IMG/VR virus record: IMGVR_UViG_3300046820_001270 | Span: 32,001-96,000 of that record | Direction: 5' to 3' (one strand) | Origin: a virus | Lineage: Duplodnaviria; Caudoviricetes | Length of the DNA stretch: 64,000 bases | Shown here: positions 1 to 64,000 of the stretch, one piece after another | How positions within the stretch are numbered: position 1 is the stretch's first letter | Layout of the letters: each line of letters starts with the position of its first letter | The notes under the pieces: generated by a model | Database searches by the model: none | What the model saw: the letters and a program-made list of their open reading frames with translations, nothing else | What the model was told of the DNA's origin: nothing | Program-made: the position numbers and the translations under genes

Positions 1-2
1 CA

Positions 3-1595
3 TCGGGAACGGGTACAGAAAGACCTACACCGGCAACAGGTATGATGAGATATAATTCAAGTCGTACTGAGGTTGAGGTGTATGATGGTACTAAGTGGAC
101 GAGCGCACAAAAAAGAAAAGAAAATTATAGTACATCTGGTTTAGTTTGTTATATAGATGCAGGTGACCCACAATGTTATAGTGGTAATGGAAGTACATTA
201 ACAGATTTATCAGGAAATTCAAATAATTTAACATTACCTGGCTCTGGAGTTTCGTTTAATACTTTAGGTGGAGGTTCTTTATATTTTAATGGAACCGCAC
301 GAGCAAACGTTGCACATCATAGTTCATTAGATTTTACAGGTACACAACAATATACGGCTGTAATTTGGGTAAATCCATCTTTGGGTGGAACAACTTGGCA
401 TGGATTAATAAGTAAAGGAGATGCACAACAATATGCGGCAACATTAAGAAGTGCATTCGGGTATATTCATTACGAAACAAATTATTCATTAGGCCCGATA
501 GATACACCAACGAATTCAATAGTAGGGAATAAGTGGCAACAAGTTGTCATTAGAAGTAATGGGTCATCAAAAGCAACATTCATTGATACAATAAGATGTG
601 CATATGTAACGGGATCCGTTAGTTCAACTACAAATACCGAAACATTGAGATTTGGCGAAGGAAATGGTGGGGAATTACTTATTGGATATTTGGGTGCGGT
701 AATGATATATAATAGAGCATTAAGTGATGAAGAAATCGGAAATTTATTTAATGAACAAAGAGGTAGATATGGTGTAGATGCACCATTAGGTTCAGCATTT
801 AATCCAGCAGATTCGGCACAAACAATAAAAACCTTAAATACAAATGCACCAAATGGTGTATATTATATAAATTTACCTAACGTTGGCCCAAGAAAAACAT
901 TTTGTATAATGGATAGTGCCTTTGATGGTGGTGGTTGGATGATGGTAATGAAAGCTACACGAGGAACTACTTTTAATTATGCATCAAGTTATTGGACCAC
1001 TCAAAATGTATTAAATCAAAATAACTTAAATCAAGATGATGGTGATGCTAAATATGATGCATTCAATTATTTTGAAGGTACAGATTTAATGGCAAGATGG
1101 CCCGATATTACAACCAGTGGTGGTAGTATTGCGGGAACAGGAACTTGGACATGGATGGAAAAAGGGTTTAATGGTGGTAGAGATAGTACGCGAACAAATT
1201 TAGTAAATTTCTTTACTAATGCTGGAACATATGAAAATGGTTACGGTGGATACTTCAGAAGAGACGCAAAAACATTTACAGGTTGGGCAAATGGGATATT
1301 TTCAAGTCAGGTGGATATTAGATTTTATGGATTTAATTTTGATGGAGCTGGTAACTATTTTGGAAATGATATGACTAGAGTTAGATGGGGGTTTGGATGG
1401 AATGAAAACGGAGAAGGTTTATATTCATCTCCTGCAACATTAGCAACTGGTGGAGCACCTGGTTCAAATGATGTTGGTGGTGGAATTGGTATGGATACTC
1501 AATTTGGAAGTTATTCAGCAGGTGATAGAATTAATTGTTGTCAAGACACAACCGGTATCAATAGAACCGCTAGAGTAGAGGTCTATATTAGATAG
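3..1595 (+). CDS. Putative virion fibre/receptor-binding protein, LamG (concanavalin A-like) + fibrinogen-like domain; 5' truncated by window edge
   Basis: Frame is open from position 3 (SGTGTERPTPATGMMRYN, a common phage fibre motif). LamG motifs YIDAG..GSTLTDLSGN and MIYNRALS; fibrinogen-type GVYYINLP..FCIMD..DGGGWMMV. Confidence 0.7.
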   Translation, partial: SGTGTERPTPATGMMRYNSSRTEVEVYDGTKWTSAQKRKENYSTSGLVCYIDAGDPQCYSGNGSTLTDLSGNSNNLTLPGSGVSFNTLGGGSLYFNGTARANVAHHSSLDFTGTQQYTAVIWVNPSLGGTTWHGLISKGDAQQYAATLRSAFGYIHYETNYSLGPIDTPTNSIVGNKWQQVVIRSNGSSKATFIDTIRCAYVTGSVSSTTNTETLRFGEGNGGELLIGYLGAVMIYNRALSDEEIGNLFNEQRGRYGVDAPLGSAFNPADSAQTIKTLNTNAPNGVYYINLPNVGPRKTFCIMDSAFDGGGWMMVMKATRGTTFNYASSYWTTQNVLNQNNLNQDDGDAKYDAFNYFEGTDLMARWPDITTSGGSIAGTGTWTWMEKGFNGGRDSTRTNLVNFFTNAGTYENGYGGYFRRDAKTFTGWANGIFSSQVDIRFYGFNFDGAGNYFGNDMTRVRWGFGWNENGEGLYSSPATLATGGAPGSNDVGGGIGMDTQFGSYSAGDRINCCQDTTGINRTARVEVYIR

Positions 1596-1630
1596 TTTAA
1601 TTATTAAAATATTTTTCTTATATTATCTTA

Positions 1631-2362
1631 ATGATTACTAATCAAGACTTCATAACAAATAATATAACGACCAATTTAGGTGAACCTGTTCCATATAAAT
1701 GGACACACGGGGCAACAACCAAACATATGGGTGATGGACTTATTGTATATTCAATAGTGCAACATATGAGGGCAAAAAATTGTCTTTGTATTGGTTCAGG
1801 TGGTGGTTATATACCCCGTATTATGACACAAGCAAGAATTGATTTACACAAGCAACAAATTTTTGAGGGAAATAGTGATTTAAATTGGGGAGATATTGGA
1901 ACGACCTATCTGGTTGACGCTTGCAATGGGGTAGGAGGACCTAACGACTTACAGGATGAGAATTCACACTTCCGTTATACTTTTCACCCCAGATTGATTA
2001 AATCAACGTCAGAAGAGGCGTATTATAATTTCTTTGTTTTACAGGATATTAAATTAGATTTTATCTTTATTGACGGAGATCATTCATATGAAGGAGTTAA
2101 AAAAGATTTTGAATTATATTCACAATTATTAACGGATAAAGGAATTATAATTATACACGATACAGATTCAGATTATGAGGAAAAACTCATAGTTTCTGAG
2201 GATGCAAAAAAAGATCACCATAGATTTGATGGACCATCTAAGTTTATTGAAGAATTAGAAAAAAACCCATCATATAATTTGATTAATTTATTTAATTTTG
2301 GTATATTACCTAATAAACCGTCATCTAGCGGTATTACGGTAATTAATAAGAAAAATGGTTAG
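1631..2362 (+). CDS. Class I SAM-dependent methyltransferase (Methyltransf_24-like)
   Basis: CIGSGGG motif I and DFIFIDGDHSYEGV..GIIIIHD. Confidence 0.8.
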   Translation: MITNQDFITNNITTNLGEPVPYKWTHGATTKHMGDGLIVYSIVQHMRAKNCLCIGSGGGYIPRIMTQARIDLHKQQIFEGNSDLNWGDIGTTYLVDACNGVGGPNDLQDENSHFRYTFHPRLIKSTSEEAYYNFFVLQDIKLDFIFIDGDHSYEGVKKDFELYSQLLTDKGIIIIHDTDSDYEEKLIVSEDAKKDHHRFDGPSKFIEELEKNPSYNLINLFNFGILPNKPSSSGITVINKKNG

Positions 2363-3212
2363 ATTATTAACAGTTATTGGTCACGGAGTTAACTTACTTC
2401 CCCATTTCATCAAACATTATGAAAAACATGTAGATGAAATTAACATTGCCGTTTACGAGACTGAATTATATCCTAATTTAACTAAAGAGATTAATGAAGT
2501 AATAAAAAATTATGAAAAAGTTAAGGTTGTAATAACAATACAAGAAAGAGTATTTGATTGGGAAAAGGTAACACACTTATATAATTTTATCAAATCAAAA
2601 CAAAAAGATAGTTGGTATGTTATTGCAGATATTGATGAATTTCATTTATATCCAAATGATGATTTACATAAATTAATATATGACTGTCAAGAAAATAATT
2701 GGGACATTGTTAGAGGTGGATTTATTGATAGAATTGGTAGAGGAGGTGAGTTTAGTGAGTTAGTTAATGATATATCAATATGGGAACAATTCCCAAATGC
2801 GGGATTTTTTAGATATCCTATGAGTCAAGCGTGTCCAAATAAGATTTGTGTGATGAAAGGTTATGTTGACGTAACATCAGGACAACATTATGCTAAAATA
2901 GATGATCACACAACATGGAGGTGGCAAGGATGGGATCACCCGTTGATTGCACCAATTGAGACCCATTCAGTCCAAGTACATCATTTTAAATGGGATTCAA
3001 CATCAATTGAAAGAGTGTTAAATGTTGCAAACATTGACGAAGACTATGCATTTTCAAATGAGTATTTTAAAATGTATAAAGAACTTAAAAAAACAAACTT
3101 TAAAATAGATTTATTAAAGTCTGAATATATGTTTGAATTAGGATTAATTAATCCTGAATTTAATGATTATAAAAATTGGAATAAATTAATTAAAAAAATT
3201 GTTTCAATATAA
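2355..3212 (+). CDS. GT2-like glycosyltransferase (Glyco_tranf_2_4 type)
   Basis: HFIKHY N-terminus, WYVIADIDEF DxD motif, VHHFKW. Confidence 0.7.
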   Translation: MVRLLTVIGHGVNLLPHFIKHYEKHVDEINIAVYETELYPNLTKEINEVIKNYEKVKVVITIQERVFDWEKVTHLYNFIKSKQKDSWYVIADIDEFHLYPNDDLHKLIYDCQENNWDIVRGGFIDRIGRGGEFSELVNDISIWEQFPNAGFFRYPMSQACPNKICVMKGYVDVTSGQHYAKIDDHTTWRWQGWDHPLIAPIETHSVQVHHFKWDSTSIERVLNVANIDEDYAFSNEYFKMYKELKKTNFKIDLLKSEYMFELGLINPEFNDYKNWNKLIKKIVSI

Positions 3213-4660
3213 TGAAATTAGCAATAATAGTACCGTATAGAGATAGACGTAGTAATTTAGATATATTCATACCACACATGGAAGAATTTTTATCTAACAA
3301 ACAAATAGATTATAAGATTTTTGTTTCAGAACAATCCGACGACAGACCATTTAATTATGGTAAAATTTGTAATGCTATATTTAATGAAATAAAAGATGAC
3401 TACGATTATTTTTGTTTTCATGATGTTGATATGTTACCAATAAACGACGATGCTGATTATTCGTATAAAGAAGAACCAACTCATTTAGTTTTTGAAGATG
3501 AAGATGAAAATGTAATATTACCGTACAATCAATATTTCGGCGGAGTAGTAATATTCAAAAAAGAAGATTTCATCAAAATAAATGGATTTGCAAATGATTA
3601 TTGGGGTAAAGGATATGTTGATTTAGATTTATTATTTAGATGTCAAAAAAACAATTTACCAATAATCAAAAATTATAATTACAGTGTTAAGAATAGTATA
3701 AAACAAGATCTTAAACACCGAAATATAAGTAAAAGATTATCTAAAGTTGAGTTATATGAAAATTCAATAATTGTTAATATGGATTCTAATATAATTGCAA
3801 AAGATTTTACGTTAAGCTTTTACTACACACAAAAACCATTTGTTACAAGTAAAGTTGTTTTATTCAGAACATTAGACACGGTAACAAATGCGGAAAAACA
3901 TAGCCATTTATTTGTTAGTAATAATGATCTACAAATTTTTACCGTAAATGGACAGTTAATTATTCAATTTATGAATAATAATAGTCTATTCCAAATTGAT
4001 ATTAATAGTAATATTGATTTAACCGCACTAAACCACTTTACATTTGTACATAATAGTAAAACAAAAGAATTTACGTTTTACTTAAATGGAATTGAACATA
4101 CAAGTAAAAAATATGACATAGATTACCAATTTTCAAATAAAAATGTTATTATTGGTAATATCGATAATAAAAATATTTTAGAATTATATGATTTAAAATT
4201 ATTTACCACTTCTTTAACAATAAATGAAATTATTAAAAATTATTACTACGGCATTGATTCAAATTGTTTAGATTTTAATCAATTATGTGTTTATCAAGAT
4301 ATTGACGTGTTATTAGATAAACAAATGAATATATGGAAATTAATGGCTAGAACAACGGTTACTAAAGAAAATCAAATTTTAGGTGAAACTAAGATTAATG
4401 ATAAATTAATTCATCAGTTTGGAAAAATAAAATATACACCAATTAAAATGAACGGTAGATATAAATTATTAAATAAAAAATATGAAGAAATTGAAGAAAC
4501 ACATCATCCGGATATTTTGGAAAACAAAAGAACATATTACGAGGACTTATTAAGTGGTAGAATAAAAATTGATAAATTCGGACTTAAGAGTGTAAAATAC
4601 AAATTACTAAATAGGGTGGATTTTAATGAAAACACTGAATGGTTAAAAGTTAGTTTATGA
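3212..4660 (+). CDS. GT7 (beta-1,4-galactosyltransferase-like) with inserted LamG domain; degenerate catalytic motif
   Basis: AIIVPYRDR, RPFNYG, CFHDVDMLP, YFGGV, INGF; WGxGxEDD reads WGKGYVDL; central NHFTFVH..FYLNG LamG. Confidence 0.8.
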   Translation: MKLAIIVPYRDRRSNLDIFIPHMEEFLSNKQIDYKIFVSEQSDDRPFNYGKICNAIFNEIKDDYDYFCFHDVDMLPINDDADYSYKEEPTHLVFEDEDENVILPYNQYFGGVVIFKKEDFIKINGFANDYWGKGYVDLDLLFRCQKNNLPIIKNYNYSVKNSIKQDLKHRNISKRLSKVELYENSIIVNMDSNIIAKDFTLSFYYTQKPFVTSKVVLFRTLDTVTNAEKHSHLFVSNNDLQIFTVNGQLIIQFMNNNSLFQIDINSNIDLTALNHFTFVHNSKTKEFTFYLNGIEHTSKKYDIDYQFSNKNVIIGNIDNKNILELYDLKLFTTSLTINEIIKNYYYGIDSNCLDFNQLCVYQDIDVLLDKQMNIWKLMARTTVTKENQILGETKINDKLIHQFGKIKYTPIKMNGRYKLLNKKYEEIEETHHPDILENKRTYYEDLLSGRIKIDKFGLKSVKYKLLNRVDFNENTEWLKVSL

Positions 4661-5070
4661 TAAAGGAGTTATTACAAAATGAGATGTTTGTTCAAAAATT
4701 GGAAACAATTGCTGAAGAAATTAATTTAATAAAAGAAAATAAAGGTGATTTTAGTTTTTTTGTCCCCAAATTTATTATAAACATGGAAGGATTATTAAAA
4801 ATGTTCCATCCTAATGGATCAAATACATTTGATTACGCATCTAAATTTGAATCAACAAAAGAAGAGAAGATAAGATTACAGGAGGAAAAAAAACAACATT
4901 ACGAAACAATTGCAAGTGCGATGGAATTATATAAAAGAATTGAAGTAATTGATGCTAACATATCATATATTGAAAATGATATATCTGATTCAGAATGGAA
5001 AGTATGGAAGGAAGGTCATGAAGGTATCGCGTTTGATAAAGTAAAAAAATATTTAAATAAAAACAATTAA
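4657..5070 (+). CDS. Hypothetical protein (helical/coiled-coil)
   Basis: 137-aa ORF coupled by ATGA overlap within the operon. Confidence 0.6.
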   Translation: MIKELLQNEMFVQKLETIAEEINLIKENKGDFSFFVPKFIINMEGLLKMFHPNGSNTFDYASKFESTKEEKIRLQEEKKQHYETIASAMELYKRIEVIDANISYIENDISDSEWKVWKEGHEGIAFDKVKKYLNKNN

Positions 5071-5071
5071 A

Positions 5072-5311
5072 ATGGAAAATAAGAAAGAATTAACAACAGA
5101 AGAAAGAGGAGTACAAGCATTAGAGAGTATTGCAAATTCTGCAAGAGACATAAGTGATTGGGTTTATTCTTTAAATACGGAATCGTGGTCTGAAAGACTT
5201 GAGTGGTATTTAAATGAATTTTACTTATTAGCAAAGGCTAAAACAATCGGATCATCAAATAGACCAACAAAAGAATATGAAGAAGAAACTGGCGATAGTA
5301 GTCCCTTATAG
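5072..5311 (+). CDS. Hypothetical protein
   Basis: 79-aa ORF filling the gap between operon genes. Confidence 0.55.
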   Translation: MENKKELTTEERGVQALESIANSARDISDWVYSLNTESWSERLEWYLNEFYLLAKAKTIGSSNRPTKEYEEETGDSSPL

Positions 5312-6527
5312 AGATAGACCAACACATTTAAAAACTTTTGTATCTCATATGAAATCTTATTTAAAAGAATATGATTATGAGATTATAGTTGTTGAACAAT
5401 TTAACAATAAACCATTTAATAGAGGTAAATTGTTAAATGTTGGTGCAAAATATGCAAATGACAACGGATTTGATTATTTATGTTTTCATGATGTTGATAT
5501 GTTACCAATTAAGGTAGATTACTCATATCCTGAACACCCAACTAGTTTAATATCTGAATTAGAAAATAAGGATGGTAATATTTTCTTCTCATATTTTGGA
5601 GGTATTACTTTATTTAAGGTAGAGGATTTTTTTGATATAAATGGATACTCAAACAATTATTGGGGGTGGGGGTTTGAAGACACCGACCTTTTTTACAGAG
5701 TAACACATGGAGGACTATTCTTTGATACTGAAACTATCGGTGAAGATAATTATTCATTTATAGGATCAATCAGTTTAAAGGAATTAGATTACATTAAAAT
5801 ACCAATTACATCTTCATTTATCAATAATGATTTTGAAATAAAATTAACGGCTAAAATAGAATCGAAATATCTTGACGAGAATAAAGAATATGACGAGTTT
5901 CCAATTCTATCAATACCTGGTTATAACATAGGTTTATTTTATAATTCATTTAATAGGTATTTTATTCAGATATACGATCAAAATAAAAAACCATATTCAA
6001 TAACGAGTGACATATTAGACGATATTACATCAATTTTTAAATTTATTAAAGTAGGAAATAAAGTTTCTTTTCATATTAATGAAAAACTAATAGGTGAAAT
6101 TGAAATGGATAAACCAATTTTAGATTTAAACAATAAATTTATGTATGTTGGTTCATTTTCAGAAAAGGAAAATATTGAATTTGACATGGATTTAATCGAT
6201 TTAAATATTAATGGATATTCATTAGGTACTAACGATTTTGAGATGTTTGGAGGAATAATAAATGAAGAAAAAGTAATACCACATAAAACATCTTTACCAA
6301 AACCAGTTAGAAGAGAAGGGTTATTTAGAGAATTATATCATGATACTAACGCATCTATAAATAAATCTTGGGTACACCAAGAAACAAGAAAGAATCAAAT
6401 TTATTATAACAATTTTGTAAAACAAAATTTAATTGATTTTACAAAAGAGGGATTGAACTCATTAAATTATAATTTGATATCGGAAAGTGATAATTTAGAT
6501 TATAAAATTTTATCAGTAGAAATATGA
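5277..6527 (+). CDS. GT7 glycosyltransferase with LamG-like insertion
   Basis: AIVVPYRDR, PFNRGKLLN, FHDVDMLP, YWGWGFEDTD, terminal EGLNSLNY. Confidence 0.85.
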   Translation: MKKKLAIVVPYRDRPTHLKTFVSHMKSYLKEYDYEIIVVEQFNNKPFNRGKLLNVGAKYANDNGFDYLCFHDVDMLPIKVDYSYPEHPTSLISELENKDGNIFFSYFGGITLFKVEDFFDINGYSNNYWGWGFEDTDLFYRVTHGGLFFDTETIGEDNYSFIGSISLKELDYIKIPITSSFINNDFEIKLTAKIESKYLDENKEYDEFPILSIPGYNIGLFYNSFNRYFIQIYDQNKKPYSITSDILDDITSIFKFIKVGNKVSFHINEKLIGEIEMDKPILDLNNKFMYVGSFSEKENIEFDMDLIDLNINGYSLGTNDFEMFGGIINEEKVIPHKTSLPKPVRREGLFRELYHDTNASINKSWVHQETRKNQIYYNNFVKQNLIDFTKEGLNSLNYNLISESDNLDYKILSVEI

Positions 6528-7936
6528 GTCATAAGTTAGGTATTTGTATACCATATAGAAACAGAGAAGAACATTTAAAAAAATTAATTCCACATTTATC
6601 TAAACACCTAAATGACCAAGAAATTGAACATAAGTTCTATGTTGGACACCAAGTTGATGATAAGTTATTTAATAGAGGCGCAATGAAAAATATTGCGGCA
6701 AAATATGCATTTGACGATGGTTGCGATTATGTGGCTTGGCACGATGTTGATATGTTACCTAAATTAGACGCTGATTATTCTTATCCAACCGAAAACCCAT
6801 TACATATTGCAACTAAGTTATCTAAATATAACTACACTTTAGGGTATGATCAGTATTTCGGAGGAGTTATTTTATTTACCAAAGAACAAGTTGAAAAGAC
6901 CAATGGTTATTCAAACGACTATTGGGATTGGGGTATGGAGGACGATGATTTATTTTGGAGATGTTATTTTGAGGGAATGACGACAGGTAAAATATTTAAA
7001 AACTACACAGATAAATCATTTGGATATTTCGATGGAACATCTTCACATGTTGAAATTGCAAATAGAACTGCCGCAGAATGTTTAAATAAAAATCATACAA
7101 TTTCCGTGTTAGTTAGTGCAGAACAACAAACAAACAAAGTACCCATATTTTTAATTGGAGATGAAGAAAAACAATTTATTGAGTACCCAATTTTAACTAA
7201 AAGTGGTGGTTATAGTTATATGTTATCTTTCAATAATTCAAGGGCATATACAATGAGGTTATTTAACGATGCACGTACACAAATATACAATTGGATCAAA
7301 AGATTTGAAAACATGTGGACTTGGATAACCATATCAGTTAATACCGATACTAAGGAAATTTATTTTTATCTAAATGACGAATTGGTAAGAAATATCAATG
7401 ACGTTAAAGAAAAACTACCTGTTTCAATTACTGGAAATGGATTATTAAGGTACGATATGAGAAACCCATTTTATTTAGGGTTTGATAAACAAACAAATAA
7501 TAGATTTAAAGGTAAAATTTCGGAGATTAAAGTTTATAACAAGTACTTTACCCCTGAAGAAATATCTACCGTTCTTGAGAAGAAAACTACCGAAGGATTG
7601 GTATTTGAGTACGATTTCACAAACAATGATAATATAGTTTTAAATAATGTTAAAATAGAGAAAGAAAACATCAACATTATTGAAAATATCATACCATATA
7701 GAAAAGAAGGTAGTTTTGAATGTTTAGAACATATAGATGAGGGATTTAAGAACGGAACATGGGCTAAAGGTGAAACCACCGCAAGAAATGAAAAGAGATT
7801 TATCATGGAAATGCAACAAAATAAGATTAATTACAAATCGGAAGGTTATAATGAAGTTTTAGATATTATGGAAATTGTTAATATAAATGAAACTGATTAT
7901 CATAACACAGTATTTATTAATGTTAATATGAAATAA
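6524..7936 (+). CDS. GT7 glycosyltransferase with LamG insertion
   Basis: ICIPYRNR, LFNRGAMKN, WHDVDMLP, YWDWGMEDDD; LamG WTWITIS..FYLN..FKGKISEIKVYN. Confidence 0.85.
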   Translation: MSHKLGICIPYRNREEHLKKLIPHLSKHLNDQEIEHKFYVGHQVDDKLFNRGAMKNIAAKYAFDDGCDYVAWHDVDMLPKLDADYSYPTENPLHIATKLSKYNYTLGYDQYFGGVILFTKEQVEKTNGYSNDYWDWGMEDDDLFWRCYFEGMTTGKIFKNYTDKSFGYFDGTSSHVEIANRTAAECLNKNHTISVLVSAEQQTNKVPIFLIGDEEKQFIEYPILTKSGGYSYMLSFNNSRAYTMRLFNDARTQIYNWIKRFENMWTWITISVNTDTKEIYFYLNDELVRNINDVKEKLPVSITGNGLLRYDMRNPFYLGFDKQTNNRFKGKISEIKVYNKYFTPEEISTVLEKKTTEGLVFEYDFTNNDNIVLNNVKIEKENINIIENIIPYRKEGSFECLEHIDEGFKNGTWAKGETTARNEKRFIMEMQQNKINYKSEGYNEVLDIMEIVNINETDYHNTVFINVNMK

Positions 7937-7992
7937 ATTATGTTATTACAAATATTTTTTGTATATTTGTTATAACATACAAAAAATTAAAA

Positions 7993-9375
7993 ATGGATTA
8001 CTTAGAAGAAGTCAAACATAATTTAGACGGGGTGGGTTGCGGTTTTTGTTTAGCGAAATGGACACAAGTTACTATGCATTTACATAATGGATTTACCCAT
8101 TCTTGTCACCATCCGAGTCCACATAAAATACCTTTAGAGGAGTTAGAAACAAACCCAACCGCATTACATAACACATCATTTAAGAAGAAGATTCGAGAAG
8201 AAATGTTATTAGGTAAAAAACCTAGCGAGTGTAATTATTGTTGGAATATTGAAAAGAATTCAGAATCATATTCTGATAGAGTTTTTAAAAGTTCAGAAGA
8301 GTGGTCATTAAAACATTTTAAAGAGATTAAGGAATTACCTTGGGACGCTAACTATAACCCAAAATACGTCGAAGTTAGTTTTTCAAATACATGTAATTTC
8401 AAATGTTCATATTGTGGACCTACGTTTTCATCTCGATGGGTGGAAGAATCCGAACAACATGGAGGTTACCCAACATCAAATAATTTTAATAATTTAGATT
8501 GGCTTAAAAATACAAATCAGATCCCTTACAAACAAACTGAAGATAATCCATATTTGGAGGCATTTTGGAAATGGTGGCCTGTATTATATACAACTTTAGA
8601 CACATTTAGAATAACAGGAGGAGAACCTTTATTATCAAAAGACACATGGGGTATTTTAGAATATATTGCAACAACTGAAAATCCAAACAGAGATTTAAAT
8701 ATATCAATCAATTCTAATTTAGGAGTACCAAAAAACTTGATAGAAAAAATGGTAGATCTATGTGAAAAAATAATTAACGAAGGAAGAGTTAAGACTTTAA
8801 TAATTTTTACATCTTGTGAATCATATGGTGAACAGGCAGAGTACGGTAGACATGGATTAAATTATAGTAATTTTATTGAAAATGTTGAATATATATTACA
8901 AAGATTACCAAAGGTTACTATTAACATTATGGCAGCCTTTAACGTATTTTCTCCATTTGGTTATACTAAATTAGTTGACGAAGTCTTCCAATTAAAAAAG
9001 AAGTACCATAATAATGAGAGATATTGGGTTTCCGCAATTCAGTTAGATACGTCGTATATTAGATCCCCATCATTCTTATCTGTTAAAATATTAGAAGATG
9101 ATCATAAGAAATTAATTTTGGAAAGTGCAAAGAAGAGTTTTTATTATGCTATGCCTGAATTTACAAATGAATATTATGGTTTTTCAAATACCGAAGTTCA
9201 AAAAATAAAAAGATTGTATGATTATGCAATTGGTAACGATTATTTATATGACGTTGAACAAAATAGAGTTGATTTTGTAAACTTTGTCGATGAACATGAT
9301 AAAAGAAGAGGAACAAACTTTTTACAAACATTTCCTGAATTAGAAAATTTATATAACAATGTTAAAAATAGATAA
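7993..9375 (+). CDS. Radical SAM enzyme with N-terminal twitch/SPASM-like Cys cluster
   Basis: CNFKCSYC, ITGGEP, N-terminal CLAKW..SCHH..CNYCW. Confidence 0.9.
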   Translation: MDYLEEVKHNLDGVGCGFCLAKWTQVTMHLHNGFTHSCHHPSPHKIPLEELETNPTALHNTSFKKKIREEMLLGKKPSECNYCWNIEKNSESYSDRVFKSSEEWSLKHFKEIKELPWDANYNPKYVEVSFSNTCNFKCSYCGPTFSSRWVEESEQHGGYPTSNNFNNLDWLKNTNQIPYKQTEDNPYLEAFWKWWPVLYTTLDTFRITGGEPLLSKDTWGILEYIATTENPNRDLNISINSNLGVPKNLIEKMVDLCEKIINEGRVKTLIIFTSCESYGEQAEYGRHGLNYSNFIENVEYILQRLPKVTINIMAAFNVFSPFGYTKLVDEVFQLKKKYHNNERYWVSAIQLDTSYIRSPSFLSVKILEDDHKKLILESAKKSFYYAMPEFTNEYYGFSNTEVQKIKRLYDYAIGNDYLYDVEQNRVDFVNFVDEHDKRRGTNFLQTFPELENLYNNVKNR

Positions 9376-9943
9376 GGGACAACCATGGGTTATGTGGCCA
9401 GATAATTTGGTTAGTAATTTCATTGAAAACCCATCCAATAAAATATTTGATCACGACGGGGATTTTAATTTCACAATGAAATTTGAATTACCTGAACCGA
9501 TTAAAGAAAAGAAAACGTTAATTGCAAAATTACCAAGTTATTTCGGTCTTGATATTGTACCCGATGGTTGTCTCTTAATTTACAGATATAAATCGGCAAT
9601 TGAAACATTTCATTTATTTGAGGAATGTACTTGGGATATGAACATTATATATACATTAGTTATTGAGAAAATTGGTGATAAATTAACCATAAAAATAGAT
9701 GATAAAGTATCGTTTAATCTTGATTTAATTTTTAGATTGGGTTATGATGATAATTCACATATTATTTTTGGAGCAGGTAATTTTCCTAAAAATGGATTTA
9801 ATTTAAATTATTTACCGGTTAATTTACACTACCTATCAATAACTAAGGATAACGAATTAATATCAGAACATAATTTTGAGACTTTTATATACGATAAAAG
9901 TTTTGACTTAACTGATAATTGTAATTTTATACATAAAATTTAA
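9359..9943 (+). CDS. Hypothetical beta-sandwich (LamG-like) protein
   Basis: Alternating beta-strand pattern, HIIFGAG..F..NLHYL similar to LamG C-termini; weak. Confidence 0.45.
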   Translation: MLKIDKGQPWVMWPDNLVSNFIENPSNKIFDHDGDFNFTMKFELPEPIKEKKTLIAKLPSYFGLDIVPDGCLLIYRYKSAIETFHLFEECTWDMNIIYTLVIEKIGDKLTIKIDDKVSFNLDLIFRLGYDDNSHIIFGAGNFPKNGFNLNYLPVNLHYLSITKDNELISEHNFETFIYDKSFDLTDNCNFIHKI

Positions 9944-9946
9944 AAT

Positions 9947-11515
9947 ATGGGAGTTTTTGCAAAAAAAGAAGATGAGAGTTATATTGAATATCGCGATCGT
10001 GCGATTAATTCCATTTCACCATCTTTCTGTGGTGCTAAATGGTTCAATGCAACAATATGGTTAGGTAATGGTACAACTGCGAGTTGTCACCACCCACCAG
10101 CACATAAAATACCGTTAGAAGAAGTTGCTACTAGTTACAAGGCAATCCATAACACTCAGTATAAAAAGTTAATTAGAAAACAAATGCTTGAAGGTGAAAG
10201 ACCTAAAGAGTGTGAATATTGTTGGAAGATTGAGGACATGGGTAAGGATAAGGTTTCTGATAGAGTTTATAAGTCAATCATCTACACAGATGAAGAATTA
10301 AAAAACGCAAAAACAGAATTGGGTTGGCAAGAAGATGTTGATTTAAAAACATTGGAGATTGCTTTTGATCCTAATTGTAATTTTGCTTGTTCATATTGTA
10401 ACGCATCATTTTCAACAACGTGGCAAAATGACATTAAGAAAAGTGGACCATATCAAAATTTAGTAAGTGATGGTGCTGCGGCATTTCAACATGATGGAGT
10501 ACATTCGATGCCGTATGGTAAAAAGAATGAAGGTAATCCTTATGTTGAAGCATTTTGGAAATGGTGGGAAGGTGAACTACAATTTAGTTTAAGAGAATTA
10601 AGAGTTACGGGTGGAGAACCAACGATGTCTCAAGATTTTTGGAAGTTAATGAAGTGGTGGGAGACTAATAAAGATTGTGAAGTTGAATTCGCAGTTAATT
10701 CAAACTTAGGACAAAAAGATGAATTGTTTGAAGAATTACTAAAGGCAAGTCACAATATTAAAAGTTTTCATTTATATACGAGTTGTGAATCTAAAGGAGC
10801 ACATGCGGAATATATCAGAGATGGTTTGAAATGGGAAAAATGGATTGGTAATGTTGAAAGAATGTTAAAAGAAGGTAATGTTCAATCCATAAATTGTATG
10901 ATGACAATAAATGCATTATGTTTATTTTCAATTACAGATTTTATGGATGAAATATTGAGATTAAAAAGGGAATACAGAACGTCATCACCTAATTGTTCAT
11001 TCAATATTCTTCGTTTTCCTTCATTTCAATCAATTGTAACACTACCAAAACACGTCAGAGAGGAGAGAGCAAACCATATTGAAAAATGGATCCAAGATAA
11101 TTATGACGGAGGAGCAAATTTCTTCTTAGATTGGGAAAGAGACGGTATGTTAAGAATGGTATCTTATATAAGAGAAATTGAAACAGGACATAGTCATACG
11201 TCTTCAATAGAATCAAGAGAAAGAGATTTTAAATCATTTTATACTCAATATGATATTAGAAGAAATAAAAACTTTGTTGAAACATTCCCTGAATTAAAAG
11301 AATGGTTTGAATCAATTCCTGAAACTAAATTAGAGTATACTACAGAGTTAATAGATGGAGACGACGCTAAATCAAATAGATATGTCGATGAGGTTATGGA
11401 GACAGCTAAAAAAGAAGGATGGGTATTAAATCCTCAATGGCATAATCCAGGTGCACAGGAGTATGTTGAACCGGATATTCAGGACGAAATGATAAACTTT
11501 ATTAATAATAAATAA
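9947..11515 (+). CDS. Radical SAM enzyme (twitch/SPASM-like)
   Basis: CNFACSYC, VTGGEP, CGAKW..SCHH..CEYCW. Confidence 0.9.
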   Translation: MGVFAKKEDESYIEYRDRAINSISPSFCGAKWFNATIWLGNGTTASCHHPPAHKIPLEEVATSYKAIHNTQYKKLIRKQMLEGERPKECEYCWKIEDMGKDKVSDRVYKSIIYTDEELKNAKTELGWQEDVDLKTLEIAFDPNCNFACSYCNASFSTTWQNDIKKSGPYQNLVSDGAAAFQHDGVHSMPYGKKNEGNPYVEAFWKWWEGELQFSLRELRVTGGEPTMSQDFWKLMKWWETNKDCEVEFAVNSNLGQKDELFEELLKASHNIKSFHLYTSCESKGAHAEYIRDGLKWEKWIGNVERMLKEGNVQSINCMMTINALCLFSITDFMDEILRLKREYRTSSPNCSFNILRFPSFQSIVTLPKHVREERANHIEKWIQDNYDGGANFFLDWERDGMLRMVSYIREIETGHSHTSSIESRERDFKSFYTQYDIRRNKNFVETFPELKEWFESIPETKLEYTTELIDGDDAKSNRYVDEVMETAKKEGWVLNPQWHNPGAQEYVEPDIQDEMINFINNK

Positions 11516-12756
11516 TGGAAGAACAAATATCGGATATATTTCCAATTAAAACAGACACCGCATGCCAATTTAAATGGACATGGAGTACTTTGTTTTTATC
11601 GGTAGGAACATCATCAAGTTGTCACAGATGTAAAGGTTTTGATGTTAGTGAAAATATGCAAGATTTTCATAATCACCCTGATAAAATTAAGGATAGAGAA
11701 AATATGTTGGAGGGAAAATGGCCAGGTAATGGATGTGAGTACTGTAAAAAGATAGAAGATGCTGGAGGTGAGAGCGAAAGAACTTCGTTCATAAATGATT
11801 TACATTTATCACCTAAAGAATTGGTCAACAATCCAACAGCCACTAATGTAACCCCAAGAATATTGGAAGTATATTTTACAAACTTATGTAATCAAAAGTG
11901 TGTATATTGTTCACCATTTTTTAGTTCATTAATACAAACCGAAATTGAAAAATTTGGTCCGTTGGAAGACATATATGATTTAAATGGATTTAATGGTAGG
12001 GATGATTACGAAAAATTAAAATCTGATTTTTGGATTTGGATGGAAAAAAACTCAACCGAATTATATCAGTTTCAAATATTAGGTGGAGAACCAATGTACC
12101 AACCAGAATTTAATGAGTGTTTGGAATATTTGGAATCAAGAAATCACCCTAAAATGAATTGGAAAATATTCAGTAATTTGAAACATAATCCAACAAAATT
12201 TAAAGAGAAAATTGATAGGATTAGTCAACTAATTGAATCTAATAAATTAAAATCTTTTGAAATTGTTTGTAGCCAAGATAGTTGGGGACCACAGGCAGAA
12301 TTTAGTAGATATGGAATGAGTTTAGTAGAATGGGAAGAAAATTTTAATATATTATTAAATTCACCTTACGTTACTATATCCATACACTCAACAATTTCAC
12401 CAACAACGTTACCAACTATGGCAGATTTTTATAGAAAGATAATGGAATGGAATAAAATTAAAAGAGTAGACTATGGATGGAATACAATAGCTAACCCTGT
12501 TTTTATGAATCCAGAGATATTGGGACATTATGCAGAACCATTTTTTGATGATTTATTATCTGTAATACCTGATAATGATCATAGAAAACTTTATTTAGAG
12601 GGATTTAAAACACAAGTAACAACTCATCCTGTTGACTCAATAAGATTAAAAAGACTTAGTGATTATTTAGATCGTATTGACCAAAGAAGAAACACTGATT
12701 GGAAAAGTCTATATCCATGGTTAGTTGATGTTTGTGAAAAAGAAATTATTAATTAA
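11515..12756 (+). CDS. Radical SAM enzyme (twitch/SPASM-like)
   Basis: CNQKCVYC, ILGGEP, CQFKW..SCHRC..CEYC. Confidence 0.9.
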   Translation: MEEQISDIFPIKTDTACQFKWTWSTLFLSVGTSSSCHRCKGFDVSENMQDFHNHPDKIKDRENMLEGKWPGNGCEYCKKIEDAGGESERTSFINDLHLSPKELVNNPTATNVTPRILEVYFTNLCNQKCVYCSPFFSSLIQTEIEKFGPLEDIYDLNGFNGRDDYEKLKSDFWIWMEKNSTELYQFQILGGEPMYQPEFNECLEYLESRNHPKMNWKIFSNLKHNPTKFKEKIDRISQLIESNKLKSFEIVCSQDSWGPQAEFSRYGMSLVEWEENFNILLNSPYVTISIHSTISPTTLPTMADFYRKIMEWNKIKRVDYGWNTIANPVFMNPEILGHYAEPFFDDLLSVIPDNDHRKLYLEGFKTQVTTHPVDSIRLKRLSDYLDRIDQRRNTDWKSLYPWLVDVCEKEIIN

Positions 12757-12759
12757 AAT

Positions 12760-14103
12760 ATGAAAATAAAACCATCAGAAGGAAATCAAACATTTTGTAT
12801 GGCACCTTGGGCACATACATACCTTTCACCACAAAGTGAGAGGAGATTATGTTGTGCATCAAGAGAAAAGGCTGAATGGGCAACACAATATTTGGATTCT
12901 GAAAGTGCAAATAAAAATTCAAAATATAATCCAGGAACATTAGAAGATCATTGGAACTCTGAATATATGAAAGGTATTCGTAGAGATTTAATGGAAGGTA
13001 AAGAAATACCACAATGTTCTGTTTGTAATGGAAAATTATTAAACATATCAATTTATAGAGATTATTTTACTAAGACATTATTTCCTGATAAAATAGAAGA
13101 AGCATTTGAAAAAACAAACGATGATGGATATACCGAAATGAAACCAATATCTTTTGATTATCGAATAAAAAACCTTTGCAATTTTAAATGTAGAATGTGT
13201 GGAGACCAATTGTCATCTTCTTGGGAGGCTGAAAGAAGATCAATGGGTCATTATGATGCGAATGGTAATACGGATTATTGGGCACACAAAGAAAATAAAC
13301 CAATAATAGAAAAATTTCAAAGAGAAGTTGCGGAAAAGGAATTGTGGGATGCAGTTAAAGAAGGTAGAATTGAGGAGATATATTGGGTTGGAGGTGAACC
13401 ACTTATGTGGGACATTCATTGGGAAATCATGGAGTACTTAGTCCAAACCGGAGGTGCTAAAAATGTGTGGGTAAGATATAATACTAATTTTTCAAGAACA
13501 ACTTATAAACATTATAATTTAAAAGATTATTTACCACACTTTAAACAAGTACAGATTTGCGCATCAATAGATGGTACGGGGAAAATTGTTGAATACGTTA
13601 GACATGGAATAATTTGGGAAAATTGGATTAATAATTTTAAAAATTATACATTTTTGAATGAACAGTATGGTAGTTATGGAATTGCATTTGATTTAACAAT
13701 AACAACACCTGGATTATTTGCATTAAAAGATCTTTTTGATTTATCCGTTGAATTAGGTGTTCACACATTAATTAAAACAACCTTTGCATTTGACGGTACA
13801 ATTGTGATGTGTCCTCAGGTTTTACCAAGAGAATTATTCGATGAAGTTATTGATGATATCATTAATTATATTAAACCTAAATTAGAAGGTAGAGAATATT
13901 ATTCATATTGGATAACTTGCTTAGAAGATTTAAAAACAAGACAGACGTTCCAAGAAAAATATGAGAATTGGGAAAGTGAGTTAAAACACGGAAAAGAAAG
14001 ATTAGGTATTACCGACATGTGGAGAGGAGATGTAAATAAACTTGAAGAAATATTTAGTATAAATCCAAAAGTACTAAATTGGTGGCAAAATATTAAAATA
14101 TAA
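12760..14103 (+). CDS. Radical SAM enzyme (twitch/SPASM-like)
   Basis: CNFKCRMC, WVGGEP, CMAPW..LCC..CSVC. Confidence 0.9.
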   Translation: MKIKPSEGNQTFCMAPWAHTYLSPQSERRLCCASREKAEWATQYLDSESANKNSKYNPGTLEDHWNSEYMKGIRRDLMEGKEIPQCSVCNGKLLNISIYRDYFTKTLFPDKIEEAFEKTNDDGYTEMKPISFDYRIKNLCNFKCRMCGDQLSSSWEAERRSMGHYDANGNTDYWAHKENKPIIEKFQREVAEKELWDAVKEGRIEEIYWVGGEPLMWDIHWEIMEYLVQTGGAKNVWVRYNTNFSRTTYKHYNLKDYLPHFKQVQICASIDGTGKIVEYVRHGIIWENWINNFKNYTFLNEQYGSYGIAFDLTITTPGLFALKDLFDLSVELGVHTLIKTTFAFDGTIVMCPQVLPRELFDEVIDDIINYIKPKLEGREYYSYWITCLEDLKTRQTFQEKYENWESELKHGKERLGITDMWRGDVNKLEEIFSINPKVLNWWQNIKI

Positions 14104-15332
14104 TGGAAAAACAAAATGTTTTTTGTGTATTACCTTGGATACACTTAGCAACACATCCAATAGGAACAGTTACTCCTTGTTGTATCACTGACATGACTAA
14201 CGCCATATCAACGGCAGCTAAAGAGCATGATCCCGCACAACATTTATTCTTAAGTAGAGATACTTTAGACGATATTACTAATTCAGTTAGATTTAATCAA
14301 GTTCGTAAAGAAATGATGAACGGAGAATTCCCTAAAATTTGTCAGAAGTGTTATAAGTACGATCAAGGAGGAGTTAAGTCAAAAAGAATTGAATCAAATG
14401 AAAAATTTAAAGAATACATTGACCAATGTTTTGCTAACACCAACCCTGACGGATCACTTAAAGAAGTAAATTACAAATATATTGAATTGAGATTAGGGAC
14501 TGTATGTAATTTAAAATGTGTTACATGTAATCCATTTTCATCAAATAGATGGAATCAAGATTTACATATTTTTGAAGGAACAGAATTTGAAAAAGATTAT
14601 TTCAAAGTAGATATTAAAACTGAGTGGTTTAGAGATCATAATTTTTATGACGAACTATACAGTAAGAGTAATGGTTTAAAAGAAATATGGATTAATGGAG
14701 GAGAACCAACATTAATTAAGGAACATAGTTATTTTTTAGAGAAGTTTGTTAATGACGGAACGAGTAAAGATATCGATTTACATTATAGTTTAAATTGCAC
14801 TCAATTTCCCAATAAATTTATTGAAATATGGAAGAATTTTAATAAAGTAAGGATACAACTATCTATCGATGACTTAGGGGATAGAAATACATATATTAGA
14901 TATCCGTCCGATTGGAACGTTATCTATGACTCATTTCAAAAAATATTACAATATAAAAATGATTTTGATTTAGAAGTATGTCAAACTGTTAGTGTTTTAA
15001 ACGTAATGAATATAGATAATTTTAAAAAGTTTACCTTAGATCACGATATTATGGTTTCACATAATTTTGTTCATTATCCATCTCATTTACAAGTTAATTT
15101 AATTCCTGAAGAGTATAAAGAAAAATTATTAAATGATTTAAAATATTTGAGAATAGACGAGGTAGAAAGGTTAAAAATTGAACTGTTTAAACCACATGAT
15201 CAAGATGATGTAATAAAATTTTATAATTTCACCAGTTTATTAGATTCAAGTAGGAATATTGAAATAGGAGATCATTTAGAAGAATGGAAAATCCCATTTG
15301 ATGATTATATTAGTAAAGGAATAATTTTTTAA
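14103..15332 (+). CDS. Radical SAM enzyme (twitch/SPASM-like)
   Basis: CNLKCVTC, INGGEP, CVLPW..PCC..CQKC. Confidence 0.9.
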   Translation: MEKQNVFCVLPWIHLATHPIGTVTPCCITDMTNAISTAAKEHDPAQHLFLSRDTLDDITNSVRFNQVRKEMMNGEFPKICQKCYKYDQGGVKSKRIESNEKFKEYIDQCFANTNPDGSLKEVNYKYIELRLGTVCNLKCVTCNPFSSNRWNQDLHIFEGTEFEKDYFKVDIKTEWFRDHNFYDELYSKSNGLKEIWINGGEPTLIKEHSYFLEKFVNDGTSKDIDLHYSLNCTQFPNKFIEIWKNFNKVRIQLSIDDLGDRNTYIRYPSDWNVIYDSFQKILQYKNDFDLEVCQTVSVLNVMNIDNFKKFTLDHDIMVSHNFVHYPSHLQVNLIPEEYKEKLLNDLKYLRIDEVERLKIELFKPHDQDDVIKFYNFTSLLDSSRNIEIGDHLEEWKIPFDDYISKGIIF

Positions 15333-15338
15333 AAAATT

Positions 15339-15992
15339 ATGAAAAATACTTTATGGATTTTTGGAGATTCAACAAGCGACGAATTTACACCAAAAAATTT
15401 AAATGATAATTTTGATTTTAGGACCAAATATTATAATTATAAAGGTTTTACACCAAAAGTGTTTGGTCAAATAATATCCGAAACATTAAATTTAAATTAT
15501 AAAAATAATTCAGGTCAGGGATTTTGTAATGATAGTATTTTTCAAACTATTTGTGACGTGTCAGACCAAATTAAAAAAGAAGATATATTAATAATTAATT
15601 GGACCTCAATTACAAGATTTAGAATGATAAGTAAAATTAATGTTTGGACACATATTGTCCCTAATTTTAATGTCGACACTAAATTATTTAATAATATTAG
15701 TAATAATACAATAAACGAAATATTAATTAATAGAGATAATGATCTATACGTTAATGACGTAAATTCAAAAATAAAATTAATTAAAAACGCATATAAAGAT
15801 AATATTGTTATTAATTGGACACCTTTCATACATAAATTTGATGCGGAAATGTTATTTGATGATTTTGAAACAATATTTAAAGAAACTTCAGGTGAGATAA
15901 ATGATTATCATTTTAGTGAAAACGGACATTTAAAATTAGCGGATTATTTATTATCAATTATAGATCAAATAATGAATAAAAAATTAATTTAA
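15339..15992 (+). CDS. SGNH/GDSL hydrolase-like protein
   Basis: WIFGDS block I; DYHFSENGH terminal block. Confidence 0.7.
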   Translation: MKNTLWIFGDSTSDEFTPKNLNDNFDFRTKYYNYKGFTPKVFGQIISETLNLNYKNNSGQGFCNDSIFQTICDVSDQIKKEDILIINWTSITRFRMISKINVWTHIVPNFNVDTKLFNNISNNTINEILINRDNDLYVNDVNSKIKLIKNAYKDNIVINWTPFIHKFDAEMLFDDFETIFKETSGEINDYHFSENGHLKLADYLLSIIDQIMNKKLI

Positions 15993-16031
15993 AATTTTAT
16001 TTATTCATTATTTTTAATTATATTAGTTTAA

Positions 16032-16463
16032 ATGAAACTAATATCACATAGAGGTAATTTGTATGGGCCTAATCCAAATGAAGAAAATAACCCTCAATAC
16101 ATTATAGATACTCTTGAATTAGGATACGACGTAGAAATTGACGTTTGGTATATAGACAATAAATTCTATTTAGGTCACGACTATGCTAAATATGAAATAG
16201 ACATTAAGTTTCTATTAAATGAAAAATTATGGTGTCATTCTAAAAATTTAGATGCGTTAAATGAAATGTTAAACAATGGAATTAGATGTTTTTGGCATCA
16301 AAATGATGATTTTACATTAACTAGTGATGGTTTTATATGGACATACCCAAATAAAGAAACAACAATAAAATCAATAATTGTTTGTTTAGATGATACTTTA
16401 CCAAATAATTTAAATAAAAATAATATATATGGAATTTGCGGAGACAATGTCGGATCTTGGTAA
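16032..16463 (+). CDS. PLC-like/glycerophosphodiester phosphodiesterase-like protein (short)
   Basis: LISHRGN, ENN, DVEIDVW, YLGHD. Confidence 0.75.
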   Translation: MKLISHRGNLYGPNPNEENNPQYIIDTLELGYDVEIDVWYIDNKFYLGHDYAKYEIDIKFLLNEKLWCHSKNLDALNEMLNNGIRCFWHQNDDFTLTSDGFIWTYPNKETTIKSIIVCLDDTLPNNLNKNNIYGICGDNVGSW

Positions 16464-17226
16464 AATTAAACGAATTGCTGTATGTTTAAGTGGTAATTTT
16501 AGAACTTGGAAAACAGTTGTTAAAACTTGGGATAATGTTATAAAAATCGATAACGTTGAAGTGGATTATTTTATTCATACATGGGATAAAGTATCTCCGT
16601 CAATGCAAATAATCGGAAATTTAAAAAAAACTGGTATTACGGATGAAGAGATACTAAAAGACTATTACAAACCATTAGATATGAATTTACTTAATGAAGT
16701 ATTAGATTATCATAAACCTGTTAGTTATTTAATCGAATCTCCAAAAGATTTAAGTTTTAAAAACCCTAAACAATCGATATTTGAAAAATCACATTTATCA
16801 CAATTTTTTGGGATAATGATGGTAGGTAAATTAAAGAGAGAACATGAAATTAAAAATGACTTCACATATGATTTAGTAATACGAATGAGATTCGATACAT
16901 ATTTTACTACACCAATAATAATTGATAACATTAAACCCAAATTAAACACAGTGTATGGAAATCACTATGATTATTATTATGATGAAGTATATAAAAGACA
17001 TAATGGTAGATTGGGGGACATTTTTTGGTGTTCAGATTCACTAACTTATGATATACTGTCGGATTTTTATTTAGAATTACAAAACATTACAGATATACCA
17101 CATGGGACACCACCAGAATTTAGTTGGTTGCGTTATATAAAGAAAAACGGGATTAACATAACACCAAATCCTAGATGGGACTTACATATTCTAAGGGAGA
17201 ATGATACGTTAAAAAAATTAATATAA
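16447..17226 (+). CDS. Putative GT-A-like glycosyltransferase, uncharacterised family (paralog 1)
   Basis: RIAVCLSG.FRT, YFIHTW, YDLVIRMRFD, GDIFW; start moved to ATG 16447. Confidence 0.5.
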   Translation: MSDLGKIKRIAVCLSGNFRTWKTVVKTWDNVIKIDNVEVDYFIHTWDKVSPSMQIIGNLKKTGITDEEILKDYYKPLDMNLLNEVLDYHKPVSYLIESPKDLSFKNPKQSIFEKSHLSQFFGIMMVGKLKREHEIKNDFTYDLVIRMRFDTYFTTPIIIDNIKPKLNTVYGNHYDYYYDEVYKRHNGRLGDIFWCSDSLTYDILSDFYLELQNITDIPHGTPPEFSWLRYIKKNGINITPNPRWDLHILRENDTLKKLI

Positions 17227-18000
17227 ATGGAAAAAAGAAAAATTGCAGTTTGTATAAGTGGACAAATAAGAACAGCGATTGAAGCCGTATCTAATTTTAA
17301 TTTATTTTTTCAGGATGAAGATATAGATGTGTTTATTCACACATGGTATGACCCATCATTAGAAGATCATGAAAATGTAATAAATCAAATAAAAACACTA
17401 TATAAACCAAAAAAATTTCAAATTGATATATCACCAAATACCAATAGACTTAATTTTGAGGTAATGTTAAAGACCATTATGTTATCAAATGAATTAAAAA
17501 GGAAATATGAAGTTGAGAATGATATTAGGTATGATGTCGTTGTAAAATATAGATTTGACATTTTATTTCCACAAATTACCAAATTTACAGTAAATAACAT
17601 AGAACCACGTACATTATATTACCCACAAGGGAATAACGGAGTACAACATACGGACTATAATAATCACGGGATGACTGATGTTATATTTTGGGGAGATTCC
17701 CAAACGATGGATATTGCTTGTGATACTTATAGATATTATAAATTCGTATTATTGCCAATTAGAAACACATTTGTCGAAAAAACTGGACATATTGTATATG
17801 ACATGTCAGAATCATTAATGAGTCCAGGACAAATCATATTTAAGTATGCAACAAAACATAATATTTTCCCGATGGTTCTTAAAAAAGACGATAATAATTT
17901 TATGAATTTTACATTATGGAGAAAGGAAGTAAAAAATCTAAATTGGATAAACGATTTCGATAAAATAGAACATTTTTATCTAAATCAATATAACGACTAA
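17227..18000 (+). CDS. Putative GT-A-like glycosyltransferase, uncharacterised family (paralog 2)
   Basis: KIAVCISGQIRT, VFIHTW, YDVVVKYRFD, TDVIFWG; clearly paralogous to the preceding gene. Confidence 0.5.
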   Translation: MEKRKIAVCISGQIRTAIEAVSNFNLFFQDEDIDVFIHTWYDPSLEDHENVINQIKTLYKPKKFQIDISPNTNRLNFEVMLKTIMLSNELKRKYEVENDIRYDVVVKYRFDILFPQITKFTVNNIEPRTLYYPQGNNGVQHTDYNNHGMTDVIFWGDSQTMDIACDTYRYYKFVLLPIRNTFVEKTGHIVYDMSESLMSPGQIIFKYATKHNIFPMVLKKDDNNFMNFTLWRKEVKNLNWINDFDKIEHFYLNQYND

Positions 18001-18012
18001 AAAAATAATATT

Positions 18013-18888
18013 ATGAAATTATTGGTAACAGGAGATAGTTGGACATATGGTAGTGAATTAAGATCCCCTGAATTAAAAAAAGAAGACTTAGATACTCATA
18101 AAAATAATACTGAGTATAGAACTAAAAATGCTTGGCCACATAAATTAAGTAAATTAATGGGTAATGTTGATGAAATGGTAAATATTTCAAAACCATCCGC
18201 TAGTAATGATCGAATAGTGAGAGAATTAATTGATTATTTAACTAAAAATTACATTAAAGATAAAAAACCTGTTGACGATTTATTTGTAATTGTTGGATTT
18301 TCATCGTTAGATAGAGTTGATTTTTTTTACGACGGTTTATTTGGTAGAGGTTGGGAAACGATTTGGCCAAAATTTAATCATCATTATAGATTTTCCGATA
18401 TTGAGGATTTTAGTAAATTATATAATGAAGGCTTCTCAACAATTTATGGAGACTTCAATAGATATGTAAATCAAATACAATTTTTAGAATTATTTTTTGA
18501 AAAACATCATATAAAATATATGTTTTTTCATGGATTTTATCATCATCAAAATAAATATATAAGTAATTGGGAAGATGTGTTATATGTAAACGGATTAGCT
18601 TACGAATCTGGTACTTATTATTCTAAATTACATAATGAATTTGATTTAGATAGATGGATTGATATTGATCCAATACGTTTTGTTGATAAGGATAAACCAA
18701 TTCATAGTTTTCATAATAGAATAAAAAAAATTGCGAATGACCAAGACATATCATTAGACAAAATATTTGCGAAAAATATTGGTATGCATCCGTCAGAACT
18801 TGGACATACCTTATGGGCGGAATATCTTTATGAATATATGAAAGAAAATAAAAAGTTATTTAAGTTTATTGAAAAAACATTAATATGA
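18013..18888 (+). CDS. SGNH hydrolase-like protein
   Basis: VTGDSWTYG, ASNDRI, HPSELGH. Confidence 0.75.
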   Translation: MKLLVTGDSWTYGSELRSPELKKEDLDTHKNNTEYRTKNAWPHKLSKLMGNVDEMVNISKPSASNDRIVRELIDYLTKNYIKDKKPVDDLFVIVGFSSLDRVDFFYDGLFGRGWETIWPKFNHHYRFSDIEDFSKLYNEGFSTIYGDFNRYVNQIQFLELFFEKHHIKYMFFHGFYHHQNKYISNWEDVLYVNGLAYESGTYYSKLHNEFDLDRWIDIDPIRFVDKDKPIHSFHNRIKKIANDQDISLDKIFAKNIGMHPSELGHTLWAEYLYEYMKENKKLFKFIEKTLI

Positions 18889-19655
18889 TAAAAAAATTAA
18901 TGATTTGTGGAGATAGTTATGCATCAGGAATTGGATTAGATGAAAGTTATAATTTAGAAAAATCTTTTGGAGGTTTAATTTCTGAAAAATTAAGTATACC
19001 CTCAATAAATTACTCACGAGCAGGTATTTGTAATTTTGGAATATTTTTACAAGTTAAAAAATCTATTGAGGATAATAAAAATGATTTAGATAAATCATTA
19101 GTTATTATTTCATTAACACAATCTAGTAGATTAATGATTGCTTCCGAAAATATAACATCTGAGGATTTGGATTTATCAAATGTTGATTACATTAATAATC
19201 GACCATTTTCATATAGTGAAAAAAGAAAAAGAGACGTACCATTTATATTAAACAAAAGTCCTAAATTATTTAGCCAAACTATTTTAGATGTATTGGCACA
19301 TTTAAATAATAAAGTGTCGGGTGCAATGGAAGATGCTTATAAGATTTTACCAAAATATAAAATTGAAACATTAGGACAATATATACAAGATGTTTACTCC
19401 GATCCAATAAAAGATGAATATGACGTGGCTTTGGTTGCAAGAACACATCTATTATTAAAGATGAACAATATTAAACACATATTTTTAGGATCTCCAAGAA
19501 GTAAATTTGATTTTGTACCTGATGAAAATTTTTGTGAAGTAAATTGGAGAGAAATATCGGATAAATATCCAGACGAAATAGGATCAAGTCATTGTAATGA
19601 ATTTGGCCACGAAATGGTAAGAGATTTAATTTTAAAAAAAATATCAAATGAATAA
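18885..19655 (+). CDS. SGNH hydrolase-like protein
   Basis: ICGDSYASG, GICNFGI, SHCNEFGH. Confidence 0.7.
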   Translation: MIKKLMICGDSYASGIGLDESYNLEKSFGGLISEKLSIPSINYSRAGICNFGIFLQVKKSIEDNKNDLDKSLVIISLTQSSRLMIASENITSEDLDLSNVDYINNRPFSYSEKRKRDVPFILNKSPKLFSQTILDVLAHLNNKVSGAMEDAYKILPKYKIETLGQYIQDVYSDPIKDEYDVALVARTHLLLKMNNIKHIFLGSPRSKFDFVPDENFCEVNWREISDKYPDEIGSSHCNEFGHEMVRDLILKKISNE

Positions 19656-20835
19656 AGACACATTCTGCATAATGACGTACAAAGGTTTATTCGTTGAACC
19701 TACAAAACATGTGAAACCATGTTGTGTATTCAAAGATTTTGAAACCCCGTTAATATATGATGAAAATAAAACATTTGATGAAATGTTTAATTCCCCTCAA
19801 TTTATTGAATTAAGAGAAAAAATGGACAATGGTATTGTTCATAGTGGTTGTGTAAATTGTTTTAATGGCACTATTAACCATAGAGAGGGTATGAACATTA
19901 TGTTTTTTGGTAACGACTATGAAAAACTTAAAGAATTAAATATAAGTGAAGATTATAAATCGGACGAGATTCTTTATTTAGATTTAAGAATTTCCAATTT
20001 ATGTAATTTTAAATGTAGAATGTGTAATGCAACATATTCTTCCTCATGGGAAGACGAAATGAAACAAATTGAACCTAATTTTATATCTGAACCGAAATGT
20101 GGACATAATTGGATTAATCCTATTGTAGATAAAATAGATAAGATAAAATATCTTTATTTAGCAGGAGGAGAACCTTTAATAATGAAGGAAACATTTCAAT
20201 TATTAAAGTTAATAGAAAATAGAAAAAATGAAATTACATTATTTTTAAATACTAATTTGTCAAATTTAGAGTATAAAAAAATAGATGTTATTAATGAAAT
20301 AATAGAATTTAATAAAATACATTTATTTGTATCTTGTGATGGGTTTGGAGAAGTCGGTGAATACCAAAGAACAGGATTTAATACGGAAAAGTTTAAAACT
20401 AATTTAAAGACATTACTAAGTAGGATTAATAACTTAGATAAAATAAAATTAGATATAATTTATGCGTTAAGTTCAATAAATGTCTATAACCTGTTTAATT
20501 TTATGAAAGAACTAAAGGAAGAATTTAATTTAGGAGATGAAGTTATTAATTTTCAGTTTGTTAGTTCACCATGGTATTTTAGTGTGGCATCTATGGATGA
20601 AACACATAAAAAAGATGTGGTAAGTTTTATAAAAGATAATTATCATTTTTGTAATGAAAAAACTAAAAATCAATTAGATAATTTTATATATTTTGTCGAA
20701 AACAATAAAGACAACATAACCACATATCAAAAAGAAAAAGACTATGAATTCTTAAAAAAATTAGATATATTTAGAAATACAAATATAAATGAGGTTTCAC
20801 CTTGGATTTTTAAAAGTATTTTTAATGAGTTATAA
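19648..20835 (+). CDS. Radical SAM enzyme (twitch/SPASM-like)
   Basis: CNFKCRMC, LAGGEP, N-terminal FC..PCC..CVNC. Confidence 0.9.
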   Translation: MNKDTFCIMTYKGLFVEPTKHVKPCCVFKDFETPLIYDENKTFDEMFNSPQFIELREKMDNGIVHSGCVNCFNGTINHREGMNIMFFGNDYEKLKELNISEDYKSDEILYLDLRISNLCNFKCRMCNATYSSSWEDEMKQIEPNFISEPKCGHNWINPIVDKIDKIKYLYLAGGEPLIMKETFQLLKLIENRKNEITLFLNTNLSNLEYKKIDVINEIIEFNKIHLFVSCDGFGEVGEYQRTGFNTEKFKTNLKTLLSRINNLDKIKLDIIYALSSINVYNLFNFMKELKEEFNLGDEVINFQFVSSPWYFSVASMDETHKKDVVSFIKDNYHFCNEKTKNQLDNFIYFVENNKDNITTYQKEKDYEFLKKLDIFRNTNINEVSPWIFKSIFNEL

Positions 20836-21538
20836 ATGTTTATACGCAAATGGAGATAGTTGGACGGAAGGGGATGAAATCGGAGATGAAAAGGATCATC
20901 GTAACACGCCGACCCTTAGATATTACAACTCTTGGCCTTGGTTTTTATCACAAGAATTGAATATCGGTGTTTGTGTAAATGACGGTGCCAACGGAAGATC
21001 AAATTATAGAATTTTCAGAAGAACCATTAAATTTATATTTGAATGGATAGAAAATGGAAAAAATCCATCTGAGTTAATTATTATTAATGGATGGACAACG
21101 CCAGAAAGATTTGAACTACCTGTTATAGATAAAAAAGGAAAAGGTAGTTATACTCATCTATTAATCAATACCCCGATATATGATAAAATTAAGTATGATT
21201 CATTAACTATTGATAAAATTAATAAATTTAGCAATTTATTTTATGAATTAATTGACTTAAATGAATTAGATAAAAATATGATTAACCATATGAGAATATT
21301 GAGAATTATTACCAAATATTTTGGTATAACTTATTTTGATTTTATTGGTGTTGGTAATCACCCGAATAACATTAAATTAAATTATAAAGATGATTTTAGT
21401 AATCTTTTTTCTAAAAGTTTTTTAAATACGGTATATGAAAATAAATGGAGTACTCACGAACAAAAACACCCAACAATCGAAACCCACAAAAAATGGGCAA
21501 CACTATTGAAAAATTTTATTAATGAATATAATTTATAG
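20825..21538 (+). CDS. SGNH hydrolase-like protein
   Basis: ANGDSWTEG, GRSNYRI, HPTIETH; start moved to ATG 20825. Confidence 0.75.
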   Translation: MSYKCLYANGDSWTEGDEIGDEKDHRNTPTLRYYNSWPWFLSQELNIGVCVNDGANGRSNYRIFRRTIKFIFEWIENGKNPSELIIINGWTTPERFELPVIDKKGKGSYTHLLINTPIYDKIKYDSLTIDKINKFSNLFYELIDLNELDKNMINHMRILRIITKYFGITYFDFIGVGNHPNNIKLNYKDDFSNLFSKSFLNTVYENKWSTHEQKHPTIETHKKWATLLKNFINEYNL

Positions 21539-22244
21539 TTTATGTGGTAATGGACAAAGATTTAAAGATAAGGGATATGATACAATAAAATACCTTATCA
21601 AATATGGTAATGCACCTATGTTGTATCATTCTGTAAATACATTAGGTATTAGTGGTAATTTACATTTTATTGTTAGAGACGTACATTTAAAAGAATATAA
21701 ATTTTTAGAAAAGTTTCTATTAGATTTAGGTGGTAAAATAACAATTTGTTATAAGGAAACTTCGGGAGCAGCAGAATCTTTGTTATTATGTGAAAATGAT
21801 ATTGAAAATAAAGATTTACCATTTATATCGGTAAATTCAGATCAATATATGAATTGGAATGCTAAACCATTTATAAAAAAATTATTAGAAAATCCCGATA
21901 CTTCATATACACTAACATTTCAATCAACCGATCCAAAATGTAGTTATGTTAGATTGTTAAATGATAAAATAGTCGAAGTTAGAGAAAAATTAGTAATTAG
22001 CAATCAAGCAACTGTTGGGGTATATCATTGGAAAACAAGTAAAGATTTTTTTATTGATGCTAAACAAATGATTAATGATAATGTTAGAGACAATAATGAA
22101 TTTTACGTTGCACCAGTTTATAACTTTTCAATAAAAAGAGGATTAGTGGTTAAACCACATGAAATAAATCCAGATAATTTTATACCAGTCGGTACTCCAT
22201 ATGACTTGGTAAATTTTATGGCAGAACAAAGATTTTTTGATTAA
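21522..22244 (+). CDS. Sugar nucleotidyltransferase-like (NTP_transferase/GT-A) protein
   Basis: CGNGQRF..GY..IKYLI, TSGAAES, VNSD, VREK, EFYVAPVYN, VGTP. Confidence 0.75.
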   Translation: MNIIYSLCGNGQRFKDKGYDTIKYLIKYGNAPMLYHSVNTLGISGNLHFIVRDVHLKEYKFLEKFLLDLGGKITICYKETSGAAESLLLCENDIENKDLPFISVNSDQYMNWNAKPFIKKLLENPDTSYTLTFQSTDPKCSYVRLLNDKIVEVREKLVISNQATVGVYHWKTSKDFFIDAKQMINDNVRDNNEFYVAPVYNFSIKRGLVVKPHEINPDNFIPVGTPYDLVNFMAEQRFFD

Positions 22245-22576
22245 TGGAAAAATACAATATAAATGATTTTAAGAGAGGGTGGTTTATTGGTAATTTTGAA
22301 CCATCATTATTTAAGGGTAATTTTGAAGTAGGTCTTCAAAAATCAAAAATGGGAGATAGCCATGACGACCATTTCCATAAAAAAAATACCGAATATAATT
22401 TAGTTATTAGCGGTAGAATCAAAATAAACGATGAGGTATTTATTAAGGATGATATATTCATAATTAAACCATATACAGTAAGTCATAGTGTAGAATATCT
22501 TGAAGATACTGAAATTTTGGTTGTAAGAGATATGAGCGATTCTACAGATAAGTACATTTATAAAATAATTAATTAA
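22244..22576 (+). CDS. Cupin-fold protein
   Basis: RGWFIGNF, HFHK..EYNLVISG cupin metal motif. Confidence 0.75.
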   Translation: MEKYNINDFKRGWFIGNFEPSLFKGNFEVGLQKSKMGDSHDDHFHKKNTEYNLVISGRIKINDEVFIKDDIFIIKPYTVSHSVEYLEDTEILVVRDMSDSTDKYIYKIIN

Positions 22577-22578
22577 CA

Positions 22579-23802
22579 ATGAATATATATAAAAAAACGG
22601 CACCCGATAATCATTTTGTGGTCGAGTATTATTTGGAAGCAAAAACATCATTAAAAGATGCGGCTTGGAACATCGCTATAGGACAGAGTATAGGAAATCC
22701 AAATAATCGAAGTATTTGGGAAACTGAAGAAATGTATGAAAATCACATTTGTTTTATACTCGAAGATGAGGATTACTTAAAATCACATAAAAATGGTATT
22801 GTAAAAATTTCATTTCCACTTTCAAACATTAATTTAGAAGAAGACGGAATTTCACAAATTTTATGTCACATTGCTGGAGGACAAGTTGATATCTTAGAAA
22901 TTCAAAAATGTCATGTTTTAAATATTGAATTACCTGAAGATGTTGAAAACTCATTTAAATTAAAACCAGCATACGGTATAGACGGATTTAGAAAATTAAA
23001 TGGTGTTTACGAAAAACCATTTTTAGGTGGGATCATTAAACCAAAAGTTGGTATGTCACCGGAAGTGTTATTAGAAGTGGTAAAAGAAATGGTCAACGGA
23101 GGGGTTAATTTTATCAAAGAAGACGAGTTATTAGGAAACCCAAATCACTGTCCATTAGAACAAAGAGTACCACTTATTACAAAATGGTTAAAAGAAAATG
23201 CTCCTGATGTGATATATTGTTTTTGTATTAATGGAGATAGTCCATATGCATTACAAAGAGCCCAATTTGTGGTGGATAATGGGGGTAATGGTATTCATAT
23301 AAACGTTTGGAGTGGATTAGGTGTGTACCGAGCAATCAGGAAACAAAACCCAAATTTATGGATACATTTTCAAAAAAGTGGTGATAAATTTTTCACAGAT
23401 AAAAGAGCACCGTTTCACATATATTGGCCCGTGATTTGTAAAATTGCAGGATGGTCTGGTGTAGATTCAATTCATGCGGGTATGATTGGTGGGTATATGA
23501 ATCAGGATGAAGAAGAATTAAAAGACACTTTAAAAATGTTATGGAAATACAATATTGTTCCAGCTCTAAGTTGTGGTATGCATCCAGGATTAGTACAATA
23601 TGTTAATGAATCTTTAAAAAGTTTTGATTGGATGGCAAATGTCGGTGGAGCAATGCATGCACATCCGATGGGAACTTTGGGAGGAGGAATTGCCATGAAA
23701 CAAGCAATAAATAAAAACTTTGACGGACAAGAATTCAAAATTGCAACTGAGAAATGGGGCAATAAAGAGTTTAACCCAGATTTGGCTTATCGATATTTTT
23801 AA
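22579..23802 (+). CDS. RuBisCO-like protein (form IV, RLP)
   Basis: GIIKPKVG (K175/K177 equivalents), IKEDE (KxDE), IHAG, SCG, GGAMHAHP; loop-6 Lys absent. Confidence 0.9.
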   Translation: MNIYKKTAPDNHFVVEYYLEAKTSLKDAAWNIAIGQSIGNPNNRSIWETEEMYENHICFILEDEDYLKSHKNGIVKISFPLSNINLEEDGISQILCHIAGGQVDILEIQKCHVLNIELPEDVENSFKLKPAYGIDGFRKLNGVYEKPFLGGIIKPKVGMSPEVLLEVVKEMVNGGVNFIKEDELLGNPNHCPLEQRVPLITKWLKENAPDVIYCFCINGDSPYALQRAQFVVDNGGNGIHINVWSGLGVYRAIRKQNPNLWIHFQKSGDKFFTDKRAPFHIYWPVICKIAGWSGVDSIHAGMIGGYMNQDEEELKDTLKMLWKYNIVPALSCGMHPGLVQYVNESLKSFDWMANVGGAMHAHPMGTLGGGIAMKQAINKNFDGQEFKIATEKWGNKEFNPDLAYRYF

Positions 23803-23816
23803 AAAATAATTTAATA

Positions 23817-25484
23817 ATGTATATAATAGGTATATCCGCATTTTATCACGATTCGTCTGTTTGTTTATTTAGAGACAATCAATTAATTTTTGCTTGTGAA
23901 GAAGAAAAGTTCACAGGTATTAAACATGATAGTTCGTTCCCAACGAATGCCTTGGAATATATCTATAAACAATATAAGATTACATCCAAAAATTTACAAG
24001 CAGTTTGTTATTATGAGGATCCTAAATTAAAATATCAAAGAGTAATGGAGAACATTAAACCTCAATGGTTTAAAAATCCAATATACTCATTGAAGTCTTA
24101 TTTTAAAATACGTAGTAATGTAAAGAATGTTGATAAGAAATTAAAAGAGATCTGCCCAACGATATTTTATTCAACACATCATGAAGCACATCAGTATTAT
24201 GCACATTATACATCACATTTTGAGGAATCAACTTGTTTATCAGTTGACGGTGTAGGTGAGATTGATACGGTGTCATTGGGAGTTGCAGATTATAATGGAA
24301 TCAAATACAGTTCACTTGCAAAGTATCCACATTCAATGGGTCTTTATTACTCCGCATTGACCTCATATTTAGGGTTTAGACCGAACGAAGGTGAGTATAA
24401 GGTAATGGGATTAGCGTCTTATGGTGATCCTCAAAAGTACATTAAAGAGGTACGTGATTTGATTTCATTTAAAAGTGGTAAGTTGGTGTGTAATATGAAT
24501 GTATTTTGTTGGAATAAGACCGATAAATCTATGTTCAATGAGAAACTTGTGGAACTATTAAGTGTTCCACAAAGATTACCTGAAGAAACATTGGAACAAA
24601 CACATAAAGACTTGGCTGCTGCCGTTCAACTAAGATATGAGGAGGTATTGTTTGAAATTATCAAATCAATTAGACACGTAAGTAAAAGTCCAAACTTAAC
24701 ATTAAGTGGTGGTTGTGCGTATAATGGAACGGCTAATGGTAAAATTGTTGATAAATCACATTTTACACACCTTTGGATTCCACCGGCACCATCTGATGCG
24801 GGATCGGCAATTGGATCAGTCGTTCATTATTTGGTTAAAGAACGTAAAGTAAGAAGTAAAATTACAAGAAATCCATTTTTAGGACCTCAATATTATTTTG
24901 ATGATATTAGACGAGCAATTCATAGAAATAATTTTAAAAAGTTTGAATCTGAAAATAAATTAAGAACACATATTGCTCAAAAATTATTCGAAGGTAAAGT
25001 TGTGGGATGGTTTAATGGTCACATTGAATTCGGAGCAAGATCTTTAGGTAATAGATCAATATTGGCAAATCCAACATTACCTGATATGAAAGATAGAATT
25101 AATAAGGTCATTAAGAAAAGAGAAGGATTTAGACCGTTTGCACCAATGGTGACCAAAGAGAAACAAGATCAATTCTTTGAGATGACGGATGACGTTCCTT
25201 ATATGAATCAGGTTGTTAAGGTAAAGGAAGAATATCGAGATAAATTACCTGCGGTCACACACGTAGATGGTAGTGCAAGAGTTCAAACAGTTTACAAATA
25301 CACCGTTATTTATGATTTATTAAACGAATTTGAAAAATTAAGTGGTTATCCAATTTTATTGAATACCTCATTCAATGTTAAAGATAAGACAATGGTGTTG
25401 ACACCGAAAGATGCGGTTGATACTTTCTTTGATACTGATATGGATATATTAGTAATGGGTAATTATGTTATGTATAAAAATTAA
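23817..25484 (+). CDS. O-carbamoyltransferase (NodU/CmcH/TobZ family)
   Basis: HDSS..EEKF, HHEAH, VDGVGE, GEYKVMGLA, GGCAYN, EFGARSLGNRSILA, REGFRPFAP, HVDGSARVQ, LNTSFN. Confidence 0.95.
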   Translation: MYIIGISAFYHDSSVCLFRDNQLIFACEEEKFTGIKHDSSFPTNALEYIYKQYKITSKNLQAVCYYEDPKLKYQRVMENIKPQWFKNPIYSLKSYFKIRSNVKNVDKKLKEICPTIFYSTHHEAHQYYAHYTSHFEESTCLSVDGVGEIDTVSLGVADYNGIKYSSLAKYPHSMGLYYSALTSYLGFRPNEGEYKVMGLASYGDPQKYIKEVRDLISFKSGKLVCNMNVFCWNKTDKSMFNEKLVELLSVPQRLPEETLEQTHKDLAAAVQLRYEEVLFEIIKSIRHVSKSPNLTLSGGCAYNGTANGKIVDKSHFTHLWIPPAPSDAGSAIGSVVHYLVKERKVRSKITRNPFLGPQYYFDDIRRAIHRNNFKKFESENKLRTHIAQKLFEGKVVGWFNGHIEFGARSLGNRSILANPTLPDMKDRINKVIKKREGFRPFAPMVTKEKQDQFFEMTDDVPYMNQVVKVKEEYRDKLPAVTHVDGSARVQTVYKYTVIYDLLNEFEKLSGYPILLNTSFNVKDKTMVLTPKDAVDTFFDTDMDILVMGNYVMYKN

Positions 25485-25487
25485 AAT

Positions 25488-25604
25488 ATGAAAAAATTAA
25501 TCAATTGGGTAAAAGACTACTTTGAAAGAAGAAAAAGAAAGAAAGAATTTAAAAAGAAATTAGAAGATTTACGTAAAAGAGATCCATTTATTTATAATCA
25601 CTAA
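25488..25604 (+). CDS. 38-aa basic peptide ending RKRDPFIYNH (not in the ORF track)
   Basis: Hand translation MKKLINWVKDYFERRKRKKEFKKKLEDLRKRDPFIYNH; starts 3 nt after the carbamoyltransferase stop. Confidence 0.65.
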   Translation: MKKLINWVKDYFERRKRKKEFKKKLEDLRKRDPFIYNH

Positions 25605-25632
25605 TTTCGTGATATTTATATAAAAACAAATC

Positions 25633-25836
25633 ATGACATTCAAAATCAATGCACTTAAAACAATCGTAGGAAACGAAGAATTCGTATTATTGGACAATAT
25701 TTTTAACTCTGCTCAAGAAGCATTGGACTTTGTAAAGGCAAACTTATCATTAAATGATACTTTAGGACCAAAAAACGTTGTAAGTATTAAAATAAATGAC
25801 GTTTACTATCATTATTTTGAAATTATCGAAGGATAA
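25633..25836 (+). CDS. Hypothetical protein
   Basis: 67-aa ORF preceded by TATTTAT. Confidence 0.55.
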   Translation: MTFKINALKTIVGNEEFVLLDNIFNSAQEALDFVKANLSLNDTLGPKNVVSIKINDVYYHYFEIIEG

Positions 25837-25837
25837 T

Positions 25838-25866
25838 TTGACAATTTGAGGTATTTTTAGTATATT
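25838..25866 (+). promoter_or_regulatory. Sigma70-like promoter TTGACA-N17-TATATT
   Basis: TTGACA at 25838-25843, 17-nt spacer, TATATT at 25861-25866, just upstream of cysC. Confidence 0.7.
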
Positions 25867-25874
25867 ATATCATT

Positions 25875-26312
25875 ATGATATACTGGTTAACTGGACAACC
25901 CGCAGCAGGTAAAACAACATTAGGTACTTGGATTCAATCAAGTTTCCCTAATAAGTCCATAATTGTGGACGGAGACGATATCCGAGAAATATTCGTAAAT
26001 AAAGACTATTCTGAGGAAGGAAGGAAGAAAAACATTGAAAAGGCACAGATTTTGGCTAAGTTCCTTCATCATAAGGGTTATACCGTTATCGTATCGTTAG
26101 TTTCACCATATAGAGATCAAAGAGAAGAGTTTAAGAACGAAATGGGTGATAACTTAAGAGAAATCTATGTACATACCACCCAAGATAGAGGACGTAATCA
26201 TTTTCATGTTGAGGGGTATGAGCCACCTTTAGATAACTACTACGATTGTAATACTACAGATAGTAGTGAATATCAAACATTTTTAGAATTAAGAAGAAAA
26301 TTAAACATTTAA
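25875..26312 (+). CDS. cysC: Adenylylsulfate (APS) kinase
   Basis: GQPAAGKTT P-loop, VDGDDIRE, VIVSLVSPY, YEPP. Confidence 0.9.
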   Translation: MIYWLTGQPAAGKTTLGTWIQSSFPNKSIIVDGDDIREIFVNKDYSEEGRKKNIEKAQILAKFLHHKGYTVIVSLVSPYRDQREEFKNEMGDNLREIYVHTTQDRGRNHFHVEGYEPPLDNYYDCNTTDSSEYQTFLELRRKLNI

Positions 26313-26316
26313 TAAT

Positions 26317-26682
26317 ATGAGTAAGAAATATGCAATGTATGTTGGCAGATGGCAGAATTGGCACAAGGGCCACGAATGGTTAATTAACCAACAGTTAGAA
26401 AAGGGTAAGGATATTTGGGTTGCAATTAGAAATGTTCCGACAGATGAAAATAATCCTAAAACGGCCCAAGAAGTAATGATGGAATTAGCTGGTGAACCAT
26501 ATTTTATGGAAAATTCACATAGAATTAATATATCCATTATTCCAGATATTGAAAGTATCAATTATGGTAGAGGGGTTGGTTATGACGTTATTTATCACGA
26601 ACCACCACCTGAAGTTGAAGTAATAAGTGGAACTAAAATCCGTAATGGAGAAATGACAACTGACGGTAAAGTTAAAGGATAA
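26317..26682 (+). CDS. HxGH-type (cytidylyltransferase-like) nucleotidyltransferase
   Basis: GRWQNWHKGH and C-terminal ISGTKIR. Confidence 0.8.
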   Translation: MSKKYAMYVGRWQNWHKGHEWLINQQLEKGKDIWVAIRNVPTDENNPKTAQEVMMELAGEPYFMENSHRINISIIPDIESINYGRGVGYDVIYHEPPPEVEVISGTKIRNGEMTTDGKVKG

Positions 26683-27197
26683 TGATACACCAAAGAGTTT
26701 TATTTACCAAAGACGAATGTGATTACCTTATAAATTACAGAAATAATGGTGTTTACCGAAATAACGGAGGGTATGTAAACCATGTTGATATAAATTATAA
26801 ACAGTGGTCAATTTTCAGAAATAGTGATTTAGAATTTTTGTTTGATAGAATTATATCTTTTGCTGAAATATCCTTTGATGTAAAAATAGAAAATTTTAAA
26901 GAGGAAAGTTGGATCTATCAGTGGGAAGTGAATGACGGTTATGGAATGCATAGGGATAATGTTAAAAATAGGAAATTCATAATAGGTGTACAATTGAATG
27001 ACGATTATGTTGGAGGGGATTTAATGGTTGATTATGGTAATCAAATATTAATTGCGGATAAAACAATTGGTAATTGTTATACTTTTGAATCCGCAATGTT
27101 ACACGGAGTTTCACCTATAATATCGGGTAATAGATTTAATATGTTAACTTTTTTTCCAACGTATAATATAAAACAGAATAAAGTTAGTTTAATATGA
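26682..27197 (+). CDS. 2OG-Fe(II) oxygenase
   Basis: HRD, YVGGDL, LHGVSPIISGNRF. Confidence 0.85.
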   Translation: MIHQRVLFTKDECDYLINYRNNGVYRNNGGYVNHVDINYKQWSIFRNSDLEFLFDRIISFAEISFDVKIENFKEESWIYQWEVNDGYGMHRDNVKNRKFIIGVQLNDDYVGGDLMVDYGNQILIADKTIGNCYTFESAMLHGVSPIISGNRFNMLTFFPTYNIKQNKVSLI

Positions 27198-27403
27198 TAG
27201 TAGAAAGAAAAAGACACATAGTTAAAACAATATCGTATCGTGTTATTAGTACTTTAATAGGGTTTGTTATAATGTGGTGGGTAAGTGGATCAATTAAAGT
27301 TGGTGCGGCATTTGGTGTGGCGGAATTGATATATAAACCCATACAATATTACATTCACGAAAGAATATGGTATAAGTGGATAAAATATGGATTAAAAAAA
27401 TAA
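27194..27403 (+). CDS. Small membrane protein (DUF2061-like)
   Basis: RHIVKTISYR..YYIHERIW with two hydrophobic segments. Confidence 0.75.
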   Translation: MIVERKRHIVKTISYRVISTLIGFVIMWWVSGSIKVGAAFGVAELIYKPIQYYIHERIWYKWIKYGLKK

Positions 27404-27439
27404 AAAAAGAAAAAACAATAATCTAATATATAATAAGTT

Positions 27440-28003
27440 ATGATTGGTAATATAGACATATTTGAAAAATTCCTATCACCCGAAGAATGCGACCTTATTT
27501 TAAATAAATGTAAAGGAGAATTAACATTATCAAAGGCGAAAGTATACGGGGATAATTCTAACGATACTCATACTAAAACAATTAGAAAATCATCAATCGG
27601 GTGGATATCTGATTTAGGATTTTTAAATGAAAGATTAACAAATATATTAAAAAAAACATTCACAATAAACGGTATGGAAGTTACTGGATTAGGTAATTAT
27701 CAATTTACTGAATACAAAGAAGACGAATATTTTGATTGGCATACTGATAGTACGGACACTATATATAGAGATAGATTTACATCAATAGTAATTCAATTAA
27801 ACGATACATATCAAGGTGGAATATTGGAAATAAAAAATATTAAAGGAGAACTAGTACCAATAGAAAATAAAATAGGAACGTTATATATTTTTAATTCAAG
27901 ATTATCACATAGAGTAACACCTGTGGTAGATGGTATTAGATACTCATTAGTAAATTGGGTATCATTAGTTAAAACCGATTCAAAAAAACAAAATCTTTTA
28001 TAA
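27440..28003 (+). CDS. 2OG-Fe(II) oxygenase (prolyl-hydroxylase-like)
   Basis: YQFTEY..WHTD, YQGGILE, HRVTPV..GIRYSLVNW. Confidence 0.9.
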   Translation: MIGNIDIFEKFLSPEECDLILNKCKGELTLSKAKVYGDNSNDTHTKTIRKSSIGWISDLGFLNERLTNILKKTFTINGMEVTGLGNYQFTEYKEDEYFDWHTDSTDTIYRDRFTSIVIQLNDTYQGGILEIKNIKGELVPIENKIGTLYIFNSRLSHRVTPVVDGIRYSLVNWVSLVKTDSKKQNLL

Positions 28004-28023
28004 TAATAAAAAAACAAAAACAA

Positions 28024-28233
28024 ATGAAAATTTTTAATTTAGGTGATGCCTCACCATCAGGTAGAATGACATTCCTTTCAATAGGGGTGGTGGTATTTAT
28101 AGCCAATTGTTTAGCTGGTTTTGATAACATTAGTTGGGTACATTGGCTACCTCCGGTTCTTTTACCTTTGGCCGCTTTAACTGGAATTTGTCCTTTTAAG
28201 ATCGTATGGGAAAAATTAGGATTTAGAAAATAA
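28024..28233 (+). CDS. Small membrane protein (DUF2892/YgaP-like)
   Basis: Two hydrophobic segments, ALTGICP motif. Confidence 0.6.
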   Translation: MKIFNLGDASPSGRMTFLSIGVVVFIANCLAGFDNISWVHWLPPVLLPLAALTGICPFKIVWEKLGFRK

Positions 28234-28242
28234 AAAAATAAA

Positions 28243-28578
28243 ATGAAATTTATATTAACATTTGCAATTGCTATTATAATTTTATATTCTATTATTGGTT
28301 GGAAACGAATATTTGATAGATATAAAATGTTTATGAATAAAACTTATTGGACAGATTATAATACAATTGAGTTTGCTGCTTGGTTTGCTAAGGCGATCAT
28401 CATAATACCTGGATTAGTATTCGGAATTGAAATATGGTATCTACATTTCCTAACACTACTTACGTCTTCATTATTGATTTGGGCATCAATGAAAAAGGAT
28501 TTACCTACATTAATTGCTTTTAATACGATATGGATTTGTTTATCATTAACGATATTAATAAGACATTTAATACCATAA
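28243..28578 (+). CDS. Membrane protein, about 4 TM segments
   Basis: Four hydrophobic stretches in 111 aa. Confidence 0.6.
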   Translation: MKFILTFAIAIIILYSIIGWKRIFDRYKMFMNKTYWTDYNTIEFAAWFAKAIIIIPGLVFGIEIWYLHFLTLLTSSLLIWASMKKDLPTLIAFNTIWICLSLTILIRHLIP

Positions 28579-28579
28579 T

Positions 28580-29821
28580 ATGAAAGTTACAATTATAGGT
28601 GGAGGAACTGCCGGTTGGTTATCGGGTTTATATTTTAATTCTCAGGGATATGAAGATATTACAATTATAGATAGTTCCAAAGTTGGAATATTAGGTGCGG
28701 GAGAGGCATCTACACCAAATTTAAATGGATTATTATTAAATTTAGGAATTGATAAGATTGATTTTTTAAAAACAACCGGAGCAACCATAAAGGTATCGAA
28801 TGATTTTATAAATTGGTCTCCCTTCGGAGGTAAATACGAAAACCCATTCGGTCACCCCAATAGATTAAAAGAAGAAAATGATAATACATATGGTTATCAT
28901 TTTGATGCGAGAGAATGTGCTAAGTATTTTAAAAATATAGGAATTAATAGAGGAATAAAACATTTAGATGTTAATATTACACATTTTACTCAAAATGAAA
29001 ACGGAGATATTACCAATATTCATACCGAAGAAAAAATAAACATTGAAACAGAATTTGTTATCGATTGTAGTGGTTTTGGTAGATTATGTATCGGTAAATT
29101 ATATAATAGTAAATGGAAATCGTATTCGGAATATTTGAAGGCTAACTGTGCAATTGCATATTTTCTACCACAGGATAGAGTATTGACAGAAAATTCTAAA
29201 ACACATACCCAATCCATTGCTATGAAAAACGGATGGATGTGGCAAGCACCACTACAACATAGATGGGGATGTGGATATGTGTTTAATGATACTTACATTA
29301 CAAATGAAGAGGCTAAAAAAGAAGTTGAAGATTACTTGGGTAGAGAAATTGAAATTGTTAAAACTTTCAAATTTGATGCTGGTGGGTATGAAGAAACATG
29401 GATTAATAATTGTGTTGCACTTGGGTTATCTAGCGGATTTTTAGAACCATTAGAAGGAACATCGTTAATGTCCGTTATATGGTCTTTAAATAAATTAAGT
29501 GATATTAGGTTAGAAAATTGTAATTTTGAAAATAGAAAATTATATAATGAATATGTTAATAATGTAAATTATCAATCTATGTTGTTTGTTAGACATCATT
29601 ATAATTGTGGTCGAACTGATACTAAATTTTGGAGAGATATAAATAATACTAAATTACCATCAGATTTAATTAAAATACTTAGAAGTTTAGAAAAGAATAT
29701 TGAAGACGATTCATTGATTTATATTACAAGTAAAAAAGATGGATTACCAATATTTGGTAAAAATCATTATCAAATAGTTGATTTGGGTCATAAATCAAAA
29801 ACAATAAAAACATTTTTATAA
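28580..29821 (+). CDS. Tryptophan halogenase (PrnA/RebH)-family flavoprotein
   Basis: IIGGGTAGW, GAGEAST, IDCSG, GWMWQAP (WxWxIP-like), FLEPLEGTS. Confidence 0.85.
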   Translation: MKVTIIGGGTAGWLSGLYFNSQGYEDITIIDSSKVGILGAGEASTPNLNGLLLNLGIDKIDFLKTTGATIKVSNDFINWSPFGGKYENPFGHPNRLKEENDNTYGYHFDARECAKYFKNIGINRGIKHLDVNITHFTQNENGDITNIHTEEKINIETEFVIDCSGFGRLCIGKLYNSKWKSYSEYLKANCAIAYFLPQDRVLTENSKTHTQSIAMKNGWMWQAPLQHRWGCGYVFNDTYITNEEAKKEVEDYLGREIEIVKTFKFDAGGYEETWINNCVALGLSSGFLEPLEGTSLMSVIWSLNKLSDIRLENCNFENRKLYNEYVNNVNYQSMLFVRHHYNCGRTDTKFWRDINNTKLPSDLIKILRSLEKNIEDDSLIYITSKKDGLPIFGKNHYQIVDLGHKSKTIKTFL

Positions 29822-29822
29822 G

Positions 29823-30332
29823 ATGAATCATATATTAGTTGATAATTTTTTTAACGACCCCCATTCAATCAGAAAACTTGCATTGTCTATGGAATATGTT
29901 AAATCATCTAAAAAAACAGGATGGAAAGGATATAGAGTCATTATAAATAATGATGATATAAAAAAATATATTAAATATAAATTAATTGAAATAGATAAAA
30001 AATTTGAAAATTTATTGATAGATGAAATTTTTTTTCATTATATTTTAGAGGAAAATAGAAATGATTTAAAAAAAAGATTACACAAAGACACAACAGATTT
30101 TGCTGGAGTTATTTACCTCACACCAAACCCACCTAAAAATTCAGGAACAACCTTACATAACGATAATACCAATTTGGAGAACGTAATTGATAATGTATAT
30201 AATAGATTTATTTTCTATGACGGAAAAAAATTACACGGCCCACAAGATACTTTTGGTAATAGTATTGAAAATGGTAGATTAACATTAACCATGTTTGCAA
30301 ATATTAGTAAGAATAAAAAAACAATAATATAA
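29823..30332 (+). CDS. DUF6445-like putative 2OG-Fe(II) oxygenase
   Basis: VDNFFNDP..IRKLAL, HKD, YLTP, NVYNR, LHG, RLT. Confidence 0.7.
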   Translation: MNHILVDNFFNDPHSIRKLALSMEYVKSSKKTGWKGYRVIINNDDIKKYIKYKLIEIDKKFENLLIDEIFFHYILEENRNDLKKRLHKDTTDFAGVIYLTPNPPKNSGTTLHNDNTNLENVIDNVYNRFIFYDGKKLHGPQDTFGNSIENGRLTLTMFANISKNKKTII

Positions 30333-30334
30333 TT

Positions 30335-30937
30335 ATGATTGAAGAAATAAAATTAAATGATAATACTAATATCTATAAATCAAAAATAAAAATTACCGAT
30401 AAAAATAAATTGATATCGGATATAAAACTTAATTTAGATATTTCCATAAATTCAAAAAATTCAACCCCCACCGAACCTGGTATCCAATCAACTATTGTAA
30501 TATCAACACCTTCCATACGAGAATTAAATGAAAAAATAATAGATGTATTATTTAAAAATTCTAAGATAGATATAAATACACCATATATCACAAATCAATG
30601 GGTTTATATTAGTGATAAGAAGAATACATATTATGGATTTCATTCCCACGATAAGAAAAATCACACAAACATACCGTTACAATGGACATATACTTATTAT
30701 GTCCAAATGCCAAATAATTTAGTTGGGGATGATGGTAAATTAGTTTTTAAATTAGATAATGATACTACACATTCCATATTGCCTGAAGTTGGTGATTTAC
30801 TTATATTTCCCACAACATTATTACATGCACCAATGACTAATACTAATTCGGAAATAGAAAGAATTGTATTTGCTGGAGTTTGGAGTTATATTGACACAAC
30901 AATTCAAATTAGAAAAAAAAATAAAACATTATTATAA
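30335..30937 (+). CDS. Putative 2OG-Fe(II) oxygenase
   Basis: HSHD, YYV, GDLLIFP..LLHA..ERIVFA. Confidence 0.8.
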   Translation: MIEEIKLNDNTNIYKSKIKITDKNKLISDIKLNLDISINSKNSTPTEPGIQSTIVISTPSIRELNEKIIDVLFKNSKIDINTPYITNQWVYISDKKNTYYGFHSHDKKNHTNIPLQWTYTYYVQMPNNLVGDDGKLVFKLDNDTTHSILPEVGDLLIFPTTLLHAPMTNTNSEIERIVFAGVWSYIDTTIQIRKKNKTLL

Positions 30938-30938
30938 T

Positions 30939-31226
30939 ATGTTAAATTTTAAAGAAATATTTACATCTTGGGCGAAACTTTCAAATCCAACAGAACAAGA
31001 GGAACGATTAGCTAAAATTAGATTTTCAATATGTGAAGGTTGTCAATATAAGAAAGAGATTATTAAGACAAAGAAGTGGTCGTTATTATGTGGAAAATGT
31101 GGATGTCCTATACGGGCAAAAGTTTTTTCAGATCAGATTAATCCGTGTCCTATGGGATATTGGAAAGATATCGATAAAAATTTTGGATTAGATATTGATG
31201 AAAAGAATAAAAAATCAATAATTTAA
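30939..31226 (+). CDS. Cys-rich small protein (DUF6171-like)
   Basis: R..ICEGC..CGKCGCP..K..CPMGYW; start moved to ATG 30939. Confidence 0.7.
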   Translation: MLNFKEIFTSWAKLSNPTEQEERLAKIRFSICEGCQYKKEIIKTKKWSLLCGKCGCPIRAKVFSDQINPCPMGYWKDIDKNFGLDIDEKNKKSII

Positions 31227-31255
31227 TATATACATATATATAAGTATATTTCAAA

Positions 31256-31292
31256 TTAAATATATAATTTAAATATTAAATTATATATTTAA
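31256..31292. repeat. Perfect 17-bp inverted repeat with 3-nt spacer
   Basis: ttaaatatataatttaa-ata-ttaaattatatatttaa in the intergenic region before the ATP-grasp/Hint gene. Confidence 0.85.
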
Positions 31293-31348
31293 GAGAACAA
31301 TTACTAAAAATAAACTATTTATCAAATAACATAAATAATATAAAGAAT

Positions 31349-32863
31349 ATGAAAGGTACAATTATTGGGACGGACTTATTAGAATTTAACAATTCGGTAA
31401 AAATTTTAGAAATAAACACAAATACAACTATCTTCAACAGTGCAGTTGATTTGTTAGATTATACATTATTTTTTGAAATGTTAGTTAATAATAATATTAA
31501 CGAATTACATTTTATTTATAATGAGTCGGATGCGTATATAAATGATACCGATACAATGCTTTTTTTATTTGAAGAAAGATTAAAAACAAAATGTATTGAG
31601 AATGGTATCACATATTTTGATTACAAAGTACCAGCTAATTCTGTAACTGTACCGTTTATTGAAGATGCTAATAATAAATTTATTTTAAGACAGGCATTTG
31701 ATACGACTGCGTTGGTAGATGAAACATATTGTGCAGATAAATTTGAATTTTTTAATTTAATGAAAGATTCACAATATATTCCAAAAACATATATAAATAA
31801 TGGTACTGAATTATCTTTTGACACCTTTAATACTATAAGTAATTATACAAACGGTAGACCAAATTTAGTTAAAAAAGATAGATACCCAAGTTATGATTTT
31901 CATTTATATCCTGCTTTATCTAAATTAACTACCGATGTACAATTATCTCAATTAAAAACATCAGTAGATAATACCACGTTTTTGATACAAGAATTTATTT
32001 ATGATGATGCTAATATAGTAAATAATAGATGGAATGTTATCAGAAGTATTGATATATTATATGGTGGTGAATTAGATGTTTTAAATATGGGATCATATAA
32101 AACATCCGTATTTGTTGATGTAGATGCGTGGGCGGATGAATATGAATCAGATGGTACTACACTCACTAAAAAAAGTAGATATACATGGGTAAATAAGCCA
32201 GTGTACAATACAGGTGATTTTAATTATCATACAAATGGTGAATCATTAGTATTGGGTAGTGATGGGACATTATTAAATTTAAATAATTTACAAATCGGTA
32301 ACCCAATAGCGTCGGTTAATTTTACAGACGAAGACGGATTATCACCAAATTCATACGATGCAGATAGTTTTAGAACTCCACATAGACAATGGGGTAGTAC
32401 AATAGAACAAGCACAATCAACTTTAACTAATACCCCATCGGAAGTATTAGATATAACATCAAAAACAGTTTCAGAAATAATGTTAAAAATAACATTAGAA
32501 AATGGAGTTAGTTGGAATGAACCAAGAGATACAATTTACTTAATCCAAGCTGCAAATTCAAATGTTACTCATTTTGACAGATTAAATACGGTAGAAATTG
32601 GAGATAAAATGGTTACTTATAATAAAACTACATTAGAATTATCAACTTTAGTAATTACAGGGATTGAAATAGTATATGATGAGATCATCGGATACAATAT
32701 AAATATTCAACCATCGGATCTATTTTTAGTTGATGTAACTACCGATTTATTTGTGGTACAACATAATTATAGTTGTGACTTTTGCGGTTGGTACTCTTGT
32801 GGTGATTATTTTTGTAGCTATAACTGTCCTGGATGTAATCAAGGACTTCCCCCTAAAGTTTAA
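31349..32863 (+). CDS. Circularly permuted ATP-grasp + Hint (intein-like) domain + C-terminal six-Cys peptide
   Basis: GTDLL..ILEINTN at the N-terminus, then DKF..IPKT..LVKK..IQEFI; Hint blocks SLVL.SDG..LQIG, VEIGD, GYNINI..FLV, VQHN; tail YSCDFCGWYSCGDYFCSYNCPGCNQGLPPKV. Confidence 0.7.
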   Translation: MKGTIIGTDLLEFNNSVKILEINTNTTIFNSAVDLLDYTLFFEMLVNNNINELHFIYNESDAYINDTDTMLFLFEERLKTKCIENGITYFDYKVPANSVTVPFIEDANNKFILRQAFDTTALVDETYCADKFEFFNLMKDSQYIPKTYINNGTELSFDTFNTISNYTNGRPNLVKKDRYPSYDFHLYPALSKLTTDVQLSQLKTSVDNTTFLIQEFIYDDANIVNNRWNVIRSIDILYGGELDVLNMGSYKTSVFVDVDAWADEYESDGTTLTKKSRYTWVNKPVYNTGDFNYHTNGESLVLGSDGTLLNLNNLQIGNPIASVNFTDEDGLSPNSYDADSFRTPHRQWGSTIEQAQSTLTNTPSEVLDITSKTVSEIMLKITLENGVSWNEPRDTIYLIQAANSNVTHFDRLNTVEIGDKMVTYNKTTLELSTLVITGIEIVYDEIIGYNINIQPSDLFLVDVTTDLFVVQHNYSCDFCGWYSCGDYFCSYNCPGCNQGLPPKV

Positions 32864-32890
32864 ATTAAATATAAAATTAAATAAAAAATT

Positions 32891-33034
32891 ATGCAAGAAT
32901 TACCTTTAACGAAATTAGAAAGACCAAATCAACACATTAAGGTTCAAATCAATTCACTTTCAACTGATTTAAAAAATAAAGTTAAAGTTGCGGTTCAAGA
33001 AGTTGTAACTAAGATTAAAGAAAAACATCTTTAA
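32891..33034 (+). CDS. 47-aa hypothetical protein (not in the ORF track)
   Basis: Hand translation MQELPLTKLERPNQHIKVQINSLSTDLKNKVKVAVQEVVTKIKEKHL; A-rich leader; fills the intergenic gap. Confidence 0.6.
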   Translation: MQELPLTKLERPNQHIKVQINSLSTDLKNKVKVAVQEVVTKIKEKHL

Positions 33035-33048
33035 TATATTGATGCATT

Positions 33049-33891
33049 ATGAAATTATTTGCATTTGGTGATAGCTGGACTGCCGGCCAAGGCTGTAATT
33101 TAAAAGTAGAGAATAGTTTTACCGATGAAAATGAACGAAAGATATATAGAAATAGTATGTCTTGGCCTAAATATTTATCCGAACATTTAAATGTAGATTT
33201 TGAAAATTTAAGTAAATCTGGATCATCCAATAAAGAAATTTTTGACACTATTATTGAAACCATCAAATCGAACATCATAAAAGATAATGATTTGGTGGTT
33301 ATTATGTGGAGTTCGTCGTTAAGAGATAATACTCCCTTTTTTCCAAATGGAGAATGTCACATTTGGGGCAAAACTCATATAGAAAACAAATGGAAATTTA
33401 ATTGGATTATAAACTCAATTAGAAATTCAAAAGGAGAGTTAAAACACGAATCTGATTTAAAATATAATCATTTTTTAAAATCTTATAAACAATTTTACAT
33501 TGATGACTTATATAACGATTCATACTATAACATAGTAAATCAAAATTACATTCTATTCATTCAAAAATTATTAGAATCGTATAATATTAATTATGTTTTT
33601 TGTGATGCGTTTGATTTTATGATCACTAAAAACATAAAGATTGATTTAGATAAAACACATTTTATTAATAAATCCAATTATTATAAATTTGGAGAAGTAA
33701 CAGCTAAAGACTTTTTAATTTCATTAGACCCAACTGATTCGGATTTATGGGAGGACTCTTCAAAATGGACAAATATATCCGGAAAACACCCAAATGCAAA
33801 AGGATATCAAAAAATATCTGATGAATTATACGATTTTATAATAAAATCAAATATTATAAAAAAGAACAAATCAATAATTAAAATGTTATAA
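33049..33891 (+). CDS. SGNH hydrolase-like protein
   Basis: AFGDSWTAG, GSSNKEI, HPNAKGY. Confidence 0.75.
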   Translation: MKLFAFGDSWTAGQGCNLKVENSFTDENERKIYRNSMSWPKYLSEHLNVDFENLSKSGSSNKEIFDTIIETIKSNIIKDNDLVVIMWSSSLRDNTPFFPNGECHIWGKTHIENKWKFNWIINSIRNSKGELKHESDLKYNHFLKSYKQFYIDDLYNDSYYNIVNQNYILFIQKLLESYNINYVFCDAFDFMITKNIKIDLDKTHFINKSNYYKFGEVTAKDFLISLDPTDSDLWEDSSKWTNISGKHPNAKGYQKISDELYDFIIKSNIIKKNKSIIKML

Positions 33892-34436
33892 TGGAATTTT
33901 CAATAAATAAATTTTTTGACAAAGAAGAGTGTAATTCCATATTAGAATATGTGGATGGTATAGGTGTGCCATTTTCTTATAACCCAAACGAAACATGGGA
34001 TTGTAAAAGAATATATGATGAAAGTTTTAAAACGAATATTCTTAACAGATTAATATTGAATTACGAAAAAAATAAATTTAAATTATGGTTTGATTTAAAT
34101 GAGTTTGACATAAAAGATATTAATGTTAGTTTAACAAAATATTATGACGGTAGATGGTTAGATTTGCATTTAGACTCCACATCTCAATTCACATCTGTTA
34201 TAATATTAACAGATGAATTTGACGATGGTAGATTTGCATTGTCAAATACATATGAAGATATTAATAATACCGAAAAATATCATTTAGATATTGGACAATC
34301 AATATCATTTGACGGTAGTAAAATTTATCACGGAGTAATGCCAGTTAAAAAAGGTTTAAGATGTGCATTAAATATATGGACAACTAATACCGATTTTAAA
34401 TATAGACCTTTAAAAAATAATAAAAGTATTATATGA
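33891..34436 (+). CDS. 2OG-Fe(II) oxygenase
   Basis: HLD, FDDGRF, YHGVMPV.KGLR. Confidence 0.85.
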   Translation: MEFSINKFFDKEECNSILEYVDGIGVPFSYNPNETWDCKRIYDESFKTNILNRLILNYEKNKFKLWFDLNEFDIKDINVSLTKYYDGRWLDLHLDSTSQFTSVIILTDEFDDGRFALSNTYEDINNTEKYHLDIGQSISFDGSKIYHGVMPVKKGLRCALNIWTTNTDFKYRPLKNNKSII

Positions 34437-35086
34437 GAATAGCAATAGTGTGTAATGGTAGGAGCGGATCTAGCTCAATGATTAATTATATAAATTGTTG
34501 TTTGTTAAACGAATATAAAAAATATAACATTTTTTTTGAACCATTTAATTATCTGAACATCGACGCGTCCGGTAAACTAAAAGTAATTGATGAAATAGTA
34601 AATAAAAAAGATGTGTTATTGAAAACCTTCATAGATAATGATAATTATCCATATGAATCATTCGATAATATTGAACAATATTGGGAATGGGTATATTCAT
34701 TTTTTGATAAAATAATAGTATTAGAAAGAAAAAATAAAAGATTACAAGCGGAATCGTTAGTTTATCATATTAGAATATCTAAAAACAGAACTGTATCACC
34801 ACGTTGGCTTAAACCTAAATACTATGATTTAAACGAATTAGATGAACAACATATAATAGATTTAACAAAACATTTGGAATCTGAATCTTTAGTTTTAAAA
34901 TCAATTTCAAATAAAGGATACCCATTATTTTATTATGAGGATATATTTGTGGACAAAGATATTGAAACAATAAAACGTTTAAACGAATATTGTGAGATAG
35001 AGTATAATCAAATATGTATTGATGAATGGATTAATTCACCATATAAAAAAGTAAGAATAGAAACAAAATCTAATAAATTAATATGA
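34433..35086 (+). CDS. Sulfotransferase-like P-loop protein
   Basis: CNGRSGSS 5'-PSB-like loop, FEPFN, LERKN..QAES, YYED. Confidence 0.7.
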   Translation: MRIAIVCNGRSGSSSMINYINCCLLNEYKKYNIFFEPFNYLNIDASGKLKVIDEIVNKKDVLLKTFIDNDNYPYESFDNIEQYWEWVYSFFDKIIVLERKNKRLQAESLVYHIRISKNRTVSPRWLKPKYYDLNELDEQHIIDLTKHLESESLVLKSISNKGYPLFYYEDIFVDKDIETIKRLNEYCEIEYNQICIDEWINSPYKKVRIETKSNKLI

Positions 35087-35607
35087 AAATTTTAATAATC
35101 GCATTACCAAGAACAGGTTCTACAAGTTTAGGGGAACTGCAGACCAAAAAACACAATATAAAAAAATATTTATTTGAACCATTTAATCCAAAAAATACTG
35201 AAAGATATAATTCTAACGAAAGTAATGTTGTAGTTAAAACACTTGTATTTCAAATTTTAGAGGACATTAAAGAAGAAAATAGAATTGAATGGTTGATAAA
35301 TTTAACAAAAGAATTTGATGAGGTTATTTTATTGACAAGAAAAGATTTAGTAGCTTGTGGAGAAAGTTGGGCGTATTTAAATTATTTTCACGAAACAAAA
35401 AAGTTTATGTATTATGAGAATTATTTATGGAAATCAACTCCATATGATACATCAGCATATAATCAAATACTTTCATTTAATGAAGATTTAAAATTTATTT
35501 CCAAAAGTATAAATGTACCTATAACATATTATGAAGATATTTTTGACATAAACGGAGAAGGAAGATTAAGAAAAGGTAATAGAACAAATACATTAAATAT
35601 TATATAA
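35083..35607 (+). CDS. Sulfotransferase-like P-loop protein
   Basis: ALPRTGSTS, FEPFN, LTRKD..ES, YYED. Confidence 0.7.
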   Translation: MKILIIALPRTGSTSLGELQTKKHNIKKYLFEPFNPKNTERYNSNESNVVVKTLVFQILEDIKEENRIEWLINLTKEFDEVILLTRKDLVACGESWAYLNYFHETKKFMYYENYLWKSTPYDTSAYNQILSFNEDLKFISKSINVPITYYEDIFDINGEGRLRKGNRTNTLNII

Positions 35608-36671
35608 TGATTAATTTAAATGAATATGTTTGTACCGTACCGTTTACATCAATGGAAATACATGATGAATCATATTTTCTTTGTTGTGCTAGTTGGTTAA
35701 CAAAATACTTACCGAAAAATCAGCCAATGGATGGTATGTGGAATTCGGAAGAATCTATTGATATAAGAAAATCGGTAATGGATGGAACATATCGTAATTG
35801 TGATAAAACACAATGTCCATATCTGTCACAGTTAATTAACTTAAATAATAAGAGTTTAGGACCTATTAAACATATAAATGAATTACCCGAAGACATAAAA
35901 AAATATGTAAACGAACAAAATGGTATTATGGAAACTGGACCGAAAATAGTTCACATGTCATTTGATAGAAGTTGTAATTTAAAATGTCCATCATGTAGAA
36001 TAGAATCTATAATGGCAAATGGTGAAAAATTAGAAAAAATAGATATAACAATTGAAAAAATGGAGGAGTTATATTCCAACTCGATTGAAACAATTTATTG
36101 TTCTGGGACGGCGGATCCATTTGCTTCTAAATCGTATAGAAATTATCTTAAAAATTTTAATTTTAAAAAATATCCAAATTTAAAATATATTCATCTACAT
36201 ACAAATGCAACTTTATGGGATGAGAAAATGTGGGAAGAAATGAAAAATATACATCCATATGTTAAAACTTGTGAAATAAGTATAGATGCCGCGAGAAAAG
36301 AAACATATGAAAATGTAACTAGATTAGGTGGAAATTGGGATAAATTAATATCAAATTTAAAATTTATATCAACAATAAAAAGTTTAACAAGTGTTAAGTG
36401 TTCATTTGTTGTTCAACAAAGCAATTATACCGAAATGACTGAATTTTTAGAACTAATACATGATATTTTTGGTATGAAAACAAAAGTGTTTTTTGGTAAA
36501 ATAACAAATTGGGGAACTTTTAGTGATGGACAATATAAATTATTAAAAGTGTGGGACAATAGTCATCCCGAGTTTAATCTATTTTTAGAAGAGTTTAAAA
36601 AAGTGGCATTAAATCCATTTGTATTTCATAATATGTATGAATTATTGGACAATAAAAAGTCTTTAATATAA
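35607..36671 (+). CDS. Radical SAM enzyme with N-terminal SPASM-like domain
   Basis: CNLKCPSC; CTVPF..LCC..C..CP; GTADPF replaces GGEP. Confidence 0.85.
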   Translation: MINLNEYVCTVPFTSMEIHDESYFLCCASWLTKYLPKNQPMDGMWNSEESIDIRKSVMDGTYRNCDKTQCPYLSQLINLNNKSLGPIKHINELPEDIKKYVNEQNGIMETGPKIVHMSFDRSCNLKCPSCRIESIMANGEKLEKIDITIEKMEELYSNSIETIYCSGTADPFASKSYRNYLKNFNFKKYPNLKYIHLHTNATLWDEKMWEEMKNIHPYVKTCEISIDAARKETYENVTRLGGNWDKLISNLKFISTIKSLTSVKCSFVVQQSNYTEMTEFLELIHDIFGMKTKVFFGKITNWGTFSDGQYKLLKVWDNSHPEFNLFLEEFKKVALNPFVFHNMYELLDNKKSLI

Positions 36672-36672
36672 A

Positions 36673-36701
36673 TTGACATTTTAATATATTTTCATTATAT
36701 T
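36673..36701 (+). promoter_or_regulatory. Sigma70-like promoter TTGACA-N17-TATATT
   Basis: TTGACA at 36673-36678, TATATT at 36696-36701, ATG at 36708. Confidence 0.7.
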
Positions 36702-36707
36702 ATACCA

Positions 36708-39700
36708 ATGAAAATACTTGCACATACATGTTTTATCGGAGTCACAGGATATGCTAACCACGCAAAGTCCTTTTTTTGTGCTCTGAACAAATACCATACA
36801 GTTAAAGTTAGGAACTCAACAATCGGAAGTGGTTGGAAGGGGATGAATAACACACCTCACGATGATGAACCATATATCACCGATGAGATGAAGGATATGT
36901 TAATTCTACAAACCCTAATCAATGGTGATGGTAGTAGATCTCATTTACCTATGTATGGTTATAAGAATGATTTTAAACCTGATGTTCATATTGTATTGGT
37001 GGATATGAACAACTATTATTTTCACGAGAATTACGATGGATATAAGATAGCATATAACGTTTGGGAATCAACACGTTATCCGCAAGATTTCTTTAAAAGA
37101 TTAATGTACTTTGATGAAGTATGGGTACCAACACAATGGCAATTTGATTGTTTGGTTGAACAGGGTTATCCTAAGTCTAAAATATCAATAGTTCCTGAGG
37201 GAGTTGATGTGGGGACATTTAAACCATTAAGTAAGATACCAAAGAAGGACAAATTTAGGTTCTTACATTTTGGTAGATGGGATTATAGAAAAGGAACTAC
37301 AGAGGTTTTAAGGACATTTGGTGAGGTTTTTAAAGGTAGAACTGATGTTGAATTAATCGCGTCAGTTGAAAACCCATACGCGTATGACGGAATTAAAACA
37401 ACCGAAGAAAGAGTTAAGTACCATAATATTAACGACGAGAATATAAAGTTTATTAAGTTCACACCAAGAGAGGAATATGTGAAGTATCTACAAGAAGGTG
37501 ACGTGTTCGTTACTTGTGCCCGTAGTGAAGGGTGGAACTTACCGTTGATTGAATCGATGGCTTGCGGAACACCATCATTATATTCAAATTGGGGAGGTCA
37601 GTTAGAATTTGCGGAAGGTAACGGTGTTCCCGTTAAGATAGATGGTTTAAGACCCGCAAATGTAGAACATAAACATTTTCCTGGTGAATATTGTGAACCA
37701 GATTGGAAAGATTTGGGAGAACAAATGTTAAATGTAATGAATGATTATAAAAAGTTTAAATCATTCGCAATAGAAGAATCAAAAGAAATTCATATAGATT
37801 TCAATTGGGATAAAATAGCAAAAACAGCATCAAATATATTAATGGAAAAGAAAACAATTAGAGAAGATGATTTTTATAAATCAGGAAAATTCTACACAGA
37901 TGTAGATGTATTAGAAAATTTAGGAGACATTAAAGACTACCAAGGAGGAACACTTGAAGTGGCGAATAAGTTTGGTTGGCCAAGAGCAATATATCATGAG
38001 ATTTATAATTTAATGGATTACTATAAGCGTCCAAATAATGACAAAAGAATTTACGATGGTGATGTTGTTGTTGATTTAGGTGGGAATATAGGAATTTTTA
38101 ATAGATGGGCATATAGTCAAGGTGCGTCTAAAGTAATTTCATTTGAACCAGATAGAAGATATTTTGAACTATTATCTAAAAATGCAGATCCCCGTTCTAT
38201 TTTATATAATGGAGCCGTTGCCGACGAGGTTGGTGAGATGGTTCTTTCTGAAACAGGTCATCTCGGTGGATCTACATTACTTGAAACAGAAGAAATGACA
38301 AACACATACACAGTTAAAACATATACATTAAATTATTTGTTTGAAACTGGTGTAGTAAATAAAATAGATTTTTTAAAGATGGATATTGAAGGTGCCGAGC
38401 ATCATGCGTTTTTAGGAATATCAGATGAAAATTTATTAAAAGTTAGGAACATCTCAATGGAGTATCATCATAATTTATTGGGACACAATGTTGAACTGAG
38501 AGAAAGTTTAATTCAAAGAATGTCAAGATTAGGATTTAGTCATTATACTCTGTTTATGGGCGGAAACGATAATTTACAGATGTTATATTTTGAAAGAAAA
38601 GAAAAATCAATTAGAAAATCTAATATTCATTTTGTTGATGGTCCATTTGCTGAAGTGAACGAAGACGTGGAACATTTATACAATGTTCAATTTATTGATG
38701 GAGACACCGGTAAAATTGAATATGAAACGAATATCAAGAGTAATCATTGGACAAGAGCATCTAAAAAATATTATGTTAATTGGATTGTAAAAATTAAAGG
38801 TATTGATAATGATTTTTATAGAGAAGAGAAATTTAATCCACAAGGACAAAGAATTATGATTTGTTTTGAATCAAAATCGTTAGGTGATAGTTTAGCTTGG
38901 ATCCCATATGTAGAAGAATTTAGAGTTAAAAATAATTGCCAAGTTATTTGTTCAACATTTAAAAATGATTTATTTAAAGGACAATACCCTGAAATTGAGT
39001 TTGTTGAACCTGGAACGGGAGTTAATAATATATATGGTTTATTTAGATTGGGGTTATTTCAAGACGATGAAAGAAAAATAAAATATGATAAACACCCATC
39101 TAACCCAAGGGTAGAACCTTTAGGTAAAATGGCTTCAGACATATTAGGACTTGAATTTGAGGAGATAAGACCAAAATTACCAAAATTTAACAAAAAGAAA
39201 ACAAAGAGAGTTTGTATAGCCATACATTCAACTGCTCAGGCAAAATATTGGAATAATCCAATAGGATGGCAACAGGTTGTTACCCATTTAAAGAAAAAGG
39301 GATATGAAGTTAGATTATTATCAAGGGAAGAGGATGGTTATATGGGAAATAAAAATCCACAGGGTGTTAAACAACAAAAACCAGGACCGATTGAGAAAGT
39401 TATTGAAGTTCTAGAAGAATCTGAGTTGTTTATAGGTATTGGAAGTGGTTTAAGTTGGTTGGCATGGTCAGTAGGTGTACCATGTATTATTATATCGGGA
39501 TTTAGTGAAGAATATAGTGAACCTATGTCGGGAGTATCAAGACTTATTAATAAGGATGTGTGTCATGGATGTTGGAATGTATACGATTTTAATCCGGGGG
39601 ATTGGAATTGGTGCCCCGTTCATAAAGACACTAAACGACAATTCGAATGTTCAAAATCAATCAAAGGGGACGATGTAATAAAAGAAATCGAAAAACTTCT

Positions 39701-39710
39701 ACCAATTTAG
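36708..39710 (+). CDS. Three-domain fusion: GT4 + FkbM methyltransferase + autotransporter O-heptosyltransferase (Aah/TibC-like, GT-B)
   Basis: GT4: RWDYRKG, SEGWNLP.IESMACG. FkbM: VVDLGGNIG, SFEP, FLKMDIEGAE. TibC-like: SKSLGD..AW, STAQAKYW, GIGSGLSWLAW, CHGCW..WCP..FEC. Confidence 0.85.
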   Translation: MKILAHTCFIGVTGYANHAKSFFCALNKYHTVKVRNSTIGSGWKGMNNTPHDDEPYITDEMKDMLILQTLINGDGSRSHLPMYGYKNDFKPDVHIVLVDMNNYYFHENYDGYKIAYNVWESTRYPQDFFKRLMYFDEVWVPTQWQFDCLVEQGYPKSKISIVPEGVDVGTFKPLSKIPKKDKFRFLHFGRWDYRKGTTEVLRTFGEVFKGRTDVELIASVENPYAYDGIKTTEERVKYHNINDENIKFIKFTPREEYVKYLQEGDVFVTCARSEGWNLPLIESMACGTPSLYSNWGGQLEFAEGNGVPVKIDGLRPANVEHKHFPGEYCEPDWKDLGEQMLNVMNDYKKFKSFAIEESKEIHIDFNWDKIAKTASNILMEKKTIREDDFYKSGKFYTDVDVLENLGDIKDYQGGTLEVANKFGWPRAIYHEIYNLMDYYKRPNNDKRIYDGDVVVDLGGNIGIFNRWAYSQGASKVISFEPDRRYFELLSKNADPRSILYNGAVADEVGEMVLSETGHLGGSTLLETEEMTNTYTVKTYTLNYLFETGVVNKIDFLKMDIEGAEHHAFLGISDENLLKVRNISMEYHHNLLGHNVELRESLIQRMSRLGFSHYTLFMGGNDNLQMLYFERKEKSIRKSNIHFVDGPFAEVNEDVEHLYNVQFIDGDTGKIEYETNIKSNHWTRASKKYYVNWIVKIKGIDNDFYREEKFNPQGQRIMICFESKSLGDSLAWIPYVEEFRVKNNCQVICSTFKNDLFKGQYPEIEFVEPGTGVNNIYGLFRLGLFQDDERKIKYDKHPSNPRVEPLGKMASDILGLEFEEIRPKLPKFNKKKTKRVCIAIHSTAQAKYWNNPIGWQQVVTHLKKKGYEVRLLSREEDGYMGNKNPQGVKQQKPGPIEKVIEVLEESELFIGIGSGLSWLAWSVGVPCIIISGFSEEYSEPMSGVSRLINKDVCHGCWNVYDFNPGDWNWCPVHKDTKRQFECSKSIKGDDVIKEIEKLLPI

Positions 39711-39771
39711 AGATATTTTTTATTTAATTTGAAAATTCAAAGTATTTATATGAGTATAACAATATAACCAT

Positions 39772-41670
39772 ATGAAAATATTTGACGCAAACATCTCGGG
39801 ATCCCTAAACGTATCGGGCGCAGCTCGTTTCTTCGGTGATCTTACGGTAGACGGAACAATAAATGCTGCGATTAGTGGTACATCCACAAACGCACTATCC
39901 CTAAACACAACGGGTTCTGCTCGTTTCGCTACCACAGGTAGTAACCTATTCACAGCAAACCAAACAATTAGCGGATCTATAATCCCATCTGTTAATAATG
40001 CTTACGATTTGGGTGATGCGACACATTGGTGGAAGGACATCTATGTATCTACAGGATCTATCTTTATTGGTGGTATAAAAGCTATCAGTACAAACACTGA
40101 TGGTACAATCCAAATAGGTACTCAAGTTGTACAAACTTCAGCAAGTTTAGCATCAGTTGGTCTACCAGTTCCTCCAACAGGTTCTGCAGGATCAAGTCAA
40201 AGTACATTAGTAGGTAGTCAAAATATTACAGGTAGTCAATCTATCACTGGTAGTATGTCAGTAAGTGGTAGTATGGTTGTAACAGGTTCTTTATTTATTA
40301 ACGGAACCTCATATACTGCGGCTTCTTCAGGAACTTCAGGAACTTCAGGAACTTCAGGTTCTTCAGGTTCTAGTGGATCTAACGGTTCATCAGGAACTTC
40401 AGGATCTAACGGAACAAATGGTTCTTCAGGAACTAGTGGTTCTAACGGTACTGACGGTTCTTCAGGTTCTAACGGAACAAATGGTTCTTCAGGAACTAGT
40501 GGATCTAACGGAACAAATGGTTCTTCAGGAACTAGTGGATCTAACGGAACAAATGGTTCTTCAGGTACTTCAGTAACCGTTTCAGGTACAAACAATGTAC
40601 TTGGTAAATTCAGTTCAGGAACTATGGTTAACTCAACAATAACTGACGATGGTACGACAGTTACTATTGGAGGTAATTTAACGGTTAATGGTACAACCAC
40701 TTCAGTCAATTCAAATACAGTTAATATTGGTGACAATATTTTAATTCTTAATTCAGATGAAGCGGGTGTTCCATCACAAAATGGTGGTATTGAAATTGAA
40801 AGAGGAACATCTACAAACGCAAGTTTAATATGGGACGAAACAACTGATGTGTGGGAAGTTGGTTTAGCGGGTGCTGAACTTGAAATTGCAACCATTAGTG
40901 GAACACAAACACTTACTAACAAAACAATAAATGGTTCACAATTAGTTGACTTGTCGGTTGCAAATGGTAAATTGACAAACTCATCAGTAACCGTTTCAGC
41001 AGGAACGGGTATGAGTGGAGGTGGTGCGGTATCATTAGGTGGTACTGTAACATTAACAAATGCGGGTGTAACGTCAATCACAACAAATACAGGTTTAAGT
41101 TCAAACGTAAGTGCGACAGGTGCGGTTACAATCACAAATACAATAACCAATAATAACCAATTAACCAATGGTGCTGGATATCTTACAACGGCTGTAACTT
41201 CAGCGGTTGGAGGTACGGGTGTTGGTGTGAGTTCGGGAACAGGAGCGGTTACATTCTCAATCGGTCAAGCGGTTGCAACATCATCAAACGTTCAATTTAA
41301 CTCATTGGGTGTAGGAACGGCAGGTCCTGGAACAACAGGTTTAATCAGAGCAACAAATGACGTTATCGCTTACTTCTCATCAGATGAGAGATTAAAGGAA
41401 AACTTTGAAAATATCCCTAATTCTTTAGATAAGTTAAAACAAATTAACGGTTATTCATTTGATTGGATCCCTATGGAAGGTATTCACGAAAATGAAGGTC
41501 ACGATATCGGTGTTAAAGCACAAGAAATTGAAGCTGTTTTACCTGAAATTGTTACAACAAGAGAAAACGGATATAAGGCGGTTAAATATGATAAATTAGT
41601 TGCTTTATTGATTGAAACAAATAAAGAATTATTAAATCGTATTGAAGCTTTAGAAGCTAAAATAAAATAA
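39772..41670 (+). CDS. Tail/head fibre protein with Gly-X-Y Ser/Thr repeat and C-terminal intramolecular chaperone (peptidase S74)
   Basis: SSDERLKEN..GYSFDW..GVKAQE..V.Y..L.ALLIE plus terminal coiled coil; long G/S/T-rich shaft. Confidence 0.9.
   Translation: MKIFDANISGSLNVSGAARFFGDLTVDGTINAAISGTSTNALSLNTTGSARFATTGSNLFTANQTISGSIIPSVNNAYDLGDATHWWKDIYVSTGSIFIGGIKAISTNTDGTIQIGTQVVQTSASLASVGLPVPPTGSAGSSQSTLVGSQNITGSQSITGSMSVSGSMVVTGSLFINGTSYTAASSGTSGTSGTSGSSGSSGSNGSSGTSGSNGTNGSSGTSGSNGTDGSSGSNGTNGSSGTSGSNGTNGSSGTSGSNGTNGSSGTSVTVSGTNNVLGKFSSGTMVNSTITDDGTTVTIGGNLTVNGTTTSVNSNTVNIGDNILILNSDEAGVPSQNGGIEIERGTSTNASLIWDETTDVWEVGLAGAELEIATISGTQTLTNKTINGSQLVDLSVANGKLTNSSVTVSAGTGMSGGGAVSLGGTVTLTNAGVTSITTNTGLSSNVSATGAVTITNTITNNNQLTNGAGYLTTAVTSAVGGTGVGVSSGTGAVTFSIGQAVATSSNVQFNSLGVGTAGPGTTGLIRATNDVIAYFSSDERLKENFENIPNSLDKLKQINGYSFDWIPMEGIHENEGHDIGVKAQEIEAVLPEIVTTRENGYKAVKYDKLVALLIETNKELLNRIEALEAKIK
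40327..40569 (+). repeat. Coding tandem repeat: 27 consecutive X-Gly-Y triplets, higher-order 36-nt unit GSNGTNGSSGTS
   Basis: Repeated ggatctaacggaacaaatggttcttcaggaactagt units read directly from the sequence. Confidence 0.9.
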
Positions 41671-41682
41671 TTATATTAATTG

Positions 41683-41717
41683 ATACTCACCATGTTATAA
41701 AAAAATATGGTGAGTAT
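41683..41717 (+). terminator. Hairpin downstream of the fibre gene
   Basis: 11-bp perfect stem atactcaccat / atggtgagtat with a 13-nt loop. Confidence 0.6.
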
Positions 41718-41752
41718 TTATAACATACGGATATTAAATTAAAAGATAGATT

Positions 41753-41968
41753 ATGGGCGTTTTACCAGCAACAGGGTCAGAAATTAGTATGGGAAGAATA
41801 GGTGCAGCATTAGGTGTTGTTCCAAATTCTACAACGCAAGTCGCATTGAATGCTCAACTCGGTACAGGTAGAAATAGAAACTCATCTGGTGTCGGAAGTA
41901 TTCCTAGTGGATCACAAACTGCAGAATCTGCAGGTTTTGGTAGTCTGATCACTCCAAATAACTATTAA
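41753..41968 (+). CDS. Small putative virion protein
   Basis: MGVLPATGSEISMG..I N-terminus typical of small fibre-associated phage proteins; TATTTAT upstream. Confidence 0.6.
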   Translation: MGVLPATGSEISMGRIGAALGVVPNSTTQVALNAQLGTGRNRNSSGVGSIPSGSQTAESAGFGSLITPNNY

Positions 41969-41969
41969 T

Positions 41970-41998
41970 TTTACATTTTCATATTTTTTTCTTATATT
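41970..41998 (+). promoter_or_regulatory. Promoter TTTACA-N17-TATATT
   Basis: Same geometry as the 25838 and 36673 sites. Confidence 0.55.
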
Positions 41999-42004
41999 AT
42001 ACGT

Positions 42005-42448
42005 ATGAATATAACGTATAAAAAATATCCCTCAAAATACGAATTACAGTACGTTAAATGGAATGGAATTAACTTTGATAGAGAAAGATTAATTAACTTC
42101 ATTAAACGTCTTAAATTAACGTATTTTTTGTCATTTATACCCTATTACAGAAAGGAACATCAAATACTTACAGAAATATTAAACACATACGATAAAGTTC
42201 GTATTCAAGGTCTTTTAAATAATGATGAAGATATTTTAAGAAGATGTTTTATTGAAAAATGGGCAAGAATTGCGTCAACTGACATTTTATTAACAAATGT
42301 TTATTCAAGATCAACATTTACAACGATATTTAATTTACCAATCAAAGATTACCAACTACTTATGAAAAGAGTGGAAGAAATGGTTGAGGCCGGAAGAAAT
42401 TTAACATATCAAAGTATAATAATTACAGACAATACACCTGGAACATGA
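42005..42448 (+). CDS. Hypothetical protein
   Basis: 147-aa ORF with promoter, coupled to the next gene. Confidence 0.65.
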   Translation: MNITYKKYPSKYELQYVKWNGINFDRERLINFIKRLKLTYFLSFIPYYRKEHQILTEILNTYDKVRIQGLLNNDEDILRRCFIEKWARIASTDILLTNVYSRSTFTTIFNLPIKDYQLLMKRVEEMVEAGRNLTYQSIIITDNTPGT

Positions 42449-43080
42449 GTAAATCAATCAACAACAGTTCAATGTGGGAAATAAAACCACTTAAGTTATC
42501 AATATTAGTACCAACAAGAGATATGGTACATTCACAATTTTCATATAGTTTAACTCAATTATTTAACACAACGAGAGAGGCGGGAATTGATGTTTATTTA
42601 TTTTTTGATTCTAGTACAATATTATTAAATCAAAGAAATAATCTTATTAAGAAGGCAATGGAAGTAAAATCCGATTATGTTCTTTGGTTAGATAGTGATA
42701 TGATGTTCCCACCAACCACAGCATTACGTCTTTTAGAACACAATAAGGACATCGTCGCATGTAACTATATGAAACGTTCAAAGCCTCTTAAACCTGTTGC
42801 ATATAGGGATCTAAATGATTGGGATAGTTGGGTACCGATGGAAATACATGACGAACTTGTTAAAGTGGAGGGAGTAGGTATGGGATGTATGTTAATGAAA
42901 TTAGATATGTTCGATAAATTAGAAAAACCATATTTTGAGTTTAGATATAAAGAAGACACCGAAGATTACTTCGGAGAAGACTTTATTTTATTGGGTAAGT
43001 TAAGAGAATTAGGATATGAAGTGTTTATTGATACATACTTAAGTATGATGGTTAAACACGTCGGCAATTACGCCTTTTGA
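42445..43080 (+). CDS. GT2-like glycosyltransferase
   Basis: LWLDSDMMFP, VGMGCML, GEDF, VKHVG. Confidence 0.8.
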   Translation: MSKSINNSSMWEIKPLKLSILVPTRDMVHSQFSYSLTQLFNTTREAGIDVYLFFDSSTILLNQRNNLIKKAMEVKSDYVLWLDSDMMFPPTTALRLLEHNKDIVACNYMKRSKPLKPVAYRDLNDWDSWVPMEIHDELVKVEGVGMGCMLMKLDMFDKLEKPYFEFRYKEDTEDYFGEDFILLGKLRELGYEVFIDTYLSMMVKHVGNYAF

Positions 43081-44180
43081 TCCTTATCTATTATCAACAC
43101 AGTTATATTACCATTTTCATAAACACCAGGTCCATAATCATCAAGAGATACTCTCAATGCGTTGACCATGTTAAAATCATCCTGATTAAAGTTATCGGTA
43201 ACAAATACTTTAATATCAACATCATTAACATCTTCAAATTTCTTAGTTAAATTGTAACGAGTAGATCGTTGTTCCTTCTCAACATATTCCGTTGGGAACT
43301 CATCAATCTCAATCTTATCGAAGAATGGTTCTAATAATTCAATATGTTTGGTACTACTTAATTTAACACCAACAATTTTCTTAACGTATGTAAAGTTATC
43401 TGTTGTTTGATAATCCATCGCGTTAAACATTGGAATACTAATCCCCCATTTTCTTATAAAGTTTCTAATGGAATGAGCTTCAATTGTTCCACGTACATCT
43501 TTCATTTCATCACTGAACCTTGATGTCTGCGAAACAAAATGATAGGTAATTGCAGAATCACAAGTTTTTAATTCATACCCTTTTAGTTTCGCACGGATTA
43601 AAAAGTCATCATCTTCACAAAAACATGGAACAAAACTAAATCCATCAAAACCACCTAAGTCAATAAATGTTTTCTTATATGCCGACATAAAGAAGACCGC
43701 ACCATCATGTAGTGTATCAGTATCTTTCCATTTTTGAATGTAATTATCAAAATGAGTTTGATCAAAATTATCAAACCCACTACCCAAATCTAATAATACT
43801 TTACCAGGTCTTGAATGACCTTTAAAAATAGGAGGTTCAATTGTTGTGTAGGATAAGATCATATTCTCAGTTAATAGTCTTTCTATTGCCTCTAAGAAAC
43901 CTTCACCAATAACCATATCGTTATGGATAAGAACAATCTTTTCCGTATCAACAAGATCAATACCCGCGTTATATGTTTCTGAGAATGTTAAACGATCATC
44001 ATCGTGGAAGAAAGATAAGTTTTCATCTTCTAATGATTCTAACCATTCTTTAGTACCGTCACTTGATCCACCACTACTAATTACTAACGGTGCATCGGGA
44101 TATAACACACGTAATCTTTTATAACATTCCGTTGTTAGATCTAATTTATTATAGACAGCCAATACAAAGCTTATATTCAT
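43068..44180 (-). CDS. GT2 glycosyltransferase
   Basis: VYNKLDLT, SDGT, LIHNDM, GGFD..F.EDDD, YHF.SQTSR. Confidence 0.85.
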   Translation of the reverse strand: MNISFVLAVYNKLDLTTECYKRLRVLYPDAPLVISSGGSSDGTKEWLESLEDENLSFFHDDDRLTFSETYNAGIDLVDTEKIVLIHNDMVIGEGFLEAIERLLTENMILSYTTIEPPIFKGHSRPGKVLLDLGSGFDNFDQTHFDNYIQKWKDTDTLHDGAVFFMSAYKKTFIDLGGFDGFSFVPCFCEDDDFLIRAKLKGYELKTCDSAITYHFVSQTSRFSDEMKDVRGTIEAHSIRNFIRKWGISIPMFNAMDYQTTDNFTYVKKIVGVKLSSTKHIELLEPFFDKIEIDEFPTEYVEKEQRSTRYNLTKKFEDVNDVDIKVFVTDNFNQDDFNMVNALRVSLDDYGPGVYENGNITVLIIDKDQKA

Positions 44181-44216
44181 TTTATTTTATTTTATATGTA
44201 ATAACTTATTTATATT

Positions 44217-45002
44217 TTAAAATTTTAATACTTGTTTCCATAAATTAAAAATATCATCATTTGTTAAATTAGAAACTTCATGTAGTGTTTGATCACAACC
44301 AAAAAACTTGGTATTTGTATAAAAACATTCATCTTTTACTAAACATGCAACTTCACCAATCGATGAATGATATACTCTACCCACACTATCATACATTTCT
44401 TGTTTAGAATTGGTATAACCCACAAATTCAACATAAGGATGATTTTCATATTTTTTTATATTTTTATTATAATACCCATCCATCACAATTTTACCACAAA
44501 TATAAATTTTTGTACATCCGTCCTTCAACGCTCTTTCAATAGATTGATGAGTTTGTTTTCTTTCTTCCACCGTACCAATAACACCAGCAACTAAATCTAA
44601 TTCAGATTTTTCTTTTGATACTAACAATTCTTTAGGGTTTGGTATTGTAGTGTATGGACCATTATATCTTGAGTGATAGTTTCTATGTTCTTCATGACTA
44701 AAAACTAACGTATCCCAATAATTTGGTATGTCTGCAACCTCAAACCACCATTTTTCATGACAACATAATACAACACTTTTCACATTTGGTCTTTTTTCTA
44801 ATTTTAAAAAATGTGTTAATAAAATGTCATCTTTATCTAATTTTAAATTACTTAACTTATCTGATTTACATTTATTTAAATGAAAATCATGAGGACCATA
44901 AAAAATTGTCTTGACCCCTCTTTCGTTAAACATATTTGTTAAATTGATAAGAATAGTTGTTGACCCTCCTTCGGCCGAATATCCCGAAATAATTTTTACC
45001 AT
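44217..45002 (-). CDS. GT-B (GT4-like) glycosyltransferase
   Basis: EGGST, GVIGTVEERKQ, EFVGY, YHSS.GEVACLV.DE. Confidence 0.65.
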   Translation of the reverse strand: MVKIISGYSAEGGSTTILINLTNMFNERGVKTIFYGPHDFHLNKCKSDKLSNLKLDKDDILLTHFLKLEKRPNVKSVVLCCHEKWWFEVADIPNYWDTLVFSHEEHRNYHSRYNGPYTTIPNPKELLVSKEKSELDLVAGVIGTVEERKQTHQSIERALKDGCTKIYICGKIVMDGYYNKNIKKYENHPYVEFVGYTNSKQEMYDSVGRVYHSSIGEVACLVKDECFYTNTKFFGCDQTLHEVSNLTNDDIFNLWKQVLKF

Positions 45003-45550
45003 ATTCTTTTTAAAATTGTTAAACCATTATTATTATAAAATCTTTCCGCAATAATCCAATGAGGATTATTATTCATAAATTCCTCAATTGCCGGCCATAA
45101 ACCAATAGTATCTCCATTCATACCACTAAATTCAAATGATGTAGTATCATGAAAAATAATGTATTTTCTTGATTTATTACCGTGTAATGTTAATTCACCT
45201 TTAACTTGTTTATATGTGTGATCGGTATCTAAAAATAATAAATCAGTTTCTTCAATTTCAATATCTAAAGTACTACCTAAAATAAAATTAAAGTCAATTT
45301 CATTTTTTTTACCAAGTTCAATTACGTCATTTACATTAATTCCCCAATTTTCTAATGGATCAATATCATAGGAAATTAATTTTTTAGGTAGACCCATCAT
45401 AAACGCAATCGTTGAAACTAACCATCTAACCCCCATTTCTGTTATATGATCACAATCTTCGGCATATTTTTTTAAAGTTGGTAAATGCTCATTAATATCT
45501 GATACCAAATTACACCTATATTCGTAGTTATCTATTAAATCTTGTGTCAT
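44996..45550 (-). CDS. Class I SAM methyltransferase (Methyltransf_24-like)
   Basis: EMGVR..VST, LLFLDTDH, IIFHDT. Confidence 0.8.
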   Translation of the reverse strand: MTQDLIDNYEYRCNLVSDINEHLPTLKKYAEDCDHITEMGVRWLVSTIAFMMGLPKKLISYDIDPLENWGINVNDVIELGKKNEIDFNFILGSTLDIEIEETDLLFLDTDHTYKQVKGELTLHGNKSRKYIIFHDTTSFEFSGMNGDTIGLWPAIEEFMNNNPHWIIAERFYNNNGLTILKRIW

Positions 45551-46161
45551 ACTTTATAATAATTTTCTTTTAAATCATTTTCATTCACATAATTTATTTT
45601 TTTCATAATTACTTGATAACCATTATGAACTATTTCTAAATATTTGTGATAACCATGATAGAACGCATCGGCACCTGTTTTAACTTGTAAGTATTGTTCT
45701 TGTTCAAGTCCACCACCATAATCATCGAATATAATATAACCATTATTTTTCAAACAGTAAAATGCATTTACCGCATCTTCTAAAACATATTTACACATAT
45801 GATTACCATCTATGTAAACAAAGTCTAAAAACTCTTTAGTTTCACCATTATGGTTAAATGTTTTAAAACTATCGGCAGATTCACCTAATTGATATGTTAC
45901 TTTATCTTTATATGGTTTAATGTTATTTTCAATGAATTCATTTGTATTAATATCCATAATGTAATGATGAGATCCTTCTTTTTTACAGAATTTATCTAAG
46001 ATATAAACTGATGAACCACCATATAGTGCACCAATTTCTAAACATACTCTTGGTTCATCACCATAGTTAGGCAAATAATGATCCCAAGAATCGACATGAT
46101 TTAAAAAGAAATAACGTTCTCCTTCTGGATATTTAAAATGTTCTGGATATTGATAACTCAT
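45547..46161 (-). CDS. Class I SAM methyltransferase (Methyltransf_24-like)
   Basis: LEIGALYGGS, FVYIDGNH, GYIIFDDY. Confidence 0.85.
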   Translation of the reverse strand: MSYQYPEHFKYPEGERYFFLNHVDSWDHYLPNYGDEPRVCLEIGALYGGSSVYILDKFCKKEGSHHYIMDINTNEFIENNIKPYKDKVTYQLGESADSFKTFNHNGETKEFLDFVYIDGNHMCKYVLEDAVNAFYCLKNNGYIIFDDYGGGLEQEQYLQVKTGADAFYHGYHKYLEIVHNGYQVIMKKINYVNENDLKENYYKV

Positions 46162-46778
46162 AATGAATTGTATAAATTGTTTTGTTTTTCTTGACGTTCA
46201 ATTGTCTTATGGTGCTGAATACAATATTCTTCGTCATTCGGTAATGAAGAAAACTTTTGACCACCTATTATTCTTTCATGTACCTTACCATACCAAGTCA
46301 TACCTTTACGATATATTCGTCCTTGAGCATCGGGAAAATTAACCCACCCATTTTCATTAACTCTCCAACCCCATTTTTTTACATGTTCTTCCGTCAAACC
46401 GTTAACAGTATTAATACGAGGAACAAATATTAAATCTACCTTTGGATTTAATTCTAAAATCTCGTGAAGATTTTTAACCATATATTCACTAATCATTTCG
46501 TCAGCGTCTAATTGATAGATGTAATCACCGGTACAATACTCATTCAATTTATTTTTCCAATCGGCAAAGTTTCCTTCAAAACCAAAACCTCTCCATGTTT
46601 GTACATTCGGTTTAATATTGTATGGTAAAAGAAAATCTAATATTTCAGGATTACCGTTCTTCTGATCATATAAAATTACTATTTCATCATTGTATCTTTT
46701 ATGTTCCAATAAAAACGGAACTAATCTTTTTATTTCCTTTAGTTCATTACAAACCGTAATTGCAAAACTTATTTTCAT
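46158..46778 (-). CDS. GT2 glycosyltransferase
   Basis: ITVCNE, NFADWKN, YQLDADE, PRIN, VHE, HHKTIERQ. Confidence 0.8.
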   Translation of the reverse strand: MKISFAITVCNELKEIKRLVPFLLEHKRYNDEIVILYDQKNGNPEILDFLLPYNIKPNVQTWRGFGFEGNFADWKNKLNEYCTGDYIYQLDADEMISEYMVKNLHEILELNPKVDLIFVPRINTVNGLTEEHVKKWGWRVNENGWVNFPDAQGRIYRKGMTWYGKVHERIIGGQKFSSLPNDEEYCIQHHKTIERQEKQNNLYNSL

Positions 46779-46779
46779 A

Positions 46780-47022
46780 TTATGCTCTTTGTCCTCCGTT
46801 TATTCTTCCCGTTAATATATTTATTACTTCGTTGTCAATTTCTTCCACAATTTGTTCCGACATTAATCTTGTTAATTCTGCCTCAGCATCAATTGAGTAA
46901 ACAGTATTTAAATCATCAACCAACTCAGGTCTCCATTGAGCACGTAGTGTTCTAACGATATTCTGAATACCTTCCGATTGAATTGTTATCCCATGAAAAA
47001 ATCTAAACTCTCTAACTCCCAT
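46780..47022 (-). CDS. 80-aa protein carrying a T4 gp23-like major capsid protein segment
   Basis: TLRAQWRPELVDDLNTVYSIDAEAELTRLMSEQIVEEIDNEVI; start moved to ATG 47022. Confidence 0.65.
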   Translation of the reverse strand: MGVREFRFFHGITIQSEGIQNIVRTLRAQWRPELVDDLNTVYSIDAEAELTRLMSEQIVEEIDNEVINILTGRINGGQRA

Positions 47023-47023
47023 A

Positions 47024-47254
47024 TTATTCTCTTTCTCTTGCGAATAATTTAAATACTCTACCATTATCATTAAATGTCATTTCAGTATTACTCGTTGGAC
47101 TTAAACGAATACTACAATCATTTGGACCATGGGCAAAAACGACTGGTTCGTCATCACCAAATTGAAAACAAAATTCAACATTTGATGGTTCAAATGAGAC
47201 CGGAGTAAAACATAATGTAGGTGTTTCATCACCTTTAAAAAATTTGAAGTTCAT
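47024..47254 (-). CDS. Hypothetical protein
   Basis: 76-aa ORF coupled on both sides. Confidence 0.6.
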   Translation of the reverse strand: MNFKFFKGDETPTLCFTPVSFEPSNVEFCFQFGDDEPVVFAHGPNDCSIRLSPTSNTEMTFNDNGRVFKLFARERE

Positions 47255-48516
47255 TATTTAACTTTATTTAATTTAGGTAATATTAATTTAGTTTGTTGTG
47301 GAGCAGGTTGTACAACAACTAAGTATGGTTTTAAAATTTCTTGAAAACGTTCTTTCATTTTTTCTAAAGAAAAGTTTTCTGAGTTCTGATCTTTTAATAA
47401 AATACTATTTGATGAAAATCTTGAATAATCATCTCTAACTAATTTCATTACTTCCACTACTTCATTATAATTTGCGGTGAACCACTTAGATCCTTTAATT
47501 ATGAATTGATCAATTGCACTATCATCAACATCGGTTAATTTACCACCAATCATAATACTTTTATCTGTCGGTAAAAAATCTTTTTGTCCTGACCAATTGG
47601 ACGCAATTACTGGTTTACCTGACATTGTGAATTCCAATAACGGTCTACCAAATCCCTCACCTTTAGTAATTGATATCATTGACTTAATCTTTTTATGATT
47701 ATATAAATCATTCATTTCTTTATTTGTTAAATCACCAAACAATAAATAAATAGATGGAGGGTTAGGTGTCTCACCGACTATATCTTTAATTCTTTTAATA
47801 AACACCTCACGTTCTTTAATTGAGAAACTTGATGATGATGTTTTTAAAACTAAAGCGGGAGATTTTTCATCGTCTTTAAATGCTTCAACGAAACACTTAA
47901 TTAACATACCAATATCTTTTCTATCTTGACCTACGTTTCCCTTTAACCAATGACCAACAAATAAAAATGCGAAGTCTTCTTTAACATTTAATTTAAATTT
48001 AGGATTAATAGTATCGTTATAGATTTTAGTATCAACACCTTCAAATAACACTTCAATTGGTTTTGTTATTTTATATTGATTAGTTAATTCATTTGTTGTT
48101 TTATTTCTTTCATCATAAACTGTCGATAATAAAACATTTTTAGAAAAATTGGAAGTGGCAATTATTAAATCCATTTGATTACAACCGTCTATCCAATCCT
48201 TAGGTGCTACAGTTGTTTCAATTCCTGCGGTGATACCAATATTAAACTTACCATATCTTTTAAATTCATTCGGTACGGTTACTTGTATATAGATATCAGG
48301 TAAACCGTCAAATTTAGATACAATATTACTTTCAATCCATTTGTGGAATATGTTATCAGACTCTAATGCTGTCATTGGAGTATTTCCCCACATACAACTA
48401 TCAATCTTAATATCAAATAAATTCATTTGATAAAGTGCTTCTAATAAATCTCTTGAGTGTGAACCATATCCACTTCTTGTTTTAACTGGTCCTCTAAATA
48501 ATATTGTTGGTTTCAT
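47254..48516 (-). CDS. GT4 glycosyltransferase
   Basis: SGYGSHSRD, FLFVGHW..DRK, KGEGFGRP.LE, SNWSGQKDF. Confidence 0.9.
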   Translation of the reverse strand: MKPTILFRGPVKTRSGYGSHSRDLLEALYQMNLFDIKIDSCMWGNTPMTALESDNIFHKWIESNIVSKFDGLPDIYIQVTVPNEFKRYGKFNIGITAGIETTVAPKDWIDGCNQMDLIIATSNFSKNVLLSTVYDERNKTTNELTNQYKITKPIEVLFEGVDTKIYNDTINPKFKLNVKEDFAFLFVGHWLKGNVGQDRKDIGMLIKCFVEAFKDDEKSPALVLKTSSSSFSIKEREVFIKRIKDIVGETPNPPSIYLLFGDLTNKEMNDLYNHKKIKSMISITKGEGFGRPLLEFTMSGKPVIASNWSGQKDFLPTDKSIMIGGKLTDVDDSAIDQFIIKGSKWFTANYNEVVEVMKLVRDDYSRFSSNSILLKDQNSENFSLEKMKERFQEILKPYLVVVQPAPQQTKLILPKLNKVK

Positions 48517-49886
48517 TAAATTACTTTATATAAATTAAATCTTTCACGTGGTGTAAAATTCTTTATTGTTTTTTCTATTCCTTCACTCATAGAGTCACAC
48601 ATAACTTTTGACGATAAGTTATTGATTGCCCACTCTCTTCCTACTTGACCATTCTCTTTTCTTTTTTCTTTACCTAACAAATACATTTCATTAATTGCAT
48701 TAGCAACTTCATTATTATTAACTCTATCATCATAGATATACGGTGTCAATGGAGATCCGTTTATGTTTGTTGCTGCCGGCCATACAGGTTTAACCCACAC
48801 ACCATGATCTGGTTTAACAAGTGAATTACTTAAAGTTTCGATAACAATGTATTGGTCGGGAGTTAAAAATTTACCATCATACCCAAACCCACATTGGTCT
48901 TGTAAACCACCTGTTACACTTACAATGATGGGTGTTCCCGCCATCATACTTTCCGCCGTACCTAAACCAAATCCTTCATTATTTGCAATGTTAATCGTAC
49001 AATCGGCAATGTTATATAGTTTATTTAAGAGATCATTTTCAATTTTGGTCGTTGAAAAAACGATATCATAATTTGGACATACCTTATCTTTAACAGCGTA
49101 TAAGTCTGTACCATTATTATCGATAGGAGCGGTGTGCATAACCAATACACACTTTTTAGATTGTTCTTTACTTAATTTATCACAGAATAATTTAAATGAT
49201 TCTATAACGTCCGCAGGTTGTTTTCTACGAATATTTCTGTTATTAAAAAATAAAACAAAATCGTATTCTTTACCCTCAAATAAATCCTTTTTAACTTGAG
49301 TTAATTCTTTTTCATCTAATGGTTTAAAAATATTTTCATTAATACCGTGAGGAACATAACTAATTTGCCAATCTTCCAATGGTTTACGAATACCATCTTC
49401 AATCTTACCAACACGATTAACAATACCGTATGTCAATTTAGAAATACAACCTAACCAATCACAACTTTCATAGTAATCTTTATTGTATAATGGATCGGGT
49501 ACGTTATCCCAAATGTGATAATATAAAATTGGGACTTGTTGTCTTATCTCATGTTCAGAATCATATAACCATTGCCAATAGTGAGGATCAGTAAAATGTA
49601 AGATAGCATCTATTTTCATTTCGCTTAATATTTTCCTCAACATTACAATATCACCATATGAATTATATGGTATAATTTTTAATTCGGCATCAGGAACACC
49701 AGTTTTTTCTCTAATATCAGTATCAACATCCACAAATTTACCAGCTTCATTATGATTAATACCCGCACCTAATTGAACCCAATTAAAACGATCAACGGTA
49801 CCCATCACAAACTCTCTTGACATTGTGGCGATACCCGATGTCATTCGTAAATCGTCTGATAGTAATAATATTCTTGGTTTACCCAT
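48516..49886 (-). CDS. GT4 glycosyltransferase
   Basis: SDDLR..SGIAT, YVPHG, NRNIRRK, NEGFGL..AES, TGGLQDQ; start moved to MGKPR. Confidence 0.9.
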   Translation of the reverse strand: MGKPRILLLSDDLRMTSGIATMSREFVMGTVDRFNWVQLGAGINHNEAGKFVDVDTDIREKTGVPDAELKIIPYNSYGDIVMLRKILSEMKIDAILHFTDPHYWQWLYDSEHEIRQQVPILYYHIWDNVPDPLYNKDYYESCDWLGCISKLTYGIVNRVGKIEDGIRKPLEDWQISYVPHGINENIFKPLDEKELTQVKKDLFEGKEYDFVLFFNNRNIRRKQPADVIESFKLFCDKLSKEQSKKCVLVMHTAPIDNNGTDLYAVKDKVCPNYDIVFSTTKIENDLLNKLYNIADCTINIANNEGFGLGTAESMMAGTPIIVSVTGGLQDQCGFGYDGKFLTPDQYIVIETLSNSLVKPDHGVWVKPVWPAATNINGSPLTPYIYDDRVNNNEVANAINEMYLLGKEKRKENGQVGREWAINNLSSKVMCDSMSEGIEKTIKNFTPRERFNLYKVI

Positions 49887-49887
49887 A

Positions 49888-50091
49888 TTAATATTTTGAT
49901 CCACTCACAGCTAAATCTGTGTAGTTATTTATTTTGCTTCTAAATGATTCATCTTTAACATAAAGATCTAATGTACGATTAACTAACTTTTGTAGGTTAA
50001 TATTACCATCAATTGCATTTATTTTAAATTTTCTGTAAACGTCTTCCAATACATGGACACTCGTTAATTTTTTTTCTACTTTCATATTCAA
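49888..50091 (-). CDS. Putative ribbon-helix-helix DNA-binding protein
   Basis: Beta-strand LTSVHV followed by two helices (Y.KFK; LQKLVNR.L..Y); heads the GT operon. Confidence 0.5.
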   Translation of the reverse strand: MNMKVEKKLTSVHVLEDVYRKFKINAIDGNINLQKLVNRTLDLYVKDESFRSKINNYTDLAVSGSKY

Positions 50092-50116
50092 TTATATATT
50101 TAGATATATATTACTA

Positions 50117-50156
50117 AATTGAAAAAATATCGTCAATAAAGACGATATTCTCAATT
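50117..50156 (-). terminator. Intrinsic terminator hairpin
   Basis: aatatcgtc/gacgatatt stem with 6-nt loop, followed by a T-run on the minus strand, just after the 50176-50352 gene. Confidence 0.6.
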
Positions 50157-50175
50157 ATCTATAATATTGACGATA

Positions 50176-50352
50176 CTATTGTTTGATTTGATTCAATTTC
50201 TCAACAATTGCGTCGACTATTAATTGTTGTTGATCAGGTAATGTACCGTTATTAGTTTGTTGATTAACTTGGTTTTCATCTAATGAAACGTTAATTTGTG
50301 TTGGTTCAGCTACTACTTGAGTAGTCTTGTTTTTTTTACATCCGCATCCCAT
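50176..50352 (-). CDS. 58-aa protein beginning MGCGCKK (not in the ORF track)
   Basis: Hand translation; own upstream TATTTAT motif and downstream terminator. Confidence 0.7.
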   Translation of the reverse strand: MGCGCKKNKTTQVVAEPTQINVSLDENQVNQQTNNGTLPDQQQLIVDAIVEKLNQIKQ

Positions 50353-50436
50353 AGTATTTCTTTTTTTATAAATATTTTGGTTTATTGTTTTTTATTTCTT
50401 ATATTTTAATAATACAAAAAATAAATTTAAATATCA

Positions 50437-51126
50437 ATGGATAAAGACTTTAAAATGGTGAAAAGTGTCTACACCTCAAACTACGACGCAATTACGAATA
50501 TAATGCACCTTTATAACATAGAAAGGTTTGATTTAGACTGTACATATTCTAAGGGTAGTTTTTGGAAAGACCTACCTGGACCCGTTTACAAGACAGATTT
50601 AATTCCATCAAACGATAGTGTAGTTGAGGCCAATTCTGAGAACTTACCGTTTGAGGATGGGTCAATGAGAACTATTATGTATGATCCTCCATTCGTTGTG
50701 GCGGGAGCATCCTATAAGAACAATAAAGAAGGTAGTTCAATCATTGCAAAACGATTTGAGGGGTATACTAACTATAAAGAATTAACTGACAATTATTACA
50801 ATACATTAAAGGAATTATATAGGGTATGTCAGAAAGGTGGGTATGTTGTAATGAAATGTCAGGACACCGTATCAGGGGGTAAGAATCACTTTACACATTG
50901 TCTTATTATGAACATGGCGATGGAGATTGGGTTTTATCCAAGAGATATGTTTATTTTACATAACAAGGTGAGGATCAATAGTTTCGGTACTAAATGGACT
51001 AAACAAGAACATGCAAGAAAATATCACAGTTACTATTGGGTGTTTGAGAAAGTTAAACCAAAGGTTAAATATGATTTTATTACTCCAATTATCGAACAGG
51101 GTTTTGAGGAGTCCCCAAATACATAG
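50437..51126 (+). CDS. Amino-type (N6-A/N4-C) DNA methyltransferase-like protein
   Basis: DCTYSKGSFW SAM motif, MYDPPF motif IV, E..RV..KGG..V.KCQD. Confidence 0.7.
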   Translation: MDKDFKMVKSVYTSNYDAITNIMHLYNIERFDLDCTYSKGSFWKDLPGPVYKTDLIPSNDSVVEANSENLPFEDGSMRTIMYDPPFVVAGASYKNNKEGSSIIAKRFEGYTNYKELTDNYYNTLKELYRVCQKGGYVVMKCQDTVSGGKNHFTHCLIMNMAMEIGFYPRDMFILHNKVRINSFGTKWTKQEHARKYHSYYWVFEKVKPKVKYDFITPIIEQGFEESPNT

Positions 51127-51454
51127 CAACTTTGTCCCCCACCTTCCAACCATCACATGTGCCGGCAGGGAATTCAATAACATGATCGCCAATACCTGTG
51201 TAACGAGGTAGGGTCATACGATGAGAATCTTCAACGGGACAATTGGGATGAATACGGTTGATACGGTTATTGAGAATAAAAACAATATCAAGTGGTACGA
51301 GGCAATTCTTCATCCAAAACGAATGATGACCTTTACCCATCTTGAATACCATACAACCGTTTAGTTCTTCTCTACCCATCATACCTCTTTCAATATCCTC
51401 AGGTGTGGATAAGTATTCGGCGGTGAATGTTTTGTTATTAATGTGAACTGACAT
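51089..51454 (-). CDS. DUF192-family protein
   Basis: GMMGR, FWMKNC..PLDIVF, VIEFPAG. Confidence 0.8.
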   Translation of the reverse strand: MSVHINNKTFTAEYLSTPEDIERGMMGREELNGCMVFKMGKGHHSFWMKNCLVPLDIVFILNNRINRIHPNCPVEDSHRMTLPRYTGIGDHVIEFPAGTCDGWKVGDKVAMYLGTPQNPVR

Positions 51455-51501
51455 AACTATAATTATTTGGAATTATCAAAATATATCATTATATTTGAAC
51501 T

Positions 51502-51753
51502 ATGGAAAGTATATTTGGAAGTTTAATAGAATTTGACAGTCAGAAAGAACTGAATGAATACATGGAAAATTTGGACGTACTCAGTGCGACACAAATTATT
51601 GAAAAACAAATTGAATATGTTGCTTCACATGGTGGATTTACTATTGTTGAAAGTCACGTTTTATATAAATGTTTAATTAAATTAAAAGAAGATGCAAATA
51701 AGAATCAAAGAGATCATCTACATAATGATGATACTAACGGGGATATTGGTTGA
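51502..51753 (+). CDS. Hypothetical protein
   Basis: 83-aa ORF behind TTTG-N20-TATATTTG. Confidence 0.55.
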   Translation: MESIFGSLIEFDSQKELNEYMENLDVLSATQIIEKQIEYVASHGGFTIVESHVLYKCLIKLKEDANKNQRDHLHNDDTNGDIG

Positions 51754-51871
51754 GAAATACGGACTTAAAGGTGCGGATCCCGAATTGGTAAAATACTTTG
51801 GATGGGGTGTTATAAGTCTCGGTTCATTCAATTTAGTATTAGATTACATTAGAAAACCTAAAAAGAAATAA
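51692..51871 (+). CDS. 59-aa two-TM membrane protein with basic C-terminus (holin-like shape; not in the ORF track)
   Basis: Hand translation MQIRIKEIIYIMMILTGILVEK..FGWGVISLGSFNLVLDYIRKPKKK; ends 1 nt before the next ATG. Confidence 0.5.
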   Translation: MQIRIKEIIYIMMILTGILVEKYGLKGADPELVKYFGWGVISLGSFNLVLDYIRKPKKK

Positions 51872-51872
51872 T

Positions 51873-52439
51873 ATGTCAAAGTTTACAAAAAAATGGCAGA
51901 AGGAATTTGAGAAAAGATATTCCACTGCGGTTCTCGAATTAAAAAATTTGGAGGCTGAATATAAAGAAATGAAGGATACAAATCCTGATGAATGGTCACT
52001 AAGTTTTATGACCCCAAAGGAAAGTGAAATTGATTTTGGAGTATTAGGTGATTATAGTATATACGATTACGGAGATAAAGTTGATATCAGATTTAATGGT
52101 AGTATCATTAGTGTTGATTTTTCAATAACAGAATTGAAAAAATTAATTGAATTAAGAAATGAATTGATAAAAGCAATTGATACATTCCAAAGACCAATAG
52201 TGAAAGAAAAAGTTGTTGTTGATACTGATAATTGCGATGATGAGGAAGACGCCGAAGAACAAGAATGGGAAATTAAAGCTGAAAGGTCATTAACCGAATC
52301 ATGGACATACACCGTAACGGCAATAAGTGCGTGTGAGGCTATAAAAATGTTAGAACAAGACGAAGATCAAGTAGGTATAAAACATAATGATGACAGTGAA
52401 TATTATGATTATGGTGATATAGAATACGAATCAATTTAA
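51873..52439 (+). CDS. Hypothetical acidic protein
   Basis: 188-aa ORF. Confidence 0.6.
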   Translation: MSKFTKKWQKEFEKRYSTAVLELKNLEAEYKEMKDTNPDEWSLSFMTPKESEIDFGVLGDYSIYDYGDKVDIRFNGSIISVDFSITELKKLIELRNELIKAIDTFQRPIVKEKVVVDTDNCDDEEDAEEQEWEIKAERSLTESWTYTVTAISACEAIKMLEQDEDQVGIKHNDDSEYYDYGDIEYESI

Positions 52440-52455
52440 TAATAAAAATAAAAAA

Positions 52456-52743
52456 ATGACAAAAAGAAATTACGAAAACGAACTTATGGAAGCAATCGCA
52501 CCATTTGTTGCCGATTACCAAGAATTCCCTCGTGGATTTGCTGAAACTGACAATCTTAATGATATTAACGAATGTCAAAAAATAGTGAATGAAATGTTAA
52601 GAGATTTTAATGTTTTTTATACTATTTCAGATAAAAAACAGGCCATCAAAGAAGAAAAAAATAGATGGGAACAAGGAAAAAACGCATGGTGTTATGGTAG
52701 ATACATAGCTAGATTAAACTATCTTAAAAATAATAAAAATTAA
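52456..52743 (+). CDS. Hypothetical protein
   Basis: 95-aa ORF. Confidence 0.55.
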   Translation: MTKRNYENELMEAIAPFVADYQEFPRGFAETDNLNDINECQKIVNEMLRDFNVFYTISDKKQAIKEEKNRWEQGKNAWCYGRYIARLNYLKNNKN

Positions 52744-52747
52744 TTAT

Positions 52748-53179
52748 ATGAGTCAAGTAAAATTTTCAACAGCAAAAGGGGATATGATTGCTGAGTTATA
52801 CGATAACGAAACCCCAATTACAGTCAATAACTTTAAAGAGTTAATTAGTAAAGGATTTTATAATGGATTAAACTTCCATAGAGTATTACCTAACTTTGTA
52901 ATTCAGGGAGGGTGTCCAAATGGAACAGGATCTGGTGGACCAGGTTATAACATTCCTTGTGAAGTAAATGCAGATAAACAATATCACGACAGAGGAGTTC
53001 TGTCAATGGCACATGCAGGAAGAAATACCGGTGGTTCACAGTTCTTTATTTGCCACAGTAGACAAGGAACACAACACTTAGATAAAAACCATACATGTTT
53101 TGGTAAAGTCATCGAAGGTTTAGATATAATTGATTCTATTCAACAAGGAGATAAAATTAATTCAATAGAAATTTTATAA
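52748..53179 (+). CDS. Cyclophilin-type peptidyl-prolyl isomerase
   Basis: FHRVLPNFVIQGG, LSMAHAG..TGGSQFFI, HLD..HT.FG. Confidence 0.95.
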   Translation: MSQVKFSTAKGDMIAELYDNETPITVNNFKELISKGFYNGLNFHRVLPNFVIQGGCPNGTGSGGPGYNIPCEVNADKQYHDRGVLSMAHAGRNTGGSQFFICHSRQGTQHLDKNHTCFGKVIEGLDIIDSIQQGDKINSIEIL

Positions 53180-53373
53180 TGTTAAAGAATTATTACAAAG
53201 ACTTTTTTGTCTATAAGAAGAACCATCACTGGTATATTTTACCGGCTATCATATTTTATTATGATAAGCATTCAATTTATGATGACGGTAAAATGGCACC
53301 ATCATACGGTTTAACGGTTAGATGGTTACGTTATATGATTGGAATACAAATACAAAAGATAGATGAAAATTGA
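53179..53373 (+). CDS. Hypothetical protein
   Basis: 64-aa ORF, TAATG coupling. Confidence 0.5.
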   Translation: MLKNYYKDFFVYKKNHHWYILPAIIFYYDKHSIYDDGKMAPSYGLTVRWLRYMIGIQIQKIDEN

Positions 53374-53641
53374 ATTATACCCAACGACAATTGAAACATA
53401 CATGACTTGGCAAGAGGCTAATGATTATTGTGTTAAATTACAAGATGATTGGAGATTACCAACTAAAGAAGAGTTAATCTATATGTTTGACACAACCCCA
53501 AATGAATTTGGTAATTACGGATGTTGGGGAGAAAGACATAGTATATTTTATTCTTGGTCCATCGGTTTTAAAACTGGAAATGTGTATTTAAATTTAACTG
53601 AAAACAAAAATTATTTAAGACCGGTAAGAGATATAAAATGA
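53363..53641 (+). CDS. DUF1566 (Lcl C-terminal)-like protein
   Basis: TWQEA..YC..DWRLPT.EEL..W..F..G..RPVR. Confidence 0.7.
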   Translation: MKIELYPTTIETYMTWQEANDYCVKLQDDWRLPTKEELIYMFDTTPNEFGNYGCWGERHSIFYSWSIGFKTGNVYLNLTENKNYLRPVRDIK

Positions 53642-54087
53642 TAGTAGATAAAACATATTGGGGTAGTGATTTACCATTACCTTTATCACCATCCGATAGA
53701 GATGTTGAAGTTTATAAAAATTATTTAAAAAAGGGGACAACTTTAATGTTAGGTTGTACTAAAAAGTTAATACCATTGAGTGATAGACAATTGGATATTG
53801 ACCCATGGTACAATGAAAACACAGTTATTAATGGAGATTGGGTAGATAACCAACATTTTTACAATAACATTATTATAGACGGTGGATTATGTTTCACTAA
53901 AAAATTGTGTGATGATATTGTGAAAATGGCGAGTAAAAATTGTGAAGTTTTTATATCAAGATCATTTAAACATAAATTAGACACGATGAAAATTGCGGAA
54001 TATTTCCCAAAGACATCCGACTTCAAAATTATACCAAAAGAAGTTGTAGTTTATGATGATTATTTTTTTTACATATGGAGATTTTAA
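53638..54087 (+). CDS. Hypothetical protein (possible degenerate Rossmann/methyltransferase fold)
   Basis: TLMLGCT, LDID, GDW, IIIDGG; weak. Confidence 0.45.
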   Translation: MIVDKTYWGSDLPLPLSPSDRDVEVYKNYLKKGTTLMLGCTKKLIPLSDRQLDIDPWYNENTVINGDWVDNQHFYNNIIIDGGLCFTKKLCDDIVKMASKNCEVFISRSFKHKLDTMKIAEYFPKTSDFKIIPKEVVVYDDYFFYIWRF

Positions 54088-55118
54088 ATGACGAACAAAT
54101 AGATAAAGATGTTCTTAAGTTGTTAGAGATGTTTGAAACAACCCAATACAAAGAACATAAGATCAAACCTGAGATGATATCAGGACCAATCATTACACGA
54201 GACGATTTAAGGAACATGAAAATGGAGAAAGGACTTTACACAAGTAAATCGTCTGGATCCACTGGCGAACCTGTGAGCGTTGAGAAAACATATCAGGATA
54301 TGATATGGTCATTAGCAACAAACATTCGTGAAATCCGTTGGAGAAATTGGGACGTAACAAAGACTGTTGCGGTTATTAAAGCAACCCATAAAACAGATGA
54401 ACTTGATAGTTGGGGAATATCTAAACGTATAGAACCGGTACAAGGTAAAACCTACACAAATTCATATAAGACCATATCAGAATTACAGGAGTGGTTAGAA
54501 GAGGTAAACCCACATTATATTCAATGTATCCCATCAATACTTAAACAATTGAATGTTGCTAAGATTAGTAATTTTATTGATTGGAAAGGAACGGGGGAAT
54601 TAGGTGGAACAATGTATTCAACCGAAGAATGTGGAACAATTGCTATTTTGTGTCCTGAGAACCCACACGTATATCATGTGATGGAGAACATACATGTTGA
54701 GACGGACACAGATGGAGGTATTATAGTCACGTCAATGACTAACCCTTACATTAAACGATACAAACACGGAGATCATATTGAGATGGGGGAATGTACCTGT
54801 GGACGAACGATGCAAACAATAAAGGAAATTAAAGGTAGAACTCGTAATATGTTTACATTACCTAATGGTGATAAGAAATGGCCTCTATTAGGTTCACATC
54901 ATTACTATGAAAGATTTGGTATTAAACGATATAAAGCAACTCAAACATCTATTAATGAATTAACATTGGAGATAATTGCGGAACCATTAGAAGGAGAGGA
55001 AAGAGAATTAAAAGATTTGGTTTGTGAGTTTTTACAAACGGACATTAACATTACGATTAAATATGTGGATAACTTTCCAAACTATAAGTTTGAGGAGTTC
55101 GTGAGTTTAGTGAATTAA
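54075..55118 (+). CDS. Phenylacetate-CoA ligase (PaaK/CapK)-like adenylating enzyme
   Basis: SSGSTGEP, YSTEECG, P.IKRY.HGD, C.CGR..I.GR. Confidence 0.8.
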   Translation: MEILNDEQIDKDVLKLLEMFETTQYKEHKIKPEMISGPIITRDDLRNMKMEKGLYTSKSSGSTGEPVSVEKTYQDMIWSLATNIREIRWRNWDVTKTVAVIKATHKTDELDSWGISKRIEPVQGKTYTNSYKTISELQEWLEEVNPHYIQCIPSILKQLNVAKISNFIDWKGTGELGGTMYSTEECGTIAILCPENPHVYHVMENIHVETDTDGGIIVTSMTNPYIKRYKHGDHIEMGECTCGRTMQTIKEIKGRTRNMFTLPNGDKKWPLLGSHHYYERFGIKRYKATQTSINELTLEIIAEPLEGEERELKDLVCEFLQTDINITIKYVDNFPNYKFEEFVSLVN

Positions 55119-55120
55119 AA

Positions 55121-55152
55121 AACCCTGACGTTAGTTGTAAAAAATCAGGGTT
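55121..55152. terminator. Possible bidirectional terminator between convergent genes
   Basis: aaccctga / tcagggtt 8-bp stem with a 16-nt loop. Confidence 0.4.
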
Positions 55153-55177
55153 AATTAGATAGTTGAAAATCAATTAC

Positions 55178-55303
55178 TTAGCGTCCTTGACCTCTGTAGT
55201 TTTTTTCAGTTCTATCGTGTTTGTTGTGAGTTTTTGTTGCTGAACCTTTTTTTCTCTTACCAAAAGAGACTTTGTTGTTACTAGCACTTTTTCCTTTTGC
55301 CAT
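55178..55303 (-). CDS. 41-aa highly basic peptide ending KNYRGQGR (not in the ORF track)
   Basis: Hand translation MAKGKSASNNKVSFGKRKKGSATKTHNKHDRTEKNYRGQGR; TATTTAT upstream on the minus strand. Confidence 0.7.
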   Translation of the reverse strand: MAKGKSASNNKVSFGKRKKGSATKTHNKHDRTEKNYRGQGR

Positions 55304-55374
55304 AATTGTGTGTTTTTTAATAAATACACGTATATTCTAACTTTTTTCGTATATTTGACATCTAAACTTACTTT

Positions 55375-57300
55375 ATGGAAGAAATATTACTTTATCAACG
55401 ATACTCTTACGCGAAGATCACACCATATAAGAATTACTCTAAATTCCCAAGAGAGGTACAACCACATAGTGGAATACATAAACAATTATCGTATGATGAT
55501 GATTTTAGTACCATAACTCACTATTACGATGCGGAAGAAGGTATTGGATTAACTCCTTTATTAGATGGTACTAGAAAGAAAAACACAAGATACTTTTATT
55601 GGAAGGACGAACTTAAAGATATACCGGTCATAAAGTACGCATCTAAACATAAATTGGATGGTGGAATGGGAGTATTTTACACCACGAAAGATAGACACAT
55701 TAAGAAATATTATAACGAACCATTCAGTGATATATTAGTGGTTATTCTTGAGAGATCCATTATAAGAAGAGGAGATAAGGTCACCATAAAAACAAACAAA
55801 TATACAAAACACAGAGGTTTTAATTGTAAGTATTTTAAATCAAACAGATACACCACATCAGTTACTTTTGATATGGTTAAAGGTGATTTTTTAATTATCA
55901 ATGCAAGTTTTTTAGGTAAAAAGAAAAATAATCCTGTTTTTAGAAAAAATAGTTTTAACTATCTTATGAATTTCATAAAAAGTCCTGATGGACCATTTAG
56001 ATTTTTGAGAAATCACATGGGAAAAAATAATAGACTATATAAAGAATTATATTATGCGTTCGACGATAAACAGTTTAACCAAGCTCTTTATTCAGTATTC
56101 AATCGTATGATCACATATCCAACCGACGGAACATTATTTAGAGATTTATTTTATGACGAAGTAATGAGGTGGTTTATTAATACTAAGAAAATAAAAACAC
56201 CAAATGAATATAGGGATTTGATACTTAGATATTACCCAACTGAAAAGTATTTGAAAAAGAATGATAGGAAATTAGTTGCGTCAATATTAGATGTATTTCA
56301 AATCAAATCAAAAATAACAATTAAGTTATTACATGAAAAACCTAATGTAGATTTAAGGTCTCTAATTAAATTATGTTATTTATTTGGTGATCAATATCAA
56401 AAATATATCGGATCTATTAGTTTTGATATGTTTGGGATTATGAGTACAATTAATGACTTACCTTCATCTTCTTTAAGAATGATGGAAAGTACTTGTAATG
56501 ATTATAAAAATCATGGGTATGATATTAATGATATTGAGAAAGAAAATTTATTAAAAGTATTATTAAGTGAACCCGAAAGAGAAAGAGGAAATACTGTAAA
56601 TGAAAATTTTATGGGATTAGTTGTGGATCATTTTAGAATGTTAAATAGAATTAGAGAGTATGATCCTAATATTAGAATGAGAGCAAATAATAAAACTAAA
56701 TTTCATACTGAACATATGGAATTATCTAAAGTTATATCTCAAATTAAAAAGGGTTGGGTCATTCAATATTTTTATCCTGAGGAAACAATTAGACAAATAC
56801 AACAACCAATTAGTTGTGAGAAAAAAAGTGAGTTGTGGAAACACGATAGTGATGGTAGTAAAGAATTAATTACAATTGTACATGATGGTGATGTAATGAT
56901 TTATCCATATGTATTAACACGAGAGGAAGAATACATTGAGGAAGGTAAATTTATGCATCACTGTGTTGCATCATATGCTGAGACCGATACATCAATGATT
57001 GTTTCTTTACGAACTGAAAATCAACAAGATAGAGTTACATGTGAATTTCAAATATCAAGTGGTAAATTAATACAAGCAAAACATTTTTCAAATGCACAAC
57101 CACCAAAACATTATGAAGATGCGATAGATTGTGTGAGTGATTTGATTAGAATACACGCAAGATTTGGAACTCTTAATTGGTTAAAGAAAGACAGAGTTGC
57201 GATTAAAATAAATGGTGTTGAAATACCGGCGGAGAAAAGAGAACCAAGAAGATTGATAGATATTTTAGATTTAGATGATGCACTACCATTACCATTTTAA
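55375..57300 (+). CDS. PcfJ-domain protein
   Basis: C-terminal EEG..MHHCVASY..I.SLR..R.TCE..Q..N. Confidence 0.75.
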   Translation: MEEILLYQRYSYAKITPYKNYSKFPREVQPHSGIHKQLSYDDDFSTITHYYDAEEGIGLTPLLDGTRKKNTRYFYWKDELKDIPVIKYASKHKLDGGMGVFYTTKDRHIKKYYNEPFSDILVVILERSIIRRGDKVTIKTNKYTKHRGFNCKYFKSNRYTTSVTFDMVKGDFLIINASFLGKKKNNPVFRKNSFNYLMNFIKSPDGPFRFLRNHMGKNNRLYKELYYAFDDKQFNQALYSVFNRMITYPTDGTLFRDLFYDEVMRWFINTKKIKTPNEYRDLILRYYPTEKYLKKNDRKLVASILDVFQIKSKITIKLLHEKPNVDLRSLIKLCYLFGDQYQKYIGSISFDMFGIMSTINDLPSSSLRMMESTCNDYKNHGYDINDIEKENLLKVLLSEPERERGNTVNENFMGLVVDHFRMLNRIREYDPNIRMRANNKTKFHTEHMELSKVISQIKKGWVIQYFYPEETIRQIQQPISCEKKSELWKHDSDGSKELITIVHDGDVMIYPYVLTREEEYIEEGKFMHHCVASYAETDTSMIVSLRTENQQDRVTCEFQISSGKLIQAKHFSNAQPPKHYEDAIDCVSDLIRIHARFGTLNWLKKDRVAIKINGVEIPAEKREPRRLIDILDLDDALPLPF

Positions 57301-57335
57301 CTACACATTTTCATTAAATCCATATATATTACTAT

Positions 57336-58751
57336 ATGGATTTATTATTTTCGTACTCCCAACAAAAGAAGGATAAGAATAGAAAGAGAGATGAGTCTAT
57401 TAGTCAATGTTTATTGAGATTACATAAACATAATGATGAGTTGACTTATGAAGGTATATTTGAATTTGATTACGATAGATATGGAAAAGAGCAACACATA
57501 ACTTTTGAACATAATTTAGTTGTTAATTTAATTAGTGGTGATGTGTTTATAAAATACAAAATTAAAAACAATTTAGACACAGATGTTAAGATGTTTAGAA
57601 ACACCGACAGGGAAAAGAAAAATGATTTTAAGTTATTGTTTGATTTAATTGAGAATGGTATTATACGTGGAGAAAAACGAAGAGGGTATTGGGGAGTGAA
57701 ATATGAGAGAGCGGTTGAAAAGATAAGTAATTTATTTGTGCAACACATATTACCAAATTTTAAGTCACAATTTTATAAAGAAAAGAATTACGATTTAAAA
57801 CCTTTTTATAACACTATCTATGATATGTTAGTTGATTATCATTTAGACATTAAAGGTATTAAAGGACATAACGCGGTATATTACGACATTCAAAATGATT
57901 ACCCAAAAAAGAAATGGTTAGATGAAAATGATAATAAATTTTTACCGGCAGTATTAGATTATTATGGAATTAAATCTAAGTATCTTATTAAAGAATTAAG
58001 TCAGAATGTTAGACAAATTCAAATCAGTACGTTAAATTATTTCTGTAAATTATTTGGAGATAATCATGTTGAGTACTTAAAGAAATTTATATGGGAAATA
58101 CATTGTTATGATACACCACCTAACAAAAAAATACATTATTTAAAGAATGATTCGGAAAAAGATTATTTAGTAAAAGTTATTAATGATTGGGAGATAGATA
58201 CAATTAAAACCGATTCATTAATCTATACATTAAACAAATTGTTTACAATTAGAGATCTATTAGAACAAAGAGGACTTAATCTTAAATTCAAAGCAAAGAG
58301 CGATAATGAATTTGACAATATAATGGAGATGTGGTCAGGATTAAAATTACACTTTGCACGTGGGTATAAAGTAAAATACCTTATATCGGAAGATTTTGTA
58401 AAAGAAATAGAAGAAGAAATTATAATTGGTGATGAAATATTCAAACCAAAGATATTACTTACCGAGGACGATTTTAGAATTGAGGGGTTTAATATGAAAA
58501 ATTGTATGTCCAAACAGTTTGCACATGGGGCCATTTACATATTCGTTTCATTACAACATAAGAGGAAAAGAATTAATCTACAATATCGAAAGGGTAATTT
58601 GATACAATCTTATGGTAAAGCAAATACCCCTGTCACTCAAATATTTGAAGACCCAACGAATATATTAACAGAAAGATTTAAGAAATACCCAACAATAGAA
58701 TGGAAGAAAGAAAAATATGACTTTCTAACTAATTCACAATCAATAAGTTAG
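57336..58751 (+). CDS. PcfJ-like paralog
   Basis: IEG..MKNCM..I.VSL..Q..GKAN; shares YP.K..L..ND.K...A.LD with the preceding gene. Confidence 0.65.
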   Translation: MDLLFSYSQQKKDKNRKRDESISQCLLRLHKHNDELTYEGIFEFDYDRYGKEQHITFEHNLVVNLISGDVFIKYKIKNNLDTDVKMFRNTDREKKNDFKLLFDLIENGIIRGEKRRGYWGVKYERAVEKISNLFVQHILPNFKSQFYKEKNYDLKPFYNTIYDMLVDYHLDIKGIKGHNAVYYDIQNDYPKKKWLDENDNKFLPAVLDYYGIKSKYLIKELSQNVRQIQISTLNYFCKLFGDNHVEYLKKFIWEIHCYDTPPNKKIHYLKNDSEKDYLVKVINDWEIDTIKTDSLIYTLNKLFTIRDLLEQRGLNLKFKAKSDNEFDNIMEMWSGLKLHFARGYKVKYLISEDFVKEIEEEIIIGDEIFKPKILLTEDDFRIEGFNMKNCMSKQFAHGAIYIFVSLQHKRKRINLQYRKGNLIQSYGKANTPVTQIFEDPTNILTERFKKYPTIEWKKEKYDFLTNSQSIS

Positions 58752-58817
58752 TATTTTTATTCACATTTGTTTTTTATTGCAAAAATAATTTGATATATTT
58801 GTATAAACATTTAAGAT

Positions 58818-58982
58818 ATGCAAGAAAAAGAATCAAAAACAAACACACACTTTTGGATTAGTTTAGTTAAATCTTTTTTTAGGATTTGTGCCGGTGTGGC
58901 TTTATTTGATGGATCATTAATGGAAGCAGGTGGTTTATTAATTATAGCCGAGGCTCTCGGTATCGCTGAAGAAATATTTTAA
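58818..58982 (+). CDS. 54-aa membrane protein (not in the ORF track)
   Basis: Hand translation ..HFWISLVKSFFRICAG..AEALGIAEEIF; TATATTTG upstream. Confidence 0.6.
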   Translation: MQEKESKTNTHFWISLVKSFFRICAGVALFDGSLMEAGGLLIIAEALGIAEEIF

Positions 58983-58984
58983 TT

Positions 58985-59245
58985 ATGAAAACATTTAAAG
59001 ATTTAACATTTGAACCTCATCCATCTGGAACGGGTAAAATAGCAAGAATGGAATTCGGTAATCAACATGGAATAAGTGTTGTTCAAGGACATATATTTTT
59101 ACATGAAATCGATTTATTTGACATGGCGGAAATATTTAATGGAGAAGTTGTGACATCAACTAACATTATGGAGGCAACTGAAGAAGATATTACAAATAAA
59201 ATGATTGAATTACAAAAACAAGTAAATTATGGGAATATTAAATAA
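58985..59245 (+). CDS. Hypothetical phage protein
   Basis: 86-aa ORF, MKTFKDL.F..GISVV. Confidence 0.6.
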   Translation: MKTFKDLTFEPHPSGTGKIARMEFGNQHGISVVQGHIFLHEIDLFDMAEIFNGEVVTSTNIMEATEEDITNKMIELQKQVNYGNIK

Positions 59246-59531
59246 ATCAGAAAATTGGTGGTTAAGATTATCATTAGTTTTATTTGCGTTAATTACGTTA
59301 GGATCGGCGTCAGTTATTAATAGAAGTGTAACTTCGGAAAAACAAATATTAACCGACAGTTTGAATTATTATAAATTACAAGTTGATAGTTTATATGACG
59401 AAAATTTCCAATTAAATCATCACAATGGTTTACAAGAATTGATGATTTATAATTTAAGTTCTGAAAATCCAAAATATAAAGATTTAGAAAAAGATTTAGA
59501 AAAAGAAAGAAATGGTAACAAATATGAATAA
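59229..59531 (+). CDS. Membrane-anchored coiled-coil protein
   Basis: N-terminal TM helix then heptad-rich region. Confidence 0.55.
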   Translation: MGILNKSENWWLRLSLVLFALITLGSASVINRSVTSEKQILTDSLNYYKLQVDSLYDENFQLNHHNGLQELMIYNLSSENPKYKDLEKDLEKERNGNKYE

Positions 59532-59832
59532 GAAAGAAACAGAAATATTTTTAGGTGCGGGGAATAATATGGAGATGAAATCATCTCAATATGTTAATAC
59601 ACATCAAACATTACATTTAACCACACCCGAAAACGGAGCGATAAGTTTGAATGTTGAAATATCGGCAGATTTTAACACAATACCGCAAGAATATCATGAA
59701 GTATTTTTAAACATGATGTCAGCAAAATATTTAGGTAGAGTTTCATTTGGAGATAACCCATTCTCACAATGTCAACCTGTACCTAAAAGAAAATGGTATC
59801 AATTTTGGAAAAGTAAAACTTTAAGTATATGA
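59524..59832 (+). CDS. Hypothetical protein
   Basis: ORF ending KRKWYQFWK; start moved to 59524. Confidence 0.55.
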   Translation: MNKKETEIFLGAGNNMEMKSSQYVNTHQTLHLTTPENGAISLNVEISADFNTIPQEYHEVFLNMMSAKYLGRVSFGDNPFSQCQPVPKRKWYQFWKSKTLSI

Positions 59833-59969
59833 TTTATTTTATTATTGGTATTATTGGAAGCATTTTGTGGATTGCTTATGAAATGTATACAGCACCCATG
59901 ATGGACGAAGATGGAAGAATTACTAAACCAGGTAATAAATTATCAGATCTATTTAAAAAGAAAATATGA
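59829..59969 (+). CDS. 46-aa single-TM protein (not in the ORF track)
   Basis: Hand translation MIYFIIGIIGSILWIAYEMYTAPMMDEDG..; ATGA-coupled. Confidence 0.5.
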   Translation: MIYFIIGIIGSILWIAYEMYTAPMMDEDGRITKPGNKLSDLFKKKI

Positions 59970-59992
59970 TATTTATCATATAAACAACTAAT

Positions 59993-60394
59993 ATGGCATA
60001 TTCAGATAAAGTAATTGATCATTATTCTAACCCCAAAAACGTAGGAACATTAGACAAATCCAAATCAAACGTTGGTACTGGATTAGTGGGAGCACCTGAA
60101 TGTGGTGATGTTATGAGATTACAAATTGAAGTGGTAGATAACATTATAGTTGACGCTAAATTCAAAACCTTTGGATGTGGTTCAGCGATAGCTTCATCAT
60201 CGGTTGCAACAGAATGGTTAAAAGGTAAATCATTAGATGACGCAATAACAATTGATAATATGGATTTGGTAGAGGAACTAAACTTACCACCAGTTAAAAT
60301 ACATTGTAGTGTACTCGCAGAAGATGCGATTAAATCTGCGATAAATGATTACCGTGTTAAAAACGGTATGGATGAATTAGTATTTAAACATTAG
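59993..60394 (+). CDS. iscU: Fe-S cluster scaffold IscU
   Basis: YS.KVIDHY.NP.NVG, GAPECGD, KTFGCGSA, LPPVKIHCS. Confidence 0.95.
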   Translation: MAYSDKVIDHYSNPKNVGTLDKSKSNVGTGLVGAPECGDVMRLQIEVVDNIIVDAKFKTFGCGSAIASSSVATEWLKGKSLDDAITIDNMDLVEELNLPPVKIHCSVLAEDAIKSAINDYRVKNGMDELVFKH

Positions 60395-60395
60395 T

Positions 60396-60728
60396 ATGAT
60401 TACAATATCAGAAAAGGCTTTAAGTCATTTATTTGAATTAATGGTTAGTGAAGGTTTAACTACCGATACTCACCATCTTCGTGTTGGCGTTAAAGGAGGA
60501 GGGTGTAGTGGTTTATCTTACGTAATGGACTTCGATGACACAACAGAAGAATTTGATGAAGTTATCCAACTTGATGGAGGTTTAAAGGTTGTAATTGATA
60601 GAAAATCAGTTCTTTATCTATATGGTACTGAATTAGATTATTCCGACGGACTAAATGGAAAAGGATTCCAATGGGGTAATCCAAATGCAAGTCGGACTTG
60701 TGGATGTGGAGAAAGTTTTGCTCTCTAA
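60396..60728 (+). CDS. iscA: A-type Fe-S carrier (IscA/HesB family)
   Basis: GGGCSG.SY, LDY, NPNA..TCGCGESF. Confidence 0.92.
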   Translation: MITISEKALSHLFELMVSEGLTTDTHHLRVGVKGGGCSGLSYVMDFDDTTEEFDEVIQLDGGLKVVIDRKSVLYLYGTELDYSDGLNGKGFQWGNPNASRTCGCGESFAL

Positions 60729-60763
60729 TTTTTATTTTACATTTATTTTTATTATATTTTACT

Positions 60764-60961
60764 ATGGAACAAATAATAGGTGACTACAAACAATTTGTGG
60801 TATTGGAAAGAACAGTATTAGATGAGTTACTTAAACGTGCTGACGAATTAAGTGAAATGAGTGATGCGTATAGTGGTGTTAGGGCCACCGAAATTAGAAA
60901 TGTTGTGAATTTCATTAAAGAAAATAACATTTATAATAAGGATTTTAAAATTAAAAGTTAA
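60764..60961 (+). CDS. Hypothetical protein
   Basis: Start moved to ATG 60764 behind TATATT. Confidence 0.5.
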   Translation: MEQIIGDYKQFVVLERTVLDELLKRADELSEMSDAYSGVRATEIRNVVNFIKENNIYNKDFKIKS

Positions 60962-61060
60962 ATAATATGCAAATGTTAATTATATTAGGATATGTTGGAT
61001 TTGCAACACTATCCGTTTTTTCGTTTATTAATATTATTAGACAAATTAATAAAATACCAA

Positions 61061-61750
61061 ATGAAAAAGATTAAACATCCTTTGGTTAATGGGGTAGTTA
61101 AAGAAATTGTTCCACGAATATATTGTGTCATAGTTGATGATGATTATGATCGAGCAATGTTGTTCTGTCGTTATCAAGAGTTCTATGAATCACCATATAA
61201 AAAATTCAGAGGGAAACCATTCACGTGGATGGAGTATATGAGATTCTATAAAGACGCTTGGAAGAAAGATGTGTTTACATATCCTGAAGATTGGTCTGGT
61301 TATAACATACCAAGTAATATAATGGATAAAGCAAATAATGTTTTCCACAAACAAACCGAGTATGATGAAATCATGAACGATATCTATTTTTATTGTGCGA
61401 TCGATTCACAAAATAAAAATGAGGGAACAAGATGTGATTGGTATTTGATTGGAGCAAGTTCTAAAGATAAAGGAACTATGAATCACGAAATTGCTCACGG
61501 GTTATATTATACCAACAAAGTATATAAAAAGATGGTTGATATATTAATCGGTAATATTAAACCAACTCACTACGATAAGTTGAAAAAGAAACTCATTAAG
61601 ATGGGTTATGTTGATGATAAGAAGATTATTGATGATGAGATCCAAGCATTCATGTCGACAGGTTTATATAATGGATTGGACACAAAAGAACTAAAAGTGT
61701 ACGAAAAGGAGTTTAAAAACAATTTTAAAAAGTTTAACAATGTTACTTAG
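61061..61750 (+). CDS. Hypothetical protein with HExxH zincin-like motif
   Basis: NHEIAHG and downstream DEIQAF; start moved to 61061. Confidence 0.55.
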   Translation: MKKIKHPLVNGVVKEIVPRIYCVIVDDDYDRAMLFCRYQEFYESPYKKFRGKPFTWMEYMRFYKDAWKKDVFTYPEDWSGYNIPSNIMDKANNVFHKQTEYDEIMNDIYFYCAIDSQNKNEGTRCDWYLIGASSKDKGTMNHEIAHGLYYTNKVYKKMVDILIGNIKPTHYDKLKKKLIKMGYVDDKKIIDDEIQAFMSTGLYNGLDTKELKVYEKEFKNNFKKFNNVT

Positions 61751-61883
61751 TTATTTAGTTGGATTCGGTTGTAGTTTTATATTGGCGGCGGTTGTCTCAT
61801 TCTTTTGGGTGAGGGGAATTGACCATATGAAAGAAAATCACCCCGATTACGAAGGTGAGGACTTTTTTGATAGAAATAATTGA
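61740..61883 (+). CDS. 47-aa single-TM protein (not in the ORF track)
   Basis: Hand translation ..FFWVRGIDHMKENHPDYEGEDFFDRNN. Confidence 0.5.
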   Translation: MLLSYLVGFGCSFILAAVVSFFWVRGIDHMKENHPDYEGEDFFDRNN

Positions 61884-61906
61884 TAAATTGGGATATTTAT
61901 ATTGAT

Positions 61907-63373
61907 ATGAAGAAAAGAACCCTTAAAGAAGAAATAGAAAGAATACGTACCATAACATATGGTAAAAATGTTTTATTTGAGAATGATTTCCTAAATACAT
62001 TAATACAAGGAGATGACGACGATAATGTAAAACCATATGACGATCCCGAAAAGGCGGATTTAGTTGACGATAACGTAAGGAAATTCCTAAACGATTTAAA
62101 ATCAATTGATCATGAGTTATCTGAGCAAAAATTCGGTAGTATGGAATTTCAAAAAGAGGTTGAATTGGTTCAAATTGGATTAGTTCTATTAGGATATGAA
62201 TTACCAGTTCACGGTGTTGATGGGTATTTCGGTCCTGAAACGGCAGTTGCGGTTAGAAAATACAAGACGGATAATAATATTTTATCGGAATCTTCATCAC
62301 CATATAAAGGTGGTGGAAACATAACAGTTAATAGTGATATTGACAATAATATCGACGAAAGATTACAGGATAAAATTGAATCTATCGCATCTGAATATGG
62401 TAAACCATTTAGAATTAAATCAGGTTATAGGGATCCTAAAAGAAATGATATAGCTGGTGGTGCAAGTGATTCGGCTCATCTTAGACATAACGCAGTTGAT
62501 ATCGGATTACAAGACGAATCAATTGAAAATACATTAAAATTTATTGCAATTGCGTCTAAAAATGGTATTGGTGGTATTGGTGTTTATGGTCCGGGTAGTA
62601 TACACATAGACTTAGAAGGTCGTAGATCTTGGGGACCAACTTTTAAACGAGCTTCCGTTCCTTCTTGGGCTGAATCGACTATTCAAGATCATTTAAATAG
62701 TAAAATAGATACTGGATATGTGTCTAATTATGACTCAAGTTCAGATAGTCCATCGTCAGATGGTGTAAATGAAACCATCTCAACAGAAATGATACAATCT
62801 ATATCGTCTAAATTAGAAACTAGGGGGGTGACTAAAGATGAATTAGAAAAATTAGTTGATAAAGTTAGTACTGGCGGTGGTGATATTTTCACCGACTTAG
62901 ACTTAACAAATGAAGAAGATTATAAAATATACGCGAAAATTTGTGAATTGTATTTAAAAACGAGACAACCTAATCCATTGGGAATTACGGGTACAATGTT
63001 GGCAGATGGTGCTAAATCGGCATTTATTAAACATAGTAAATACGTACCACCAGAATTAGCATTGGCTCAATTGGCGGCTGAAGGTGGAGTAGGTGATCCT
63101 AATGTTAATAACAAACCAGTAAGAACTAAAAACCCTTATAATATTGCAAACATGGACGACGGTTCAATAAGAACCTATTCAACAATACAAACGGCGATTG
63201 ATGCATATTTTGACCTAATCTCTCGTAATTATTTAGGTAAAGGAAAAACATCTAACGATTTGATTTACAACTTTGTAAATCATGAAAATCAAAGATATGC
63301 AAAAGAAGAGGATTATGAAGATGTTGTAACATCAATTGCAAAACAAGTAAAAAAAATAGCAAATACTATTTAA
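61907..63373 (+). CDS. Modular peptidoglycan hydrolase: PG-binding + M15 peptidase + glucosaminidase/lysozyme-like domain
   Basis: VDGYFGPET..AVRKYK; SGYR..N..GGA.DSAH..AVDI..HID; LALAQ..EGG..NP.NI; start moved to 61907. Confidence 0.8.
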   Translation: MKKRTLKEEIERIRTITYGKNVLFENDFLNTLIQGDDDDNVKPYDDPEKADLVDDNVRKFLNDLKSIDHELSEQKFGSMEFQKEVELVQIGLVLLGYELPVHGVDGYFGPETAVAVRKYKTDNNILSESSSPYKGGGNITVNSDIDNNIDERLQDKIESIASEYGKPFRIKSGYRDPKRNDIAGGASDSAHLRHNAVDIGLQDESIENTLKFIAIASKNGIGGIGVYGPGSIHIDLEGRRSWGPTFKRASVPSWAESTIQDHLNSKIDTGYVSNYDSSSDSPSSDGVNETISTEMIQSISSKLETRGVTKDELEKLVDKVSTGGGDIFTDLDLTNEEDYKIYAKICELYLKTRQPNPLGITGTMLADGAKSAFIKHSKYVPPELALAQLAAEGGVGDPNVNNKPVRTKNPYNIANMDDGSIRTYSTIQTAIDAYFDLISRNYLGKGKTSNDLIYNFVNHENQRYAKEEDYEDVVTSIAKQVKKIANTI

Positions 63374-63427
63374 AATATTTTGATTTATTAAAAAAGAAGT
63401 TTAGATTTACACTCTAAACTTTTTTTT

Positions 63428-63814
63428 ATGCCAAATGAAATTTGTATTATCTGCGGAAAACAAACTACCATTGATGTAAACACACATATCGATTTAAGAT
63501 ATGGTTATGTTGAAGGTGCTGGTCAATGTTGTAAACAATGTTATGATAAAACTTACGGACCATCTGAAGATTATGTCAGTACCGTAATGAGAAATCGAAC
63601 AACACTTATCACAATCTCGGCCGAAGACATTTTAAACACATCAAACGATCAAGAACTTGGAGCTAAGGTTAGACAAAAGTATTGGGAGATTACGGGAGAA
63701 ACACCTGAACCACAAATGATATGTAGTCATTGTGGACAAGACACGTCTGAGATTGATTATGATTACTTAGTCAATACAGATCATTTAGAATGTGTACTTA
63801 AAATGAATCCATAA
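63428..63814 (+). CDS. Zn-finger hypothetical protein
   Basis: CIICG..CCKQC and CSHCG..H.EC. Confidence 0.6.
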   Translation: MPNEICIICGKQTTIDVNTHIDLRYGYVEGAGQCCKQCYDKTYGPSEDYVSTVMRNRTTLITISAEDILNTSNDQELGAKVRQKYWEITGETPEPQMICSHCGQDTSEIDYDYLVNTDHLECVLKMNP

Positions 63815-64000
63815 TGAATATATTTTATTTAGACAAATCACCGACTAAGTGTGCACAATATCATAATGATAAACATGTCGTTAAAATGATATTGGAAACT
63901 GCCCAATTACTTTGTGGATCTCATTGGGCAACGGGAGGTCAAGCACAATATAAATTATCCCACGTTAATCATCCATCTGCAAAATGGGTGAGAGAAGATC
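63814..64000 (+). CDS. Pyrimidine-dimer DNA glycosylase/endonuclease V-like protein, 3' truncated
   Basis: MNIFYLD..CAQYHNDKHVVKMILETAQLL..H.NHP..KWVR. Confidence 0.85.
   Translation, partial: MNIFYLDKSPTKCAQYHNDKHVVKMILETAQLLCGSHWATGGQAQYKLSHVNHPSAKWVRED

Follow-up and report, generated by a model that had tools for sequence, protein, structure and literature searches.

A short C-terminal tail shared by unrelated tailoring enzymes in a gene island of freshwater T4-like giant phages

Introduction

Why should 2OG-Fe(II) oxygenases, a tryptophan-type halogenase, SGNH hydrolases and a radical SAM enzyme, all encoded in one region of a phage genome, end in nearly the same few residues? The question is raised by a 64-kb stretch of viral DNA (64,000 nucleotides, hereafter the window), in which fourteen proteins encoded within 15339-36671 had been noted to share a lysine-rich C-terminus closed by two hydrophobic residues. 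Recruitment of these enzymes by a shared receptor to one scaffold, substrate or compartment had been proposed, with a degradation signal or a nucleotide-level artefact as alternatives.

Results

All fourteen C-termini proved exact when the window sequence was read back (Table 1). The terminal pattern [KNST][LIFM][LI]-COOH was found in 14 of the 30 genes within 15339-36671 and in 0 of the 49 genes elsewhere in the window (Fisher test, ~1e-7), in agreement with the claim that the tag is largely missing beyond 36.7 kb. Inside the same proteins the pattern occurs at a frequency of 0.0106, the corresponding binomial P being ~3e-20, and the enrichment is stronger than had been stated. The description of the carriers as fourteen unrelated proteins was too generous: they form about nine sequence families with paralogues, including three 2OG oxygenases of one family, three SGNH proteins and two sulfotransferase-like proteins, but still represent at least six different folds. 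In the hydrolase ending at 33891, KSII lies three residues before the end and is followed by KML, again a lysine with two hydrophobic residues.

The motif also extends further upstream than originally described. Among 634 island genes, Ser or Thr occupies position -3 in 63%, Leu or Ile position -2 in 92%, and Ile or Leu position -1 in 92%, while Lys recurs at two positions, -7 (53% of island proteins) and -4 (54%). The tail is a true short linear motif of the C-terminus with the consensus K-x-x-K-[S/T]-[L/I]-[I/L]-COOH, and a literature search found no published description of it. The tagged proteins contain neither a signal peptide nor a membrane segment and are cytoplasmic by sequence. In the AF2 model of the 2OG oxygenase encoded at 33891..34436, the fold is complete at residue 165 and gives way to coil over residues 166-181, with the tag at 177-181; the pLDDT is 93 overall and below 50 for the last five residues, and the tail is not packed on the enzyme. 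According to this model, the tail is the end of a disordered extension past the catalytic fold.

Table 1 Tagged and untagged genes of the island in the window; family counts are tagged members/all members across loci.
Product	Position	Strand	C-terminal tail	Remarks
SGNH/GDSL-like hydrolase family member	15339..15992	+	NKKLI	39-nt gap follows; family 6, 60/65
DUF7796-like protein	16429..17226	+	LKKLI	
DUF6071/SGNH-like protein	18013..18888	+	EKTLI	
APS kinase	25875..26312	+	untagged here	companion gene
121-aa protein with HxGH-type motif	26317..26682	+	untagged	HxGH family, 0/41
2OG-Fe(II) oxygenase	26682..27197	+	KVSLI	family 0, 161/165; sits among untagged companions
DUF2061 membrane protein	27194..27403	+	untagged	DUF2061 family, 0/40
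2OG-Fe(II) oxygenase	27440..28003	+	KQNLL	Leu codon CTT; 20-nt gap follows
Flavin-dependent Trp-halogenase family enzyme	28580..29821	+	IKTFL	
DUF6445 protein	29823..30332	+	KKTII	
2OG-Fe(II) oxygenase, second family	30335..30937	+	NKTLL	family 5, 68/68
Cys-rich (CxxC...CxxC) protein, 95 aa	30939..31226	+	KKSII	122-nt gap follows; family 4, 74/74
ATP-grasp-like/Hint precursor-like protein	31349..32863	+	untagged	family 1, 1/81
Conserved small ORF, 47 aa	32891..33034	+	ends KEKHL	directly 3' of precursor gene
GDSL/SGNH hydrolase	33049..33891	+	KSII+KML	
2OG-Fe(II) oxygenase	33891..34436	+	NKSII	AF2 model
Sulfotransferase-like protein, weak assignment	34433..35086	+	SNKLI	family 3, 75/75
Sulfotransferase-like paralogue	35083..35607	+	TLNII	N-terminal LPRTGSTSL loop
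Radical SAM enzyme	35607..36671	+	KKSLI	36-nt gap follows; family 14, 16/16

Some assignments in Table 1 need qualification. The product of 34433..35086 matched NodH/CurM sulfotransferases at E values of 0.14-0.23 only, and the most likely start of the Cys-rich ORF is ATG 30939 rather than TTG 30864. The small ORF 3' of the precursor gene has homologues of 46-52 aa at the same place in seven loci, which end in KHLG or K[EA]KHLS. A promoter-like motif lies inside the gap 3' of the radical SAM gene. The APS kinase, the HxGH protein and the DUF2061 protein may together serve as a supply of activated sulfate.

It had been suggested that the ending might be an artefact of A-rich translation-initiation regions and of ATGA or TAATG overlaps, and cassette recombination sites are a further nucleotide signal of which it could be a by-product. 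The last Ile codon is indeed skewed to ATA (77%, compared with 42% internally) and TGA stops are roughly twice as common in tagged genes, which indicates that overlaps shape the final codon. Nevertheless, Leu at -2 is encoded by TTA, TTG, CTA, CTT and CTG in background proportions, Ser at -3 by both TCN and AGY codons at background usage, and within families 47% of the codon differences at -2 are synonymous, compared with 7-8% at -5 and -6; this is the opposite of a pattern in which nucleotides are kept and amino acids are not. The tagged fraction of island genes is 0.99 at ATGA and 1.00 at TAATG junctions, 0.87 before gaps of more than 30 nt, as expected from the earlier remark that the tag persists at gap-followed genes, and 0.81 for convergent or last genes, whereas outside the island of a related complete 289-kb T4-like genome (G001) it is 0.15 at ATGA and 0.07 at TAATG junctions. 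Since codon usage at -2 and -3, junction types and non-island junctions all contradict a junction or composition artefact, it was rejected as hardly credible. These results clearly show that the tag is a peptide-level signal, maintained by selection and limited to one gene island.

Related phages keep the tail as well. In 80 related viral contigs, 473 of the 507 unique island proteins (93%) are tagged, and syntenic genes retain the tail in contigs whose orthologues are 26-70% identical. For the halogenase, the tag is terminal in 114 of the best 120 database homologues (43-100% identity). The distribution is bimodal by family: 28 sequence families are at least 80% tagged, and others, such as the carbamoyltransferases (0/9) and the untagged families of Table 1, hardly or never carry the tag. 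The gene calls behind these counts were simple longest-ATG ORFs, and many of the loci are mutually related. Carriers in the conserved island comprise several 2OG oxygenase families, Trp-type halogenase, sulfotransferase-like proteins, SGNH hydrolases, radical SAM enzymes, metallophosphoesterase and the small Cys-rich protein. No tag was seen in the window on Pfam-assigned cofactor-supply genes, membrane proteins or the precursor-like protein, and across loci the cofactor-supply, membrane and precursor families are untagged or mostly so; the APS kinase, tagged in 5 of 31 cases, blurs this split between tagged tailoring and untagged supply. Almost every soluble tailoring enzyme of this island, which is conserved in freshwater T4-like giant phages, bears the tag. 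The tag is confined to the island in G001 too, where 13 of 24 ORFs with [LIFM][LI] ends fall in 31-58 kb, the value for the remaining genome being about 3%.

The ATP-grasp/Hint gene is the only constant large untagged gene of the island, and the tag is tied to it in both directions. By position relative to this gene, the tagged fraction is 0.99 at -4 to -1, 0.01 for the precursor itself and 0.93, 0.96 and 0.91 at +1, +2 and +3; the gene immediately 5' encodes a member of the Cys-rich family in 73 of 77 loci. The loci were mostly found with the precursor as bait; in the small counter-sample seeded with tagged halogenases, a precursor homologue lies 1-4 kb downstream in all eight contigs, while none of the four loci with untagged halogenases (cyanophage-like L005-L007 and L009) has one within the fetched DNA. 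Some tagged genes of the window (15.3-18.9 kb) are 12-16 kb away from the precursor gene, so the signal works in trans and could be read by any protein of the phage or its host.

The precursor-like protein consists of an ATP-grasp-like N-terminal half, a Hint fold ending in His472-Asn473 and a disordered C-terminal peptide of 31 aa, which has six cysteines and is rich in Trp and Tyr. In Foldseek searches the Hint part matched hedgehog Hint (1at0), inteins and BIL domains (E 2e-7 to 1e-5, target TM 0.7-0.78), and H472, N473 and C476 do not vary across 52 sequences. With a Hint fold and a terminal His-Asn pair followed by a nucleophile, the protein is of the Hint/intein-like kind and is predicted to undergo autoprocessing. 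The ATP-grasp-like half gave no match in a Pfam scan and one in Foldseek (YjfC, 7uk6; E 1.2e-5, 341 columns, low TM), and it retains an invariant E21-x-N23 together with many other invariant polar residues.

Discussion

Since selection keeps the ending at the protein level, the tag is most likely a label addressed to one common partner. On balance, we judge it probable that the tail is a docking motif, possibly for the precursor protein itself, and from the above the following arrangement may be inferred: one partner would read the free hydrophobic C-terminus and thereby gather a dozen unrelated enzymes onto one substrate; the most economical partner would be the folded body of the precursor, and the substrate its terminal peptide. 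The usual RiPP logic, with the recognition sequence on the substrate, would then be inverted. Of the original prediction, the idea of a shared receptor is favoured by context, because the tag is tied to the precursor gene while supply, membrane and precursor genes are untagged, but no receptor was identified; a single complex prediction run for the precursor and a tagged 2OG oxygenase scored 0.02, a value from which the tool draws no verdict either way. A more detailed version is possible but doubtful: the tags may dock on the folded ATP-grasp/Hint body as a 'leader protein', and a conotoxin-like, heavily modified Cys-rich peptide, perhaps halogenated, sulfated, hydroxylated and cross-linked, may be freed by Hint-type Asn cyclisation.

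Instead of docking, the tail could be a degron or remodelling signal for a host AAA+ machine (ClpX, FtsH or Lon) that limits the lifetime of potentially harmful tailoring enzymes. With basic residues ahead of a hydrophobic free C-terminus, the tag resembles the MuA-type C-terminal ClpX signal and the non-polar tails that FtsH reads. It is predicted to be disordered and exposed, its carriers are cytoplasmic by sequence, and a search of G001 for PDZ, S41 and ClpP families brought up no phage-encoded reader. However, the tag is confined to one island and linked in both directions to one precursor gene, and a general timing degron would not predict the untagged proteins within the same island; we regard this account as unlikely. 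A covalent role appears improbable: ATP-grasp enzymes link activated carboxylates to Lys, Ser or Thr, and the conserved features of the tag are of just these kinds, namely Lys (-4 and -7), Ser/Thr (-3) and the free carboxylate at its end. They could be ligated or cyclised by the ATP-grasp-like domain, which retains many invariant polar residues, as happens in graspetides or at protein C-termini. Yet covalent change of a dozen enzymes offers no obvious gain, and known protein C-terminal ATP-grasp substrates are acidic, whereas the tag is basic.

Delivery to the virion or another phage-built compartment is very improbable. Encapsulin cargo is loaded through short C-terminal peptides, and G001 encodes a T4-type major capsid protein. 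Against this, the island of G001 lies at 46-54 kb and its head genes at 141 kb, the cofactors that the enzymes require are cytoplasmic and the genes supplying them carry no tag, and the capsid-targeting sequence of T4 is N-terminal; the prohead or fibre-assembly site proposed earlier as the compartment gained no support. Least plausible of the functional readings is that the tail has no common reader and acts within each enzyme, for example on its solubility, folding or self-association. A tail rich in Lys can make a protein more soluble, and K/N/I/L tails arise at little cost from AT-rich DNA, but the strict two-hydrophobic end, its spread over at least six folds and its linkage to one gene would go unexplained, and in the 2OG oxygenase model the tail is not packed against the enzyme.

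If docking is correct, a four-residue address on more than 25 unrelated enzyme families in hundreds of uncultured giant phages would represent a compact natural means of assembling a multi-enzyme tailoring line on one substrate. The tail is a simple handle for finding all members of the pathway in metagenomes, and it directs attention to a peptide product encoded by the phage, so far undescribed, with an autoprocessing precursor. Once a reader is identified, the tag/reader pair could be reused for enzyme co-localisation; with a tag this short and few candidate partners, the question is directly testable.

Among known systems, class I PDZ motifs and the signals of tail-specific proteases likewise combine Ser/Thr at -3 with a hydrophobic free C-terminus, and the island genes follow this rule (63% at -3 and 92% at -1), as do eight of the fourteen window tails. 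The likeness is formal only: the PDZ rule does not include the conserved Lys at -4 and -7, and in G001 a profile search for PDZ_2, PDZ_6 and Peptidase_S41 gave no match at E <= 0.1, nor was a CLP_protease gene found. Most PDZ proteases of bacteria reside in the periplasm, whereas signal peptides are absent from the tagged enzymes. The ssrA-like and MuA-like signals of ClpX share the short exposed tail with basic, then aliphatic residues, but the tag is limited to one gene island and tied to one precursor gene.

Encapsulin and microcompartment peptides may be compared in that one short terminal peptide is placed on unrelated enzymes encoded beside the reader gene. The encapsulin motif is different (rich in Gly, Ser and Leu), the candidate partner here is an ATP-grasp/Hint protein rather than a capsid-fold shell, and no shell family appeared in Pfam scans of the window island genes or in the Pfam records of eight further loci; a cargo peptide of this kind was rejected. 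A T4-type capsid-targeting sequence, an N-terminal peptide that the prohead protease cleaves from proteins encoded together with head genes, was rejected likewise, since the tag is C-terminal and about 90 kb separate the G001 island from the major capsid gene. By analogy, RiPP leader/RRE systems and the recruitment of P450s by the X-domain of glycopeptide NRPS also bring unrelated enzymes to one peptide substrate through a shared element. In the island it is the enzymes that bear the short element, the large folded one would belong to the substrate protein, and RRE domains were absent from Pfam scans of the window island genes; leader/RRE recruitment was therefore rejected.

Passages on cyanophage islands describe tandem arrays with several distinct 2OG dioxygenases, Trp-type halogenases and carbamoyl- or sulfotransferases together, and predict that such arrays modify peptides or produce secondary metabolites (Iyer et al. 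2010, PMC2938197; Iyer et al. 2021, PMC7824862). The passages of both papers retrieved by search term make no mention of a shared C-terminal tag or of an ATP-grasp/Hint precursor, and the cyanophage-like loci L005-L007 and L009 differ from the island in both respects, as noted above. A further analogy is offered by the sliding-clamp-binding tails of polymerases and repair enzymes. Their motif is different, the island carriers are metabolic and tailoring enzymes, and the hub is only a candidate, but in both cases many unrelated proteins would be brought to one hub by a short hydrophobic end.

Distribution of the tag in the window

All fourteen tagged C-termini of the original prediction were read back as listed. 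The core motif [KNST][LIFM][LI]-COOH ends 14 of the 30 genes at positions 15339-36671 versus 0 of the 49 elsewhere in the window (Fisher test, P ~1e-7), and the internal frequency of the same pattern in the same proteins is 1.06% (binomial P ~3e-20). The carriers do share the tag, but they are not fourteen unrelated proteins, as BLAST clustering gave about nine sequence families. The start of the Cys-rich ORF is also corrected and is probably the ATG at 30939. In one window protein and one protein of the related locus L008, the tag lies a few residues from the end (KSII followed by KML and KSLI followed by GV, respectively), as if the stop codon had shifted; the new end of the window protein fits the tag again.

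The window is AT-rich (25-37% GC), and its genes are tightly packed on the + strand up to 43 kb. The sequencing runs containing this stretch are labelled as freshwater metagenomes, and a 334,492-bp contig encodes a protein identical to the window halogenase. No Shine-Dalgarno motif was evident in the printed upstream regions of the window genes. A promoter-like motif, TTTTCWTTATATTATA or similar, recurs and leaves just 2-8 nt between its end and the start codon, a spacing which suggests that the transcripts may be leaderless or nearly so. The gene for a RuBisCO-like protein adjoins a cupin-like ORF and the carbamoyltransferase gene. APS kinase, a 121-aa HxGH-motif protein and a DUF2061 membrane protein form a trio that recurs upstream of the halogenase in relatives and looks like a sulfate-activation module supplying the sulfotransferase-like enzymes. 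For two tagged families the sulfotransferase identity is weak: one has a PDB profile E-value of 0.14-0.23, and the other gave no sulfotransferase match.

Features of the window and of related loci (L numbers), with positions where available
Feature	Position	Remarks
Promoter-like motif	upstream of ATGs at 1631, 16032, 25875, 36708, 42005, 51502, 57336	window
GDSL/SGNH and DUF6071 hydrolases		window; Pfam
Radical SAM enzymes		window; Pfam
RuBisCO large-chain-like protein	22579-23802	Pfam E 9e-33; untagged
Carbamoyltransferase		window; Pfam
APS kinase		window; Pfam
APS kinase/HxGH/DUF2061 trio	25875-27403	window
2OG-Fe(II) oxygenases (n=4)		window; Pfam
Trp-type halogenase		window; Pfam
DUF6445 protein		window; Pfam
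ATP-grasp-like/Hint protein (putative precursor)	31349-32863 (+)	untagged
Conserved small ORF	32891-33034; L106 15073-15213; L108 17091-17231	also in L109-L112
Proteins with tag near the end	33049-33891; L008 8415-8846	KSII+KML; KSLI+GV
Modelled 2OG oxygenase	33891-34436	tagged
GT4/FkbM-methyltransferase/GT9 fusion (1000 aa), then collagen-repeat fibre with Peptidase_S74 chaperone domain	36708-41670	Pfam; both untagged
Divergent 617-aa precursor homologue	L107 12745-14598; L113 12748-14601	adjoining genes still tagged
Tandem Laminin_G_3 (ConA-like) paralogues	L006 6100-9840, 12866-14292; L007 7321-8109	all with YNAxKTRFGL-like ends

Conservation of the tag and its linkage to one untagged gene

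Conservation of the tag in related phages, which the original prediction had left to be checked, was borne out by five IMG/VR loci fetched with the radical SAM and halogenase proteins (L001-L004 and L008): their syntenic genes keep the tail, though the orthologues are only 44-70% identical. Four cyanophage-like loci (L005-L007 and L009) encode a halogenase of 38-40% identity without the tail. The YNAxKTRFGL tail shared by proteins of L006 and L007 is the end of paralogous Laminin_G_3 domains and was discarded as a second tag. Of the 120 best halogenase homologues (43-100% identity) in a database of 5.8 billion proteins, 114 have the tail.

Each tagged cluster holds one untagged protein of ~500 aa without a Pfam match, a candidate precursor (hereafter the precursor). 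An IMG/VR search with four aligned precursor proteins as bait yielded 138 relatives, from which 80 loci on contigs of up to 333 kb were fetched, ORFs being called as the longest ATG frames. Two aliphatic residues end 805 of the 1458 ORFs in these loci. A logo of 634 unfiltered genes, from five positions before to four after the precursor gene, has Lys at residues -7 (53%) and -4 (54%), Ser or Thr at -3 (63%), Leu or Ile at -2 (92%) and Ile or Leu at -1 (92%); for genes at least eight positions away it is nearly flat throughout. The tagged fraction is 0.99 at gene positions -4 to -1, 0.01 at the precursor gene, 0.93, 0.96 and 0.91 at +1, +2 and +3, and mostly 0.04-0.36 from seven genes outward on either side. 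Since these loci had been chosen through the precursor, a second sample was built around tagged halogenases on eight long contigs, and all eight have a precursor homologue 1-4 kb downstream; within the DNA fetched, none was found near untagged halogenases (0/4 loci).

Among unique island proteins, 473 of 507 are tagged, and variation between loci is too slight for informative covariation with precursor residues. BLAST families are bimodal for the tag: among those with at least three members, 28 are tagged in at least 80% of cases. One T4-like relative has a complete genome of 288,673 bp that carries terminal repeats and encodes a T4-type Gp23 capsid protein. Of its 24 ORFs with an [LIFM][LI] end, 13 fall within 31-58 kb, the remainder of the genome having ~3%.

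Tagged members of selected protein families
Family	Tagged/total	Remarks
2OG oxygenase (family 0)	161/165	
Unnamed, 253 aa	81/81	
Sulfotransferase-like	75/75	
Cys-rich, 95 aa	74/74	
2OG oxygenase (second family)	68/68	
SGNH hydrolase	60/65	
Halogenase	48/52	exceptions are the four cyanophage-like controls
Radical SAM	16/16	
Metallophosphoesterase	11/11	
APS kinase	5/31	mostly untagged
Precursor	1/81	
HxGH-motif, 125 aa	0/41	
DUF2061	0/40	
Carbamoyltransferase	0/9	

Neither a protein match to the precursor nor a DNA match to window 26-37 kb was found among GenBank phages, where the 2OG oxygenase matched only Synechococcus phage genes (~30% identical), and no precursor homologue was found in 185,579 GTDB species genomes.

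Candidate readers of the tag

The tag is carried by most soluble island enzymes (oxygenases, halogenase, hydrolases, radical SAM and sulfotransferase-like proteins); it is absent from the Pfam-assigned cofactor-supply proteins, the membrane proteins and the precursor-like protein. The 14 tagged window proteins all lack signal peptides and hydrophobic segments. In the model of one tagged 2OG oxygenase (pLDDT 93), the chain is coil (residues 166-181) beyond the last strand, which stops at residue 165, and pLDDT is below 50 for all five residues of the tag. Taken together, the data show that the tag is a selected short linear motif on an exposed, flexible tail.

In the simplest mechanism, one common partner would read the tail and gather the tagged enzymes, and we lean towards such docking. 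The sole constant untagged large island protein is the precursor. Its AlphaFold2 model (52 sequences; mean pLDDT 81.7, pTM 0.76) matches the hedgehog Hint domain, inteins and bacterial intein-like domains in the C-terminal half (E 2e-7 to 1e-5, target TM 0.7-0.78), and the N-terminal half has one match, the ATP-grasp protein YjfC. His472, Asn473 and Cys476 are invariant in the 52 sequences. The final 30 residues form a disordered segment that in most relatives reads C-W-C-P-W-x-Y-C-G-x-[WY]-C-x-S-x-Y-C-P-x-C...K-[LIV]. In intein chemistry, a Hint domain with a His-Asn end before Cys can free the downstream part by Asn cyclisation, and the Hint domain of the precursor may release its terminal peptide in this way. 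Trp, Tyr, Pro, Cys and Ser abound in this peptide and could be targets of the halogenases, sulfotransferases, prolyl-type hydroxylases and radical SAM enzymes. That the precursor is itself the common partner is a tentative proposal that we hold to be less likely than not; a single complex prediction for it with the tagged oxygenase, both with alignments, scored 0.02, which speaks neither way on binding.

In the divergent precursor homologue (26% identity), the His-Asn and Cys-rich segment are internal, followed by ~150 residues with a second Hint-like end. Directly after the precursor gene, the window and seven related loci have a small untagged ORF of 46-52 aa ending in KEKHL, KHLG or K[EA]KHLS, whose product is another candidate for a partner in the tag system.

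The main rival to docking is a degron read by the host. A phage-encoded reader was sought in the complete T4-like relative among PDZ_2, PDZ_6, Peptidase_S41 and CLP_protease, and none was found.

The tag as a protein-level signal

An artefact of initiation regions and gene overlaps, the main alternative in the original prediction, was rejected because codon choice, synonymous changes and junction contrasts all point to a protein signal. Leu at -2 is encoded by TTA, TTG, CTA, CTT and CTG in the proportions of internal Leu, and Ser at -3 by both TCN and AGY in background proportions. The synonymous share of codon differences within families is 47% at -2, 31% at -3 and 30% at -1, and 7-8% at -5 and -6. 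Island genes are tagged at every junction type, the tagged fraction being 0.99 at ATGA, 1.00 at TAATG, 0.98 at gaps of 0-3 nt, 0.87 at gaps above 30 nt and 0.81 for convergent or last genes; outside the island of the complete relative it is 0.15 at ATGA and 0.07 at TAATG junctions. Only two nucleotide-level effects were seen: ATA is favoured for the last Ile, and TGA stops are roughly twice as common, both expected from ATGA overlaps.

Many of the loci are related and cannot be counted as independent events; the evidence is most robust in the contrasts between families and between junction types. The tag is very probably a functional peptide-level signal tied to the island.

Comparison with known systems

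Phage arrays of dioxygenases and halogenases are known and have been predicted to make metabolites or modify peptides (PMC2938197, PMC7824862); the passages of these two papers retrieved by term search contain no mention of the tail or the precursor. A full-text literature search found no description of a tag or Hint-linked precursor of this kind. The closest parallels in logic are the cargo-loading peptides of encapsulins, PDZ ligands, ClpX tags, tails that bind clamps, and tailoring enzymes recruited by RiPP leaders or the NRPS X-domain, from each of which the window tag differs in its motif, its carriers or its candidate reader.

What the first reader, a model, noticed from the sequence alone, without database searches (positions are those of the whole stretch)
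21522..23802. Phage RuBisCO-like protein in a nucleotidyltransferase-cupin-RLP cassette: candidate route to an unusual nucleotide sugar
Seen, using form I numbering by motif: the enolisation machinery is kept (KPK, KEDE, H294, H327, SCG, GG). The carboxylase residues are changed: E60 to Q (GQSIG), N123 region to GGQ, R295 to F (IHFQK), and loop 6 lacks K334 (HAGMIGGY). The gene is translationally coupled to a cupin and an NTP-transferase, in the same co-directional run as a short phosphodiesterase (16032) and two novel GT-like paralogs (16447, 17227). Known: form IV RLPs catalyse enolase, isomerase, epimerase or decarboxylase reactions (methionine salvage; apiose and threonate catabolism). Inference: this cassette makes and activates a branched or rearranged sugar or polyol-phosphate for the glycosyltransferases, a biosynthetic use of the RuBisCO fold.
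Basis: partly seen in the sequence, partly recalled or inferred. Interest (0 to 1): 0.72.

Follow-up and report, generated by a model that had tools for sequence, protein, structure and literature searches.

The report
Phage RuBisCO-like enzyme in sugar-activation cassette
A 334-kb uncultured lake phage carries a RuBisCO relative that cannot fix CO2 and sits in a conserved gene cassette with a sugar-activating enzyme, a small metal enzyme, a miniature phosphodiesterase and sugar-transferase-like proteins; it probably helps build an unusual activated sugar, a job never tested for this enzyme family.

Summary
The genes are real. Window 22579-23802 encodes a 407-aa RuBisCO-like protein (RLP). It is tightly coupled to a 110-aa cupin (22244-22576) and a 240-aa sugar-phosphate nucleotidyltransferase (21522-22244).

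The RLP belongs to a mostly viral clade (support 99). This clade is separate from OiaX-type catabolic RLPs and from true RuBisCOs. It scores below every curated cut-off.

In 67 dereplicated loci the nucleotidyltransferase is present in 64, the cupin in 53, a 143-aa GDPD-like phosphodiesterase in 52 and DUF7796 proteins (GT-A fold) in 39. The usual gene order is NTP-cupin-RLP-GDPD-DUF7796. Twenty active-site positions are invariant and three more nearly so. A cultured Azospirillum has the same four-gene core.

Neighbouring genes are nucleotide-sugar tailoring enzymes.

Best reading: the RLP supplies a rearranged keto-sugar phosphate that is then nucleotide-activated for a glycan. The substrate and the acceptor are unknown.

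Phage RLPs were reported by Jaffe et al. (PMC6389311) without context or function. This scan had already noted the same cassette on at least 12 other genomes.

The parts
22579..23802 (+). RuBisCO-like protein (407 aa, P0001) of the mostly viral 'form IV-like' clade. It keeps the metal/carbamate triad and the P1 phosphate loops and lacks the carboxylase residues.
   Evidence: Pfam PF00016 9e-33. Below every NCBIfam cut-off. Alignments to PDB 2cwx and 3nwr. Clade support 99. Active-site signature conserved across 67 sequences.
22244..22576 (+). Mini-cupin (110 aa, P0271) with an invariant HxH...E metal motif. Closest folds are sugar(-phosphate) or NDP-keto-sugar isomerases and epimerases.
   Evidence: Motif in the sequence. 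Alignment A2 invariants H43, H45, E50. AF2 pLDDT 94. Foldseek best hits 7zvm/7zvy (mini phosphomannose isomerases), CapF cupin domain and Pac13.
21522..22244 (+). Sugar-phosphate nucleotidyltransferase (240 aa, P0272) of the 4evw-like subfamily.
   Evidence: NCBIfam RmlA/GlmU-type hits. Profile A3 against PDB 4evw 8.5e-34, GMPP/RmlA about 1e-12. Invariant G9, G11, R13, K23.
16032..16463 (+). Miniature GDPD/PLC-like phosphodiesterase (143 aa). It is a cassette member, displaced about 5 kb upstream in this phage.
   Evidence: Invariant H6, R7, E18, N19, E35, D37, H49. Profile against GDPD 7e0v 2.9e-5, N-terminal half only. Present in 52 of 67 loci.
16429..17226 (+). DUF7796 protein with a GT-A glycosyltransferase-like fold (start may be 16447).
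   Evidence: Pfam DUF7796. AF2 pLDDT 82. Foldseek best hits are GT6 enzymes at 5e-7, TM about 0.5. Fused to the GDPD-like domain in L066.
17227..18000 (+). Second DUF7796 paralog, 28% identical to the first.
   Evidence: Same BLAST cluster as the first. Alignment A5.
18013..21538 (+). Lineage-specific insert between the two halves of the cassette: DUF6071 (18013-18888), unknown (18885-19655), N-terminal-twitch radical SAM (19648-20835), DUF6071 (20789-21538).
   Evidence: Pfam and NCBIfam. These clusters are shared only with locus L071.
23817..25484 (+). NodU-like carbamoyltransferase directly downstream of the RLP. It is a probable glycan-tailoring enzyme and not part of the conserved core.
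   Evidence: Pfam Carbam_trans_N/C 1e-59 to 1e-65. Cluster shared only with L086.
25875..26312 (+). Short APS-kinase-like P-loop protein (145 aa). Not conserved with the cassette.
   Evidence: Pfam APS_kinase 4.8e-18. Cluster found in this locus only.

Best explanation
The RLP is an active, non-carboxylating enzyme of the mostly viral 'form IV-like' branch of the RuBisCO superfamily.

Mechanism (inferred): it uses the retained carbamyl-Lys/Asp/Glu metal site and the retained C1-phosphate loops to enolise a phosphorylated keto-sugar taken from host central metabolism, and so isomerises or epimerises it. It does not add CO2 and does not cleave the carbon chain.

Context (shown): it is the most conserved gene of a mobile cassette.

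Pathway (inferred from context and fusions):
1. The RLP supplies the phospho-sugar.
2. The 4evw-like nucleotidyltransferase converts that into an NDP- (or CDP-) linked donor.
3. The mini-cupin isomerises or epimerises either the sugar phosphate or the NDP-keto-sugar.
4. The GDPD-like phosphodiesterase and the DUF7796 GT-A-like proteins process and transfer the unit onto a glycan.

In this phage the cassette lies in a roughly 50-kb glycan island beside the tail-fibre gene, so the likely acceptor is a virion or cell-surface glycan. The substrate, the nucleotide, the product and the acceptor are all unknown.
For: 1. Catalytic competence. K175, K177, K201, D203, E204, S379, G381, G403 and a clade-specific set (Q294, Y334, C380, GQ60, NP65/66, G123, H240, N242) are identical in 67 of 67 dereplicated sequences that are 38-84% identical overall. 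H327, K295 and G404 are kept in 66 of 67 and Q124 in 65 of 67.

2. Loss of carboxylase residues, from the alignments.

3. Synteny. By HMM, the NTP-transferase is in 64 of 67 loci, the cupin in 53, the GDPD-like protein in 52, DUF7796 in 39, and the first three together in 44. The commonest order is NTP-cupin-RLP-GDPD-DUF7796.

4. Specificity. Of 12 RLP loci at 36% identity or more in cellular assemblies, 11 have the NTP-transferase nearby; the exception is a 3-kb fragment. Among the more distant RuBisCO loci only two weak matches appeared (E 4e-7 and 7e-5). The sister RLPs have none next to them.

5. Fusions. NTP-cupin in 5 loci and GDPD-DUF7796 in 1. RLP-NTP in P0122.

6. A cultured Azospirillum oleiclasticum has GDPD-like, RLP, cupin and NTP in a row, followed by CysD, CysN/C and a GT41.

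7. Context genes: SDR NDP-sugar epimerase/dehydratases (23 loci), sugar O-methyltransferases, UDP-galactopyranose mutase, and a HAD (beta-PGM-like)-NTP fusion.

8. In RLP-free bacterial glycan loci the same NTP-transferase family follows an APH-type kinase and a small HAD protein. There the phosphate ester comes from a kinase. The phage cassette has no kinase, which fits the RLP supplying the phosphate ester.

9. Cupin fold neighbours are sugar isomerases and epimerases.
Against: - No biochemical datum exists for any member of the clade.
- No substrate can be named.
- The role of the GDPD-like protein does not fit any standard nucleotide-sugar route.
- The RLP-NTP fusion rests on one 2.5-kb contig and could be a frameshift artefact.
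- Fused domains need not catalyse consecutive steps; type II PMI-GMP is an example (my own knowledge).
- Cupin fold matches are modest (TM 0.55-0.65) and also include decarboxylases and dioxygenases.
- Gln at position 294 and Asp at 298 have no characterised precedent that I could check.
- The cassette is split in this window by a 3.5-kb insert.
Confidence: 0.55

Rival explanations
1. Teichoic-acid-like variant. The nucleotidyltransferase makes a CDP-linked polyol or ketose phosphate, as for CDP-ribitol or CDP-methylerythritol. The unit is transferred as a phosphodiester, and the GDPD-like enzyme then trims or 'uncovers' that phosphodiester. The product would be a phosphate-linked decoration and not a glycosidic sugar.
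For: The GDPD-like protein keeps all phosphodiesterase catalytic motifs. It is in 52 of 67 loci and is fused once to the GT-A-like protein. The RLP keeps the loops that bind a primary C1 phosphate. The R. rubrum RLP product feeds an IspD-type route (my own knowledge, not tested here).
Against: The nucleotidyltransferase is nearer to hexose-1-phosphate enzymes (GMPP, RmlA, about 1e-12) than to IspD or inositol-phosphate cytidylyltransferases (about 6e-5). No TagF-, LicD- or Stealth-type phosphotransferase was seen. DUF7796 resembles glycosyl-transferring GT6 enzymes.
Confidence: 0.2
2. The activated sugar is made for DNA hypermodification, as in the glucosylated or arabinosylated hydroxymethylcytosine of T-even phages. 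It is not made for a protein or cell-surface glycan.
For: The phage is T4-like according to other notes of this scan (not checked by me). An isomerase plus a nucleotidyltransferase is also the logic proposed for phage UDP-arabinose supply (my own knowledge).
Against: The cassette also occurs in a cultured Azospirillum next to PAPS-synthesis genes and a GT41, and in loci from DPANN and Patescibacteria assemblies. Here it lies among GT7-LamG, GT4/GT9 and tail-fibre genes. No DNA-base-modifying gene was seen in the window.
Confidence: 0.1
3. An auxiliary salvage pathway. RLP plus cupin (plus HAD in some loci) would be a variant of methionine or 5'-deoxyadenosine salvage (MtnW enolase, MtnX phosphatase, MtnD acireductone dioxygenase). 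It would clear by-products of the phage's many radical SAM enzymes.
For: The window has about eight radical SAM genes. RLP, HAD and cupin are the three folds of the MtnW/X/D steps (my own knowledge).
Against: MtnW models score 116 and 91 bits against cut-offs of 409 and 514. No acireductone dioxygenase appears among the cupin's sequence or fold matches. The radical SAM genes are not conserved with the cassette. The tightest partner is a nucleotidyltransferase, which has no role in salvage. No MtnA, MtnB or MtnK was seen.
Confidence: 0.06
4. A catabolic RLP, of the apiose or tetronate type, carried as a host-metabolism gene.
For: An OiaX model matches at 6e-36.
Against: That score is 124 bits against a cut-off of 700. 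Identity to plasmid OiaX proteins is 28% or less. It falls in a separate tree clade. Catabolic RLPs sit next to four-carbon acid sugar kinases and transporters, and none is found here.
Confidence: 0.03

Closest known systems
Phage/Beckwithbacteria 'Form IV-like' RuBisCO-related proteins (Jaffe, Castelle, Dupont and Banfield, Mol Biol Evol 2018/19, PMC6389311)
   Same: They are encoded on large myovirus-type phage contigs from many environments. They are highly divergent from other RLPs, keep only part of the active-site set, and have unknown function. My tree likewise gives a distinct, mostly viral clade.
   Different: That paper gives no gene context: the words nucleotidyl, glycosyl and cupin do not occur in it. 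I could not place their sequences in my tree, so identity of the two clades is very likely but not shown.
Characterised RLPs: MtnW/YkrW DK-MTP-1-P enolase, R. rubrum MTRu-1-P 1,3-isomerase, OiaX 3-oxo-isoapionate-4-P decarboxylase
   Same: Same fold. Same carbamyl-Lys/Asp/Glu metal site and C1-phosphate loops. Enediolate chemistry without CO2 fixation is expected.
   Different: Identity is 25-30%. Scores are below all curated cut-offs. The tree clade is separate. The active-site signature differs (Q294, K295, D298, Y334, C380). The context is biosynthetic (nucleotidyltransferase, GT-like proteins) and not salvage or catabolic (kinase, transporters).
Type II phosphomannose isomerase / GDP-mannose pyrophosphorylase (ManC/AlgA/XanB) and the archaeal mini-PMI cupins (PDB 7zvm, 7zvy)
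   Same: A nucleotidyltransferase is paired with, and in 5 loci fused to, a small metal cupin. The cupin's best fold matches are the mini-PMIs.
   Different: Sequence similarity is weak (E about 2e-4). The nucleotidyltransferase belongs to another subfamily (4evw-like). An RLP and a GDPD-like enzyme are added. This is a functional analogy only.
PDB 4evw, 'nucleoside-diphosphate-sugar pyrophosphorylase' of Vibrio cholerae (structural genomics)
   Same: It is the closest solved relative of the cassette's nucleotidyltransferase, full length, at 8.5e-34.
   Different: I know of no assigned substrate for it. In Pseudomonadota this family occurs without an RLP: after an APH-type kinase and a small HAD protein, or as a tandem double domain.
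NDP-heptose (GmhA/HddA/GmhB/HddC) and AmgK-MurU salvage routes
   Same: The logic is the same: make a sugar phosphate, optionally remove a second phosphate with a HAD enzyme, then nucleotidylate it. HddC-type enzymes match the profile at about 6e-9.
   Different: Those routes use a kinase to create the phosphate ester. The phage cassette has no kinase and has an RLP in its place.

Membership tests
RuBisCO large-subunit superfamily (PF00016 + PF02788) | Both domains match above Pfam gathering scores | tested here: met
   114.2 bits against 30.1, and 25.5 against 20.7.
Bona fide RuBisCO (forms I-III) | Carboxylase residues E60, N123, H294, R295, H298 and K334 are present | tested here: not met
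   Gly/Gln, Gly/Gln, Gln, Lys, Asp and Tyr at those positions.
Bona fide RuBisCO (forms I-III) | Reaches a curated equivalog score (form III TIGR03326; PRK04208; form II PRK13475) | tested here: not met
   162 against 497, 136 against 438, and 87 against 489 bits.
MtnW DK-MTP-1-P enolase | Curated equivalog score, and methionine-salvage neighbours | tested here: not met
   116 against 409 and 91 against 514 bits. No salvage genes in the window or in related loci.
OiaX-type catabolic RLP | Curated equivalog score, clustering with OiaX, and an adjacent four-carbon acid sugar kinase | tested here: not met
   124 against 700 bits. Identity of 28% or less. Separate clade. The kinase is present next to the reference RLPs and absent here.
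Phage 'Form IV-like' RLP clade (Jaffe et al.) | Phage-encoded, forming a clade apart from the named form IV groups | tested here: inconclusive
   A distinct clade with SH-aLRT 99, mostly viral contigs.
Sugar-phosphate nucleotidyltransferase (GT-A-like NTP_transferase) | N-terminal G-x-G-x-R motif plus a conserved Lys, and a full-length profile match to solved members | tested here: met
   G9, G11, R13 and K23 are invariant. 4evw at 8.5e-34, with GMPP, RmlA and GlmU matches.
Sugar-phosphate nucleotidyltransferase (GT-A-like NTP_transferase) | Known sugar phosphate and NTP | not testable with these tools
   The nearest solved relative has no substrate that I know of.
Cupin superfamily | G-x5-H-x-H-x3,4-E-x6-G motif and a double-stranded beta-helix fold | tested here: met
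   Motif present. AF2 pLDDT 94 with cupin fold matches.
Acireductone dioxygenase (MtnD) | Detectable sequence or fold similarity to ARD, and a four-ligand metal site | tested here: not met
   No ARD among PDB sequence hits at E up to 10 or among the 50 listed Foldseek hits. The motif-2 His is not conserved.
Glycerophosphodiester phosphodiesterase (GDPD, PLC-like TIM barrel) | Catalytic His/Arg, Glu-Asn, Glu/Asp metal ligands and the second His | tested here: met
   H6, R7, E18, N19, E35, D37 and H49 are invariant in 33 sequences.
Glycerophosphodiester phosphodiesterase (GDPD, PLC-like TIM barrel) | Full-length (about 240 aa) barrel | tested here: not met
   Only 143 aa. Only residues 2-53 align to GDPD 7e0v, at 2.9e-5.
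GT-A glycosyltransferase (for DUF7796) | GT-A Rossmann-like fold | tested here: met
   Foldseek gives GT6, alpha3GalT and B3GalT5 at 5e-7 to 1e-5, TM about 0.45-0.52.
GT-A glycosyltransferase (for DUF7796) | DxD-type donor/metal motif and transferase activity | tested here: inconclusive
   The invariant residues are G22, R154 and D156, with D46, D148 and D197 nearly so. No clear DxD was assigned.

The most novel reading that the evidence does not exclude
This clade is the first biosynthetic branch of the RuBisCO superfamily. Using RuBisCO's first partial reaction (metal-stabilised enediolate formation), it would convert a common ketose phosphate or bisphosphate into a rare keto-sugar phosphate. 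That product would pass directly to a nucleotidyltransferase, giving a kinase- and mutase-independent route to a so far undescribed nucleotide sugar. Large phages, and a few bacteria and archaea, would use this sugar to decorate virions or cell surfaces.
Probability: 0.4. Interest if true: 0.8.

Novelty: new variant of a known kind. Interest (0 to 1): 0.64.

Why it matters
Every RuBisCO-like protein with a known function works in salvage or catabolism. A large and abundant clade wired to nucleotide-sugar synthesis would give the fold a new kind of job.

The clade is big. I found 2133 database proteins at E of 1e-10 or better and 385 IMG/VR stretches.

If the reading holds, it would also reveal a new nucleotide sugar and explain part of the glycan islands that giant aquatic phages carry next to their tail fibres.

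The strictly conserved active-site signature and the existence of a cultured Azospirillum with the same operon make the question directly testable.

Tried and rejected
- tblastn of the RLP against 50,697 GenBank phage records found no match, so no cultured phage handle emerged.
- No whole genome is held for this window.
- The promoter and terminator scan of 14000-28500 found no more sites than shuffled sequence gives.
- I looked up the sister RLPs (P0175, P0179, P0198) for ancestral context. Only 1.5-2.6-kb contigs exist, and the ORFs next to them match none of the four partner families.
- The contig of the RLP-NTP fusion P0122 is a single 2.5-kb record with no DNA available. I therefore use it only as weak support.
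- Atlas feature searches for the cupin and the GDPD-like protein gave only generic cupin and GDPD/Menorin leads.
- I considered and rejected methionine salvage, an ARD-type cupin and OiaX-type catabolism (see the rival explanations).
- I considered CbbY-type repair for the HAD domain. The match is weaker (2.7e-9) than to beta-phosphoglucomutase and sugar phosphatases (1e-14 to 1e-16).
- I could not name the substrate. Schemes that start from ketose-1-phosphates or from fructose or sedoheptulose bisphosphates remain speculation.
- No complex prediction was run, because the report does not claim physical binding.
Full report
**What is in the window**

The window is AT-rich (about 25-37% GC). It comes from a 334,429-bp metagenomic contig (JGI 3300043419). 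The identical RLP was found on 6 contigs; the four places shown come from four different samples.

The window carries a collagen/S74 tail-fibre gene (39772-41670), an endolysin (61880-63373) and PHROG glycosyltransferases. Its first 50 kb is a co-directional glycan and tailoring island. The island holds three GT7-LamG enzymes, about eight radical SAM genes, DUF6071 proteins, a carbamoyltransferase, 2OG oxygenases, a halogenase-like protein and a GT4-FkbM-GT9 fusion.

The finding's three ORFs exist as stated and are tightly packed. The TAA stop of the first gene overlaps the ATG of the second at 22244. The third ATG follows the second stop by 2 nt.

**Gene identities**

*RLP, 22579-23802.* It is a RuBisCO large-subunit homologue (PF00016 9e-33, PF02788 1.7e-5). 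It falls far below every curated equivalog cut-off:
- form III: 162 against 497 bits
- OiaX: 124 against 700 bits
- MtnW: 116 against 409 bits

Its best solved relatives are the P. horikoshii form III enzyme (2cwx, 2e-34) and an uncharacterised RLP (3nwr).

*Nucleotidyltransferase, 21522-22244.* It belongs to a distinct subfamily whose closest structure is 4evw (8.5e-34). GMPP and RmlA follow at about 1e-12.

*Cupin, 22244-22576.* It has a textbook cupin motif 1, with invariant H43, H45 and E50. Its AF2 model (pLDDT 94) is closest to archaeal mini phosphomannose isomerases, the CapF epimerase cupin domain and Pac13.

**Active site**

Both PDB alignments place the sequence IHFQKSGD opposite IHAHRAMH. 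This gives H294 = Gln265, R295 = Lys266 and H298 = Asp269.

Retained positions:
- K175 and K177 (K154, K156)
- K201, D203 and E204 (K180, D182, E183)
- H327 (H299)
- S379 and G381 (S331, G333)
- G403 and G404 (G356, G357)

Lost positions:
- K334 is Tyr306.
- N123 is Gly101.
- E60 is Gly35.
- T65 and W66 are Asn40 and Pro41.

Across 67 dereplicated clade members (38-84% identical) 20 of the 24 positions tabulated are invariant, three more differ in one or two sequences, and D269 is kept in 60 of 67.

My inference from general RuBisCO enzymology is as follows. The Mg/carbamate enolisation machinery and the C1-phosphate (P1) site are kept. The residues for CO2 addition and for hydration and cleavage are gone. 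The distal (P2) site is remodelled. This points to one conserved, non-cleaving enediolate reaction on a phospho-keto sugar.

**Distribution and phylogeny**

The family is large. There are 2133 proteins at E of 1e-10 or better and 385 stretches in IMG/VR.

In one-genome-per-species assemblies only about a dozen loci reach 36% identity. These are Pelagibacteraceae single-cell genomes, Patescibacteria and DPANN MAGs, and one cultured isolate, Azospirillum oleiclasticum.

A maximum-likelihood tree of 132 sequences recovers the clade with SH-aLRT 99. The clade is apart from OiaX-type and four-carbon-kinase-associated RLPs, and apart from form I and III enzymes. Its sister is a small group of unclassified RLPs. 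The ORFs next to those sister RLPs match none of the four partner families, so they have no nucleotidyltransferase there.

That condition is not met.

**Conserved cassette**

I dereplicated the loci at 90% RLP identity, which left 67. HMMs built from the partner proteins find the following:

| Partner | Loci (of 67) |
|---|---|
| Nucleotidyltransferase | 64 |
| Cupin | 53 |
| GDPD-like protein (143-156 aa) | 52 |
| DUF7796 | 39 |
| First three together | 44 |

The commonest order is NTP-cupin-RLP-GDPD-DUF7796.

The window's 'short phosphodiesterase' (16032-16463) and 'GT-like paralogs' (16429-18000) are these same families. Here they are separated from the trio by a 3.5-kb insert that is shared only with L071.

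The GDPD-like protein keeps every GDPD catalytic motif but is only about half the normal length. DUF7796 models as a GT-A fold.

Fusions occur: NTP-cupin in 5 loci, GDPD-DUF7796 in 1, and RLP-NTP once on a short contig.

The association is clade-specific. Among the more distant RuBisCO loci only two weak nucleotidyltransferase matches appeared (E 4e-7 and 7e-5). Azospirillum has GDPD-RLP-cupin-NTP in a row, followed by CysD, CysN/C and a GT41.

**Mosaic evolution**

RLP identity to the window falls into two groups, 72-84% and 51-56%. Partner identities stay flat, with means of 35%, 40% and 45%. They do not correlate with RLP identity (Spearman 0.09, -0.19 and -0.26).

L071 has the most similar partners (51-54%) but only a 55% RLP. 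The genes therefore have different histories. RLPs that are 55% identical appear to be interchangeable within the cassette. This fits a single conserved upstream step followed by diversifying downstream steps.

**Context and comparison**

Recurrent neighbours are SDR NDP-sugar epimerase/dehydratases (23 loci), sugar O-methyltransferases, UDP-galactopyranose mutase and a HAD-NTP fusion. The HAD domain of that fusion resembles beta-phosphoglucomutase and sugar phosphatases.

In 14 of 401 Pseudomonadota genomes the same nucleotidyltransferase family occurs without an RLP. In the two such loci that I annotated it sits in rhamnan/WcbI-type polysaccharide clusters, preceded by an APH-type kinase and a small HAD protein, with DUF7796 within 5 kb. 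Three other loci carry a tandem double-domain protein.

In those loci a kinase supplies the phosphate ester. The phage cassette has no kinase, so the RLP (with the GDPD-like enzyme) is the likely supplier.

**Interpretation**

The best-supported reading is a biosynthetic cassette for an activated sugar or sugar phosphate. The conserved gene neighbourhood and the retained active site are shown. The flow RLP, then nucleotidyltransferase, then cupin, then transfer is inferred. The substrate, the nucleotide and the acceptor are unknown.

The rival readings (phosphodiester-type decoration, DNA modification, salvage of radical-SAM by-products, catabolism) are weighed in their own sections above.

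**Novelty**

Phage RLPs were reported by Jaffe et al. (PMC6389311) with function 'unclear' and without gene context. Further full-text searches found no later characterisation.

Earlier reports of this scan reached the same cassette on at least 12 other genomes. My results agree with them and add these points:
- the corrected residue register
- the conserved active-site signature
- the mosaic-evolution evidence
- the GDPD-DUF7796 fusion
- the fold assignments for DUF7796 and the cupin
- the kinase-versus-RLP comparison

Noticed in passing
window 7993-15332, 19648-20835, 35607-36671: About eight radical SAM genes sit in one co-directional glycan island. Several carry SPASM or N-terminal 'twitch' domains. 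Their substrates are unknown, and they are not conserved with the RLP cassette.
   Followed up: partly
window 23817-26312; L102:6771-9568: A NodU-like carbamoyltransferase and a truncated APS-kinase-like protein follow the RLP here. In Azospirillum the same cassette is followed by CysD and CysN/C (PAPS synthesis). This hints that the glycan is also carbamoylated or sulfated.
   Followed up: partly
window 26682-29821: Two 2OG-Fe(II) oxygenases and a tryptophan-halogenase-like flavoenzyme (PF04820, 2.6e-86) lie just downstream. This is unusual tailoring chemistry for a phage.
   Followed up: no
L055:5827-6885, L065:6411-7472, L075:6841-7956, L085:3493-4551, L087:6410-7468: Five loci carry 352-371-aa fusion proteins of nucleotidyltransferase plus cupin. 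These look like a miniature analogue of type II PMI-GMP. Four of the five are divergently oriented to the RLP.
   Followed up: partly
L066:8206-9276: One 356-aa ORF joins the GDPD-like domain to a DUF7796 GT-A-like domain.
   Followed up: partly
L202:9021-10694, L204:9925-11694, L206:9730-11463: Pseudomonadota genomes encode 557-589-aa proteins made of two tandem 4evw-like nucleotidyltransferase domains. In L202 this gene is next to a GtrA-like membrane protein. Their function is unknown.
   Followed up: partly
L084 (IMG/VR 3300043419_001220): The same lake sample holds a second contig with an NTP-cupin-RLP trio. Its partner proteins are the closest to the window's (51-53% identical), but its RLP is only 54% identical.
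   Followed up: no
L005-L010:2412-4941: In the 83%-identical RLP lineage the cassette is flanked by two PF11397 (GlcNAc-transferase-like) genes and a 790-aa TylF/HtrL/GT2 fusion. This surrounding is completely different from the window's.
   Followed up: no

Follow-up and report, generated by a model that had tools for sequence, protein, structure and literature searches.

The locus and its neighbours

The gene analysed here lies in a window of 64,000 nucleotides from an IMG/VR virus record and encodes a protein of 504 residues, whose translation is identical to the protein quoted in a preliminary description of this DNA. The three-part layout proposed there, an ATP-grasp domain followed by a Hint domain and a cysteine-rich tail, proved right. 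The features of the gene and its surroundings are collected in Table 1.

Table 1. Positions of the gene, its domains and its conserved neighbours in the window
Feature	Position	Strand	Basis
Flavin-dependent Trp-halogenase homolog	28580..29821	+	Pfam Trp_halogenase 2.6e-86; 50/83 loci
2OG-Fe(II) oxygenase-like protein	30335..30937	+	weak Pfam match; family in 69/83 loci
Cys-rich protein of 95 aa with CxxC ... CxxCGC ... C, immediately upstream	30939..31226	+	conserved neighbour
Degenerate copy CTATTTATC of promoter-like motif ATATTTATA	31315..31323	+	motif in relatives
Complete gene for the 504-aa protein P0001 (ATP-grasp / Hint / Cys tail)	31349..32863	+	ORF translation
Predicted ATP-grasp ligase domain, GspS/YgiC/eukaryotic-GS type, residues 1-290	31349..32218	+	VIA-align
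D9 ... E21-x-N23 hairpin, predicted Mg2+/ATP-binding triad	31373..31417	+	conservation, GspS spacing
Hint fold without position-1 nucleophile and block-B TxxH, residues 291-473	32219..32767	+	VIA-align, Foldseek
H472-N473, terminal His-Asn of Hint, predicted Asn-cyclisation site (cut after N473)	32762..32767	+	conservation
31-aa tail, Cys 476, 479, 484, 489, 493, 496	32768..32860	+	ORF translation
Basic protein P0122 of 47 aa, a predicted second subunit	32891..33034	+	synteny, complex prediction
GDSL/DUF6071 hydrolase-like protein, downstream	33049..33891	+	family in 49/83 loci
2OG-Fe(II) oxygenase (P4H-like)	33891..34436	+	family in 82/83 loci
355-aa radical SAM protein	35607..36671	+	conserved neighbour; best NCBIfam match N_Twi_rSAM, below cut-off

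The gene belongs to a family with 560 or more close homologs and 347 clusters at 50% identity; IMG/VR holds 153 matches to it, on contigs of up to 334 kb. Ligase, Hint domain and tail are all under purifying selection, which together with the number of homologs places the architecture far beyond chance. Residue counts out of 89 given below refer to an alignment of diverse homologs, and other counts to 240 aligned family proteins, 122 representative clusters, 66 close genes or 83 loci. On the cellular side, a scan of genome collections with close alignment matched a single 5-kb MAG contig; the family is practically limited to viral contigs, and its source is large uncultured aquatic phages.

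Profile searches of Pfam, PHROGs, NCBIfam and PDB sequences with the 504-residue protein returned no match to either domain, tblastn against 50,697 phage records returned none, and the similarity leads from a language model were weak (0.78–0.81). A literature search combining ATP-grasp, Hint or intein-like domains and phages or RiPPs did not find the ligase–Hint–Cys tail architecture described.

Tailoring enzymes surround the gene in what appears to be a conserved island, adjoining a fibre-like gene. Glycosyltransferases, a carbamoyltransferase and N-twitch radical SAMs dominate the island. The Cys-rich protein directly upstream is encoded in about 74 of 83 loci, with a median gap of 53 nt to the gene, and matched nothing in Pfam or NCBIfam; the gene for the 355-residue radical SAM protein also adjoins distant family members. 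Upstream sequences of the relatives suggest that the gene appears to have a conserved promoter-like element of its own: TATTTATA precedes it in 44 of 59 distinct loci versus 2% of other ORFs, and the motif ATATTTATA stands 26–40 nt ahead of the start codon in relatives, the copy in the window deviating from it at both ends. A T4-type late promoter, TATAAATA, was rejected, as it occurs in just 5 of the 59 upstream regions and the conserved motif is a different one.

The flanking halogenase, 2OG oxygenases and radical SAMs reported earlier are real and their synteny is conserved. The radical SAMs had, however, been taken for SPASM enzymes, whereas those in the window match the N-terminal-twitch family (NF033640; N_Twi_rSAM) and not the SPASM peptide-maturase models. 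The halogenase shares 31–39% identity with the enzymes of pelagiphage HTVC008M and cyanomyoviruses. That it is a specific component of the ligase–Hint system is not supported, as it is also present in HTVC008M and in cyanophages that lack the gene. Because the pair of halogenase and 2OG oxygenase occurs in such T4-like pelagiphage and cyanophages, the proposal that the neighbours mature the peptide keeps the conserved synteny in its favour, but a role in RiPP maturation is unsupported beyond it. The same enzyme classes that surround the gene make up the tailoring cluster of the cyanophage S-SSM6a type (carbamoyltransferase, halogenase and 2OG oxygenases), read by Iyer et al. (2021, PMC7824862) as a system for sugar or amino-acid metabolites or for capsule decoration. 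Phages with that cluster have no ligase–Hint homolog, and the fusion is not mentioned in that paper.

An ATP-grasp domain of the GspS branch

An AF2 model of the protein built on the 89-sequence alignment has a mean pLDDT of 89.8 and a pTM of 0.84; it supersedes a model from 25 sequences in which the ligase domain was unresolved. Structural comparison places residues 1–290 of this model among the ATP-grasp amide ligases, in the group of GspS, YgiC and glutathione synthetase. With VIA-align, the domain matches YgiC (7uka) at a Z score of 10.1 over 201 residues (rmsd 3.9), GspS (2io7) at 9.3, and 3kaj and 2wyo at 8.8 and 8.7. For YgiC/YjfC, GspS, TryS and the eukaryotic glutathione synthetases (3kaj, 2wyo, 1m0t) the fold is the same, with Z scores of 10.1–7.3, and the alignments to YgiC, GspS and glutathione synthetase start at residue 1 of the model and span residues 1–286. 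Classical RimK, LysX and ArgX reach merely 5.7–6.0, with the alignment starting at about residue 50; in a comparison with RiPP enzymes, the ligase is thus GspS-like and not of the RimK-like graspetide type. None of the sequence profiles searched (Pfam GSP_synth and GSH_synth_ATP, NCBIfam, PDB sequences) matched the domain.

The motifs listed in the preliminary description are present: G7-x-D9 ... L20-E21-I22-N23 at the N-terminus, and DKF (130–132), LVKK (173–176) and IQEF (213–216) further into the domain. E21 and N23 are kept in 89/89 of the diverse homologs and D9 in 88/89, at a spacing of 12 and 14 residues that equals that of D318/E330/N332 in Escherichia coli GspS; the equivalent residues of TryS, D330/E344/N346, coordinate Mg2+, and the roles of the equivalent ATP/Mg residues are documented for TryS and GspS (PMC2427367). 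K176 is found in 88/89 and R232 in 89/89, R114 is invariant, and K131 is Lys or Asn across the family, so that D9, E21, N23, R114, K131, K176 and R232 read DENRKKR in 177 and DENRNKR in 36 of 240 family proteins. Of the seven ATP/Mg residues that GspS and TryS conserve, six are matched in the phage ligase. The one that is missing is the Arg two residues ahead of the first Asp (R316 in GspS, R328 in TryS), replaced by Gly7 in the window protein and by Gly, Ala or Ser in 67, 15 and 5 of 89 homologs, respectively; the invariant R114 might stand in for it.

The Mg2+ triad precedes K131, K176 and R232 in the chain, an order that had been put down to circular permutation. The ExN strand does come first, and relative to classical ATP-grasps the permutation is real; it is not new, however, since a D...ExN hairpin ahead of two ATP lysines and an arginine is the normal order in the GspS/YgiC/eukaryotic-GS branch. 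What sets the phage ligase apart from these enzymes is, besides the missing arginine and the lack of sequence-profile similarity, the fusion to a Hint domain and the absence of the roughly 100–300 residues, including an amidase domain, that precede the hairpin in them.

A predicted 47-residue partner encoded downstream

The short ORF behind the gene is absent from the preliminary description. A homolog of its product, P0122, is encoded directly downstream of the gene in 82 of 83 loci; R11, P12, I16, K28, K30, A34, K43, H46 and L47 are invariant, and conservation is high whatever the tail of the neighbouring protein. Complex prediction with the ligase gave ipSAE values of 0.86, 0.86 and 0.87, with 0.00 for the best control and an agreement between runs of at least 85%. 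In the calibration of the tool, 58 of 80 solved complexes attain this mark, as do 2 of 110 mismatched pairs.

In the predicted complex P0122, with a pLDDT of 79–83, packs at the back of the central sheet of the ligase and bridges to the Hint domain. The model suggests that P0122 probably completes the ligase as a second subunit, and we read it as replacing in trans a helix of the GspS/TryS N-terminal region: the helix under the sheet is part of the enzyme's own N-terminal region in GspS and TryS, whereas in the phage ligase it seems to be supplied by a separate protein. We considered the ORF as a RiPP precursor or an immunity protein and set both readings aside, given its high conservation, its lack of Cys and its predicted binding to the ligase core.

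A Hint domain reduced to its C-terminal catalytic half

The Hint fold proposed earlier for the middle of the protein is borne out by two independent fold searches. Foldseek matched it to hedgehog (1at0/6tyy) with an E-value of 3e-7, a TM-score of 0.78 and a probability of 1.00, and VIA-align matched residues 291–473 to over 20 structures of inteins, BILs and hedgehog at Z scores of 15.3–12. The BILs of Tetrahymena BUBL (BIL2, 6tmm; 15.3) and Clostridium thermocellum (2lwy; 14.9) are the best structural matches, in the company of the NpuDnaB intein (4o1r; 15.0) and hedgehog 1at0 (14.5).

As the preliminary description had it, the block A nucleophile is replaced by His, position 1 of the domain being His294, and the block B TxxH is missing, with W389-x-(D/E)391 in its place. 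Among 240 family proteins, position 1 is His in 147, Lys in 22, Gly in 17, Leu in 12, Ile in 10, Ser in 8, Thr in 4 and Cys in none; across columns 389–396, W389 and D391 are conserved and there is no Thr/His pair. The terminal His-Asn is intact where it had been placed. N473 is found in 88/89 and H472 in 85/89 diverse homologs, position 457 in block F is Asp in 57 and His in 20 of 89, and the expectation that homologs keep the order ATP-grasp, Hint and His-Asn holds, the dipeptide being present in 115/122 representative clusters, 66/66 close genes and 233/240 aligned family proteins. Asn is substituted in one aligned protein alone, which carries a 7-residue stub in place of the tail, and His or Asn is lost in 3 of 7 stub-tailed members. 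The domain thus keeps the C-terminal catalytic half only, namely an Asp or His in block F and the closing His-Asn. Despite the loss of Cys1 and TxxH, selection holds the His-Asn right where the fold ends, and the Hint domain is constrained as strongly as the ligase (dN/dS of 0.089 versus 0.107). With neither Cys1 nor TxxH, a C-terminal cut is the only cut possible for this domain.

Known Hint domains cleave N-terminally or on both sides, and in classical inteins Asn cyclisation is slow when uncoupled from the N-terminal steps. Like the phage Hint, BILs are found in variable proteins that are non-essential, not in conserved genes of the host, and they have a His-Asn end without a +1 nucleophile, for which cleavage is expected over splicing; BILs, however, have Cys or Ser at position 1 and N-terminal chemistry. 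Hedgehog shares the fold and the role of a C-terminal autoprocessing module in a two-part protein, but with Cys1 and TxxH it forms an N-terminal thioester and transfers cholesterol, and it lacks Asn chemistry at its end, so that the phage Hint keeps the reverse set. An intein was rejected, as Cys1 is absent and position +1 is not a Cys, Ser or Thr nucleophile but Tyr in the window protein (Ala 17, Ser 14, Pro 10, Val 9, Ile 8 and others in the family). Pretoxin Hints of polymorphic toxins (PT-HINT, PF07591) are likewise placed directly ahead of a variable C-terminal cargo that they supposedly release. The phage Hint has no match to Pfam PT-HINT, its N-terminal partner is an enzyme, the protein contains no toxin or trafficking domain and the family is viral. 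Behind the gene lies a conserved ORF whose product is a predicted binder of the core. In these respects the domain differs from a pretoxin Hint.

The six-cysteine tail and its replacements

The tail is a 31-mer of 3477.9 Da with six Cys, as reported, but with seven aromatic residues instead of six. All six Cys columns are fixed, and dN/dS is 0.21 (0.31 at non-Cys positions) against 0.09–0.11 for the core, so that the tail evolves 2–3 times faster and yet under purifying selection; it is not hypervariable, as homologs had been suspected to be in this region. The pairs C476-x2-C479 and C493-x2-C496 are conserved, and a CxxC...CxxC arrangement would equally fit a zinc knuckle that remains on the protein. 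AF2 gives the tail no confident fold (pLDDT <50) and docks it nowhere, so that nothing ties it to the active site of the ligase. A conserved C-terminal Lys as a functional handle was rejected: 67% of the family representatives have a Lys among their four C-terminal residues, and so do 63% of background ORFs at these AT-rich loci.

Behind the His-Asn, 90 clusters carry a Cys-rich peptide, 22 a canonical Hint and 3 another sequence, and distant relatives have a stub as a further alternative. Judged from these sequences, the cargo behaves like a releasable module. In P0124, P0126, P0128, P0129 and P0133 a Cys-rich peptide lies between the first Hint with its His-Asn and a canonical Cys1 Hint, and an S74-like self-cleaving chaperone comes after it in P0029 and P0183; since the peptide is flanked by self-cleaving modules in these relatives, autocatalytic release would be possible at both of its ends. 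The second Hints match Pfam PT-HINT. Members with a stub of 5–7 residues, as well as P0224 and P0185, which have tandem Hints only, retain an intact ligase, and its main job may thus not involve the Cys peptide.

The order in P0124 and P0129, a Hint with His-Asn, a Cys peptide of about 30 residues and a Cys1 Hint, is the one by which SICLOPPS frees a peptide at either end, and 5ol6, a structure relevant to this comparison, is among the VIA-align fold matches. The two Hints of these relatives are separate complete folds rather than intein halves, though, and the window protein has no second Hint. With about 30 residues and 6 Cys, the peptide also resembles cyclotides. That it is cyclised, in the manner of either, is pure conjecture.

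Discussion

The layout looks made to release a small cysteine-rich peptide. We favour, with a probability of roughly 0.55, a self-processing, two-subunit enzyme-plus-cargo protein, in which a one-sided Hint domain frees a peptide beside a GspS-type ligase. Cleavage at N473 and ligase activity are inferred, as would be any link with the neighbouring enzymes. Asn473 would cyclise to a succinimide and the chain would be cut after residue 473, with neither N-terminal cleavage nor splicing at the Hint domain. Released by the cut, the 31-mer of 3.48 kDa, rich in Cys and aromatic residues, would start with a new alpha-amine, and the 54-kDa ligase–Hint core would be left beside it. The ligase would then activate a carboxylate as an acyl phosphate and couple it to an amine, chemistry expected here by analogy with GspS, which forms an acyl phosphate on a peptide C-terminal carboxylate that is then attacked by an amine (PMC2427367). 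As GspS-type enzymes activate the C-terminal carboxylate of peptides, the freed peptide would be the likeliest substrate, for C-terminal amidation or head-to-tail closure; this is the weakest step of the scheme. The Gly7 that takes the place of the GspS/TryS arginine, the undocked tail and the members with stubs or tandem Hints that keep the ligase are points against this reading, as are the slow uncoupled Asn cyclisation of classical inteins, the likeness of the tail to a zinc knuckle and the lack of profile matches for either domain.

An unlikely explanation, if one still to be reckoned with, is that no cleavage takes place: the Hint domain would be structural or regulatory, the tail a Zn (or Fe-S) knuckle that stays attached, and the ligase would work on a small molecule or glycan of the island. 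The loss of Cys1 and TxxH would suit such a protein, as would the paired CxxC-type spacings of a tail with six fixed Cys under purifying selection and the retention of the ligase in stub-tailed members; an island rich in glycosyltransferases, carbamoyltransferase and N-twitch radical SAMs agrees with it too, in line with the metabolite or capsule reading of Iyer et al. (PMC7824862). Hard to explain in this way are the His-Asn kept by 115/122 clusters exactly where the fold ends while the other catalytic Hint residues have drifted, the free exchange of the segment behind it for long Cys-rich sequences, canonical Hints or others, and the second self-cleaving module that follows some tails.

Delivery in the manner of polymorphic toxins or bacteriocins, with a pretoxin-type Hint releasing a Cys-rich effector (antimicrobial, excluding or signalling) and the ligase as a separate moonlighting or activating domain, strikes us as improbable. 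The cargo does vary across the family, with Cys-rich peptides of 20–150 residues dominating, the tail evolves faster than the core, and the second Hints of relatives match PT-HINT. Yet the protein has no domain for secretion or trafficking, a dN/dS of 0.2–0.3 for the tail is not diversifying selection, the small downstream ORF is conserved whatever the tail and encodes a predicted binder of the ligase core rather than an immunity protein, and the family is practically limited to viral contigs. That the Hint domain is an intein or BIL remnant at the end of an ATP-grasp gene, without present function and with the tail as an old C-extein, is highly improbable despite the canonical BIL- or intein-like Hints in the tails of some relatives and the abundance of inteins in phages (PMC7824862), for the domain sits at the same place in nearly all full-length members, is under purifying selection like that on the ligase, conserves its His-Asn and is contacted by the predicted partner P0122.

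Taken further, the reading of a released peptide would lead to a phage peptide route that needs no leader protease, which we regard as rather doubtful: the Hint domain would free the alpha-amine, and the ligase with its 47-residue subunit would activate the C-terminus and either close the six-Cys peptide head-to-tail into a knotted macrocycle of cyclotide size or couple it to an amine, while relatives with Hint-bracketed peptides would reach an activated C-terminus via a thioester.

A large conserved family that keeps the Asn-cyclisation half alone would be a natural Hint domain with C-terminal cleavage only, useful for understanding how the two half-reactions uncouple and as a tool for tag release. 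If the complex prediction is right, P0122 exemplifies how a micro-ORF that falls below the customary thresholds of gene calling can complete the fold of an enzyme. The combination of a Hint domain, a GspS-type ligase and a peptide with six fixed Cys suggests that abundant uncultured aquatic phages have a route to small peptides so far unrecognised and, if the peptide is released, metal binding, host manipulation and the exclusion of competitors are candidate functions for it.

Domain architecture and distribution

The open reading frame exists and translates into 504 residues, as the preliminary description had quoted. Its three-part architecture, an ATP-grasp ligase (residues 1–290), a Hint domain (291–473) and a six-Cys tail, is secure. 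Literature searches found no description of such a fusion, and the protein was matched by no Pfam, PHROG, NCBIfam or PDB-sequence profile and by none of 50,697 deposited phage genomes (tblastn). A word-indexed search retrieved 560+ homologs of nearly constant length, and 347 clusters emerged when 1.84 billion representatives were searched in full with a profile. The only match among 185,579 species genomes was a 5-kb contig in a Methanobacteriota MAG (L089, JABJFP010000318.1), probably a mis-binned viral fragment. Relatives are labeled Uroviricota and come from viral contigs that reach 334 kb. The window has a GC content of ~28%, its genes are mostly co-directional, and it encodes a peptidoglycan hydrolase besides the collagen/S74 fiber-like protein. 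The gene belongs to large, uncultured aquatic phages.

An AF2 model based on 25 sequences left all but the C-terminal half of the protein unresolved; with 89 diverse sequences, pLDDT was 89.8 and pTM 0.84, and disorder was confined to residues 478–504. The latter model was aligned to 48,161 PDB representatives without the use of Foldseek. Residues 291–473 aligned with BIL2, the NpuDnaB intein, a C. thermocellum BIL and hedgehog (Z 15.3–14.5), and the Hint fold claimed earlier was independently confirmed by Foldseek. The phage domain shares this fold with inteins, BILs and hedgehog-type Hints, but falls outside each class by its membership tests. As had been noticed from the sequence, position 1 is a His (His294) instead of Cys or Ser, and block B lacks TxxH; W389-x-D391 is present there instead. 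Cys occupies position 1 in none of 240 aligned family proteins, and block-F position 457 is Asp in 57 of 89 homologs and the canonical His in 20. The penultimate His (85/89) and the terminal Asn (88/89) are retained, and no nucleophile is conserved at the +1 position. With Cys1 and TxxH absent and His-Asn kept, the domain retains only what Asn cyclization requires.

Residues 1–286 matched YgiC (Z 10.1), glutathionylspermidine synthetase (GspS; Z 9.3), plant, trypanosome and yeast glutathione synthetases (Z 8.8–7.3) and trypanothione synthetase (TryS; Z 7.5) in the same search. The classical ATP-grasps RimK, LysX, ArgX and TTLL reached just ~Z 6, with alignments starting no earlier than residue ~50. 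The ExN hairpin (D9 ... E21-x-N23) indeed precedes the remainder of the domain, which had been taken for circular permutation, but this order is standard for the GspS/YgiC/eukaryotic glutathione synthetase branch. In E. coli GspS, R316-x-D318 ... E330-x-N332 has identical 12- and 14-residue spacing, and GspS residue 310 pairs with model residue 1 at the start of the fold alignment. E21 and N23 never vary, and 88 of 89 homologs have D9. Seven ATP/Mg residues are conserved between TryS and GspS (R328, D330, E344, N346, K513, K548 and R613; PMC2427367); the phage family has D9, E21, N23, K131, K176 and R232 in the same order, with an additional invariant R114, but the first Arg (R316/R328) is replaced by Gly7. 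Unlike the enzymes of that branch, the phage ligase begins at the hairpin and lacks everything preceding it.

A small partner protein

Directly downstream of the gene, 82 of 83 loci encode a homolog of a 47-residue protein with ten invariant residues, which lay below the ORF-list threshold and had been missed. Complex prediction with the ligase–Hint protein gave ipSAE values of 0.86, 0.86 and 0.87 (best control, 0.00), a partner pLDDT of 79–83 and contact agreement between runs of at least 85%; in calibration of the tool, 58 of 80 solved complexes attained this mark, as did 2 of 110 mismatched pairs. The predicted contacts involve alternate residues of strands 2–13, 16–23, 227–238 and 243–253, as well as the Hint domain, and lie on the central-sheet face that points away from the ATP site. 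TryS buries a helix beneath this sheet, contributed by sequence N-terminal to the hairpin (PMC2427367); the phage protein does not have that region. Given the predicted contacts under the sheet and the missing helix region, we infer that the small protein would be a structural subunit supplied in trans.

The Cys-rich tail

In all of 66 distinct close genes, the Hint-terminal His-Asn is present and the six Cys columns are fixed. Pooled Nei–Gojobori dN/dS was 0.107 for the ligase, 0.089 for Hint, 0.212 for the entire tail and 0.310 for its non-Cys positions. Thus, the anticipated conservation of His-Asn holds, but the tail, evolving faster than the core yet constrained, is not hypervariable.

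In the 122 representative clusters, what comes after the first Hint is a Cys-rich peptide (90), a canonical Hint with Cys1 and TxxH (22), a stub of at most 12 residues (7, with His or Asn lost in 3) or other sequence (3). The Cys peptide of P0124, P0126, P0128, P0129 and P0133 sits between the first Hint and a canonical one; that of P0029 and P0183 precedes an S74-like self-cleaving chaperone. That self-cleaving modules flank the same peptide on either side is the strongest indirect argument that it is meant for release.

Four distant relatives (P0224, P0256, P0240 and P0259; L085) carry one or two canonical Cys1/TxxH/His-Asn Hints straight after the first, with linkers of 0–6 residues and only 1–4 residues beyond the last. 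None has a +1 nucleophile, so these extra Hints resemble A-type BILs rather than inteins.

Genomic neighborhood

Relatives of 44–48% identity share the gene order, and very distant ones retain part of it.

Coordinates of features in the window and order of the conserved neighbors
Feature	Coordinates (strand)	Conserved order
2OG oxygenase		1
Trp halogenase		2
2OG-like protein		3
95-aa Cys-rich protein	30939-31226 (+)	4
Ligase–Hint protein	31349-32863 (+)	5
47-aa ORF	32891-33034	6
GDSL/DUF6071 protein		7
2OG oxygenase		8
Unknown proteins		9
355-aa radical SAM	35607-36671 (+)	10
Radical SAM, tested in full	7993-9375	
Radical SAM	9947-11515	
Radical SAM	11515-12756	
Radical SAM	14103-15332	
Radical SAM, tested in full	19648-20835	
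Promoter-like motif, upstream of ligase–Hint gene	31315-31323	
Promoter-like motif, other positions	25589/25613, 39743, 41715	
Three tandem genes, animal-type beta-1,4-galactosyltransferase (GT7 N + C) with laminin-G/ConA-like lectin domain	3212-7936 (+)	
RuBisCO large-subunit-like protein	22579-23802 (+)	
1000-aa GT4 + FkbM methyltransferase + GT9 fusion	36708-39710 (+)	
Collagen-repeat, fiber-like protein ending in S74 intramolecular chaperone	39772-41670 (+)	

The radical SAMs had been proposed as SPASM peptide maturases, but match an N-terminal-twitch family instead. Both of those tested in full, among the six in the 64-kb window, pass the NCBIfam cut-off for this family (NF033640). The halogenase/2OG pair is also found in phages that lack the ligase–Hint gene, namely pelagiphage HTVC008M (within its structural module) and cyanomyoviruses, and Iyer et al. 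(PMC7824862) interpret the cyanophage counterpart of the island as a system for sugar/amino-acid metabolites or capsule decoration. Because of these three points, a direct link between neighbors and tail is weakened, and the conserved neighbors may or may not act on it. The 95-residue protein, directly upstream in ~74 of 83 loci, has a fixed CxxC ... CxxCGC ... C pattern and matches no family; a role as a further partner or in metal handling is conceivable.

In 44 of 59 distinct loci (L002–L083), a promoter-like ATATTTATA lies 26–40 nt before the ligase–Hint start codon, compared to 2% of other ORFs; the motif differs from the T4 late box TATAAATA. An exact TATTTATA is found 29 nt ahead of the fiber-like gene in the window; the shared motif suggests that the two genes may be co-regulated. 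The fiber-like gene follows the glycosyltransferase/FkbM fusion, and nearby P4H-like 2OG oxygenases could hydroxylate its collagen repeats.

The RuBisCO-like protein, encoded within a phage island, matches Pfam RuBisCO_large (9e-33); its best NCBIfam match, rubisco_III, scores 162 bits, far under the 497-bit cut-off, indicating an RLP-like divergent form. It had no tblastn match among 50,697 phage records.

Proposed mechanism

In the most likely order of events, the ligase–Hint core would fold together with the 47-residue subunit, cyclization of Asn473 would release a peptide of 3477.9 Da, and the GspS-type ligase would then join a carboxylate to an amine. The latter step would perhaps take place on the released peptide, although its role as ligase substrate is a guess. 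The putative cleavage at Asn473 is well motivated.
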